Numbered from the stretch's first letter, positions 1 through 64,000 are shown. The stretch is DNA of 64,000 nucleotides from Lingula anatina (GCA_051362555.1 CM120641.1:6696001-6760000), one strand, 5' to 3'. Program-made: numbers and translations. The notes: generated by a model from the letters alone, not told the origin.

Positions 1-149
1 GGTTGATGCGTGTTTTATGTCAATGACAGTTGACATAACTAAGTGTAGATGAGGTAGACAATCAAAACAGTGTTTGCCAAGAATGTTAGCATCGTTTTGT
101 TAGCATCATTGTTTTTTTCACTCCCTCATAATTGCATTGATGTTGGTAG

Positions 150-584
150 GTCACAGAGAAGGAAGTGTCAGAACTTGAAAACAGAACTATAGGCCAAAGT
201 AAAAGTCGAGTGTGGCATGAAGAAAGATCATGGAGAATAACAGCATCGAGGTAGGTGTGCAAACGAAAATAAGTTTGCTTGTTTTTTACTTGTTCAAATG
301 TCTTGTATCAATATCGAGCTACTATATATACCTGTAGTTGCATTATAATACAGAAATACAAGTTGTGAGATGATATATCATGGTTTGTAGGTCAACATTT
401 AATGCTATGAATGTACAATTTCATTTTGCATTTGGAATACAAATTGAAAAGAACAGTAAAAAAACCTATCTCACTAATTAAATTTTATCATTTTTAGGTT
501 TGGTGATATTTTGAACGCAACCGAGAGACAAGACAAGGACAAATTATGCCAGTCACTGTTGTTTACCCATGAAATCAATACTCC
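150..584 (+). pseudogene. YqaJ/lambda-exonuclease-like gene fragment (exons 150-250 and 498-~584)
   Basis: Spliced translation VTEKEVSELENRTIGQSKSRVWHEERSWRITASR|FGDILNATERQDKDKLCQSLLF matches the YqaJ N-terminal TxGQS..W...R..RITASxFG motif. AG/GT boundaries are phase-consistent. Confidence 0.75.
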
Positions 585-585
585 A

Positions 586-1878
586 TATTTCTTAAAATTT
601 ACAGACATATAGTCGTCAACAATGTCACGTTCTGGCCAAATGTTCATTTCACTGAGCTGGAAAAACAAAGTTGATCCATGTGCTTATTATTTCTGACACC
701 ATTGTTACCGATAGCTTGAAACGGAGAGCTAAATAATCGTCAAAGGCTTGTCTCAGTTTCATAATGATAAAAAAACATTGGCCCTGGTGACAAACATTTG
801 AAATTCAAGTGGTGAGCTGCTGGCCCAAGGCCATTGAAAAACAACATGAAATGTTCAATATGACTAAATCCAGTTTGATACTGGACAGCCTTTGCATTTT
901 TCTGGTACAGCATGATGCTTTCTCTTGTGTCTGATGGTGTAGTGATATCACACTGGGAAGCTGTACTTTCTTTTTGGCTCTCACCAGCGCAGTCTTCATG
1001 TTTGTCTGCCACTGCTTCATCTGCTTGAGACTCATCCTATATAGGATACAACAAAAATTAAATACATAAGTTAATAAATTACACAAAGAAAAATACTTCA
1101 TTGTTAATTAACACACAAAATCTGTGTAGATGACGCAGATCTGACTGCCTCTTGTCCCATTTAGTCCGTCTCTAGTATTTCTAGTATTAAGACAGATAAT
1201 TATACAAATAAAAAGAAACATTTTTTTTTATAAATCTGTTATTATATCATGCGTTATCTTTACCTCCACTTCATCGGATCTGATACTTTGCGAATTATTA
1301 AATGGAAATATGGATGGTATCGTTCCTGGCTTCAGTCTTTTTCTCTCATCTGCAAAAGGAGTGCACATAATGATTATTAATACAATAAAAATCAAGTTGT
1401 CCTAATTTGAAAACGTGGCCTTTAAAAAAACTCATGCATTATCACATATAAAAGAAAAAATAATTGTAGTGGCTGGTCGGGGTTGACCCGGGCTCGGTAG
1501 CTTAGTCGGTAGAGTGTTTTCTCCCCCAAATCGCTACATAATGTTAGGTGAAGAATGTCTTAAAAATTAACATTCTAAGCACGTTAAACGACATAATTAC
1601 TTAAACATCGATAACAAAGACCTAATGAATAAGTTGACAAACTCATTATTAATACTAAAAGCGACAACAGCAAGTACAACTTACGTAGAAGTGTAATCTA
1701 TCTCACGAAAGTGGAGGAAACAGACTTTGTCATGTGCCTTTGGTTTCCATAGTGTTTTTGATGTAGAATCAACCCTCCTGATGGCAACTCTCCACTGGTA
1801 ACTCAGCTTTGTGTCTTTCGGAAAAGAATGACCTGCTGTTGACGATGTACATTCCGGAACACAACAGTATCCTGGCAT
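586..1878 (-). pseudogene. THAP zinc-finger + helix-turn-helix transposase (DDE_Tnp_4 family) 5' remnant, frameshifted and truncated
   Basis: MPGYCCVPEC...HSFP...W...KVCFLHF (THAP C2CH, 1878-1685); exon ~1349-1265 ERKRLKPGTIPSIF (AVPTIF-like box); YQTGF...F motif; broken HTH (MKLRQ...TWINF..FQLSEMNIWPERDIV..YM..FKKY) ending before the DDE core. Confidence 0.75.
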
Positions 1879-3318
1879 TATTTAGAGCGATATTTACAGC
1901 GTCAGATTAAAAATGAAACTGCAAACACACGAGAAAGTACGCGCATGCGCAAAACTACCCCAACTAAAACACGCGCGCCACCCAGTGGTGAAAAAAACTG
2001 ATAGCCCCATTGAAACTCGCCCCATGATTCGTCAAAGCGAGTTTTCAGACCACCGTTCCAAACAAAGGAACTGCCACTTGACAGGAGAGATTGTTATCAT
2101 GTATTTGTGCTGTTTTTGAATGAGACGATAGAAGGACTCAACCTGCCTGCCGGCAGCTGCAGGCCAGTTTTAAAACCCTATTGTTATTTAGAAATTATTG
2201 AAAGCATCAGTACACATAAATTACTTACTGTTTATTATCATTTCTTAACTTCTGCCGGCCGACTGATCATCAACATCCACCATCGGTGTTTCACCGATAA
2301 CTGGTTTCCAGTAAAATCTATAAACGTGAAACCCACGCAGAACAGAAGAGTATGAGAAATCCATAGTCAATGATCGAGTTTTTCTTTGTTTTTGGTAGTC
2401 ATTAGGAAATTAAATTTTTTAAGAGGAGTTCTGTCTTGTATTGTATTTATTTTTCTAATTTGAGTTGTGATAAAGTTCATGCTTTTTTGTTTGTTTGTTT
2501 TTCCTTGTTAAAGACCTTGTCTCATGAACAACTATTAGGTAAACCTTACTGATATTGGTGATTGTGAAAAATAAAGGTGCCGTATGACTTTATACAAATT
2601 TACCTGCAGTTTTCTGTATTTTTTTCTAATTAAGTTTACATTGATTGCGTGCAAATTAATATGCTGTAAAAAACTTGCATAAATAGACGTGAATTGAGCT
2701 GATGTTATTTTTCATATCAAGTATAATCTCTATTAACGTCAGTGATATCTACTGTGAGGAGTTTCAAGTATTTTGTTTTGGCGGAAGAAATTTATGTAGG
2801 CCTAATGGGGGGGTGTGACATTATTAATATTGCAGATTTTCTATATGTGAAATCATATTAAAAGTAAATACGCATTAAATAAAATATGCAACTGGATACG
2901 CAAATATTCTTGTCTGTTTTTGACAGAAGTTGGGAAAAACGATGTTGTCCTGTCTTGGTAAAACATAACAGGGAAAAACGATGTTGTCTTGTCTTGGGAG
3001 AAATGTACCTCTTTAGTATGAAGGAATTGTTTCTTAACTTGAATTCCCGACTTTTGTTTAGTTTGTTTTCATTCATTGCAATATCGCAAGAATAATTTGT
3101 TTGTGCTAAAAGCTGATCACAGTGATTTAATCTGAAAGTAATGCTTACACTTAGCAATGTAGGTAAGTGGAGATAATTTCCGGTACAGCCGTATTCCATT
3201 CGTATTTCAATGGATACGAACGTGTGGCAATTTTTAGCAGACTGAATTTCAAGCCTTACGAACAAAATGATTATCTTCCAAAAATAATTAATTTTAATCG
3301 TTCGTATAGATTGGAGAA

Positions 3319-4762
3319 TTACCGTATTTTTGATTTGTTTTCATTAACTTTTAGTTTCCACTGCTTACAGTAATTTTCAAGGTTGTTAAGAAGAGTTTGA
3401 AGTCCTTCTTTCGACTGTGATAGCAAGACTAGGTCATCTGCATATAAAATGTGTTTTAACCCTTCAACTTCCTTTGCACTATTGTTTGTGTAGAGTTCAC
3501 TTTTTAAGTCATCAATGAAGATGTTGAATAGGACTGGGCTAAGGTTATCTCCTTGTCTTATACCTATTTTAGATATGAATGTTTGGGTGTAGCCACAATT
3601 AACTGACACGCCTAGTCTTGTGTTGCTGTACATATACTTTATCAACTCATAAATTTTGCCTCTGACACCTACTTTCAGTAATTTCAGCATAAGACCCTTA
3701 TGCCAGACTGTGTCAAAAGCTTTTTGCAGGTCGACAAAACAGGCAAATACACGTTTGTTCTGATTCAGATGTTTGTTTATAATTGACTTTAAGGTGAATA
3801 TATGGTCAGTCGTGCGGTAACCAGGTCTAAACCCTGCTTGTTCCTCGCTTAATTTCTCATTGGACTCTAAAAATAGCATGAGTCTGTTAGTTAATATGCA
3901 GTTAAAAAGCTTTCCAACACAGCTGGTGATGCAAAGACCTCTGTAATTTGATGGGTCGGTTCGTTCTCCAGATTTATATAGCGGCAGTATTATACCCAGA
4001 TTCCATACATCAGGAGTTTCAGATGTGTTCATTGCTAAATTGAATATTTTTGTTATTAGTCCCACTAAATATATTGAACCACTTTTCAACATTTCATTTC
4101 TGATAGAGTCCTCACCAGTCGCTTTTCCATTTTTCAATTTTTTTATAGCTGTTTTTACCTCTCTAATGCTTATGGGGTTATTAAGGACAGGGTCTCCTTC
4201 TTTTTTCTCATATTCACTTATTTCCTTATCTATTCGGTGATCATCAGTAGGGGGGGTTTCCACAAAGTTGTCGGAAGTGTAGTTGCCAAGTCTCAGGGCT
4301 AATTATGTTGTTATTTTCTTCTCTATCCTTTAGTTTTTTAAGTGTCTGCCAGAACTCTTTAGGATTGTTTTTTTCAGATACTAGTAGTCTGTCTAGGATG
4401 GCATTTTTGTACTCATTCTTTCTTTGCTTTACTAGTTGTTTATATTTCTTTGTAGCTAGGTGGTAGGTTTGCGAGATGTAGTTATTGTGTGGATTTTTTT
4501 GTAGTAGTTTACCAAGGTGTTTTATATTTCTTCTGACTTCAGAACACATGCTGTCAAACCATGGTTGTTTTTTTATTCTTTTTGTTTGTTTATTTGATCT
4601 CATGCTTATGTTATTGACTTTTTTACGCAAAGACAAGTTTGCAGCATTTTCAATTATATTTGTTAATTCATCACAGGCACTTTTTAATCCTTCTTTAGAA
4701 CCTCTGAACATTTTCTGTATTTCCACATAAGCAGTTGTATTGGTATTTATGTCTTTAAACAT
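3319..4762 (-). mobile_element. Non-LTR retrotransposon (LINE, RTEX-like) ORF2 fragment with reverse transcriptase, truncated at both ends
   Basis: RT motifs DPSNYRG, QAGFR, FVDLQKAFD, GIRQGDNLSPVLF, YADD and LKVNENKSK; upstream linker KQPWFD...NPKEFW; frameshift at a C7 run near 4250. Clade assignment is by recollected similarity only. Confidence 0.9.
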
Positions 4763-5455
4763 TATGTTATATTATTTTATGCACTGTCACCATTTTTCAA
4801 ATATTGTGATTTTCATTTTGTAAATTTAAATTCTCATGGTCCTGAAACTGTAATCTTATTGTAGGGGCAGATTGAGACCGTCTTCTGGGCTTTCTGGAAG
4901 ACGGTCAGATTTTAATGTTTACATTGACAGGTATCTTTTTTTTTCTGTTGGAAGACCATCAAAAATGGAGGATGGATCAACAAAGATAATTTGGAAAACT
5001 GTCAGAAAAAATATCTCCAGTTAGCTCCTGTTATTGACCATGTTATCTGTTGTTCATGATTAAAATTCAGTGTTGATTGACAGCATTATTTATTATTGCA
5101 TCAAAATTGACAAAATGACCTATTTTTTGCATCTTTATTTTGTTTTTTGTCTGTACATTTCACAGCTTTGCTGCCTTGTTTAATGAATTATTTAATTGCT
5201 TTAAATATATATATATTTACTTGAATTAAACATCTTGTTATGATTAAGATAAAAAACATTTCATAAATACACCTCACTTTAAAGTTTTATAGTAATGCTT
5301 ATTATAGACACTAGTAAAATACCAGATATGAATTGCAATCAATATTTTATTTTTTTAACTCTGGCTGAATAAATAATATGCAATGATACTCAAAACAAGA
5401 GACATATGTATTCACAAAATGTAAACTAGCTGCAATGAATATATTTTAATCATTA

Positions 5456-8124
5456 TTAAGTTGCCAGTCTGTATAATGACAAGTAATACAGTTGTGCTGG
5501 GACTTCAGTGCAGAAGACTTGCACATCATTTGGTGCAGTCATTTCCAATTTTATAACTGCACGGACCTGGAAATTATTCATACGCATATCAGTATATGTG
5601 GTGCTTATGCATACTTAATAAATTATCATCTTATCACGTGCACACACACAAACACACCTTTCAAACTACATTTTTCCAGTATTTGATGGTGCATTTGTAG
5701 CATTAAGTATTATTTAACAATTACTTTTATTATGACAGGGCATTTTAATAGCGACATTGCTTTGATTCTGAAAATTATTATGATATTTCTTTATATTAGA
5801 TATGATGAACTCCATATGATATATTTGTCACCATAACCGGTCTCTAACAAAAACATAAAGCATTCATCGTACATGTTTTTTTTTAGCAATATAACAATTT
5901 AAAATGATATTTTTTTTGCAGGATTTTTGGGGTTGAATCATTTGAATTAATTTTGGGAATAAGCTTTAACTCTTAAACTCATTCTTTAATTTACCTCAAA
6001 TGACCAATTATTTATCATTGAAGAGAGAAGTAAACAGCTCTTACTTGGTGGGTCATTTCTTACAAACATCAGTTGTGCCAGAGAAATTTTTTGAATGCTC
6101 AAATTTATTTTAATCTCAAACTAAGATATTTGTAATAGATTTCTTACTTGAGGGGTACCTTCTTGTATGTTGATGGTCATAGCTACTGTGTAAGTCTGAC
6201 CTGCGACCAATGGACACTTTTGACCACTCAAGGCACGGCAGCCATTAGCATCCTGCAGGGGCACAGGGATCCACACCACTAAGTCTGCCTTGGCCTTCAG
6301 GTACACCTTTTCAATGTTTCTCTCTCAAATGAGAAAAAAACATCATTCATTTAACAAAAATATGTTTTCAGCAACATTTGTAAGAGGTTACCCACACAAA
6401 TTAAATGAAATTACTTTAGAAGGTGTTTATTTAATAATCACTGGAAGAAAGCAGGTTTCCTCAACGACATGTGGGAAAGGATTAAAAATGCTCTTTGGCT
6501 GGAAGCGGCCCTCTCTGAATTGAAATTTAATCTAGGTTCTATTCTGTTTAACAAAATCGGGGAAAGGTCTACTTTTTCAGTATTAAAAGAAATATTATCC
6601 TGAAATATTATTTGCTACAGGTCTAAGAACATACACATTTTTTGTTTCCTGACAACTCCTAGTAGGAAATTATAAGGAGTGAACAGATTGTTTAACTTCT
6701 TACATTTACAATGACACCAGTATAAGATAGAAGTACAAGATTTTCAATGACCATAATTTCATCAATAAATAAATGAATAAATACCTGTGGTAAATTTAAC
6801 ATAATAAGTGTAAGAATTCCCTCCTTGCAGTGTACATAGCTCATCATTGCATGGTTCCAAGTTGACAGATTTGACCATTGCAGCTTCGGAGCCTATTGGA
6901 ACATCAATAGCAGTGTTTGACAAAATTCAGCTCATACCAGCAGATTATGATAATTTGATTTTTATCGAAATCAGTATGATTATGTCTAAATTGCTTTTTT
7001 TTTTTGTACTAGTACTTGATGCGGTAGTTATTAAAAATATTTGCTCTATTTTTATAATATACATAAAAAAATAAATTTTAATACTCAAGTTTCACCTAAA
7101 CAGATATTAAGCAGCCTCGGTCACAACCGGATACACGAATTGTAGGATCGTATGGCCCCTGCGAATTTTGGAGGCCGTGGAGTTCCTAGAGGTAGAGGAA
7201 AGTTTGCAATGTAAAGGTGCAAGTCTGCCTTGCAAGTCGCAGGGTCCACGTGAGAAGCAGGGACGCTAATTGCAAGGTGCGATGTACTCGTTTCTTGTGT
7301 TTGTCTTGCTACCTGCGTTCGTGGCACGCACTTTATGAGAAGAATACTACGCAATGCGAAAGTAATTTCCTTTTGCTTCACACTTGCCTCACACGCTTGT
7401 ATTGACGTACTGACCGCGTACGTCATTTTTCCTCCTGTTCCCCTCTTCTTTCTTTTTCCTCCTTCCTTCTTTTCTGTTCTCTTAGCTTCTTTCCCTTGCC
7501 TTTTGGAGGCAATTAGAAGCTGAACTAAGCAAATTTCGAATTTTTTTTAATGTTGTACACGAGGCACAAGCGACGTTATTTGTCGAGACACGAGCGTGCA
7601 TCGTGAGCACACCTTTTATACTCCTGGCGAAGGGGCGACGCACTTCCGCCGTGTTTTCGACTTTGTTCGTTAGCTGTGAGGGCGTGCGTCGTACTCAACA
7701 CGCAAATTAAGGACACTTACTCCATTGTTTACGACGTGCGTCTTGGAATACGCACGACTCACTTGCATACTTCTCGCGAACTCCTTGCGAGTGGAGCAAG
7801 TTACGTTTGCCGCCTCACTGTTCGCAGATTATTCGTAGAATCTTTTTGACATGCCCAACATCCTCTGTACGTGCTTACGGGCTGTCTGCGAACTCCAAAT
7901 TTCGCAAGAAGAACTTAAGCGGCATGTGAGATTCTGCGCAAATCTGGACGCAAACAGGTCGGAAGAGCCCGTACGACCGGTTGTGACCAAGGCTTTACTA
8001 TCCCTTATTTTTATCAGACCTCAAGAGTTGCAAACTCACCGCAATCCTTGCTTGGCAAGTCACGTGCATATAAATTAGTAAAAACACAAACAGCTGTCAT
8101 TATCACCAACAAATGTTTTCTCAT
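5456..8124 (-). CDS. NPC2: NPC2-like / MD-2-related lipid-recognition (ML domain) secreted protein, ~159 aa, 4 exons
   Basis: Exons 8124-8040, 6892-6785, 6323-6148 and 5566-5456 splice in phase: signal peptide MRKHLLVIMTAVCVF...KDCGS...VNLEPC...C.L...DANGC...KCPLVAGQTYT...IKLEM...VFC.EVP. Six Cys fall in NPC2-like positions. The exon 3 acceptor is a less common GAG. Confidence 0.85.
7113..7994. mobile_element. Non-autonomous PIF/Harbinger-like TIR element in NPC2 intron 1
   Basis: Inverted termini AGCCTCGGTCACAACCGG (7113) and CCGGTTGTGACCAAGGCT (ends 7994). The interior is GC-richer than the flanking intron. Confidence 0.7.
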
Positions 8125-8365
8125 TTTGAGCTTCCAAGTGGTAGATGAGCGCTGCACAGGCTGTTGATTGTCTCCAACCGAAATAACTTATGTGATAGAT
8201 ACGACATGAGTCGCCGAGCCACAGGCGAGACATTACACGAGTAATTTTCACGTACAGCTCGGCGACGAGTGTTGTATCTGGCTTAAACCACGGCCTCTCA
8301 TCGGCTACTTTACTGCTCATGCGATATTTTACTCATAGGCTACATGTTAAGGGCTCTTGTGGTCA

Positions 8366-8600
8366 CCATTCCCAAAGACTATCGCACTATCTTTGGATCT
8401 CCAAGGGGATTCTTGCTTAATTGCAATTTACTTAAGCGGCTTAGATGTCTGTGACGCCTACTGAAGCTGATAGGGGTAATTAACTATTTAGCAGCTTTAG
8501 CAGGCGTCCCAGACATCTAAGCCACTTAAGCTAAAAACAATTAAGCGAGGAACCCCGTGGATATGGACCGATCCTGTTAGATCGATCTAGAGATGGGAAC
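8366..8600. mobile_element. Fold-back MITE upstream of NPC2
   Basis: Long imperfect inverted arms: ggggattcttgcttaattg...cttaagcggcttagatgtctg versus cagacatctaagccacttaag...caattaagcgaggaacccc. Confidence 0.6.
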
Positions 8601-8691
8601 CCAGTCTTAGTCCTGTGTTGGACGATGGAGGACAAGGCTGAACACGCCCTTACAGCCCTCTCGACCAAACTCCGCCCCAGCCGCTTCGTGC

Positions 8692-8735
8692 AACAGCAGC
8701 AGCAGCAGCAGCACCACCACCACCACCAGTAGTAG
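8692..8735 (+). repeat. (CAG)n/(CAC)n/(TAG)n compound microsatellite
   Basis: Seen directly in the sequence. Confidence 0.85.
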
Positions 8736-9474
8736 TTTAGATAATGAGAAGTTCCCAAAAAACACTATTTCTTCTCCCCAGTCATGTAATGATGATAAGG
8801 ATACCTTGACACTTCATGTGGCTTCACAGATTAAGAAAATTGTCATTGCCAAATAAGGCAGGAAAATACCTTTGGAAGTGTAGATTTTTAAACTTCTGTA
8901 TTGTCAGTAACTTATCGTTCAAATTCGACAACGCGATTTTTTTAGGTAAATTCCGTTTCATGATATTAAAAGTTTGAGAAACGACTTGTCCTCACTGTTG
9001 TCTATTCCGTGGTGGGCGCTAGGACCCGATATACAGTAACTGGGCCCTTATTAGCTAGTGCCCTAGACATCAATTGTTTCCGTTTTTGTCATGAGTCCAT
9101 ATAACACAGGCAATTTTCCACAGGAGCGAACTTATTTTCCCTTCTCCTCCCCTACCTCATCAAAAAACTTAATGAAATCCAAATAAAAAGAGGTCCACTC
9201 TCGTATATTTTGATATAAAAATCAAATGTTTCTGTGGGAGTCAGTGTTTGACTTTCATGATACATATGAAAAAGTCTTTTATGGAAATCTTACGATGTGT
9301 AGCGCGTGCCCAAAATACCCAAAGTGACGGGCACTTCGCCTGTAACATTAGTTTATGGCATATATTTAGAAGCACGGTATACTGACGAGAAAATACAATA
9401 AAAAAGAACTGTTCTGGCATGCCCTGCAACCCTGCCCCCCCCCCCTTTGCCTTGCTACGAGGCCTGCTCATACA

Positions 9475-9687
9475 CCCCATTTCCATAGATTAGATCGACC
9501 TACTTTAGATCGACCTAACTCCCTGGGGGTTCACGCTAAATAGCTGTCAGCTGGGCGGACACGAAAGTTAATTACCCCCTTACAGCTTGTAGTAGGCGGG
9601 ACGGACATTTAAGTCGGATTATCTTAAAGTAATCTAGTGAGACTCCCCGCGGGGATAGATCGATCTAAAATCTATGGGAATAGAGCC
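9475..9687. mobile_element. Second, diverged MITE related to 8366-8600, in the opposite orientation
   Basis: Termini ccatttccatagattagatcgacct and agatcgatctaaaatctatgggaat. Core gttaattacccc...cagctt.agtaggcg is the reverse complement of the core of the 8366 element. Confidence 0.55.
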
Positions 9688-11782
9688 AAAGTCTCCATAA
9701 CCTGCATTGTGGTAGTTGCGACGGTTACGCTGCTCAAAACCTGGTGGGAGATTTTATCAGTTTTTAATTCAATTATCTAACTGCTTTTAACATTTTAAAC
9801 TTGAATTTGACATCTTAAAATGACAAAACTAAACATTTTTATAAATGTTTCTAGATTTTACAATTAAATGACCAACATATATATTCGGGAAATCGTGTTA
9901 AGCTTTGTCAGTTCAAAGCATTTATTTCAAAGAAAAAGGTTATAAAACTATATATATAATATTTTTTCTATTTTATAGCAAGAAATCCCTCTACAACCAT
10001 TTTAAGGTTTAAAGATTTTTGTCATTTTACCTCCCTCTTCCCCCCCAGAAGAATTCGTTGATTCGGAACGTCAGAATTGTACGTCACAACACAGGATCAA
10101 AGTAACCCTTCCAATACAATGAACTTTATCGCGAGCAAAAAGCCTTTGCTGTGTAGGAAGGAATGCCTTACAAGAGAGAAGCCACCTAAGAGGAGTTTTG
10201 AGCAACCTGATTTAAGTATCCTTTATCTGGCGGAGAAATGAAGAAACGAGATCACGGATAAATCCAGAAACTGGAGCTCGAAATTGCTGCATTGCTGAAA
10301 CTGACCATCAGCACAGCGGGAGAATAATTTCCTCTTTGCCATTGTCAAAAATACAGACAATTAAAAGACTAAACGTTTCAAATCGCACACACTTTTCATA
10401 TTAATACGGAAGCGTGTAAGGGCCACAACACCAAACCATGTGACAATATATATCTCAAACTTGTATGTCAATTTATTAATGAGTTCCTCAATAAAACAAA
10501 AGAATGCAATGAACGTGACAACAACAGCGAAGTTACTTTCTTTAACGACAAGACCGTTTACTTCATAATCAATGCAATATCATTCATTAGTTGTCGGCTA
10601 ATTATAAATAATACGCACTGGTAACGATAAAACGCAAAGGGAATCAACGTGAAAACCTTCTAAAAGACACTTTTCAAATAATAAATCCCTAGCAAGGCTG
10701 GCTTATCGATCGCGCCGTGTTCGCACCAAGCTTGATGTAGCGCATAGGCTTTTTCACATGATAAGAGAGAATTGAATTTTAAGTGTTCCATTCCTGACGC
10801 TATGTTTTGCACATAGTTGTCACATTAGCAGTAGACCAACTCAGTGGATAGAATTGTGTGATAAGCAGAAGATGGACAACTGCTGGGTTGGTGAAAACCG
10901 ACTACTGATTAAACTGATGTTATGGAGTATTGAACGGTTTATAGACTATTAGAGTAGTTTCATTTTTTGTCCGTATTGTGAACAAATTTTTCTTCTGCCT
11001 GTGTGGCATTTTCCCGTCTGTAATGAAATATTCCAGAAAACTTCACAGGATTCCGTTCATGTGTATGTCAGTTCGCAGAGGTAACTAGGATAAGGAGGTT
11101 ACAGCCGTGCCCTGATATACAGAGAAGTTTGTGATTTCCCTTTTTTTAATTATCTTTTCCCACTTTATTTGAGACACCCACACAAGAAAACACAGGATAA
11201 AAATGTTCCAAAACTCTTTCAATTCCATTGTCCCCATTTGACCGATTTCTGGTGTATCGCACCTTGCATTTTATTGCAAAATGAAAATATAAACGAGGGT
11301 TAACTAAACAAATATGATATAATGTTTAAGAATTATAGTCTCCGACACAAAAAATCACTTGCTTGACCTAGTTCTATTACGAGGCGCAAACGTTTCCATC
11401 CTTAGTTGCATTGCTCACCCATCTGGCTCTGCCTTGTGGTCGGAATCATAGAAAATAGAGAATGATTAGGTACTTTGTACTCTGGGTTATCAGTCTGAAC
11501 ATTCTAAGTTTATGTCACTAGTAACTGGTGGGGAGCATACATTTTCTAAGATTGCCATTGTACGTCTTCTTTCCTGGCGCCACTGTTTCTTAACCGTTGC
11601 GCGCATATTCAACTGCATTCAAAGGAACTCGGTTGGCAGATTTTTTTAAACGATTGTAAATATTGCTTTTGAATTTCTATAAACAAAACACAGCGATCGA
11701 TGTTTTTTCTTGGTTCACAATGAACCGTCCCCACCTTTGCAACTAGACGCACTTTAAAAGATTGCCTGATGAAAGTAGCTGT

Positions 11783-13033
11783 ATGAACAGCATTGATCAT
11801 TGCAAAGCTAACTTACGAGCAACGTCAATCGTTATACGTGCAATGGCTTTGGACGAATTTTTCACCTATGAACCATCCGGTAGGCTAAATGATTCGTTAA
11901 AAGGAAAAATCACTTCATACCTGTGGTTGACATTCCCGCCCATCCTTTTAGTTATCGGAACCGCCGGCAACACTCTTTCATTTCTTGTCATGATTCGCGG
12001 CAATATGAGAAGAACTTCTATCGGGATGTATTTGGCAGTTCTTGCAGCCGTGGATTTAGCGGCAATTTGGATTGGTTTGATCAGGCACATATTCCGCGTC
12101 TACACTGGAACGGATATTCGAGAGTTGAGTGCCGATGGTCTCAGTTGTCAGATACATATATTTTTATTATATTTCTCTCTGGATTTTTCTGCGTGGCTCT
12201 TGGTTGCAGTTACCGCAGAAAGGTACATCACCATAACAATGCCTCTGAAAGCAAGGATATGGTGCACTGCTCCAAGGGCACGATGGATAATATTAACCAT
12301 AGCGTTTTTGGTCACTATCGAAGAAATGCCCGTCTTTTGGTTAAGAGGACTGCAATACGAACACAACGATAATTCTTCGGCTGATTTCATATTGACAGAC
12401 AAAAAGCAGAACACGATTTGTGGATTTCCATCTCCGGGTTACGAACAGTTTTGGTACTTTGTTAGACCTTGGTACATTGTAGCCATATATGTGGCCGGGC
12501 CATTTGCCACTATGGCCATACTGAACATTCTGATAATAAGAGAGCTCGTCACTTTGCGGACGTCTCTGAAGAGATCGTCTTTTTCCACAAAACTGCAAGA
12601 GGTTAGTCACAGGAAGGTCCGTGGAACCGCAAGATCGCTGACCATAATGCTATTATCCGTTACCATGGTGTTTTTACTTTTGGTGACTCCAACATTTATA
12701 GATACTATTTTTATGCCATATTGGCTCCAAACCCCGAAGACCGACGACCAAAGAGAAGCATATAGATTATTCCACGTAACCGGCCTTATGCTAATGTACA
12801 CAAACCATGCGGTTAATTTTGTTCTTTATTACGTCAGTGGGCAGAAATTTCGGACTGAATGTCGCAAAATGTTTTCCTGCACCAACTCTTGCATTGGAGC
12901 TGGGTCAACCAATATGGCGCTCCTGGTGGACACCAGGGTGGAAAGTATGGGTGAGGAGTATCGTTTGACGAGGATCTCTCCCCGTAGGAGATGTAATACT
13001 GCGCCGCCATCATTAAGTCAAAGTAACAACTAG
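11783..13033 (+). CDS. Intronless class A (rhodopsin-like) GPCR, FMRFamide-receptor-like/orphan peptide-receptor group
   Basis: Seven hydrophobic segments; TM1 GTAGN, TM2 LAAVD, TM3 AERY, TM7 NHAVNFVLYYVSGQKFR. First in-frame ATG is 11783; the alternative is 11843. Confidence 0.92.
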   Translation: MNSIDHCKANLRATSIVIRAMALDEFFTYEPSGRLNDSLKGKITSYLWLTFPPILLVIGTAGNTLSFLVMIRGNMRRTSIGMYLAVLAAVDLAAIWIGLIRHIFRVYTGTDIRELSADGLSCQIHIFLLYFSLDFSAWLLVAVTAERYITITMPLKARIWCTAPRARWIILTIAFLVTIEEMPVFWLRGLQYEHNDNSSADFILTDKKQNTICGFPSPGYEQFWYFVRPWYIVAIYVAGPFATMAILNILIIRELVTLRTSLKRSSFSTKLQEVSHRKVRGTARSLTIMLLSVTMVFLLLVTPTFIDTIFMPYWLQTPKTDDQREAYRLFHVTGLMLMYTNHAVNFVLYYVSGQKFRTECRKMFSCTNSCIGAGSTNMALLVDTRVESMGEEYRLTRISPRRRCNTAPPSLSQSNN

Positions 13034-13808
13034 ACAATCTCCCGGCCTCCGTTATGGACTGAAATCGGTGAAATCACCAGATGCTTATATATATGACGAC
13101 AAATTTTATTTAGTTAAATGTGTTTGTACCCTGCTAATGAAAGAACAACTACCTAAGCCCAAGCCGACCATAAAATTAAACCATATGGTGACTCAACGCG
13201 ATTCTTCATGCTCAGGTACTTGAGTATTTTTCTTGTTGGGTGAAATGAATATGTATAAGCACTCTTCAGCAGACTGATTTAGTTTTCCCAATCTCTGAAT
13301 ACCCTGGCTCCAGAGTTAATGCTTCATTGATTATGAATTTTGACGACTCAGTCTCAATGACAACTGTCTACTTGAAGCGTGTGAAATCTCATGAAAACCG
13401 ATATTACAAGTTGGGGTCTTCTAGTATCTAAGTTAAGTAAATTCTATGAAAAAAAGGCATAGAAAGTTATTAAGTACAAGTATAATTTTCTTAAGCGTTT
13501 AATAGTGCGAAATTGTTTTCGAAAATGTTAGTACAGTCACAAGGTCTTGGTTGATTGGTTAATTATAAAATCCAAAAGTAAATTTCCATGGCGTGATAAG
13601 AGCTGCAAACTGAATTTTTTTAACTTTCTGAATTTGTCATAACAGAAATATCATTTCAGATATTCAGTTTAAAAGACGTAATCAAAAGCCTTTAGAGATT
13701 ATCTGATGAGGAATTATTAAAATTTTAATTGGCAAAGTAGAATGGACAGTTTTGTAGATGATGAAAGGAAAATATGTTAACGTATGATCTGTACAGAGAG
13801 ATAGAGTA

Positions 13809-13974
13809 CAGGCCCGTAGCCAGCAATTTCAAAAGGAGGGTGCTTTATCTGAAAAAGTGGACCTTTTACCATGAAACCTTCATGTACCCAGATAAAATTT
13901 TACCCAGAGGGGACCTTTTCTCAGCGAAAGGGGGTTCTTTCGAAACCCCCCGACCCCCACCCCCTACGGGTCTG
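13809..13974. mobile_element. Short MITE with CAGGCCCGTAG termini
   Basis: CAGGCCCGTAG ... CTACGGGTCTG inverted termini, flanked by a gagta direct repeat (13804-13808 and 13975-13979). Confidence 0.65.
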
Positions 13975-15817
13975 GAGTATAAATTCCCTTGTATTTGTAT
14001 GAAAAAAGAGAAACGATGAATAAACGTTTGAAACCCCCAATTCGGCGTCGTCGGAGGAGGGTAGCACGCGGCTTAGCATTGACCCCCCCCCCTCCCGCAC
14101 AGTGTGCTTCGCAGAATTAACTGTTGATAGTGATTTTCAACTGGCTATAATTGAGCCACTGATTTTAAGGCTTAGATATCTGGCAACAAAGGCTATTTCT
14201 GTTGGAAGATGTCATGAAGAATTTATTGCATTACAAACGTAATTAAACACGCACTAGACGTATCAGTCAATATATCTCTGAATTATTTAATAAATATATA
14301 ATAGTAAGTAGGAGACTCCCCAGGTCTGAGATTGTCAGCATTGATTTGAAATTAAGCAACTGACACAGGTAACCTTGCGCTGTCGAAAATTTTTATCAAG
14401 AAAACCATCCTTTGGAATTATTATATCGATTGAACTCTGGGTATTCGGCATTCATAAATTTTATATTCTGTAACTGTGGATAATTCATATGTTCTTTGTA
14501 AAAATCCAACGGATTTTGCAGCTGCCACGGCTTTCAAGATTAAAAATTTAAGTTATAAAAACAAAAATCAATTGAGTCGAAAGTTCATACGGCTCTATTC
14601 TACTAAATTTTCGTTCTTTGCGTAATGACCAAGGCAGCAAAATAATAACCTGTATGACACTTAATAAAATTCAGTAACCTAAATATTAAGGACATTTTAG
14701 AAAAGTAAATGGCACGAAATGCAAGAACCATGTAAAATCATTAACAGATGTCAATTTCTACTTTTTCGTGTCTTCAAGACCGCGTATCTAAAGGCCAGAT
14801 CAATTTCATTGTCGACACACGTCACTCGATGACTGTCCTCAGGTTGCAAAAGGGAAACCATACAAGTGATAGTTACCATGCAAACCGATAGCAAAGCCGT
14901 ATGACCGACGCACGCAATGATTGCTTTGCCAGTTTCATATTTGTCATTTTATGTGGGAATTAAATGAACTAACTTAAAATAAACTGAAAAAACTAGCAAC
15001 TCGGTATGACGCTCTTCCTGAGGCAAGAGAAGCAAGAAACGAGGTTTTTTTAAAGTCCTAACAGAACGAAGAGTTTGGCCTTTTATGATATGCCAGTATA
15101 ATTCCAAAGGGAGGTCGAATACTATTTTGTAACTCCTGCTTAGTCACGCCATTGTTCTGGTTTGCCTGCACGTTCAGTAGAGATGGTTGTATCTAGTATG
15201 TAAATAGAGGTGGGCTTGGGACGGGGTGCAATGGCAATAGTGATTTCGTCTCCGCAGGTGTTGTAATCATAGGGTAACCAATTCGTATCCAAACACGTCC
15301 ATTTTTTTTCAACGCCTTAAGAATTTTATCACTCACCGATAGTTGTGTGGGTTGTGCCTTTACGACTCGTGTTAACATTTAGCGATGAATGAATGACATA
15401 AAAGACCTTTGCCTATAACATAAAATTTTATTTGATAGAAATGTAAATGTAAATGTAAAAATAACTTTTATAAGGCACGTAACATGACAAGGAGAAAAGT
15501 ATAAAAACTCCTATGCCAATACATAAATACACTTTTTATAATTCAAAATAATACAAACTGAAAATACAAACGCACAATACAACACAATACAAAAATAAAC
15601 GTGAAAACATTTTAAAACGTGGAACATAAAGATGTCCTATATAAATACATTGGCGCAATAAAGGACAGTATTGCAGAGCGAAATATACGCACTTTCCAAA
15701 TATAAACAGTTGCTGGTGTCTTTTGGGAAAAGTACTGATACATCCAACTGTTCTTAGTTCATCTAAATTGTAAAGGGATCACATATCACAGTCTCAGGTT
15801 TCAGACCAATTTTTTTC

Positions 15818-18800
15818 TTAAACAGACGTCTCGGTGCACAGCGTTGGTTCTCCCTCGACGGCCAAAGAAATGACCACTCGGTGATTTGCTAGGTGAGTCA
15901 TCTGACCGACAGCTCCATGGCGACTTCGGCTGCTAAACTTCGTCATTGCACCCTGGTAATAAGAGAAAAGCCAATGTGTATAATCCACAAAATCAGTCCC
16001 TTAATCCCGTTAACACTAAAGAGAGCGAATCAAACAAATATTTTTTCTAAAGATCTGAATTAGTCGGAGCTACTCTACCCAAGTTATCCGTTGTTCAAAT
16101 GAGTTATATTTTATACTAAAATGTTCAACTCGTATCGGTTATCAATAACCTGAAATCAAATAAATGCATCAATTTTTACTTCAACCGTTCAATGTATTAT
16201 CGGTAATCAAATAATACTTAAAGGGATAATAACTCTTCGTATGAAATCTGTATTTCACAATAAAAACATTGTGAATGACTCATAAAAATATAATATATTC
16301 TGTTTTCCCACAAAAACGGCTGTTATAGCTATTATTCTGATATCTGAGCTTGTCTTTAGACCACGTGACCTCCATTGATGGCTATACTCTGTTAAAATCT
16401 CTTAAGAGATTTTAACAAAAAACCAAACTTTTTAGAAAAAAACCAGGGACTAACTTTGAATGTAAAAATGGATTCATTAACCATTGGTAAGTATGGGAAA
16501 ATTGTTGTTTACTCCAGGAAAATTCATTTTTTGGCCAAAACGAAGAGTTATTATCACTTTAAGCACAAAAAATGATTAAAATGTTAGACTGCAATCCACA
16601 AATAGAATTTACTTTGATATCAGTAAAACAATCCACAAATAGAATTTACTTTGATATCAGTAAAACTTTAAATGACTCCCAAGCTACATACCTGGAGCAT
16701 CTTTCTTCCCTTCACAGCACGTGTGAGGGCCACGGCCATTCTTTGCATGCATGGTTTCAATTCTGAGGGGGCGTATGTACTGTAATAGCGCAGATTTGGA
16801 GCCCACTTGCTTTCGCTGTCTTCCATAAGAATTGATGAAGCAAGATGGACGGCTGCGGCTGCCTTCATAGATGATGAGAACTGCACACACGTTGCGTCGG
16901 ATAACATCAGGTCCATGAAGTAAAAGCTCAGGTTACGGACCTGAACAGGTATAAGAAATTTATGTTCATGTAAAGACGCATTATGAGCCCATTTAATAAA
17001 AGGAACAAGAAGTTTTGTTATCGTCAAAACTTAAGGAAAAGGAGATAATTCGCGTTTACATTATGCATTCTCTTTGAGAAAAAAAGTACATATATGTAAA
17101 TGAAAAAATATAGATATGGAATGAAAATTAACTATTGTAAAACCCGCGTTATTTTACATAAAGCTTGTTCACTTTTTCCAGTTAGTCTCATGCACTCACC
17201 GTTGAATCTTGGTCAGAACCGCGCACTGCCTTGAGGTATCGCTCAACAAACACCATTGGGTTCGGCATGTGAAGGCTAAACCGAAGCACTTTCAAAACTA
17301 AAATCTCCATTTTAAGTACTTGGTCTTTCGTGTATGATCCGTCAGTCAAATGAGTGAGGGTGTCAATCTGTAAAATAAAAAAAAAAAACGTTTGTGTACA
17401 TGTAAACGATATCAAGGAAAAATTCTAAATCATTTGCAATATGGGCTTCTGTAAGAACTGTGATGAAGCCATTAAATATGTAATATTTAGCGAGTCTATT
17501 TAGTATATCACCAAAATGCATACCAATCCTTGATACAACCAACCCCAAGCGATCCAAATCCTCAATAGAGATTATATCTTGGTATTTATTTAAAAATAAT
17601 AAAACAGTAAAAAAATACCATCCCATCATGTTTTTAAAAGTAAACTTCAAGACAGATTTATTAAAAAACCACTGGTAAAGGCTTTATGAAATTACAGGTC
17701 TGTGTGAATATATACCTCGGGTGGAAATCTCTCTTCGAACTTGGCGGCAATGAAGAGGCAGGTGATCCCCAGCAGCTGATAGCGGTCAAGGCCAATACTC
17801 CTGCGGCTTGTGAATATGTCCAGCATCGCAATGGCCATGTGAATAGTCTGGGACTGGATCTCAAGGTGGACCTAATAAGTAGTTGCAATAGAAAAATATA
17901 TCAGTTGCTAATATACATGTTACTTCTTATCATATTAGCACCTGCACTAAAATGTGTCCCAAACCGATAGTTGCAATAATAAAATATATCAGTTGCTTAT
18001 GCACATGTTACTTCTTGTTCGTGATGTCATCATATTAGCACCTGCACTTAAGTGGGTCTCAAAACGACTTTTTGCAAATGTTTGGTGTACGTCAGTATGG
18101 ATATTTCAATTTATAGTGACTGTTTCCGTTTGTGGAGTCATAAAAATCCTTTTCATCCTTTTTTATACAATTCATCGTAATTTCATCTGCTAACATATTC
18201 AACTAACCTCCACTTGCAGCAGCCAATCCACTAAAATCTCCCGCATTTTTGGGGTGACCTCCGCACAGTTGTCAAGAAAATCTGGTCCCAGTTTATACTT
18301 GTGTTCCAGGTCCTGAAATGAAATCCCTCTCCGTGTACCATCTTCAAAATTGATCACTTTCTTACTCAATTAAAGCGGCATTATAGAGGACAACGGCAAG
18401 GTAAAATACACTAAATTGTAGAAGATATTAATGTTTAGACCAAGTAACTACTGTCAATATAAAACATTTGATCGGCTGGTGACGTTACCGGGTGATATTT
18501 TGGGGCTTTAAATCGATGTTGATGTAATTTCACACACGCACACACGCACACACACACACACACACTAAATGGAATTCCTACCTGCAGATAGTTTACGACG
18601 TCCTGTGAGTATTCTTTACACAGAAACAAGTCCGTCTCGTCTTCGTCAATGTCAATGACGCCATTTGGCCGAGAAATTGGAAAAGCTTGCTTCAAGCAAC
18701 TGAGATCAAAAGTATCATCTGAAATTGTAATTTTAATAATAAGGGTATGCAATTGGATCTTGTTCTACAACAATCTGGTTCACCTGCAACTTGAAACTGC

Positions 18801-20057
18801 CAGCTCCAAGGAAATGTTTTAGAAAACTGATGTAGGGGACGAGCAGTAACAGACTTATGTGATATGTACCCTTTGCTACAATATTTAACGAAAGGCATTC
18901 AATTTTGTAACAAGCTAAAGATACCCCTGCCGAGAGGGGGGGGATGCAACATGCATGTGACGCTATAGATCAATTTAAGGTAAAGTTATTCTAAACTCGG
19001 TGAAATATAGAACCAAACAGGTTCATGTTGCGAGCACCAGTCAAAACAGCAACAAGATAGGTTCATCGCTCGCATCTTTTAGAGATGAACCTCTACCCTC
19101 AGAGACAAAATTTGAAAAGATGTCGAGTAGCCATCTTGTCCCTCGCTTCTTTAACCATGAAAAAATTGCGGCAAACTTTAAAAGCACTTAAAATAAAACG
19201 TTAACTTCTTATCCAAAAAATTGCCCAATTTACCTTCTGTCTCAGACTTTTTGGGAACTGGCACAAAAAACAATTGCGGCAAAACTTTTTAGAAGTATTT
19301 TAAATAAAATGTTAACTTTATTTTTAAAAATTGCCCAAATTACCTGTCTCCAACCTTTTGGGGACTGGGACAAAAAACTCCCTGGATTTGGTTTTCTCTG
19401 TCAGTCGTGGTTTACCTGACGCTAAACAAAAGTTTAATACAAATGAAGATATGTTTTCATGTTGGCAACTACACATTTCAATATACTTAGTAAAAAAATT
19501 ATTTAACAGCACTGAATTCACAAATAGAACCATAAAAAATAATTTACCTTTTTTAGTCACCTCGGTTCTGGCCTTAACTGGAATGCGAGATGAATGTTCC
19601 TCATTTTCATTGTTGGCACATTTTATTGGGTCGGAAAAATTCCCCTTTTTTGACTTTTTTACTTGGCCGCCCACGGTTCTATCAAATGTGTTGCTGACAT
19701 CATCGAAGGGACGTTGCTGCAAAATTAATGTGCAAAATCAATGATAGGCAACTTAAATCCTACAGCGAGGTTTCTTTCTTGGCATTATCAAAACCAATAT
19801 AAGGTACATTAAAGTTATCAGCATAACTTAACGATAAAAGTCGCAGATCTAGTCACTTGGATTTAAAATCTTATAACCAAGCTACAAAGCTTTGCGCATG
19901 TGCCTAAATTACACGACTCGCCATTACAAATATTTCAAACGTATATATACTCTACCTTGCCTCTCATGCGTTTTCCCATAAAATTCTTGACATTTCGTTT
20001 CATTTTTGACACGTTGTTTATATTGCTGGTCTGAACAATTGCTGCTGTTGACGCCAT
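15818..20057 (-). CDS. Divergent B-type (cyclin B/B3-like) mitotic cyclin, ~430 aa, 9 coding exons
   Basis: Exons 20057-19956, 19716-19548, 19415-19344, 18718-18582, 18312-18208, 17871-17716, 17367-17200, 16940-16692 and 15952-15818 total 1293 nt in phase. Motifs: degenerate D-box QRPFDDVSN, DIDE...EYSQDVVNYL, MREILVDWL, YQLLGITCLFIAAKFEERFPP, YTKDQVLKME, plus a cyclin C-terminal domain. Confidence 0.9.
16222..16558. mobile_element. Kolobok-like MITE in the last cyclin intron
   Basis: TIRs AGGGATAATAACTCTTCGT and ACGAAGAGTTATTATCACT, with TTAA on both sides (16218-16221 and 16559-16562). Confidence 0.75.
18531..18565 (+). repeat. (CA)n microsatellite, intronic
   Basis: Seen directly in the sequence. 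Confidence 0.9.
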
Positions 20058-21213
20058 TGTTGAGAATCCCTTTACAAATCTGAAAAGTTAGAAAATTGTT
20101 TCTATAATTTTGACTATATGTGTCGAGATCAATATGACCTGTTGAATCTTGTGTCGCAAATATAGAGTCCTGAATTTTTTTAATGTGCACTTTAGATATG
20201 GACGTCAGAGGTGTTCAGAATTTAAATTCCGAAATTAGGTCAAAAGACACTGTCAAAACTCAATCAAAAACCAAGTGACACAAACCGTCCTCTGCTACGG
20301 CGAATGTCGTGAACAAAAGAACCAAGGTGTGGTGTAACGCGCAAACATGCGTGGCATGCACGTTTCCGAGAAATACCACGCCTGGATCTTCTGAGCACAA
20401 TTAGATCCACTGTGGTATAAAATACAACACGAGTCATCGAGGTGTATGTATATATGCGGTCTATGTGATGTTCACGAGTGCGAAGATATGTTGACGAGTG
20501 TCGTTTTTCAACTTCTGTCCTAGTGGTTGTCGAGAAAAAGAGACCCAAACGTGGTGGATCTAGCAGTCATGCGTTACGTGCGCACGTGCGAATTTTTTCT
20601 TCGCTAATGGCAGAGTGTGACGTCCTTTTATAAGTCTAAAGTCGTACATAAACATATCTTATATATATGTCTTTTTAGATTAGAGCGGCATTGACTAATT
20701 GTTAGATGCAGTCAGCTCCAAAGATAAATTATCTCTAAAGACAAAGACACCGAGATATGCTAGCGACAATCTTACCTGTAGTTCCACTGCCTTCTTTTCA
20801 ATTTTCTTCTATCGCTCTTCAAAGCTCCCCAAAGATCGGCTGCCTCTTATACTAGTACGACTGACCACAGGGGTGAACAGTTTTGACCGGTATTTGCGTG
20901 CTTGGCCAATCAAGACAGTAGACGTAAGCAACCGAGCACATGTCACAGAAAAGGGTCAAGGTAAAGGTACATGTAGGCACACCCACAAAATTATTGGCTA
21001 AGTTACTGGCCCCATCAGGTTAGAGCAGTCAGTTTCGCATGCGCACCTATCTCAGATACAAGTACCGTTTGAGTTTTGTTTCACGTTCTTTCTGACGTAA
21101 TTCAACTGATGTGAAGTCACCATGCTGATCCTCCAGTAACTTCTACCAGGGCCACAGATTTTACATTACAAATTCATGCACAGACATGTCTCTGGCTAAC
21201 TATGTGCAATTTT

Positions 21214-21472
21214 CTGTACAGTGCAGCAATGTACTGCACTGCATTCTGTACTGTACTGTACTGTGCTGAACTACCTACTGTACTGTTCTGTACTGCAATG
21301 TACTGTACTGTACTGTGCAGTACTGTACTGAACTACCTACTGTACTGAACTGTACTGTACTGTTCTGTACTGCAATGTACTGTACTGAACTGTACTGTAC
21401 TGTACTGTCAGTGTGCTGTACTGAGTATGTGCTGTGCTGTGCTGTGGTGTATTGTATCGTTCTGTACTGTAC
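21214..21472 (+). repeat. Degenerate (CTGTA)n pentanucleotide satellite
   Basis: About 250 bp of tactg/tgctg/aactg units. This explains spurious ORF 21275-21478. Confidence 0.9.
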
Positions 21473-22780
21473 TCGCATGATTTAACCAAAGACATGAACT
21501 GTGAACATGTAATGAAATATTAATCTGTGGCACGCTCTAGCCCTACGGGATTGCAGTTATACTACAAGTGAAGTCCGCGACTCACTGTTTCCCCGATTTA
21601 CAGTAATCAAATATCAAACTTATGGACACCGAATATCTGGATATAACAAGTTATTGACGACAGGCTAGACATATGCGTAGGTGTCGGGGGAGGGGGGTTG
21701 CCCCAATGTTTCAGCGTTGTAAAATGTTGTGAACGTGCTGTAACGCTTCAACAGATCGATGAATTGCTGAAAAATTCCCATCAAAGTAAAAACCGATGAC
21801 ATTTGCTGAACTGAACACTGAAGTTGAAGGCTGAAGATAACTTCTTGCTTAATCGGTTTGTGCGCGCTAACATAATAAATCAAGCGCTAAAGTAGTATGG
21901 GGTCAGACAGTGACGCACCCTTGGCAACATGTAATACCCCTCTTTGGGATAATTGAGCATGTGCAAAATGCACATGTGCACAAATATGAGCTTTAGATAT
22001 TGTTGTTGCCATAAATTTTCCTTTGACTATGCCGAATTTCTCTTTTTATTATCCACGTCGGTCATAGGCGCAGGGAGGGCGGGGGCTATCATTGTAGAAA
22101 AAATTATTTTCAGACAGCTTCTCGATAACAATAAACACAGCTAGCAAGGTTGTTACTCAGGGCCATACACATTGAAAATGAGTTCGTTTCTGTCACAGTA
22201 TTTTTAAATCGGCCATAAATTCTATGAATCTAGAAAGATCTAGAAACAGAGTAAGACATAATATGAAAGTATTCGACAAGGGAAAATCGTGTATCTCCAT
22301 CCAAAATCGGAGAACATTTGCACTGTTCAACTGCATATCCTACGTGGTCCTATGTCGCAATTCTAATATAAAACAGTAGCCGAGGGTAATTTTACCTAAA
22401 GCCCACACCCAACTTTGAATCCACCGTAAACATTTTTACACAGTAATTGCAGTAAAGATAAAATTGAATTTTTGATAAGATCCAAAATTCATTCAGGACC
22501 TAACTAAAATTCACTCGATTAACTTCAGTTCGAAATGAAATGCTACAACAATGCATTGGTTATTTTAAAAATATTTTATTCTAAAATATAAATAAAAATA
22601 TTACAATTATAGTTCTTGACAAAACCATTCTAATTTTCTGTCATTTCAACAATACAAAGGACTACGAATACTGCTTTGTAACTATAATACATTCTTTGGT
22701 TTTAAGACATTTTAAATAACGACTTTTAGTCGAATAAACACAGACGCACATCAAGAAACGCCCTCATTAAGGACAGGGGA

Positions 22781-25700
22781 TTAAAATGTAGACAGATTTT
22801 GAAAACTTTGCGCAGGTTGTATATATTCTGCATTTCCCGCTTCCATGTAGGAAACCTCGGAGTCCATCATTTCTGGGGAAGGCACAGAATTCGCACTCTG
22901 CGCGTCGGACGTGTCTTGGGCCGCCTTGAAGAGCCAGTTCCTAGCTTTACTATGGGTGGACTGGCTGGAGGAGGCGCCGCTCTTGTACTGACAAGTGTAC
23001 CAGCGCCAGACACCGAACCCAGCGGCACCAAGAAGGACAACAATCAGAGAAACGCCAACGTTCCAGCCCAGGAGAGCCATGGTGGTATTTTTGTTTCTTC
23101 GGCCGACCTCCCGCGCCTCCGCTATCTGTCCACGGACGTCATGCAGCTCGCTCCTCACTTCTTCGAGAACTCGTTTAAACTCGACTTCTTTACCGCCGTC
23201 AACTTCCGTATTGAATTCTTGTACTGGAAATTTGTAAAGAAAATATTCAATTTTGTTGTTAATTGATCATTTTGTCATTTCGATGCTCTTTAATGCACTT
23301 TGTATGATTATCATAGCTGGACTATTATTGTTAACATATATCGACTGTCATATGGAGTTAACTGTAGGCAGTTTTAACTTCAATTCAGCTACTGAATTCA
23401 GTCCAGCACTCCAAAAGCAGCCGAATAGGAAGCAAATTTTAAGTAGGGGCGCTAACCATTGGAAAAATAATCAACCAAGGGTGTGTTTCTCCTTAGACCT
23501 TACCCCCTGCGCTTACGACTCCCATGGTTAAAAAATAATGAAGCTAAACCCCCCTTGGCCCCCCTCCCCCGTAATGAATAATTTAGTTTTCTTATAGATA
23601 AAATTTTGTCCCTTTTCCCTTCTTCTTGTCCAGGACTCGGATATTGGATTTACATTTCATTAAACAGTCATCAACTGAAGAAAAGTAAGTTTAGCTGCTA
23701 ATTAAGGCATTGCTGTTAATGGTTTATTTGCAGTGAGATCTCCATTCACCTTTGAACAATGTCGATAATGGCAAAGTATAACTAACCTAGAGGCGCTTGT
23801 TGTCCGGCCTGGTCTGCTATGTCTAAACACAAAAAGCTGCCTGGGATGTTGATGCACGTGGTACAGGTTTCCACAAGACATTCATCAATATCTGGAAGAA
23901 TATCAACACAATAATCAACTCCAGAAAAAAAAAACAATTGAACATATCTAAAGACACAACAAAGACACATTAAAAAAGACAATTCAACTTCATATGGACA
24001 TTTCTATACCTTATAACTTCTAAATGTTCCAAAAGGAACTCTTCTGATCTTAAGATAGGTTTGGTTGAATTAACTGATTCAGCAAATATTAATACTTACC
24101 AAGACATTCAGTGGTGTCGTTAGACAGGGTGTAACCAGCGTAGCAACCGCACTCAAAACTGCCCTCTGTATTAGAACACGTGTGATGACATCCGCCATTG
24201 TTAACGGCGCACTCGTCGATATCTGTCGGGGAAAAATTATAGCAATAGAAATAAAATATATCAGATAATGTATTCTTATTGTACAATGATCAGGACCTAA
24301 TAACACAGCAGTTTTTAATAGCAAAGCCTGATTGAAAAAAGCATCGGTAATGCTAAGACCAAGCTATAGCAAAATAAATAAAAATCGCCTCTATCAATAC
24401 TTAGCTTGTATGTTATTATTGAGCTACGTGATCCGTCAATCAAAATCTTAAAGCATCTCATAAAAAGCTGTGGGGTAAAAAGTGTATGACGCTAGTTTAA
24501 CAAGGAAAATTGAAAAAAATTTTCAAACCTGTGCATTGTTTCCCATTGGTGGGTCGGATATGTGTGTCATTCTTACAGACACACATTGAAATTCCATCTA
24601 TTTGGTCGACACACTGAAATACATCTGGAATAACAAGCATATTTGGTTTTTGTAAATAAATAAGTCAAAATAAGTATATGAACATCACTAGTGCAGAGGC
24701 TGAACTATTGAATCCTTATCAACGCAATAAAATCATTTTTTCATAAGGTCGAAACTCAATGTACCAATTATAAGACATTTTTGCATTTTCTTAACATTTC
24801 GAAAGCGCCTATCACTATCGCTATATATGGTAATAATGTCATTGTATCATTTTAAGAGGAAGCACTACAGAGAAGGTCAAATTTGTTATATTTTCTGTAT
24901 AATTTCTGAATGGTTTCAGTAAAATAATCCTACACCAAATTACGTGGGGTTTAATTTCACGTTAAGCTTTCATAAGAATACTCATTAATTTAAATGTCAA
25001 GGAATCCTTTTATAGAATTGTTCCACACCTGCGCAGGGCTTTGTATCCGGTATCAATTCAAATCCTTCGTTACAGGTACAGTAGTAGGCACCGACTGTAT
25101 TAATACAGCGTTGACTGCAGCCTCCATTGCTGACTGAGCATTCATCTTCGTCTAAAACAACATTGGACTTGGATTAAGTTTTCATCAGATATAATAACAA
25201 TTTTCTCGAGACTAATGATTTTAATCGATTAATACGTAGGTTTTTGCTTGAAAAACAGATGAGTATTGACCATCTACGAAACAAACTGAAACATGCTGTA
25301 AAGTAACAGAAAGCAAAAATTTATGGAAAGATAACATTTGCATATAACACCTATTAGAAATTTATTTTTCTTTCACGTCAGTCTACAAGTGGACTTTGAA
25401 AATTCAAGGGAAATTTCGTTCAATCAACTTATTCTTTTCGAGGGTGGATTTTCAAATTTCTTTTCAACTTAATACAAATATTTCACGAAGAATACCTTGA
25501 TACGACGGTCCCGGTAACCCTGTGGCTCCAGCGGGCCCAGGTGCCCCTCTCTCACCGGTGTCTCCTGCAGGTCCTGCTATGATGTCAAACTCGCAGCCCT
25601 AAAATGAAGAGACACTCCATTAATCTCTCTATATATGTATATGTTCAATTACAATGCAAGGACCACTAAATTGTTGACAAAAACCTTTTTATTGAAAGCA

Positions 25701-28700
25701 TTCACCGCCTCATAGAGATGTCGATAACGGTAAAGAAAGATTAAGGAAAATGGCTTTACCTTATTGTAGAGTTGACCAATAGGCATAGCATAGCTCTCCC
25801 GGTCTCCGGCTCCGTAGAGTATACCCATCAGTCGAACATTTGAGTCAGGATGGTGCAGAACGTGAGACCCATCTCCCGAGATGATGATATGGCCACCAAC
25901 TTTGTTTGTACCTGGAACTGGACTCCAAGTGATGCCTCTCTGAGAAACAAATTGACCATCGATGGTCAGGCGGTCTTTGAACGCGTCTTCGATGACTATC
26001 ATAAAATAATTGGTGTATTGACCGGCGGCTGCCTGGGGAAGAGAGAAATGGAAGTCGTTGGCGTATTTGTCCGTCGGCGGGATGACGATCATGGCAGGGT
26101 CTGCAACTATGGTATCGGAGGGGACTTGACTCATAACAATTTGTACGACCAGCACAGGGCGAGAAGACACGATGCGAGTTATTCTACTGGATGAAATTGT
26201 TCTCTCGGCGTAACCACCCGCAATGCTCAGGTCGATATTCTCCGTCCTCACTCCGTCATCCAGTGTTACACGGGTGTTGGCAAAGGCACTGACGATTTTG
26301 ACGACGTCGCCGGTCGTTCGTTCAGGTATAGGCACTACGATGTATTCAGTGCCCCAGGAATCAATGGACGGTATCTGTTCTACCAAATGATCGCGGGAGG
26401 GGAGACTGCTTGGGACGGCCGTTCTTATGTTCCCACTGAATACAGCAATAGGCTTGCTGGACACGATGCGAGTTCCAGTCAAATCAGCCCGATTACCACT
26501 GACAATCTCTAGTGAATCGAAACGAGACATGGACGCTCTGATAAGATCCCCGTTTCTGTACGTAATACCTTCATATATTACGCTTATTCTTGGGAAAGCT
26601 ATCTCCGGCAATGTTATGAACACCTCTGTGTCATTATACGCCGCTGCTATTCCAAACTCTGTACTCGTCGTTGGCGGGGCGTATGAAACTGTCAGGTATT
26701 CCGTTCCAAGAGCATGGACAGGAATAGCCAGGAAACCGTCCGCCGAAAATTCGTCCTTGTTAATGCCAAATACGGCGATGTCTTCGGTCGCTTCTATAAG
26801 GAGACCCTGCTTTGTCAGACGGGTTCCTTGCATACGCATGTTGTTGTCTATTTGAAATAGAGAAACTTCTCCCTGTTGGACCACACGTGTGATATTGGTT
26901 CGGCCGAAAAAGTCTCGCACGGTAACTGTCGTTGCCGCTACGTCGTCGCGCCCCAGGGTTACAAAAACGTCCAGTTTAATAATGGTGGGAACCTCAATGG
27001 TATTTTCCATGAACATCAAGAAATACTCTTTCCCACCTCGAAATATGGTTGACCTACACTCTGCAAAATATAGACAAGAGGAAAATGTTAAATTAACATT
27101 ATTTTCTATCTGAAGAACTTGCATAAAGCTCAACTACTGTTTTTCAAATATGTAATTACTGCATTATGCGTAGCTAACTTTTAACAAACACAACATTTCG
27201 TGGCACATCAATCAGAAAGCAACAACATGGATTAATTTTGATTATTTGTTTCGAAAAAACATTAGATAGACAAAGGCACTCAGCAGAAAGGCCGCGAAAC
27301 ATACAAACACGCCTCACAGAAAATTACCTGGTTCATAATATCCCGTCTCTCCTCTAGAGCCAGTGGGTCCAACTGGGCCTGTGTCTCCCTTTTCACCTGT
27401 AGGTCCGACAGCCCCAGTGACACCTGTAGCACCTGTATCTCCTTTTTCCCCTGTAGCACCAGACTCTCCAGCAGGCCCTGTATCTCCTGAAAGACCCCGA
27501 TCTCCCTTCGGCCCCGTAGCTCCAGTTGAACCATTTAATCCTGTTGGTCCCTGTAATCCGGGATCCCCTGTATCGCCTTTTGGGCCCGTTTCGCCTTGCG
27601 TTCCGTTGAGACCAGCAGGACCAGGATCACCGGTGTCTCCTTTCACGCCCTGGGTGCCCTGTTCTCCAGTTGCTCCCTGTTCCCCAGTGTCACCCTTGTC
27701 TCCCTTCGCCCCAGCTTCACCTGTTTCACCCCGCTCTCCACTGGCACCAGTTGGTCCAGTCTCTCCCTTTGGACCTGTTTGCCCAGCAGAACCATTCCTT
27801 CCCGGCAAACCAGGATCACCTTTAGGGCCTGTCTCTCCCATTTCACCAGAGGCTCCTTTCTCACCTGTTGGTCCTGCGCTGCCAGTTGCACCTGTTGCTC
27901 CTGAAGTGCCTTGAGGGCCAGTGCTACCTGTGTCACCTTTAGAACCGTTTGCACCTGAGGGACCTGTCGGGCCTCTTTCTCCTGTGGCACCTGCAGCGCC
28001 ATCATTACCGGGAGCACCTGTTGAACCCTCAGCACCAGGCGATCCAGTGTCACCCTTGGCACCTCTTGGCCCTGTAGTTCCTGGCGCACCTTTGTCTCCC
28101 TTTGAGCCAGTTGCTCCCGTAGCACCAGTCGAACCGGTTGGTCCTGCTATCCCGCTATCACCTTTTTCTCCAGTACCACCTGTTGCACCAGTTGCCCCAG
28201 CTTCACCAGTTGGGCCTGTTGCACCTGTTGGTCCAGTTGGGCCTGCTACTCCGCTTTCCCCGGCAACATTTACTACTTCGCCTGGTGGACCTTGAGGTCC
28301 ACGGTCACCTTTCTCTCCTTTGGGACCGGTAGGTCCTGTTGCGCCATTAATACCGTCTGTCCCATTTATTCCTGCCAGCCCTGTATCTCCTTTGGTTCCA
28401 GTGGGACCAGTGTTGCCGGTTGCGCCGGTCGCCCCTGTGCTCCCTGGACTTCCATTATTCCCTGCTTCTCCAGTTGCTCCCGTATCACCTTTTTCTCCAG
28501 TGGCTCCTGGGCTACCCGTACTGCCTGGTGGACCCTGCTCTCCTGAGGGTCCAGTTGACCCAGCTGTTCCATTCATACCCGATGCTCCCGTAGGTCCCGT
28601 AGCTCCAGGTTCGCCGGTATTACCAGTTACACCAGATGCTCCAGTAGGGCCGACTGCTCCAGTTGCTCCAGTTTCACCAGTTGGTCCAGTGCTGCCAGTC

Positions 28701-31700
28701 TCACCATCGGCCCCAGGTTCTCCATCTACACCATTTGCACCTGTCGGTCCTGTGGCACCGGGGCTACCAGTTTCCCCTGTACTTCCTGCTGTTCCGTTCA
28801 ATCCAGGGAGGCCGGCTGCCCCTGTGGGTCCTGTAGCACCTTGTGGGCCTGTTGCTCCAGGTTCACCATTCGTTCCATTAAACCCAGGCGCTCCAGTTTC
28901 ACCAGTTACACCACTAGAGCCCGTCGGGCCAGTTTCTCCAGGCATACCCGTAGGTCCTACAGCGCCAGTTAGTCCAGTTGGTCCAGTATCTCCTGTTGGT
29001 CCGACAGGCCCGCTTGCACCAGTCACGCCTTGCTCCCCCTGAGGACCTTGTTCTCCTGTGCTGCCATTGACTCCTGGGGTGCCAGGCAGACCCGTCGCTC
29101 CAGTCTCCCCCGTTGCTCCATTTTCACCAGTGGCTCCAGCTTGCCCTGTGGGACCAGGAGGACCTTGCGATCCAGTGGAACCAGTCTCTCCAGATGCGCC
29201 TTGTTCTCCCTGTGGTCCGGTTGACCCAGGAGGTCCTTGCTCCCCTTGTTCTCCTGTGGGGCCAGATGCCCCTTGGGGACCTCTTTGTCCGGGGGTGCCT
29301 GGTGGTCCTTGAATCAGGATGCCTCCATCGGTTCCACTTCCAGATGAACATGTCTGTTATGAAAAGGGAACAAGTTCACAATACAAAAATTAATTACAAC
29401 TTGTATCACTACATGTTTCTAATGCAATGGCAAGACAGTGTAGAAGAAAATGTTCTCAGAGCACATTGTAAAAGCTGAATACTGCATTAAGCCAAATACG
29501 TCAAAGACAATGACATTTACAATTACATTTACAATTAATCATAAAATCATGTTGAATACCCGTTGCAGATTTTGAGAAAGCCAAAATGAAGAGCCGAAAG
29601 ATGGCGACAAGCAAGAGAATAGATATACACTTTAATTGTAGTGTTGCTAAAATCGTACTGACAATAACAAAAGTAAGAACATCTACTTACAGATGAATAT
29701 GTATGCCCTAGGGGTAAAGCATAACTCTCTCTGTCGCCGGCCCCGTATATTATAGTCATGAAGCGGACGTCTTGGTTTTCATGGTATAAATGATGAGGGT
29801 ATCTGCCGTTGATTTCAAGGTGCCCTCCCACGAGGTTGGTTCCGCTTATGTTGTGCCACTGAACACCAGACAAATGGGAGAAGTCCAAAAACAGTCCAAT
29901 TTCTTTTCCGCGCTCTATTGCGATCAAACAGAAATGGCGGTACGAGCCGCGTGTTGCATTGGGGGGAACGAAATGATAGTCTTTCATGTACCGTTGTGTT
30001 GGCGGGACTGAAATCATGGCAGGGTCTGCAAGCTCCCCGATGACCTGGCTCTTGGCGATCTGAACCACCATAACTGGTTTGTCTGCGGCGATGCTGACGT
30101 ACTGACTGGTTTCCAATGACAGTTCCTTAACGGCTCCGCGGTCAAGAGTGGTTCTTTCATACACATCAGCATACTGGATGGTGATGTTTGTATTGTCGAC
30201 GGAAGCAACCACTCGAATCACATCTCCAACAAGGCGTTCTGGAATTGGCACCACGGCGTAGGTCAAGCCCCAAGCGTTCACGGGAGGGAGCTGTTCTACC
30301 AAATGGTCCCGGGAGTAGCCGCTCTCTACGCTTGTCCTTACGTTACCGCTAAACACCGCAACAGGAAGGGAGGCCAAAATGTGTGTTCCAGTCAGATCAC
30401 CAAACCCGACGTCGATGATTTGAACGGAGTCATGGCGGTTAACAAACAAAGTGATCTGGTCCCCTGCTGTGTAATTTTGACCATCCACCTGGACATTTTG
30501 TACACGGCTGGACAGGTGGATCCTAATCAGTGTGCTATCAAAAGCGACGGCTATGCCAAACACGGTGCTGGTGGTAGGCGGGGTGTATGACACTGTGAAG
30601 TACTCGGTTCCAAGAGCGTGGACAGGAATGGCCAGAAAACCATCAACAGAGAACTCGTCCTTGTTCAGACCATATACCACGACGTCGGCAGAAGCGGAGA
30701 GGCGCAGTGCATGCTGGGATGTTGTACTTCCATGTAAACGATAACTGGCTGGGACAGGCACTGTGTGCACCTATATAATGATAAAACATAGCTCCAGCAA
30801 TCATATAAGTATAGAATCGTTTAGATGAGTTATCAGAATAGATATTTATAAAACACCACAGTTAAGAATAAACGCATCTTGATTATATTTTGTCTTTGAC
30901 GTTGTTTTAAGTGGAAAGCGGCCTATTTAAACTATTTTTTAATGTTTTAAATTTCTAATTAAGCAATTAGCTAAAACTAAAAACCCACCGTATTAAAATA
31001 ATTCCAAAATACCATAATCAGTTTGATTCCTTTTACAGCCATAATAACCTTAACATGCTAAATATGAACCTGAAAATGCACATTATCCCCTTGACATATA
31101 ATTTGTGATATTGTAAAATTTTTTGTCCTTACCTCGCCTTGGTGAACCGTTCCATTAGCCATTGTTGCGTTTAATGTATCGATACGATAATTGACCTGAA
31201 ATTAAAACAATATGTAGAAAAATCATTAACCATATACTTTTAATTTTGTTTTCGTTTTCCTTTAAGTACTCGTTTAACAAGAAAATTTGAGTACATTCAT
31301 CACTGTTGTCTTCTATAGAGTTTCATTTGCTGTCAAATCATTAAAAATCTAAAATGAAGTCTCTAAAGAGATAACATATTATGTAGAAACGCATGAATGA
31401 AAAATGTTGCAAATAATGTTCCTCGGTAACGGTAAGGAGTGGCTATAGCTTTCATGCCACAAGAAAAGTGCATGTCGTCACAGGCCGAGACGCTATACTG
31501 TTGAAATAGCCTGCGCCACTCACCGGCCCGGCTCCTCCAAACCCTGCTGAGATGAATAGCTCCATTGGCATTCCCGTTGGAACTTCTACAATATTCTCCA
31601 AGAAAATGATGAAATACTCCTTTCCACCTGATACTGTGCAAGCTGAAAACAAAAGAAATGCCAATTAATATAACTGCTATATGACTATTTCAATGAGCAG

Positions 31701-34700
31701 GAATCGGACCTAGTAATTACATTAAATACTGCTTGAAAGTAATACAAGATGATGAATTATCTGCGTTTTCTTTTATAAAGTACAACAGTACTGTCGCCAG
31801 TTGCAATTGTTACATGAAAAGAAAATCAAGGTGTACTAAAATGGAGGTTGAAATCAACCTTTTTCCTTCTTCTCATTAAAAACAACATAAGTTAATCAAT
31901 AAATATACTAGAATCATAATTTCCTATTTCTTTAAAGCGGCGTACACTCACCCGCATTCGGCAGTTGAGTGTAATCAAATATAGGTGCAGGATTTGAGCT
32001 GGGTGTTGTTGGTCCCTGGGGACCTGTCGCTGAAACAGTACTCGTAGGTGCTGTTGCTGCTATTGTACTTGAAACAGGTCTTGGTGTTGAAGCTGCTTGT
32101 GATGTTGCTGTTTCAGTTGTTGTTGTTGGCGACGTTGTAGTCGTTGCCTCCGTTGTTGTCTCTGTTGTGGTCGTTGTTTCTGTTGTTGTCGACGCTGTAG
32201 TCCTTGTTTCCGTTGTTGTTGACGATGCTGTTTCAGTTGCAGTTGTTGGTGAATTCGTTGCTGTTGTTACTGCTTGTTGGACTGTAGAAGTTGTCTCCGA
32301 GGAAGCCGGACAATCCTGTGCACAATTAGAAAAAAATAAGGATATAGTGCTAGGGAAGATTTAATTTTCTAAAATCAACAATTCAAATTTGTAAAGCCAC
32401 CTTTATTACACCTTTAAACGCCATAGTAGAGATCACAGGATCGTTTTTTTTTCAAAGAATTACTTCAAACTTCTAATAATAACAATAACAATAATCACGA
32501 TAATAATAATAATAAAAATAAAAGTTTATAAACCTCTTACCTGATCAGACACAATATTCAAAGCCAGTGGTAGCATATAACTCTCGCGGTCACCAGCCCC
32601 GTACAATATGGCCATGAAGTGTTCATTCTCGTCAGTATGTCTCAAACTATGGACCTGGTTATCGCTTGCTACCTGAATATACCCGCCCACGAGGTCGGAC
32701 TGGGGGACATTTTGCCAAGCATCCACCTGCAAGGGTTGGCCATCATAAACAAGACCGCTTTCCATTTCACTTCGGATGACTATCATGACGTAATGCGTGT
32801 ACGTGGCGTTTTGCGATGGAGACAGTCTTGGCGTCATGAAGCGATAATCATAGCCGTATTGTTCCACCGAGGGCACGATGACCATGGACGGATCTGATAG
32901 TTCAGAAACTCTTGAGGGATCTCCTCTCTGGCTTTTCACGAACTGAACAACGAGCACCGGTTTATCTGCAACGATGTGGGTAACGCGGCCTGGAAGGACT
33001 TCAAGATCAAAATATCCACCCGCACTGGCGATGGTCCGCGTCTCATTCCCGGCTGCTCCTGAGAAAGTACAAGTGACGACCGTCCCACGTTTGCTGCTAA
33101 CGATGCGGATCACGTCGCCCGTGGTTCGCCCTGGTGTGGAAATCACTGCAAACTCTTTGCCCCATTTGTCAATCGATGGTATCATCTCAGCTAAATGATC
33201 TCGGCTATCGAAACGCACGGGTTTAACGCTGGTTCGGCTGTTCCCACTGAAAATAGCTACCGGCACTGAAGACCTTATGTAACTGCCAGTCAAGTCGGAT
33301 CGGTCTTGACTCTGCCATTGGTAACTTTCGAATGCCTTCATGTTGTAGATAGAAGCATTCTTTCCATTTGAAAGGGTGACTTCAATGTCTGTGTTGTCAG
33401 CAACGGCCACAACCGAAAACTGCGGGCTTGAACTCGAAGGCGAGTATGTGACCACAAAGTACTCGGTACCCAAAGCAAAGGTGGGTAAAACCAGAAATGC
33501 GTCAGAGGAGTACTGCATTTGATTCACACCTATCACAATGACGTCCTGGTCTGCCGTCAATCTGAGACCGCTTAAACAGTTCGTTGTTCCTTTCACGCGA
33601 AAGTTATCAGGCACAGAAAACATACCAACCTGGTCGCCATTTAGGGTCAGGGTTTGGTTACCGAGGAGCCTGGTTTCATTGTGTACGTTCGTGAGAGATA
33701 CGTGGACGTTTTGTGCACCGTTTCGCCGCGGAGTTACCAGCACTTGCGCGGGCATCACATTCTGTTCTGGCACCGAGTTCTCCGAAAACATTAGGAAATA
33801 TTCTCGGCCAAAGAGGCAATCTGCTTTCACATCTGTAACAAATTTAAATAAAAAAATCATTTTTATCACATAGGGTGTTTTGATCTATCAGGAATAGAAA
33901 AAATTATAAATCTGATATATTGTAAAATCTCGGTTGAAATAAAAACAATCTTTAAATTTGGTTTCCATATAAGGAAATAATAAATAAAATAATGAAAATC
34001 AATGTAAATATGAGAATGTAGTTAGAGCTGTGATGATGTTTTTTTTCTTTTTGTGATAAGTTAAATGGTTTCACAATAGGGAAGGCATGATAAGGCAGGC
34101 AAGGCTGGGTGGGTGGGTGGGTGGAGGGTCACTGGGTGGAGAGGCAGAGGAAGAGGCGGGTGAGTGTGAAAGGTAAATGTTAATTAATGGATGGAAGATA
34201 ACTAAAGGCGTTGGCGGGGAGGGTGAGATGGAATTTGGACACATTTTGTAATGCACCCTAAGGTTCTAAGATAAGGCGTAGTTGGAAGTTGAATATAAGG
34301 GAATTTTCAAATTTAAGGCGGTTATAGCCACAGGTAAATCTGTGAGCGTTTAAGTAAGTGGTAAGTGAATAAATGGGCGGATGTCCAACATTTTTTATAA
34401 TAGAAGGCCTGTAGCAAGAATTTGACTGTTGAAAACGGACAATACTCCCTTCAAAGGAAACTGTGAACAATTTCCTGGGAACAGCCTTCTCAGATAAATA
34501 AATTACCAGAACATTCCACGCAAGACGAGTCTTATCTAGCTCAACCCCTTATTACAACCATGAATAGTGTATTTTCGTAAAACAGGGTTCGTCCGGTCAA
34601 CTAAGTGAACTATACATACATTTATTTCCACCTTTGACGTTTGACCTTTTCATGCACACATTTAAAATAAAAGTGGTGCTCTAGCAGCAGAATAAACTTG

Positions 34701-35131
34701 ACCTACTATATTATAAGGATAGTACGTTCACAAACACAATCATGACCACACTGCGCCTACACTTACACAATCACAAAGAGCGCATTCTCAACGAATTAAG
34801 CCAGGCTTTACAAAGCCGGTGACCTAAAAATGGCGGACGTACATGAAAGAAAAACCGCATAATCTTTTAATAGTCTCTGCGGCTCTTATCCACATGAAAA
34901 TGTGATAGCGGAGAGAATTGTAAATGCGCCACGTTTTAAAGACTAACTTGACGAGATGTACAGGTAAAGATTATAAGCTTAATAGGCCTGTATTACAACT
35001 TGGTAAGAAATCAAAATAGGCGTAAAAATGATATTTAGGGGCATATCTTTGATGATAGGGACAGTGCAATTAAAAAAATTACCTTGTAGCTGGAACATCA
35101 CTGCGGCGGCAATTAAAACAAGGCTCCGCAT
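22781..35131 (-). CDS. Large type I membrane protein (~2428 aa): signal peptide - IgGFc-binding 1 - Thr-rich stalk - IgGFc-binding 2 - long collagen - IgGFc-binding 3 - short collagen - EGF x4 (two partial) - coiled coil - TM - cytoplasmic tail
   Basis: Fourteen GT-AG exons total 7287 nt with all phases consistent: 35131-35083, 33832-32541, 32315-31952, 31642-31524, 31195-31133, 30770-29691, 29353-27328, 27060-25760, 25598-25496, 25151-25029, 24624-24529, 24222-24100, 23891-23787, 23223-22781. IgGFc-binding motifs GxEYFxxFxEN, DxFLxxP..ALGTEY, DLTG..I.S..PxAxFSGN, DHLxEQ.P...WG, DPxM...P and YG...ESY occur three times. Signal [20 protein letters not shown]; [26 protein letters not shown]. Confidence 0.85.
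27328..29353 (-). other. Single 2026-nt exon encoding ~215 Gly-X-Y triplets (Thr-rich collagen domain)
   Basis: Continuous Gly-X-Y with one interruption (GEVVNVAG, ~28260-28282). GPT, GAT, GET, GST and GDT triplets dominate. Confidence 0.95.
31952..32315 (-). other. Thr/Ser-rich mucin-like linker exon
   Basis: [68 protein letters not shown]... Confidence 0.85.
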
Positions 35132-38100
35132 AGTGATAGGTCTTGACGGGAAACCCGTGCCTAGAAAACAACAGGAAAATATTAATGGGTATTTGAAATA
35201 TGAGTTTCCTGCCAGATAACAATACTCTCTTCCTGCTTCCTGCCCCCAGTATCCTTGACAATATGCTCTGTCCTTACTTTGGATTACGATATCTCTACTA
35301 TGACTGCAAAATGTAAACGTAAAACAGCAAGTCAGAGTTGGTCTAATGGTGAAAATAATAAATCAAATGTTCAACCTGAACTCTTTGAAAGCACGTGTTT
35401 TCTATCATTCCATCTCATATCTGTAGATGTTCCTGTCGATGTAAATGCACCAAGAAAATTGTTCGGTGTTTAAATAATTTGAAATCTACACGATAAGGAC
35501 CTTCCGAGTCTCCTGCTGCTAATACCCTGGTATTATGCACTCCTGTGACGTATATGTATTTAGATCATTGTTCACACCAACTAACCCCACGTATCTGACA
35601 GTTTTAGAAGCACACCTAAACCCTCACCTTAAGAATGTTATTGTATGACGAAACTAATCCCAACATATACGCGCGACTTTTGATTTATCTGCTTTTCACT
35701 GTGCACTTTCATTGCGAGCGGGATTTGTAAATTTCACGTTTTAGAGGCCTACTAAGGTACAAGCTGGAGGAATTAAGAGGGGCTCTTTACACTTAAAATT
35801 CCATATTAATGACTATCATGAACTTGATATATACAGCAGACAAATATATCTAATGTCTGACAAACTTGCCACCGTAACTATATGATCAAAAATTTTAAAC
35901 CAGATTGAAAAATCTTTCCTGATGCTTAAAAGATTTTAGACAAATGCCGCAAATAGTTAAGATAACATTTCCAAAAAGCAAAAAATTTAGATAACATTTG
36001 CATAAATATACAGCTTGGGTATTTATTTACGTGTTTAAAGCTAAATGATATCGATTTCATCACAACAAAGAAATTTTTATCCTGATTAGATAATTTTGTC
36101 TAAGAGAAAAGGGCAATAGATGTAGATCGATAATGAACATGATCAACAGTGCTGGTAATCCTTATTATTCCTTTATTGGTACTTGCACATTTCATACAAT
36201 GGCTATGATTTAACAATTTAATACATAAGTTGCCTAGCCTTTTTAACCAACTTGACATAATAGTCCCATTTAAGTTTCCGACCCTGCACTTAGGTTTTTG
36301 TTCCATAACAATCTTTATATGCTTTAAGCGCCTCGGAGTTTATAATTACCATCTTTATTGACGCCATGGCTGTCATCAAGCCATAAAGGTGTTTCACAAC
36401 TTCCTACCCTCGTCAGGGGGGGTAAGAAAATATGCGTGATTTCCTCTTAAAGACAGCTAAAGCCAGTAATTAGCCCCAGCGTCACGCTCTTATCGCTGCT
36501 TCGCCGACTTCAGTAATTTGGTCTAATTGTCCTCAAAACGAGCTGCTTTTCGACTAATTACGAAACGTGAGGTATTGTTACTCGCTCGCGTTGCTTGAAA
36601 TAGCTATCATATTGGACATGAGTCACCGTATTTCTTGTATGACAAGTTTTTAAGATGCTGTTCAGTTAATGTGATGGCAGATTTAAAATAATTACATGCG
36701 AATTACTGAATGACATCATGCATGAATATTTAAGCCCAGAAACTTAAAATCGCTGCCCTAGGGCGCAGTAACAAATCTTAGGTGTTAACTGTAAGTAAGA
36801 ACTTCCTACACAAATACCTTTCCCACTGAGTTAGGCAATCTAGGGACTTAGCTAACAACGCAAATGCTCCTTATTTATTGTTATTTAAACGCTGGTATAA
36901 TTCCAGTCTTTCCACAGATCATTCGCAATTAAACGCGCGTGTCAATTTGGAAATAAATAACTAGAAACTGTTTTTCTCGATACCTTAAACTTCGGTCGAG
37001 TGGCAAATTGCAACATCAAGTAGCTAAGCTTCTTGTTTCCTTTTTCTTTTTATTAGAAAAAATAATGCTTACAAAAGTTTAAGAGGAGACAAATGATTAT
37101 GAAAGAAACTGTATAACAAATGTTTCTTCTTAGAAACGATACATTTTATTTAGTTGCAGTTTTCCGAAGACAAATACTAAAAAAGAGAAGTTAGCTATAT
37201 AGATATTGTTAACGTTTGGAATGCTTTTAAACTGTAAATTTAAAGTAAGCACTAAAAGTGAAACAATGAAGCAGTATTGGCTGTAAATGTACAGATCGCA
37301 CGATTCTAAATTAGCCGATGTATTATTTAAAGGTAGATATGCGCTTTATTTTCGATAATGACTTAAAAATCTATGCGTAGCCGTGATCATAATGAAAAAA
37401 GAAGCGATCGATAAATGTGTTTTGGTGCGTTATTCAACTACTAACAGTCAGGTTTGAAAATTGCTTTTTAAAGCTTATCATTAAAAAAGCAGAGCAAAAA
37501 CCGATATAAGTTTAGAAACAAAAAAAAAAAAAAAAAAATCCTTAAGCCTATTTTCAACATTTTCATCTAACCCCGCTCTTGTCTAGTAATATGAAAATCG
37601 TAAAAAAGGGATCATTTCTTGCAACATGCATTTCGGAATTTAGGTATGTTATTTCACTATTAATCTTAACTTAACAAATTGAAAGAATCTTGCCCTCATA
37701 AGTTTTCCACAATTTCTAGACTTTGAAGTAATAAAAAAAGCCTAATAGTGTGAGAAATAAAATAAAAACTCACCTCTCATTTCTTGAAGTATATCTGCTA
37801 CTCTTTCACTGGTTGTTTCTTTTTGTTTGATATAAGCAAAACTTGACACTAAGTTACAGATGTTAAAAATGCATGGTTATTTCTCCGTCGCTTGGAGTCG
37901 ATTTTAAGACGTCTGCTCAGAGTTAAGCTCGCAGTGAAACTGACGAACAAAGAATTTTTCGCAGGGGATTCCTCTGTCACGGTGACGCGTCATTACAATA
38001 GTATGTGAAAGATTACATCACACGGACCGTGACGTAGACTGACTTCCTTTGAGTCAGATGAGAAACTAGATCCAAGAACAAGATAACAGTTTCCTTATCA

Positions 38101-41100
38101 TATCTTGGTCAATATCAGGAGACTCTCTTATGTTCCTTGTTAAATGTTTGCTCATCTTACACAATGCCAATGTTAAGATTTATATCTTTTTGGTAGGACT
38201 TTATCAAAGTAGCTTTTTAAGTGTCTGATAGCCATGTTAAAAGACAGACCAATTGAAAACAAATTATGAAAGTTTGGAAGCAGCAAAAGAATATGTTGAT
38301 ACCATCTATTGTAATTTTTAATGACTCATTCAACACAAATTAACATATCTTTGATTGGTCTTCTTAAGTTTCATTTATTTGAATAAATGCCGTCTTTTTT
38401 GTATCACCATTCACATCTCGGACTATGCGTTCCATCATCTTAATCACAGATTGTCTGCATTTGGTCGTAAAGTAAATTTATTTATTTATTTATTTGCTAT
38501 AATCGCATCACAAAGGTTGAAGTTTTACAATGTATCATGAATAAAATCATATAGTATTTAAAAGTAACTAAAATTATAAACTAAAAGACATGTAATATAT
38601 ATATAGTTGCTTAACGTAGTCTTAAAAATAAGACTTATAAGACAATTTGGAGCAGTATTTTACATGAAATTTAAAAGACTGTGCATTATAAAGGATGATT
38701 TAAAACGCTCCGTAAAGTAAAGTAAACACGTAAAGAATAAATCAGCAAGTAGGCCTACAGAAAATATTTTGTTGTCTGAATATAACGAGCATAATAACGA
38801 GGGAGATCCTGCATGCTTCAACTTTGCAGTTATACAGACACCATAAGGGCATGAGGATTATCTTAGGAAGAAAAGTAAAATTTCACTACTATATTGGGCT
38901 TCGACTTTCCGAAGAATGCTTATTTATAATGCCTAAAAAGGGGAATGAATCTTCTATCATTCTATTAATACTACGATAAGCAACTATTACATGTCATTTC
39001 AAGTCGGTTGCGTAATAGATCTTACCAAAACTTGGCCACATCATATTTCTATTCATTTTCATCAAGCTTTCTATCCATCACTTGATATGATTATACTTCT
39101 TTTTATTTTTAAAAATAATCCACGGGATATTAAATAATATGAGCTGCTTCTTAAACCCCAGCCTACGGCGCCTCTGCGTCACTGACCCATCCCCCTTCAG
39201 CAACCGACGCCCAAACGTGCGGAGGCAAATAGAAGCACGTGCACGGGCATGCAAATACGTGTACCTTTATGCATCATACCTAGCATTATCTATTATCAAG
39301 AATAAGGACAAAACATGCCGTCTGTGAGTTTCGCTTATTCTGCATAAGACGGAGGTAACGTCAGCATGTCACACGTTAGTTGTTAATTTAAAATTAGCCC
39401 CTGCGAGGACAGACAAAAGGAAACGCAGTGTTTGGTTTTAACCTGTCATCAGAGCCCACTTCAAATTACTGGTGTAGCTACCACCACTGTACAGAATACG
39501 GGATTAAAGTCTTGCTTTTGAACATTGTCGAACAGGACCATGGTGATTAAATTTCTTGGTTAATACAAATTAACCATGGAAAAAAATAATCATTTACCCA
39601 AGATACTACGGTCTGTTTTTCTCAAAAGTTAAGGTTTAACAACCAATTAGGCCTATCGATTTCCCAGTAGCTGTCTTGCCTGTCAAAACTTCATCAACTC
39701 GCGGCAAAACTTCGTCAGTTACATCACCTAAATTTCCTCAAACTACTTTCTGACCACTAGATGCCCAAGAAGTAGGGGGCCTACCAACTTCTTGGGGTGC
39801 GCTGGTAGTCTGTTACAAAAATTGTATGGCTCACACTGCAGTTTTTTTACTATTTCAGGAGCCCCTGATATACGAGGGTACCATCGAACAGGTTTGACCA
39901 AATGATGCCTTGGACGATAATAGGAATAATCTGTACGATATCTTACAAAACAGACCGATAGCCGTATATTCATCACTAATCTACATGCTAAATGCTGAAT
40001 GTCAAATTAGTGGTTTTGTTTTACAGTCTGAAATATTTTGTCTCGAAGCCGTCTGATTCATATCTCGATGCAGTTTAAACCTTCAGGTTTTATTTGATCA
40101 AATGTGGCCTCATCAGAAGACATCACCACTGAAATTACGCATACTGAAAATTGTTATCTTCAACGAACGGCTGCTATCTTGATCACTGGCTTGATAGCTC
40201 AATATTGAGTGTATTGTGTTTTAAGTAAAAACAATAGGTCTGTTTACTTGTGTAAGTGGCCGATACCTATCGGCATATCAAAACACGATAAGGTTCAGAG
40301 GCCCAGATGTTAGCTGGTGTAAGTTCTGCGAAGACATGTGTCCTCGATTTTCGTCAATAGCAGAAGAATTACCAAGTTATTTTTCTTTAATCAACAACTT
40401 GTAGTACCCCCAATATTTTGACTTCTATCTTAATATATAAGAATGAAGCTATCAGGGGGAATATAACCTTTAACCAGGAGATACACTGTATATTTGTCTC
40501 CCCTACCACCGCCTTAAGAAACGGTGGCCCCATCATTTCGGCCGAGACTGGACCTCTTTTCCAGCTACGCCTGAGAGCACGGCACAAAATCAAGAGCCTC
40601 CTAAACGGCCAAATACAGCCAGTCAATTTTGACACTGTCACTTGTTTCGTCGCAGATGATCTTTTCTATGCTAAAACCCGTAGTATCAATGGCATTATGC
40701 GTATTTATTTTACCCTTAATTTCTTTCCAGGAGCGTGGCGCTTTCTGACAGTGAGTAACGAAAGGCGATTCGAGAAATGTAAATTTGTCTTTTTCACCAG
40801 CGTGTTGTGAACTTCTTTTCTTTACATATCTATGATATCTATATTTTATTAGTCGATTTTTTCCCTTTGTTACTGCAAATGACAGACGTTTTTGCATTGG
40901 AGAGTTCGGCTGAGAGTTAAAAAAACGATATTACCAAGTACTATTATAGTAAATATGTGAAGCTGAACCGGAGATACAACCAAAGGTCTATGTAAAACCT
41001 CCTTGAACAAACTAACTTAACACGTGCTTAATTGATACCTTTCATCGAGGAAATTGTATAGAAAGGAACCATGTGGTAATATGTGCTTTGCATGAAAAAA

Positions 41101-44100
41101 CTTAACACAAATTAATACGATTAAAAGTCACCATAATTTTGATATCTTTATTAAAATATCGATTTACACACATATAAATGAAATATACTTTCAGGGCGTT
41201 TTTTGTTTTGCAGCCTGTACAGATGTTTTAGATAAACAGCCCACGTCTTAACATATAACAAGATGAAATAATGGTGGATTTGTAAAAATCATCTTGAAAG
41301 ATATAGATTATCAGTCATTGTACTTTGCTGAAAATAATCAATTTAAGTTAAAAACTTTAATATTAAGACAATATCCCATGCTACCTATTTAAAAAATAAA
41401 CAAAGTAAAAAACCCACAAAGAAAAAGGTAAGATAACAAAAGTTGTGGAAAAAAACATGCTTTGATTTTCTATGCAGAGAAAATAAAAAAAAAAACCTTC
41501 CATTACCTTTTTTATTTAATTTTATTTATTTATTTATTTTGTAATAATCTCTTAAAGTTTATTAGGGAGGTATAGCCATCTATGGATGACCGCGTGGTCT
41601 GATGACAGGCACAAATTACAGAATAGCGATAGCCGCTGTTTCGGTGGTGAAGTTATTATATTTCTATGAGCGTTTACAATATATTTATTGCGAAATATGG
41701 ATCTCATAGGAACAGCTGTTATCCCATTAAAACTCATTTTTAACACAAATTACCAATTTTAATAACGCCACTGCTAGGCTTTAAACTTTTTGTTCCGAGG
41801 TGTGATCTCTGGACTTCTTATAAGCCTGTGTAGTCTGCACATAAAGATTAGTGACACAAGAACTGCAATAACAGCGATAAGAAGGTATATCATCGAGTGC
41901 CGAAAATGCCTCTGCGTGTCTTTTGTGCGCTGGGCTCTTATGTTATCTTGCAGTTGAATTCGAAGTGTTTGAAGTTCGCTTACAAATGATTCGTGTGGCG
42001 CTTCTAGATAGGCACTGTAGATGTCGCCACGCGTTCTTCCTGTCGCTCTCTTTTTGCGGCCACTTTGTAATTGCCCGCCAATGCCCAAACAAAAATAATC
42101 ACCAGGGCTGTTGATACACACAGACCGACACAATTCCCGATTCAAACACTCATTTATATCTGTAAAAAGAAAATGATTTACTGTAAGTCTGAATCACGAA
42201 TCAACCGACGGTCAATGACAAATGGTAATAATACCATCTTTGAACAAGCAAATCAAAATGAATAATCATTAATTAATCAATGCAAAGTATGCAGCGTATT
42301 CAATATAAATCTGCATCTGTTTTCTCACTTTTTTACACCACTAAAATGTGAACCTGTCTCAATTAGAAATTCACACGCTTAATATTCTTAACAAAAACAT
42401 TTTTTCACGATTACGTACCAACGCATGTCTTGGAATCATTTGAGAGACGATATCCATCCGAACAACCACAGAAGAAGCTACCAATGGTATTAGTACACTG
42501 GTTTTGACACGGACTCTCCATGATACACTCATCCTTGTCTAGAATACAGAGTGAATAAATATCATACTGTAACCCCTGTGAGGTTGGCCGAGAAAGGAAC
42601 ATTACTACTTAAAAGTTTCGAAATAAACAGTTGATGCTCGTCAGGGAATATACAAAAGAGGCCACACTGTCACTTTTACATTTGTTTTAAAGGTTTGGAC
42701 TTATCTTTTTTTTAGTGGGATATATTCAGGATACATATATAGGCCTATTATATATTATATTATTTGTTATTGATATCCACGTGGCCCATCTGCATATATA
42801 TAATTTAAACAAGAGACCCAGGCACCACAACACAGCCCAGGCGAAAAAAACTAAGAGTCATTCCCTTTTTCAATCAAACTTTCTAGATTTCAGCAACGGG
42901 TGTTGTCAAAATGTGCGTTCCCAGAAGTGAAAAAAAAATTCACGCTATGTCAGGTCCACAAATACGTTTTTATACCGCCAAGACCTCTTATCTCATGTAA
43001 TATAAACATGAAGCTTAAAGCCACTTATTTTAAATGGTACAAGTGTGTATTTTTTATCTGTGTTTATTGTCTAAAATGTCGCTCATAACTCTTGTGAGAA
43101 TTCCCCCTTTAATGCTTTTGTTGTATGTTTTTTATGTTTACAAGAGACGAGATTTTAATGGATAATAACAATAATAATCATTGTTTACCAACTCCTTGAC
43201 ACAAAGGTCAGCGTACCTTGACACCTTGTTCCATTCACTGGGTATCTGCCATTGGGATCTTCACAGATACACAGCAACTGATTGTATTCGTTTAGCGCCA
43301 CACACGTGATTTCATATTCTGAAAAAGACAAGAACGGTTGACTGAAGCAATCGTGGGGGACTGTATAACTAATGCCAATCAAAAATTTAATTGAATACGA
43401 GAAAACCGAGTTGGAAGCTACCAAGCGTGTCACACGATCATGTCAATTTTTTCAATATTTTTGCATTGCGACAGACTTTATTAAAATTCCAATGCAACAG
43501 CTCTGTGTTGAGAATGAATTAAGGCAAATCACACTTACCACAGGAAGTTGTGTCGTTTTCCCCGGCCACCAGTTGATAGCCCAGACTACACGCACAGTAA
43601 TGGCCGGCGTACGTATTTACACACAGGTCTTCGCAACCGCCATTGTTAGTAGCACAGGGGTTCTCATTGCAGTAACAACTGTCTGTATTTTTGGTTCAAA
43701 TCTCTATTCAAAAATAAAATGTTTTTAAGAAACAAAATACACCAAAAGATGTAATACATTATACGATGTGTAAAATTTCTGAAATCATATAAGTTAAGCA
43801 AACACGCATTAAAATTTGCAGGCCTTTTTCTCAGGTTGAGAGCATGTCGAAAACTATTACAAGACTCCATATGCCGCTTCCACTTTAGAGACGGAGAACA
43901 TGTCGCCATCAACTCCATCCATAAAAAGCTCCATCATACCTAAGAGGTACGCGTGAGTATTTTATGTGAAAACAAACATTAGCACAACTTAAAGCGTACG
44001 ATATCGTACGTACGATAGTGTATTGACATAGCAGCGTATGAAATTGTTTTTGAATATGTTCAAAACATTTGGCCCCTCTCCGGATATGAGAACGAACACC

Positions 44101-44569
44101 AACGTTTGTTAAATTTGCCTGCGTACTCGAGTCGTCTACAACATAAGTGACGTTATGCGATAATAGAAAACGGGCGAGAACAAGCGTGAGCTGGGGTTAA
44201 CTTTTAAGTGACAGTTTTTTTTAGTGCCGGGCAAGTCATCTCAGAAATGTACAAAAATGACACGCAAATAAAGTGAATTAGACAGAATACAAACAGAAAA
44301 TTATCTGTGGATAAATTCTGCCAGCTTTTATTCCTTGCCTCACCGCAATCTCTAGTCTCAAATTATTTCTGACTCTCGCTCGATTGAACGTAAAGTCGGA
44401 AGACTTTTGGCTTTATCAGAAGATTTGCATTAACTTTGACATTTATATTCAAATTTAGTAGCCATAAATACCTCTTGTCAAATTGTGAAGCAAGCCAGTG
44501 AAGTCGTGTTCATGATCAAATGTTTCATTTCTCTCAGATCCGTCATGGTGGTGATGATGGTCGTGAGGG

Positions 44570-44875
44570 CTGGGACGAGAATGTGGGTGTCCATGAGGGC
44601 TGGGGTGAGAATGTGGGTGTCTATGGGGGCTGGGATGAGAATGTGGGTGTCTATGGGGGCTGGGGTGAGAATGTGGGTGTCTATGGGGGCTGGGACGAGA
44701 ATGTGGGTGTCCACGGGGACTGGGGCGAGAATGTGGGTGTCTATGGGGTCTGGGACGAGAATGTGGGTGTCCAAGGGGGCTGGGGCGAGAGCGTGGGTGT
44801 CCATGGGGTCTGGGGCTAGGACGTGGCTGTTCCCGGGGATTGGAAGAAGGGTGGGGTTGTCCATGGGGGCTAGGT
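44570..44875 (-). repeat. 30-bp coding tandem repeat (HS[RH]PSPH[GR]HP)
   Basis: Unit gagaatgtgggtgtc(t/c)atgggggctggg(g/a)(t/c), repeated about 8 times. Confidence 0.9.
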
Positions 44876-45383
44876 GACGGAGGGGAAGGGCTATGGGGAC
44901 TGGGAGAAGTGCGTGTGTGTTTGTGGGGGCTACGGGGAGAAGAAGGAGGTTGGTGGGAGCTAGGAGAAGGGGGAGAAGGAGGAGGGAGGAACCAGAAGCA
45001 GCGATGGTAAAGGAACTGTAGGGCCGTGACGTCGAACTTCGACCTGCTTGTTTCCTAGCCTTCCATAACCACTGCCCTGCAAAAGTAGCGAAAAAAATAT
45101 ATCGTAATAGACAGCATACGTAATACTGGAAAAGAAAAGAAATACTCTTAATCTTTTCGAAGCATGTTCTTTTTGAACAGCTTTATTGTATGACACATTT
45201 GTGTTCACTTTCAAAATTGAAATTTCAGGGAAGATAATTATAATATGCAACATTCCTCATTTCCTCCAGGTCTTCTTGCATTCACAAGTTTAATCTAAAC
45301 GCTACACTTTAATCCTTTTCAAAATTCATACTGCATTCATTTTAAAATTAAGGGTCACACAATTTAACACAGTGCCCCATAAC

Positions 45384-46050
45384 CACCCTGAGCTTCAGAG
45401 ATAACTTGCCACTAACCTCTTCACTATAGCCTATCTTCATCGTGTCAAGTTACCTCTGACCACATTCGATAGCCCCCGCCGCCCGCCAATCAAATTTAAA
45501 GCCCGCCCTCAATGACTCATTGAACGATCTAGCCAATGAACGCGAACGAGTCAAAGCGCGCTTTGTTCAAATCCGGACCAATCAAAGATAAGGCTGAATA
45601 TCAGGGACTTGCCGTAACCTGTGGGCAGCACGCAAAATACATCATCCCTCAGTAGATAATGATGCAGGGCCTCAAACTGATCTGGTTTCAATTCCGATAT
45701 ACTCATATTTTGCAAAGAATCAAGAGATAACTTAACACACTTATTTACGTAGTCACTCGTAGGAGACGCCATGCTTTCTTTGTGTACGGTTATGCACTCG
45801 GAACTACTCGGATGTCTCCGCACTCGACAATAACTTTGTTGTTAGTGGAGCTTGCGGAATCAGCCGAGGATTGCCGATTGACGGTCAACCAATCAGCGTT
45901 TTCACCAAACTTTGGTGAAAAATTTTGAAACATGGATTCGATTGGCTTATATAAACTAGGTCAAACTATTTTCGTCAGAGGTAACTTGACACGATGAAGA
46001 TAGGCTATAGTGAAGAGGTTAGTGGCAAGTTATCTATGAAGCTCAGGGTG
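45384..46050. mobile_element. 667-bp non-autonomous DNA transposon with 77-bp TIRs, 8-bp TSD and a RecQ-like helicase fragment
   Basis: TIRs 45384-45460 and 45974-46050 (one mismatch seen); TSD cccataac at 45376-45383 and 46051-46058; internal minus-strand ORF ELKPDQFEAL...DVFCVLPTGYGKSLIF (RecQ motif 0 and Walker A). Confidence 0.9.
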
Positions 46051-46979
46051 CCCATAACGGGCCACGGAGAGAAATTTTATTAGATATCCAAAAATAATTT
46101 TTTTCTACTTAATTCTGTCTACATATCTGTATCGCAGGAGAGACATTTTGTACAATAAATTCAAATGACGCTCCTTCACAGCTGGCTTCTTTTAAGTAGA
46201 GAGTAGCGAGTAATGGTAACAAATTTCGCTCAGCGTAACAAGCATGGAAAATCGACCTAAAAATGGTTCGAAAACGGTGATTTGACTGAATGAAAGAGTC
46301 CAGATTTACATCGACCGTGGAGAAAACGATATCAAAGGGTATCAAAATGCAAGATAAGTGCATCTAATAGGTTGCTTAGTTAATATCACCTTTAATTATT
46401 ATCTTTAAACATATTGTTGGTCTTCTTTTTATTGATATAGTGTGTATACATATAAACCTACCATTGTTCTTGCCCACTATCAATAGAGTTATTCCTAACA
46501 TTAGCCATGGTGCACTTTGCAATCGCATCTGGAATTATGAACATTAAACATAAACGTAATGGTTGCTTTGCTTATATCTCTGTTCGACCTTCCAAAACGG
46601 GAATGATAATAAACATTAAGTGAATCGTAAATTCTCACGCTATCATGCACACTTTCCAAGATTCTAAAAATTGCTTGGATAAGTAATATTTGCATTTTTT
46701 CGGCAGTGTTGATTTTATTATTCCAAATGGAACATAGGTTTATTACAAATTTGTCCAGACTAATTTGCTTAGAGAACATGACAATGTGTTTTTTTTCTGT
46801 TGAACATTGGATAACGTTAATTTGATTCATAAAGCCACACTACCTTTGATGGCCACTGGCTAATCCTATGAGTCGCGTCCGTAACTTGCTCAAGGAAAAG
46901 ACGTAGGAGTTCCGTTTGAGTTTCCGTCAGGTGAGTCAGGTGGAGCAAAGTTACCTCCAAATTTTAAATAGGCGTAGGT

Positions 46980-46986
46980 ATTTATA
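46980..46986 (-). promoter_or_regulatory. TATA box (TATAAAT) of paralog A
   Basis: Lies upstream of a putative non-coding exon with donor AAAG|GT at 46844/46843. The same arrangement is seen in B and C, with AG|ATG at the coding start. Confidence 0.5.
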
Positions 46987-48616
46987 ACACAAAAGGATGT
47001 CACATGATAAATTGATTACAGTAAATTACACTGGAGCCAGCGGGGAGATAAGTTTCTGTCCTAAGTTACAGTCCTTGGTTGCATCACTGATCGGTGAGGA
47101 AAATATAATTAAAGGATTGACTTCTGGGCATCCTCTATCACTCTATCTGCTTCTTTCAACATTGATATTAGGGCCTACATATAAAGACCCTTGCACCCTT
47201 GGTGTGGGGTTCAGTGTTTTGGAGGGCAAACGGTGCCATTTGGTGCAGCTTAGGACTATGATTCAGCTCTTCAAAATTCTAATTTCAAGAGGAGATATTG
47301 GTGTGATTTTTTTCCAGAAACCGAAGGGGGCCAGGACCCACCCACTCTAAATCCGTCACTGTTTATGAAATATCATAGGAGAATAGTGCACTAAAACTTT
47401 GATAAAAGTTGGTTAATTTTCACTATACATTCACAGATATGTCTATTGCTCATTCTATACAATTTTTCTCTGCTTTCCAGCAAGAATTTTTTCATGGAAT
47501 TAATTTCATCATTCCGCTGGCCTCGAGCATAGCGTGCCCTTTATCTGCGCTGCGCCTCTTTGGGAGTAGATAAAATGCAGTCCTTTCTGAAACTATTTTA
47601 AGAAAACTGTGTATATTATGTTAAAAGAAACCAATTGATAAGTATGTGATTAATGACAGTGTACATAAATACTTAAAATAAAATGTCAATCTTTGTCCTT
47701 GCCCTTATTCATTTATTTATTTATTTATCTATCTATTATTTAGATTTTATTTTGTTTTATTTATTTTTTTGTTTGTTGGGTTTTTTCGTCGATATTTATC
47801 AGAAAGATTTTAATCGCATTATAAACGCTGTTTCCTCACTTTGACAATGTCGATACTATCAAATTGAATGTCTTGTTCAGCAGCTGTTTGCAATCTTTAT
47901 AATCAACAATAATGCATTTATAAAAGATGCGTTGTTTTCTAGAAACTGAGAGGTCTGATGAGCAGCTTAGTTAGCCGGTACATGTCCACATGATAAAGCA
48001 AAAGAGCCCGCTTTAAGAAAGTTTCGGCTGTTAAAACTAAGAATACGTTTCGTGTCACAAAGGCCGCATGCCTCTTTTACTTATATTGATATTGATATTC
48101 GGCTATTCACTGTGAAGTCGATTCTGTCGATGAGCTTACTTTTCAAAATAAAATAAAAAAAATTAATGCATCAGTTAAAATGTTTATTAAAACGTGCATC
48201 ATAGGCAAGGCGTGTTCATAAAATGTGATGAACCATGCCATGCCGAAAGGAAAAACATGTAATGTGTAGATGATGAAAATGGTCGGATATTATAATGAAT
48301 GATAATCAGAAGCAGTGCATTAATAATACTAAAAGCGTGCCCTAATAATCAGCACGCTAATACAAAAGCAATACAATGGTTGAAAACGTATAACGCACGG
48401 ATTATTCTTTTAAAACAAATCCTCAATTTCAATACAGCCAATTTTTCGTTTTACGGACCTCAAAAAATGAAGAGAGATAAAAACCTACACAGAAAAAATG
48501 TAAGACAAAAAAATGTTTAAAAAAAGGAAAAAGTTTCTTCTTTATACTTATTAAATGAAAAAGTTCGAAAATCGTTCCCAAAGCTTACCACAGCCGAACT
48601 AGCAGGCTGTATAACC

Positions 48617-51411
48617 TCAAAGCTTATTTTTTAATGACAAATTGGCAAATGTAACAACGTCACTACTGTGTTCAAAACTTTCCGTTCCTAAGTTCGATCT
48701 CTGGAGTTCTTTTTCAAGCCTGTTTAGTCTACAAAAAAGGATCAGTACCATAAGAACTGCAATATCAACGACAAGAAAGTACGCCACGGACTGCCAAAAA
48801 TGTTCTTCTCTGTTCTTTTTCTGTTCAGCTTTCATGTTTTCTTGCAGTTGGATTCGAAGCTGTTGAAGTTGGATTTCCATGGATCCCTGTTGCTCTCCAA
48901 GAAAGTCACCATAGATGTCGCCACTTTCAATGCCCGCCGCTCGCTTCTTGCGACCGTTCTGTAAATTTCCACCGATGCCCAGGCAGAAAAAAGAACCTGG
49001 AGTGTTGATACAAATGGGTGAACAACTTCCCGGCAACAGACACTCGTTTATATCTGCGAAGAGAAAAAAGTAACCTCATACATGAAATCAAAATGGAGGG
49101 GACGGAACGTAAGATCAAAAGCTTTCAAGAAGAAACGTGCTTCACTCCGAATTTAAATCTCTTTGAAATGTTGAAATGCTGCAGAACTAAATTAATAACA
49201 GTACGAATAAAATCATTTTGTTACCCTCTTTACATACAATTTTAAGTCTAATGAGAAACTTGCTTCAATTTTAATATAAATCTACCCTAAAATGTAAAAA
49301 CAAAAAAGAGCTAAGTAGGCCTATAACTACAGATAACTGTATGGATAAATTCATTTTATTGCTCGATGTCTCCCTTACCAATGCATGTCTTGGAATCATT
49401 TGAGAGACGATATCCATCCGAACAACCACAGAAGAAGCTACCAATGGTATTAGTACACTGGTCTTGACACGGACTCTCCATGATACACTCATCCTTGTCT
49501 TGAATACAGAAAAGTGAAATAAAAGCGATATCTGAATATATTGGAATAAACCAGACGGCAGGATATAGAGCAAATGGATAATTTGTTTACATTTTTTCAG
49601 AAAAGATTTGTTAATTTTTTTTTTTTTTTTTTTTTTTGGGGGGGGGGGCAGATTGAATAAAAAAACTGCATTTTGACGGCGGATTGTGGCTTAAAACTTT
49701 TTATTGTGCCATAATTACAAAGCACAGTAGGTAACCATCACATTCGCTTTCATTACAACCTCATGATCCTTTATATAGGAATGCAGCATATATCATGCAG
49801 TTGATATAATCTAATCAGAATAATGGCCAAAACGAAGGTATTTTCTTTACACGTAGAAATAAAAAATAAATAAATAAAAAATAATAAAAAAAATTTTGCA
49901 CTGAAAGGTATGATGAAAAGGGTTCCGTGATAAAAGACATTACGGGATTATTGTTGTACATGGTCATTTATCTGAAGTAAACCGATGAATATCGAACAAT
50001 TAACTACTTACTTTTAAGTCCACAGTGCTAAAAATTCAAAACCAGCGTTTGATTGCAGAATTTGATTAAAGCCTTTGACTCTATGATTAGCGTACCTTGA
50101 CACCTTGTTCCATTCACTGGGTATCTCCCATTGGGATCTTCACAGATACACAGCAATTGATTGTATTCGTTTAGCGCCACACACGTGATTTCATATTCTG
50201 AAGAAACAAAGAACGGTATTTACGGGTGACAAAATTACAAATACAGGTTGAACAATTGATCACTAATTAACAAAATACATGTCTCTGGTAATTATCTTGA
50301 TATTCGTGAGGTGAGTGGTTATTAGATTATTATTGTAGAATATATAACTAAAAATACTAAATAAGTGCAAATCACACTTACTACATGAAGTTGTGTCGTT
50401 TTCCCCGGCCACCAGTTGATAGCCCAGACTACACGCACAGTAATGGCCGCCGTACGTATTTACACACAGGTCTTCGCAGCCGCCATTGTTAATAGAACAG
50501 GGGTTCTCGTTGCAGTAACAACTGTCTGTATTGTTGGTCCAAAACTCTAAAGAAAAGTTAAGACCTGCGCCAAATTTCAGTTATATTTCGGAATGCATTA
50601 ATGGAGATAGGTTCGCAAACACACATACCGCACATTGAAATATCTACAGATAAACTAAAATTACAGACCAATCAAATGATCATTAGATTAAAACGTTTTG
50701 AATAACATACCTCTTGCCATATTAAGAAGCAAGCCATGCATATGTTCAAATGTTTCATTTCTGCCAGATCCGCCATGGTGGTGATGGGGGCTGGGACGAG
50801 TACGTGGGTGCCCGTGGGGGCTGGGACGAGTACGTGGGTGCCCGTGGGGGCTGGGACGAGTACGTGGGTGTCCGCGAGGGCTGAGACGAGGATGTGAGCG
50901 TCCGTGAGGGCTAGTGGGAGGGGTAGGACTCCGAAGATGCTTTGTTTTCTTCAATCTCAATGCTGAAAAAACTATGTCAGTGAATACATTGCACGACGAT
51001 GCATATTATCATCCGAAAAGATAAGTCAAAACCTCCAGTTAATTGGTTAGAAACGTTATTTTGACTATCGAATGCACTGCTTAAGGCCTACTTGCATACA
51101 CAAGCAACTGTATTGAGATAAATAATTATATTAAAAAATAATCGTTCTCTGCTTGGACATACACGGTAATAACGAACATTATTATAAAGGTGCTTTTATG
51201 TCCAAGTTCTCAGCTGCCATTCTTTTCTTCCAACCCCTCAAGTCATATATATAATTCTTCCACTTGAATCCATTTAAAAGTTTCAATTTCCCTATTAACC
51301 CAAGATATATTACTGAACAAATATAAACATATATATAAACCTACCTTCATTCGAATTCAGCGCCGTTACAATCAACGTAAGCAGGAGCCATATCATAGAT
51401 TCTAGTTGCAT
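48617..51411 (-). CDS. His/Pro-repeat EGF-TM paralog B (~380 aa): signal - (TRPSPHGHPR)n/poly-His - EGF cassette - RKKR - coiled coil - TM
   Basis: Exons 51411-51345, 50962-50711, 50546-50382, 50197-50096, 49498-49379 and 49053-48617 total 1143 nt, all phase 1, no stops. Confidence 0.87.
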
Positions 51412-51652
51412 CTGAAATTATATAATTGAACGTAAATGTCGTTACGCACCTTTCGCAGTCCAAAGATACATTTATGCAGCTATCCTCAAAAGCCGCTTTA
51501 TGACAAAAATGTTTTCTTTTTATGTCGGTTTTTTCGGTGTAAAAGAAGAGAAAGAAATTTACCTTCTTTCAAAATTGAATGGTATCCGCCTCTCAGCTTC
51601 ACGGAACGCTTTTGGACTACTGGTCGTCGTTCACGGACTGTCAAGTGAGAGC

Positions 51653-51659
51653 ATTTATA
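51653..51659 (-). promoter_or_regulatory. TATA box (TATAAAT) of paralog B
   Basis: Upstream of putative non-coding exon donor GAAG|GTAAAT near 51562. Confidence 0.45.
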
Positions 51660-52269
51660 CTATCCAAGCACTGGACAACGGTCCAATCACAGGCAAATCA
51701 CGGCCCAATCATCCAATCAAGTTCATGGAAGAAGTGGCGGGTCTTTTTAAGTTCTTGTCACGTTTACAGAAGACACGTGATCAGGCCTGGACCGTTTTAT
51801 AGGGAGCTTGTAACTGACTTTTCCCGCTCCGAACAATAGGATAATTGCACTTGTATTCTTCGCTTGGAACACATTTATTTTTACTTTTTTTAATTTGGGA
51901 CAGCACAAACTGTCAACCTGAAGATGATAAGAATACTCTGTCAAATTGATAACATTTTGCATAAGTTTTCAAGACATCTTTGTAAGTTTATCTCTGCCCG
52001 TCAAGATACGGCGTCACGCAGTTTTGATTGCTTGGTTTAACACAAGCAAAATGTAAGTATGTACTCCCGTACTTTGGGGAAATCTTATTCAAATGTTGCT
52101 CCTCAAACCCATAAAATAAGTTCACGTGCTGACTACGCTCAGATTTAACATGAGACCATAGATGTTGCAAAGTCAGTCATCATTGGTTTATTTGATTGGT
52201 TTGTTGTTTACAGCTGAAAATAAATCTGTCATTTTCCGGGCGTATGCTAAAATAGTTTCGGTGAAATCC

Positions 52270-52406
52270 CGTATCTCGAAAGCATCGCGCATTGCGACCG
52301 TGCGCAAGCGTCTCGATTCCAAAACTCGCCCATACTCGCCCCATATAATACACTGTAGCCTCTATGTGGTATCGCTATTCGCAACACGCGATGCTTTCGA
52401 GATGCG
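52270..52406. repeat. Inverted repeat (28-bp arms), probable MITE remnant
   Basis: cgtatctcgaaagcatcgcgcattgcga and tcgcaacacgcgatgctttcgagatgcg. Confidence 0.6.
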
Positions 52407-52543
52407 TTGCCCAGTTCAGCACAGGCTCACTCGTACACTGGCGTGGACGAGGTAAAATGAAAAGGGATGCGTATTGTTTATCATTGATCATGTTTTCAAT
52501 TGGCCTTCTTGGAAAAAACGAAATAAATTTGAGTTTCTTGATA

Positions 52544-52705
52544 GAGGGCATTCAGAGCAGCGGACTAACAGATCCTTGGGTCAAATATGCGTAATCCCCG
52601 CGGGGAATCTATTCAGTGCCTTATCGGGAATTTAAGCGGCAACCTTTTTGGTGGCTCGCCATATTTGATCCACGGATATGTTAGTCCGCTGTTCTGAATG
52701 TCCTC
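52544..52705. mobile_element. Short fold-back MITE
   Basis: About 45-bp TIRs: gagggcattcagagcagcggactaacagatccttgggtcaaatatg and catatttgatccacggatatgttagtccgctgttctgaatgtcctc. Confidence 0.7.
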
Positions 52706-53833
52706 ATAAGAACAAATGAGAACGAAGAAGAAGAAAGATCGTCAAGTGAAGTGAAGTGAAGCATTGTGATCGTGGTAAACTTCTTAAATTACTTCATCAT
52801 TTGTTTATTGTTGAGTGTTTAAATATTTACTTCAATTTTTTTTTTTTTTTTTTTTTTGTATGCTACGAAGAGTCTATTTATTAATTTTGCATTTAAAATT
52901 ATGTGCGACCGCTCCGGTGATTTTATGACAAATTTCCATTTTTTTACTCAAGTGAACTCACTCGGTCTTTACATTTCTCTTTAGCAACTGTTCTCGTAAA
53001 AGTGTCGACTGGATTGGAATGACATGAAGAATATGCGGTAGGGGTTGTACCTAGTGTCGGCTTTAAGACAGTAGATATAAAACTAATTGCTTAAAAAAGG
53101 AAGAAGGAAAGTTTCGACAAACAAATCCTTGAGAGAAAAGCAGCGTGTGTGTATATAATGGCCACTCATAATCTGTTGTTTAGATAAAGAAACGACCTAC
53201 TTCTGTTCTTCACTATTTCTAGGCCTATAATTATATTTTAGCCTATTATATTCCTTTTTAAAACAATAATGATAAACAACAATATTGTTTTTAGTTTTTA
53301 AATTCGAATTTATTGCTTTTCTTGTGAAAATAGATATTCGATTGTTTTTTAAAGTCAGCAAAATAAAGTTCGTAGCATTGCTTCACATCTTTTGGCTTGA
53401 GTCCCGATGTGGACCACATTTCTCGTACACCTTGACCGGCTGAGTATTTCAACCTGAAAGAACAGCCAATTTAGTTTGGTTTGGAGAGAGAGAGAGAGAG
53501 GAGAAAAAATCTAACCCCTTAAGTCACGGATTGAATCATGACTTTTTAAGATAAGAAATCAAATTCTTTGTTATCACCGGGATATGAATATATTAAAGAG
53601 GACAACTTCACCTTATTCCCTGCCTTTTCCGCAGTAGACTTGAGACAACGTATTCTAAATTATCTACGCTTTTTATAACCTGCTTTGCATGTCTATGAAT
53701 AAAGTGATTTATTCGTTAGAGATTCCTCTTGGATAATAAAACTAATTTGTTCACTTAAACTTTCAAAAATGAAGAAAGAAATGGTACTTGCAATAAAAAT
53801 GATGTAACTTACAGTTTTCATGAAAAGTCAGGT

Positions 53834-54139
53834 TTAATAGTAACCGTAGTTCGTCTGGTATCCGCTAGAGCGTTGGTACCCGGCGTTGTAGCCACGATCA
53901 TAGTCGTTTTCATAATAATCGCCTTGGTTGTTTCCATAGTAACCATCGTTGTTGCTACCATAGTAACCATCGTGGCTATTATAGCTGCCTCCGTGGCGTC
54001 CATCGTTGTACCTGTAGTCGTTGCTATAGTAGCCCACATTATAGCCTCTGCGATTATTTCTCTTGAACCCGCCACGACCGTAGAATGGTGCGGCAAGGGC
54101 CACAGAAATCAACACGGCAATAATAATGAGCTTCATCAT
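53834..54139 (-). CDS. Small secreted Tyr/Gly/Asn/Arg-rich protein (101 aa)
   Basis: Signal peptide MMKLIIIAVLISVALA; the 85-aa mature part has about 20 Tyr, 17 Gly and 13 Asn by hand count. TATATAAA at 54233-54226, a likely 3'-UTR intron (~53812-53454) and AATAAA near 53310. Confidence 0.85.
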   Translation of the reverse strand: MMKLIIIAVLISVALAAPFYGRGGFKRNNRRGYNVGYYSNDYRYNDGRHGGSYNSHDGYYGSNNDGYYGNNQGDYYENDYDRGYNAGYQRSSGYQTNYGYY

Positions 54140-54225
54140 AGTGATAGCGGTGCCTGCTCAACTGATAAGTCTTCTGAAGTTAGACGTCACGGTTTAAAAC
54201 TGGTGTCCCTACCCAAACGTGTTCC

Positions 54226-54233
54226 TTTATATA
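54226..54233 (-). promoter_or_regulatory. TATA box (TATATAAA) of the Tyr-rich gene
   Basis: Consensus TATA about 87 nt upstream of the ATG. Confidence 0.6.
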
Positions 54234-56684
54234 CTTTAGTAAATTGCATGACAAATGCAGTTTGTATACGAATAAAAGCCTACATTTTATATTATGTAAA
54301 AAAATTAAGTTTTATCTAAACCTCAAATAGTTACCAGTACAGCTAATTATCCCACGGTTGGCATAACAACCTAAACCACATCGATACAGTAATGATAATG
54401 AAAAGCGAACGAAAACAAAAAACTAAACACAAGCACGCAAGAATTATTCAAATGATTACCTAATGATGAGGAAACACATAGCCCTCGATGGAATTGGTGA
54501 AATATTTCCGTATTTCTTTCCGCTTGAATATAATAAAGTGGCTACCGATGCTAGTGTTATTTCCTCGTGTGACCAATGCAATCTATTTAATGCGCGTCAT
54601 TAGACCCGCAATCTGTAGCGGCGATAGTAAAAACAAACTCGCCCCCGCTTAAAACAGGGTAGTCTCCAGAGTGGTCCAGCTCGAGGAAATTCAATCAAGA
54701 AAGCAGAATCTTTTACTGAACATCATGTGGTGATGATTTTACAACAATCGCTTATCTTTTTCGTTTTGCACTTTTTTCATTGACATTTCATCTGTAAAGG
54801 GAAAATAATTCAGGTTCGAGGACTGATGGAGCCCCCCTCCTTATCCAAATATATAACCAAATTACAATACACACCCATGGGTGAATAGAGTTCTGTGCTA
54901 CGCTTGGAATCACATTTGTAGTATAATACCAGCGACATAGAGGTTTGACGCTTAGTATAGATTCAGTGCATTTCTTTATTTTTATCTTTCAGGTTAGGAG
55001 TTTCATTAATAAAAAATACGTCTGAAAGGAGGATTTAGTTAACGTAAGAAAAAAGAACGAAATAATAATAATGACACGGATTAACTGGCGAATACAGAAT
55101 TTTGTAGAGGGAGGGGAGTTCAATGATAAAAAAAAAATTCATCTCACTTTGCTCAGAAAACAAAAAACACTAGACGAGGACAATTTTACTGTAATATGTG
55201 ATTTGCGCCGGATGGGAAACTCACAAGGTTGTCTGATTTCGTTCGTTATACTAGCCGTTTTTAGGAAGCTGAAGGGGTACCACCGATACTAAGGGAAGGA
55301 CACGTAGGTTGGGCGTCCCCTGAATCTGCCAGTGTGTTTTGTGTGCAGTAAAGCACGCGGCGTTTCTACGAATGTAGTGTGATAATAGTTCAACATCTTA
55401 TGGACAAATTCGCTCGATACTACCAAACGACGTTTATTTACAGTTAATGAAGCGTCATTACAATTTAAATTAATTTTTTCAGTGTTTTAAATGTCACATT
55501 TTCGACCTACATGTGTACATCGTAGCATTGTTTAATGTGGCTTCTTTCTTCTCTGCCGTCTGCTGACCCTGGTCTTAGCCCCTAGCTGAACATCACTCAC
55601 CAAAACTCTCACTTGATTTACATAATAAGTTCATCAACATTCCGTATAGAAGCCTCGGTCTAAATTTTAGCATTTGTAATATTATAAGACACAATGGATC
55701 CCCATCCAAAAAGGCAATTTAGGTTTGCTGAAATCGTAATGGTAGGCCTACAATAATCGCATTTTGTTTCAGCCAGGAAAAAATATATATATAACCAGCA
55801 AAACGAACCAACAAATGTATAAGCTCGGTAGAACATGATGGGAATCCCAGTAAAGACCTGAAGCAATCACTATTCTTATGAAGTAATAAGCGCGGAAAAG
55901 TCCCCTGTAAAATATTACTATTTACAAATACCAATCTTTGTTTTATTTTCTTTCCCAGTAGCTTTTTAATATAGACATAGTTTCCCAAAGTTTATCGCAG
56001 TTGGCTTTTTTGTTAAAAAGTGTGAATAAATAGACAATAGGTGCGTTTATATGTTCGACTTGGTGGAGGTTATTACAGGATTCTGGTCACATAAATGGCA
56101 GACAAAGAACACGATGTGCTATTGTGATAGATGGTTTAGATAGTTAAATAACAGTCTTATGAAATGATGCATTTGTCTAGAGTTCATTATGATAACGTAC
56201 ATTCGATAGAACAACACGTGGATGAAAAAAAAACGGGGTGGCAAATTTCTTCACGGACGGTAAAACTTTTCTAGGAAAACACAAAGTTGCAAATATAAAA
56301 AGATTTGTTAAAATAGAATTAAAAATTTAATATGACAAATGTGTAATAATTTTCCCTAAGATATCATGTTTGATTTTAAAGAAAGTGGCTCAAGTGAAAA
56401 ATAAAGTGGAACATTAGGTATTTTATTAAAGAAAATAGGTTTTTTTAAAACAATATCTTGGTCTTCCCTTAAAACCACTTGAACTCATACAAAAACTATG
56501 TATTCGTGTCTTCAATATTTTCAAGTTAGTTATTCCTAACTATAAACCCGTGTCCATATACTATAGATACATAAATCAGACAAATAGTAAATGACGGGGT
56601 GTCAAGAGATATATGCCCTGGATAGTTGCTATCATTTTGCATGTTCAATGTCCAACGTAACGTTCTCAATAATAACCGCAATAT

Positions 56685-59416
56685 TCATACTTTAGGCTCA
56701 TGCTTTAAAGATAAATCCTGAATTTTTATAACGTCACTGCTAGGTTTAAAACTTTCAGTCCAAAGGATCGATCTTTCGATTTCTTTTTCAAACCTGTTTA
56801 ATTTACACATAAGGATCAGTGACATAACAACTGCAATAACAGCGATCAGAAGGTATATCATGGACTGCCAAAACTGTTGCTCGACGTTCTTTGTTCTTTC
56901 AGCTCTCATGTTTTCTTGCAGTTGGATTCGAAGCTGCTGAAGTTGGATTTCCATAGATTCTTGCTGCTCTCCAAGAAAGTCGCCATAGATGTCGCCACTT
57001 TCAAAGTCCGTCATGTCCGCCGCTCGCTTCTTGCGACCGTTCTGTAAAAATCCACCGATGCCCAGGCAGAAAAAATCACCGGGGGTGTTGATACAAATGG
57101 CGGAACACATTTCAGGAATTGCACATTCATTTATATCTGTAAAGAGAGAAAAATACGCCCAATAAATACATTCAAAACAGAGGGAAATAAATGAAAATTT
57201 TAAAGGCTTTTAAATGCTATTATATGCTATATTATAAATGCTATTATATTAAATTTGAAATGCTATTTGTTAACTTACGGGAAACTCAACATAAATCCAC
57301 CTTGAAATGTCAAAATGGGTAGTTAAATAAAACTTGACTTTATAGTATGTATATAACCTCTTAATTACTCGTTGTTTCACTTACCAACGCATGTCTTGGA
57401 ATCATTTGAGAGACGATATCCATCCGAACAATTACAGAAGAAGCTACCAATGGTATTAGTACACTGGTCTTGACACGGACTCTCCATGATACACTCATCC
57501 TTGTCTAGAATACAAGAAAGATCAATGTAAGATGTTTGAACATATTGCAACAGGACAAAACTTAGGGCCTAATCAGAAAAATACTTGACGGTGGAGTATA
57601 GATCAGATGGACACCTCCTTTCAATACCAATAGAGAGAAAGGAAAACCAATGATGGTGACGTTATAACATAAAAAGGTTTTGTCGGACCGAATATGATTG
57701 TATAAGTTTCCATAATAGATTTGCTCATGGGCAGTCAAACAGGTACACAAATTGTCTATATTTAAAGTAACACTTATAAAACATGAGTAAACCGATTAAT
57801 TTACATTCTTTTGAACCCAGACCAATCTTCGAATAAAGATAATTTTGTCTTTGACTGATGACAATTATGATAACCAGACCACTTATTTCTGTGAAACGAT
57901 GGTCAGCGTACCTTGACACCTTGTTCCATTCACTGGGTATCTGCCATTGGGATCTTCACAGATACACAGCAACTGATTGTATTCGTTGAGCGCCACACAC
58001 GTGATTTCATATTCTGAAAAAAAAACAAAATTGGTAGGCCTATATTTGACTGTTAAATACAATTACGGGACTGGAACTTCAGGTTGATAAAGATAATAAA
58101 GAAAGCTGGCTTCTTTTTTGTGCAAGATAGAGGGATGAGATAATACGTTGCAATTGAAATTGAAATTCTCCAAGTATTCCATAAAATTGCAAATAACATG
58201 AAAATAAGATTAACACTTGAATATATTTATAAAAACACTTACCACAGGAAGTTGTGTCGTTTTCCCCGGCCACCAGTTGATAGCCCAGACTACACGCACA
58301 GTAATGGCCGGCGTACGTATTTACACACAGGTCTTCGCAGCCGCCATTGTTAATAGCACAGGGGTTCTCATTGCAGTAACAACTGTCTGTATTGTTGGTC
58401 CAAAACTCTATTTCCAAAGAAAATATATATAAAAAGAAATAAATCGCAAAATAGGAGGAGTTATTTTGAATGTTCGAAATACCTTAAATCCATGTAGCAC
58501 CTATCATCGAAATATCTGCAGAATAGAGCATTGAATTGTAGGCATAAAAAAGGTCGTTTACATAAAAAATTAGTCGAATTACATACCTGCTGTCAAGTTT
58601 TGAAGCAATCCACTGAAGTCGTGGTCATGTTCAAATGTTTCATTTCTGTATGATCCGTCATGGTGGTGATGATGGTCGTGGGGGCTGGGACGAGAATGTG
58701 GGTGTCCATGAGGGCTGGGACGAGAATGTGGGTGTCCATGAGGGCTGGGACGAGAATGTGGGTGTCCATGAGGGCTGGGACGAGAATGGTTTCCGTGGGG
58801 GCTAGGACGAGAACGGTGTCCGTGGGGACTAGGACGAGAACGTCGCGGTCCGTGGGGGCTAGGACGAGTCCGTGGGTAACTGGAAGGGCCGCGACGAGAG
58901 GGCATGCGGTGTTTCTTTGGCCCCTTTGCTTTAAAATAAAAGGACAACAGAAACATTATGTACATGCACAGGTATATTATAACAAGCAGTGTGTACTATG
59001 TAGAATTATTTTAAACGGCGTATATTTGATGAACGCTAGGATACTAGATTAACGTTAACGATGTGACTTTTAATTCTTTGAATAAAAGATTCCCTGTACT
59101 CCACTTTACTCTTCTTCAGGTACGCTGAATTCATAAGTACGTATATTTAACTTCATACGAGTTGTAAAGGATAAGATTCCCCTCAACGACTACAAATGAC
59201 ATTTATTAGGGCACCAGCCAACGATCTAAAATGCATGTTTAAAAATAGTGTTTTAAATAGATAGAAAGGAAGTACTCGAAATTGAACGATAGGTAAAAAT
59301 GACCGAATATGCAATCAAAATTCCTGTCAATCAATAAATGTACACTTACCTTCGATCGTGAGCAGCACTATAAAACAAATCGCCAATATGACCCATAGCG
59401 TAGTTTGCAACTTCAT
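56685..59416 (-). CDS. His/Pro-repeat EGF-TM paralog C (~415 aa): signal - (SRPSPHGHPH)n/poly-His - EGF cassette - RKKR - coiled coil - TM
   Basis: Exons 59416-59350, 58928-58587, 58407-58243, 58013-57912, 57504-57385 and 57136-56685 total 1248 nt, all phase 1. Signal MKLQTTLWVILAICFIVLLTIEA; TM MIYLLIAVIAVVMSLILMC. Confidence 0.88.
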
Positions 59417-59694
59417 CTGAAATATTTAAACGTTTGTTGTTATACAATTTTCTCGTTAAAACTGTAGAGGGAAAAGATGATTCAGAACACGATTTGTAAA
59501 TTAATCTGATTATCAATTTTTTAGTTATTTCGATAAAAATGAATAATAAATTTAAAAACCTTTGGTGATCTGGTGGTGTTGGCTGCTCGCTTTTTGCAGG
59601 GCGTCCGTCTCCTGTATTAAGAAGAAAACTTGAGGTTGGTATTTTCTGACGTCAGGTTGAGCAAGTGAGTGTTAAAATGGTAAATTATGCGTGA

Positions 59695-59701
59695 ATTTAT
59701 A
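59695..59701 (-). promoter_or_regulatory. TATA box (TATAAAT) of paralog C
   Basis: Upstream of putative non-coding exon donor AAAG|GT at 59560/59559. Confidence 0.45.
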
Positions 59702-62700
59702 ATTCAGGCCGTGGTGAACCGACCAATCAATGTGTAATTTAACCACAAAGAGAGACGCAAGACGGTAGGTCCTTGTTTACGTAACGAGCTGCAATTTCTT
59801 GGAGACAAAGGGAAGGCCTCGGTCTTTGGTGAAGCAGGCTCTATTAGTTTATCTGAAGTGGTTAAAAAGAGACAATCAGGACAATCAGGTGACAAGTAAT
59901 TGAGGGTAATTTTCATCTATACGATAAGATACGGCCTCAGACTTTTTATGATGTTAAAAAGTTTATTTCTGGCAGACAAGACCCCCGTCAAGCAGAGTGG
60001 TGGACAATTTTGATTGTTCCTTGAAAGCTCCGAAATTACTTGTTTAGAAAATTAGGTGCAAGTCGAGGTTACAAATTAACGCAAATTAGGACTTTGTTGA
60101 AAGTAACCCTCTAAAAACACAATCCTACATGTAGTACCATAATAATATGTTATGTAAAGCTGTGTGTGTGAATCGCTTACAGTGTGTGTGTCTGCTGTAT
60201 TGTATGAAAACTCTACCACTATCACTTATTTTATTAGCATGGTAGGCCATCGAAATTTAAGTAAATCTAAACAAAAATGTCACTTTTTTGACAGAATCAG
60301 CAGTTATCGTTGTTGGACTGTAGGATTATTTACAAAGCGATACACAGGCAAATAAAGAAAACCTTGTGGATAAAAATTAAACAATTTAACGTCATAACTA
60401 TACATACGGCGGTAAGTAAAGTTACAAAAGAATGACAAAAACCCTGGCAAGAAACGGCAAAATGTCAAAAATTAAATGTGTCAGTCTACGCGTATATTCA
60501 GACAATAGTAGTATATATATATAGGCCTATATTTTTAACGCGACAATTGAAGAATGCCCAAATCAGCCGTTCTCATGGGCCCAAAAATCGCAGTATTGTG
60601 CACATTTATCAACACCATATAAATAAATGTTATAAGTTATGACAAGAGCAAACGCATTTAAATATATGATAATACAGTACTGTAATTACACTATTAATTT
60701 GTGGTTCATTTCGGATCCAAAATGAAACCCATAGTCCTAAACTAAAATTATTTTTTAAACAGCGTACCGTTTTCTTAGGTTTATTAAGAATTAAATCAAT
60801 GTTTTAGAAAAGACTTTTCTATCATTATACTTAAAATCCAAATCTCTCAAAATCTCACACCTAATGTAGTCTGGGTCTCAGTTACAAGTGAAATGGAATC
60901 TTGACAGGCAGTGATGTAAACTACTTACAGCTAAAATCACCAAACGCTTGATTGACTTAACTGAGGGTGTATAATTTGTCACCTGCCTGACCCTCAAGTG
61001 GGATGCCATTTGCGATAAACATCCGTAGTGTCCTTGCTCACAATGAAAAACCAAGCGAAGATCAAAGAAAAGCAGATCGCCACTTTTCTTTTGTCACAAA
61101 ATATTTTTGAAGTTCACAGATATGTTTCGGTGTCAATCTGGCATCTTCGGTCTGTACTGACGTCACCAGCGATAACATTTCAAGACTCAATTCAGCAAAA
61201 ACACGTTTGATTCGGTCATAACGAGTTCATTTTTGTTCAGTTGTTTAGGAACTAGCGTATAATTTAAATACTTTAAGTTAACTGGCATCAATAGCTGAAA
61301 AATAACGTGAATGTCAAATGTGTCCCCTCGTTCTGCAAGTCGGACAAATGTAAAACAGATAAATTGTCACCGTGGTTGCTCCGTTAAGATCTCGTCTCAT
61401 CACAGCCAATAATCTCATTCACACAGCACTAGTTCAAACAACCAGGCACTAGTTAGTGCTTTGTATCCCGTAATCTTCAACCGTCTCCCCCATTTCAAAT
61501 CGTTATACGGCATCAGTCCTATTTTTTTTTTTTTTAATCCGCAACGAATCGGCGTATAATAACGATATCGTTTTGCGCAGCACTATTTCATATCAAATCC
61601 ATGCACAAAAGAGCACGACAAAACCTCGGACAATATCTAATACGCCACGAGGACCACACTAATGCTAAATTCTCAATACAACAGATATTGTTTCACACTT
61701 TTTACTGCAACTCGACGATCGATTCAGCAAAAAGCTTTGGTTATACTGTCTGTTTAACATTGCGGCAGGAAGAAGACGATCTTGTCTACAGAAAGGGAAC
61801 GTCTTCGTCAGGCTGCCTTTCTTTTTAGGGAAGGAAGCTGACCGCACTGGATTTACACCCAACTAATGCAAAAGGGTAATAGATTTTTAAAACACACTTC
61901 TCACTATTTCGAACATAGCGTCGTAAGCTTCTTTGATGAAAAAAAAATGGCAGTCAAAATGGCAACAAGTATCGAAAATAAAATTTTTCAGAAACATTGT
62001 GTTGGTTTGCGTTAAACTCGCTGCGATTGCAATTTTTACTAAACCAGCATCGCGCTTTTTGTCTTGTATAGCTGAAGATAGCGGTTACGTTCTTGGTTAT
62101 ATTAAATGAAAACAATACCAGATTTACGTACAGAAATCTTTACTTACAAGTAGTTTTCACAACTACATAATGCATATCAAGGAATACTCTCCTCGTAATG
62201 TTTTTAATGGTTTAGTTTTCTGACTGAAATCATATTTACTTTCATAGAATAATTTTTAATGAATATTTATGTGGACATTTAACTAATACACTAATTTTAA
62301 TTTTCCAAGGTGAATTGTTGCAGATGTTTACTAAATACATCGGAATAGTTTGAATGTAAAATTTTCGGTTATGACACCACATGGAAATATCTCATTCTTA
62401 GGCTGTAAAACCAGCAAAATTTTCATGCCTTTGTAAAATGCTGTACATATCCACTGGGTGTGACGCCCTACATACATGCATACGATCCATTATAGACACA
62501 AGTCCTTCTTTGGAATTCAAATAGTCTTCACTGACAATTCTACTTTACATCCTACAAAATCCATCTCTTCTACTTAGATCACACATTCGTCAATATAAAA
62601 CAAGTTGAAGAATATTACGCCAGCATGACCTTTTCACTAACTCTAAATACCATATATCTACGTACATTATGTAAGTAGTTATAAATACTCTATATTACAT

Positions 62701-62888
62701 CATACTATAAGAATAATGAATATTGCTAAGTCAGGATGACAGGACCAATCATGCTTGACGGTAACACTGTAAGAGAGTGCATTATTCCTTCCCTACACAG
62801 AAGAGGGGGAGAACCTGCATATTCAACTCTCTCTTTCTTACCACCTTGTACTGCAGAGAAAACATTAAACAGTTCTGAAGTCCAGAGA

Positions 62889-63990
62889 TCATGTTTTTGC
62901 CTTAATCTCATTGAGTTTCTGTACAAAGAAGGTTTCCAGGACTTCTGCACACTGGTAGAAGGGGCTGTCATGGGGATTGTAGTAGCGACAGTTGTCAAAG
63001 ATCTTGGTCACATCCCTCACAAACTCTCCAAGTATTCTGTAGGCTTTACTTTTCAGTTTCTTCTCAACAGTTGACAAGTCTGATAATGAGACAAAATGGT
63101 AAGGATATTGACATTAATTTTCTGTAAAATGGATGTTTTCAGATATATTTCTTTACAATGTTTACCATATTCACATTAAAATTTGAATAAGTGCTAAACC
63201 TTTAAAAAGCCAAAATAAACAAATAAAAAATGAAATAAACACATAGGTAAATATCAACCAATCAAGTCATACAACCACTCAATGTAAAAAAAAAAAAAAA
63301 AAAAAAAAAATCAGACTTTTTGCACTCAACTGACACACTTTCAAGATACTTTCAGCTTACCCATGGGTTCCTTGATGACGTCATAGTAGTCAGGAACTTC
63401 ATCTGGATCCACAGGTTCTAGGAAAGGCCATGCCATCTTGTGAGACTAAAAGTGAGGATAACATGTATTATGTGAGAATTCATCATTACTTCAAATGGAG
63501 TTAATGTAAGAACATTTTTAGTGAGTGAGTTCTCATAATAAGTTTAACCAAAATAAATATTATAGACTTCGATATACATCACATTATACACTAGAAAACA
63601 AACCAACATATACTACAAAGCATCTGCTGTCAATTAAAGGATGTCAGGCTCAATGCAGTGCAATATCATAAGTATATGAGAACTTTTCATCTTTTTTTTT
63701 TTGAAACCAGGAACCTGTTCTTATAAAGCTGTAGAAATTTATGATAACCAACAGACAAGACAACACACATTACAGGTACCAATACCATGTTTACCTGAAG
63801 ACTTCGGAGCAGTTTGATGAGACTGTCAAAGTCCTGGGGCTGCAGCAGGTGCTGGTGAGCAGCCAGATCAGTGGATTTCTGCTGGCAGTTGGGACAGATG
63901 TAGGTGCTCAGCATGTCTGCCTCACTCTTACTGATCCCCACACAACTACCATGGAACCAGTCCTGGCAACGGTCACAGCCGATGTACAAT
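62889..63990 (-). CDS. BPTF: BPTF/NURF301 3' end (last PHD finger and bromodomain), partial
   Basis: Exons 63990-63795 ([18 protein letters not shown]...YICPNC), 63445-63361 ([27 protein letters not shown]) and 63079-62889 (DLSTVE...[31 protein letters not shown]): the characteristic BPTF C-terminus. Confidence 0.95.
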
Positions 63991-64000
63991 CTAAGATGGG

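What the first reader, a model, noticed from the sequence alone, without database searches (positions are those of the whole stretch)
22781..59416. Candidate biomaterial gene cluster: one membrane-anchor cassette carrying interchangeable structural cargo
Seen: four co-oriented genes end in the same phase-1 exon series: EGF, a 4-Cys module ([27 protein letters not shown] versus CVALNEYNQLLCICEDPNGRYPVNGTRC), Ca-binding EGF, truncated EGF (DIxEC..C..CINxPGxFxCL), heptad-like helix, TM. Their N-termini differ completely: IgGFc-binding/mucin/collagen in one, His-Pro repeats in three. A secreted Tyr/Gly/Asn-rich gene sits among them. Established: collagen, His-metal coordination and Tyr/DOPA chemistry are recurring ingredients of invertebrate load-bearing and adhesive materials (mussel byssus preCols and foot proteins, polychaete jaw and cement proteins). 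Inference: the cluster encodes a co-expressed extracellular material (cuticle, tube, glue or mucus) assembled at a cell surface. I do not recognise this as a described system.
Basis: partly seen in the sequence, partly recalled or inferred. Interest (0 to 1): 0.85.

Follow-up and report, generated by a model that had tools for sequence, protein, structure and literature searches.

The report
Lingula cell-surface coat gene cluster
In the brachiopod Lingula, a giant membrane-anchored collagen gene and two small histidine-rich membrane-protein genes lie side by side, share EGF-type exons and are active in the same RNA sample, and they likely build a surface coat on eggs or embryos rather than an adult shell or glue.

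Summary
The genes are real; the one-material, one-cassette reading is only partly right. Protein hits place the window in Lingula anatina. Gene A (2428 aa, splicing confirmed by RNA) is a type-I membrane protein: three IgGFc-binding domains, a mucin stretch, Thr-rich collagen, EGF modules and a predicted trimeric helix running into the membrane. B, C and D are tandem paralogues with one His-Pro cargo and an RKKR furin site; B is broken and nearly silent. A shares EGF, 4-Cys and truncated-EGF exons with them, but its helix/TM tail is unrelated in sequence and lacks the furin site. The same modules recur at two other Lingula loci, so this is a dispersed exon-shuffling toolkit. A, C and D are expressed in a run with very high cyclin mRNA. 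The Tyr/Gly/Asn gene is off there and on in another run. C, D and the two relatives are absent from a 54-protein adult shell proteome. Best reading: a coat on eggs, gonad or embryos, made of tethered collagen trimers plus shed cationic proteins. It is a new variant of Lingula's known EGF-collagens.

The parts
22781..35131 (-). Gene A, 14 exons, 2428 aa type-I membrane protein: signal peptide, IgGFc-1, Thr-rich mucin, IgGFc-2, collagen, IgGFc-3, mini-collagen, EGF, 4-Cys, EGF, truncated EGF, helix, TM, about 75-aa tail
   Evidence: open spliced model; Pfam; RNA joints
35083..35131 (-). A exon 1, signal peptide
   Evidence: low RNA depth in this bin in X12/X13
32541..33832 (-). A exon 2, IgGFc-binding domain 1 (PF17517, E 7e-58)
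31952..32315 (-). A exon 3, Thr/Ser-rich mucin-like stretch
29691..31642 (-). A exons 4-6, IgGFc-binding domain 2 (exon 6 E 1e-56)
27328..29353 (-). A exon 7, single-exon collagen: 115 + 103 Gly-X-Y triplets, Thr at 93 of 218 Y positions, Pro at 24
25760..27060 (-). A exon 8, IgGFc-binding domain 3 (E 9e-60); all-beta model, pLDDT 93
25496..25598 (-). A exon 9, 8-triplet mini-collagen
25029..25151 (-). A exon 10, EGF (phase 1-1)
24529..24624 (-). A exon 11, 4-Cys module (spaced like EGF Cys3-Cys6)
24100..24222 (-). A exon 12, Ca-binding-type EGF
23787..23891 (-). A exon 13, truncated EGF (Cys1-Cys4 only), separate exon
22781..23223 (-). A exon 14, heptad helix predicted to trimerise, TM, cytoplasmic tail; no furin site
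41774..46528 (-). Gene B, His-Pro paralogue, probably a pseudogene: exons 46528-46462 (candidate signal exon), 45076-44472 (out of frame), 43703-43539 (TGA at 43698-43696), 43318-43217, 42538-42419, 42159-41774
   Evidence: depth 0.47 over its unique last exon in X12
45384..46050 (.). High-copy MITE-like element in B intron 1: 77-bp terminal inverted repeats, 8-bp target duplication
48617..51411 (-). Gene C, 380 aa: signal peptide, His/Pro/Arg/Ser repeats, EGF, 4-Cys, EGF, truncated EGF, RKKR, helix, TM; exons 51411-51345, 50962-50711, 50546-50382, 50197-50096, 49498-49379, 49053-48617
   Evidence: allele P0002; rough RPKM about 750 in X12
53834..54139 (-). Gene Y, secreted 101-aa Tyr/Gly/Asn-rich protein; expressed apart from A, C and D
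   Evidence: expressed in X18, zero depth in X12 and X15
56685..59416 (-). Gene D, 415 aa, same architecture as C; exons 59416-59350, 58928-58587, 58407-58243, 58013-57912, 57504-57385, 57136-56685
   Evidence: allele P0001; rough RPKM about 110 in X12, inflated by reads from C
16671..20807 (-). Neighbouring A/B-type cyclin gene, used as a marker of the RNA samples (not part of the system)

Best explanation
Genes A, C and D encode exon-shuffled type-I membrane proteins of Lingula that likely build a cell-surface coat in eggs, gonad or early embryos: A is predicted to stand as a membrane-tethered collagen trimer, and C and D would be cut by furin to release small His/Pro/Arg-rich EGF proteins. 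SHOWN: gene structures, splicing, domains, the RKKR site in B/C/D and its absence in A, joint expression of A, C and D in a cyclin-rich run, and separate expression of Y. PREDICTED: three copies of A's juxtamembrane helix and TM form a coiled coil. INFERRED: this trimer sets the register so that the 218-triplet collagen folds from its C-terminal end; the Y-position threonines are glycosylated in place of hydroxyproline; the IgGFc and mucin modules are held away from the membrane as a glycocalyx-like layer; the shed 22-Cys cationic C/D ectodomains bind anionic glycans or metal in that layer; the sample type is egg, gonad or embryo. B is a decaying copy and Y is a neighbour with its own expression.
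For: Architecture and splicing. Trimer model of A exon 14 (residues 1-80, 3 copies): score 0.66 vs best control 0.14, runs agree in at least 97% of contacts, pLDDT 82, heptad-spaced contacts at 12-54 continuing into the TM. The tool's mark was reached by 21 of 30 solved pairs and 0 of 23 single chains (eukaryotes 17 of 29, animals 7 of 16, 0 of 30 single chains); it was calibrated on two copies. Heptad p 0.007. Collagen folding from a C-terminal trimerising domain and stabilisation of Gly-Pro-Thr by glycosylation: passages of PMC11923368. Thr fills 42% of Y positions in A and in P0123, against a median of 4% over 122 collagen-bearing sequences examined. RKKR is invariant in B, C and D and furin sites recur twice in P0123. 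Rough RPKM in X12: C 750, D 110, A 33, cyclin 880, Y 0. X13: A 16, cyclin 1140. X18: Y 12, A and cyclin 0, C/D traces only. Not in the adult shell list. EGF+furin+TM precursors occur on eggs of nemerteans (PMC11673550 passages).
Against: The tissue or stage of the runs is not disclosed. Egg, gonad or embryo is inferred from one neighbouring cyclin whose subtype is unresolved (cyclin A2 31 bits vs B1 27 bits). Only one run (X12) shows A, C and D together; C and D were not examined in X13. A falls by half from X12 to X13 while cyclin rises. X15 has no expressed control gene in either stretch, and X15 and X18 reads map mostly at 95-99% identity, so negatives may be partly mapping loss. Joint expression could reflect a shared chromatin domain rather than a shared structure. 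Only three copies were modelled, and amphipathic helices may pass from likeness to solved coiled coils. There is no ZP module. No cleavage, glycosylation, metal binding or localisation was tested. Two FCGBP-like Lingula genes are mantle-specific in PMC4595640 Table S19 and could not be mapped to or excluded from this locus.
Confidence: 0.5

Rival explanations
1. The proteins make the glycocalyx or mucus layer of an adult or larval epithelium (mantle, lophophore), like other FCGBP-domain and mucin proteins; the cyclin signal comes from other cells in a mixed sample.
For: The FCGBP N-terminal domain is mucus-associated in vertebrates (PMC4948705 passages). A has a mucin stretch and 27 N-glycosylation sequons. 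Two FCGBP-like genes are mantle-specific (FPKM 304 and 206) in PMC4595640 Table S19.
Against: A, C and D are at or near zero in X18, a cyclin-negative run in which Y is expressed. C is as abundant as the cyclin in X12.
Confidence: 0.17
2. They are components of the first, purely organic embryonic shell (protegulum), secreted before hatching.
For: [quoted passage not shown] EGF-collagens are adult shell proteins. A cyclin-rich sample fits embryos.
Against: No chitin-binding domain was found in the 16 exons scanned. The adult shell EGF-collagens are listed with collagen and EGF domains only. The stage is unknown.
Confidence: 0.13
3. A and B/C/D are functionally unrelated neighbours that drew independently on Lingula's pool of phase-1 EGF-type exons; there is no shared system.
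For: Tails are unrelated, and intron position and furin site differ. The 4-Cys signal is modest: in profile tests 3-10 of 200 Cys-fixed shuffles reach the score in 7 of 8 tests and 94 of 200 in one, and ordinary EGF halves can score as high. C's truncated EGF is as close to an ordinary EGF exon of D (69) as to A's (68). The modules occur at other loci.
Against: The same four-module order in adjacent, co-oriented genes. A's truncated EGF scores best against B/C/D (61-68 vs 21-49 for the other EGFs). Joint expression in X12.
Confidence: 0.12
4. One reading: all five genes co-produce an adult load-bearing or adhesive material cured by His-metal and DOPA chemistry.
For: Collagen, His-rich and Tyr-rich sequences are all present. 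A, C and D are co-expressed in X12.
Against: Y is expressed apart from the others in both informative runs. B is broken. C, D and relatives are absent from the adult shell list. Collagen and His-rich parts are in different, membrane-anchored chains.
Confidence: 0.08

Closest known systems
Lingula EGF-domain collagens (Luo et al. 2015, PMC4595640)
   Same: Collagen joined to EGF/FXa_inhibition/EGF_CA modules by domain shuffling; 17 such genes reported, 4 in the shell proteome.
   Different: A is membrane-anchored, carries three IgGFc domains and a mucin stretch, and has Thr-rich collagen. B/C/D have no collagen. C and D are not in the 54-protein shell list, and no IgGFc domain is listed there.
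Lingula XP_013406006 (P0123) and XP_013396611 (P0005), uncharacterised
   Same: Three IgGFc domains, collagen, EGFs, terminal truncated EGF and TM. P0123 also has four 4-Cys-like modules, 42% Thr at collagen Y positions and two furin sites. P0005 has a heptad helix before the TM.
   Different: Different module order, other loci. P0123 has no juxtamembrane helix. P0005 has a TSP1 domain and no 4-Cys module or furin site.
ZP-module egg-coat precursors (nemertean NeZPL1-6, ascidian HrVC70; PMC11673550)
   Same: Signal peptide, EGF modules, furin site and TM; egg-surface role.
   Different: No ZP module in A-D. Only about 50 residues lie between RKKR and the TM in C/D. Oocyte expression is not shown here.
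FCGBP / FCGBP_N-domain proteins (PMC4948705)
   Same: PF17517 domain, which in invertebrates is combined with many other domains.
   Different: No VWD-C8-TIL units; three internal copies; collagen and TM present.
Vent-worm cuticle collagen with glycosylated Thr (Mann et al. 1996, seen only as a reference in PMC11923368)
   Same: Thr dominates the Y position.
   Different: Glycosylation not tested here. A is a multidomain membrane protein.
Vertebrate membrane collagens XIII/XXIII/XXV (recalled, no call)
   Same: Membrane collagen with a juxtamembrane coiled coil that trimerises the chain.
   Different: Those are type II and furin-shed; A is type I with no furin site.
Mussel byssal preCols and foot protein 3 (recalled, no call)
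   Same: Collagen, His-rich and small Tyr/Gly/Asn-rich sequences.
   Different: preCols carry collagen and His-rich ends in one secreted chain. Here they are in separate membrane proteins, and Y is expressed separately.

Membership tests
Lingula EGF-collagens (Luo 2015) | Collagen and EGF domains in one chain | tested here: met
   Gene A, (not B/C/D)
Lingula EGF-collagens (Luo 2015) | Detected in adult shell proteome | tested here: inconclusive
   A has no database record, so it cannot be checked by accession; no PF17517 or IgGFc entry in the PMC13425148 supplement; C, D, P0005 and P0123 accessions are not among its 54 rows; Luo Table S25 seen only in part
Lingula EGF-collagens (Luo 2015) | Mantle expression | not testable with these tools
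   Run tissues are coded
Vertebrate-type FCGBP | FCGBP_N / PF17517 domain | tested here: met
   Three copies, E 1e-56 to 9e-60
Vertebrate-type FCGBP | VWD-C8-TIL repeats | tested here: not met
   None in the 10 A exons scanned; the four unscanned exons are 49-119 nt, too short to hold them
ZP-module egg-coat proteins | Signal peptide, furin site, TM | tested here: met
   C and D; A lacks the furin site
ZP-module egg-coat proteins | ZP module before the furin site | tested here: not met
   Pfam lists only EGF families for P0001/P0002 and D exons
ZP-module egg-coat proteins | Oocyte expression and egg-surface location | not testable with these tools
   Only indirect: cyclin-rich runs
Fibulin / LTBP (automatic RefSeq names of C and D) | Secreted protein with long cbEGF array plus fibulin C-terminal or TB domain (definition recalled) | tested here: not met
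   Two full EGFs, TM present, no such Pfam domains
Membrane collagens XIII/XXIII/XXV | Type II topology with N-terminal TM (recalled) | tested here: not met
   Signal peptide at the N-terminus, TM at about 2330-2350 of 2428
Membrane collagens XIII/XXIII/XXV | Juxtamembrane coiled coil that trimerises | tested here: inconclusive
   Model supports but does not show it: 0.66 vs control 0.14
Byssal preCols | Collagen flanked by His-rich ends in one secreted chain (recalled) | tested here: not met
   A has 38 His in 2428 aa and a TM; His-Pro repeats are in separate genes
DOPA adhesive proteins (Mfp-3-like) | Small, secreted, Tyr/Gly/Asn/Arg-rich (recalled) | tested here: met
   Gene Y composition
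DOPA adhesive proteins (Mfp-3-like) | Tyr converted to DOPA, secreted from an adhesive gland | not testable with these tools
   Needs protein chemistry

The most novel reading that the evidence does not exclude
Lingula builds its egg or embryo envelope without ZP proteins at this locus: membrane-rooted, Thr-glycosylated collagen trimers tipped with IgGFc domains form the scaffold, and furin-shed His-Pro/EGF proteins fill or cross-link it. Their EGF core is kept identical between paralogues by exon-confined gene conversion while the His-Pro arms and anchors diverge, as expected of gamete- or microbe-facing proteins.
Probability: 0.2. Interest if true: 0.7.

Novelty: new variant of a known kind. 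Interest (0 to 1): 0.42.

Why it matters
If right, it shows that Lingula's known EGF-collagen shuffling also produced membrane-anchored, non-shell collagens and a lineage-restricted family of furin-shed His-Pro proteins, one of them as abundant as cyclin mRNA in the sample where it is on. That gives first molecular candidates for the egg coat or embryonic surface of a linguliform brachiopod, an animal Gly-X-Thr collagen to test glycan-based triple-helix stability, and an invertebrate setting in which to study the poorly understood IgGFc-binding domain. It does not yet show a new load-bearing biomaterial.

Tried and rejected
No whole genome was held, so the cassette could not be counted genome-wide and synteny could not be tested. 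No RNA holder was listed by the index; raw-read runs with the same species label were laid instead. X15 showed no coding gene in either stretch, so it is uninformative. Reads joining exons of C to exons of D or B, including 'goes back' joints that cannot occur in cis, were treated as cross-mapping between near-identical exons and not as chimeric splicing; real D-to-C splicing, as in RefSeq isoforms P0003/P0004, is not excluded. The structure model of the C allele was low confidence (pLDDT 40) and was not fold-searched. The IgGFc-3 model (pLDDT 93) had no sequence match in the PDB and no clear fold match (Foldseek TM-scores at most 0.15; best Z 7.1, none at 8 or more), so it gave no functional hint. 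ESM Atlas for C residues 160-380 gave only generic EGF clusters, best 0.83, a lead only; Y could not be searched there. Gene A itself was not found among proteins of 759-2165 aa (38 hits) or 1183-3375 aa (best 120 of 522 listed). The IgGFc tree (16 domains) had no starred branch; A's three copies group weakly (80/93). Four look-ups of earlier findings were empty. Ten paper searches listed nothing that describes these genes; the library lacks most subscription papers. The expression spreadsheets of PMC13121700 were too large to read and may settle the stage question.
Full report
ORGANISM AND SETTING. The last exon of gene D matches two proteins, both labelled Lingula anatina (99% and 71% identity; 2 hits of 304 candidates). 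They are alleles of D and C with automatic names 'LTBP1' and 'fibulin-5'. The cluster lies on the minus strand between an A/B-type cyclin gene and PHD/bromodomain exons consistent with BPTF. No whole genome was held.

GENE MODELS. A has 14 exons (35131-22781) and reads open for 2428 aa: signal peptide, three PF17517 domains, a Thr-rich stretch, 218 Gly-X-Y triplets in one exon, a mini-collagen, EGF, 4-Cys, EGF, truncated EGF, helix, TM and tail. C (380 aa) and D (415 aa) have six exons each: signal peptide; 66-90 residues that are about 23% Pro, 18-23% His and 16-17% Arg (net charge +14 to +16); EGF, 4-Cys, EGF; then one exon with truncated EGF, RKKR, helix and TM. B has the same layout, but exon 2 is one base out of frame and exon 3 holds a TGA. 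Y is a 101-aa secreted Tyr/Gly/Asn protein. RNA joints match 9 of 13 introns of A, 3 of 5 of C and 2 of 5 of D among the rows displayed.

IS THE CASSETTE SHARED? Partly. With Cys held fixed, A vs B/C/D scores for the 4-Cys exon are reached by 5-10 of 2000 shuffles and those for the truncated EGF by 0 of 2000. A's truncated EGF scores 61-68 against B/C/D and 21-49 against the seven other EGF units tested, although C's scores 69 against an ordinary EGF exon of D. The helix-TM-tail is not similar (300-1059 of 2000 shuffles). A has an intron and no furin site where B/C/D have RKKR. By Cys spacing the 4-Cys module looks like the Cys3-Cys6 part of an EGF and the truncated EGF like Cys1-Cys4. Profile tests of the 4-Cys module across loci are modest, and EGF halves can score as high. 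A profile of the B/C/D tail found 1 protein (C's own cluster) among 1.84 billion representatives, so that tail appears restricted to Lingula in this library.

THE MODULES ARE A DISPERSED TOOLKIT. Two other Lingula proteins combine three IgGFc domains, collagen, EGFs, a terminal truncated EGF and a TM: P0005 (XP_013396611) and P0123 (XP_013406006). P0123 has four 4-Cys-like modules and two furin sites. Of 164 fetched proteins, the 4-Cys pattern matched only the four C/D records and P0123. Luo et al. (PMC4595640; passages, section 11, supplement searches, and parts 7 and 9 of 24 seen) already report 17 EGF+collagen genes in Lingula, 4 of them in the shell. Lang et al. (PMC4948705; passages) report that invertebrate FCGBP_N domains occur with many partner domains.

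EXPRESSION. Four RNA runs were laid in all, three of them on both stretches (rough RPKM from bin depths). X12: C about 750, D about 110 (inflated by cross-mapping), A about 33, cyclin about 880, B's unique last exon about 0.3, Y 0. X13 (same study; left stretch only): A about 16, cyclin about 1140. X18: Y about 12, A and cyclin 0, C/D traces. X15: no coding gene seen, so uninformative. A, C and D are therefore on together in one run and Y is on elsewhere. Tissues are coded. Cyclin mRNA at this level is typical of eggs, gonad or early embryos (my own knowledge); that is the only basis for the stage. In the 54-protein adult shell list of PMC13425148 (passages, supplement searches and part 1 of 132 seen) the accessions of C, D, P0005 and P0123 are absent and PF17517 never occurs. 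Of 16 hits for the XP_0134076 prefix, the 12 shown are actin.

MECHANISM. A 218-triplet collagen needs three chains in register, and collagens usually fold from a C-terminal trimerising domain (PMC11923368 passages). A has no COLFI or C4 domain but has a juxtamembrane heptad (7 of 9 a/d positions hydrophobic, p 0.007). Three copies model as a coiled coil continuing into the TM: score 0.66, best control 0.14, at least 97% contact agreement, pLDDT 82. The mark was reached by 21 of 30 solved pairs and 0 of 23 single chains, by animals 7 of 16, and was calibrated on two copies. This supports but does not show a trimer. Thr fills 42% of Y positions in A and P0123 (median 4% over 122 sequences; the other ten above 40% are unnamed or prokaryote-like records). 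The same paper notes that Gly-Pro-Thr forms a triple helix only when glycosylated, so O-glycosylation is inferred. C and D have 22 ectodomain Cys, an even number, upstream of an invariant RKKR, so furin would release a cationic EGF protein and leave a helix-TM stub. This topology resembles egg-coat precursors with EGF, furin site and TM (PMC11673550 passages) but lacks the ZP module. The alternative target in embryos is the organic first shell (PMC5880059 and PMC13121700 passages).

EVOLUTION OF B/C/D. Synonymous divergence is 0-0.15 in exons 3-5 but 0.32-0.57 in exon 6 and 0.48-0.73 in exon 1. The introns around the central exons differ in length, and their first and last 40 bases match at only 10-29 positions. 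This points to exon-confined homogenisation, most simply gene conversion (inference). It explains why RefSeq merges D and C into one locus.

VERDICT. Observation partly confirmed; interpretation partly supported. This is a Lingula-type exon-shuffled family of membrane glycoproteins, most likely forming a coat on eggs, gonad or embryos (0.5). Rivals are epithelial mucus (0.17), embryonic organic shell (0.13), unrelated neighbours (0.12) and the five-gene adult biomaterial (0.08). New variant of a known kind; interest 0.42. Ten paper searches listed no description of these genes, within the limits of that library. Comparisons with byssal preCols, Mfp-3, collagens XIII/XXIII/XXV, fibulins and LTBP rest on recall.

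Noticed in passing
window 43703-42419, 50546-49379, 58407-57385: Exons 3-5 of B, C and D are nearly identical even at synonymous sites while their introns and outer exons have diverged: exon-confined homogenisation.
   Followed up: partly
window 27328-29353: Collagen with Thr at 43% of Y positions and many N-glycosylation sequons, encoded in a single 2-kb exon; the same bias in Lingula P0123.
   Followed up: partly
P0123 (XP_013406006): 2861-aa Lingula membrane polyprotein in which two furin sites would cut it into three IgGFc-headed pieces, one with a long collagen.
   Followed up: partly
window 45384-46050: High-copy MITE-like element with 77-bp inverted ends, an 8-bp target duplication (hAT-like, recalled) and an internal DEAD-helicase-like fragment (Pfam E 5.5e-4, below cut-off); transcribed in all three RNA runs.
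   Followed up: partly
window 16671-20807 (-): Divergent A/B-type cyclin, very highly expressed in X12 and X13 and absent in X15 and X18; its last exon lies further left than the stretch modelled.
   Followed up: partly
window 11747-13030 (+): Intronless rhodopsin-family GPCR (PF00001, E 2.5e-21).
   Followed up: no
window 3322-4771 (-): LINE-type reverse transcriptase remnant (PF00078, E 7e-39).
   Followed up: no
window 62892-63998 (-): PHD and bromodomain exons consistent with the 3' end of BPTF.
   Followed up: no
window 16218-16562, 41537-41730, 52268-52700: Dispersed high-copy repeats picked up by reads from many other loci.
   Followed up: no
P0007, P0008 (Watersipora), P0006 (unnamed): Proteins built of tandem IgGFc domains without collagen also occur in a bryozoan and an unnamed record.
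   Followed up: no
   Followed up: no
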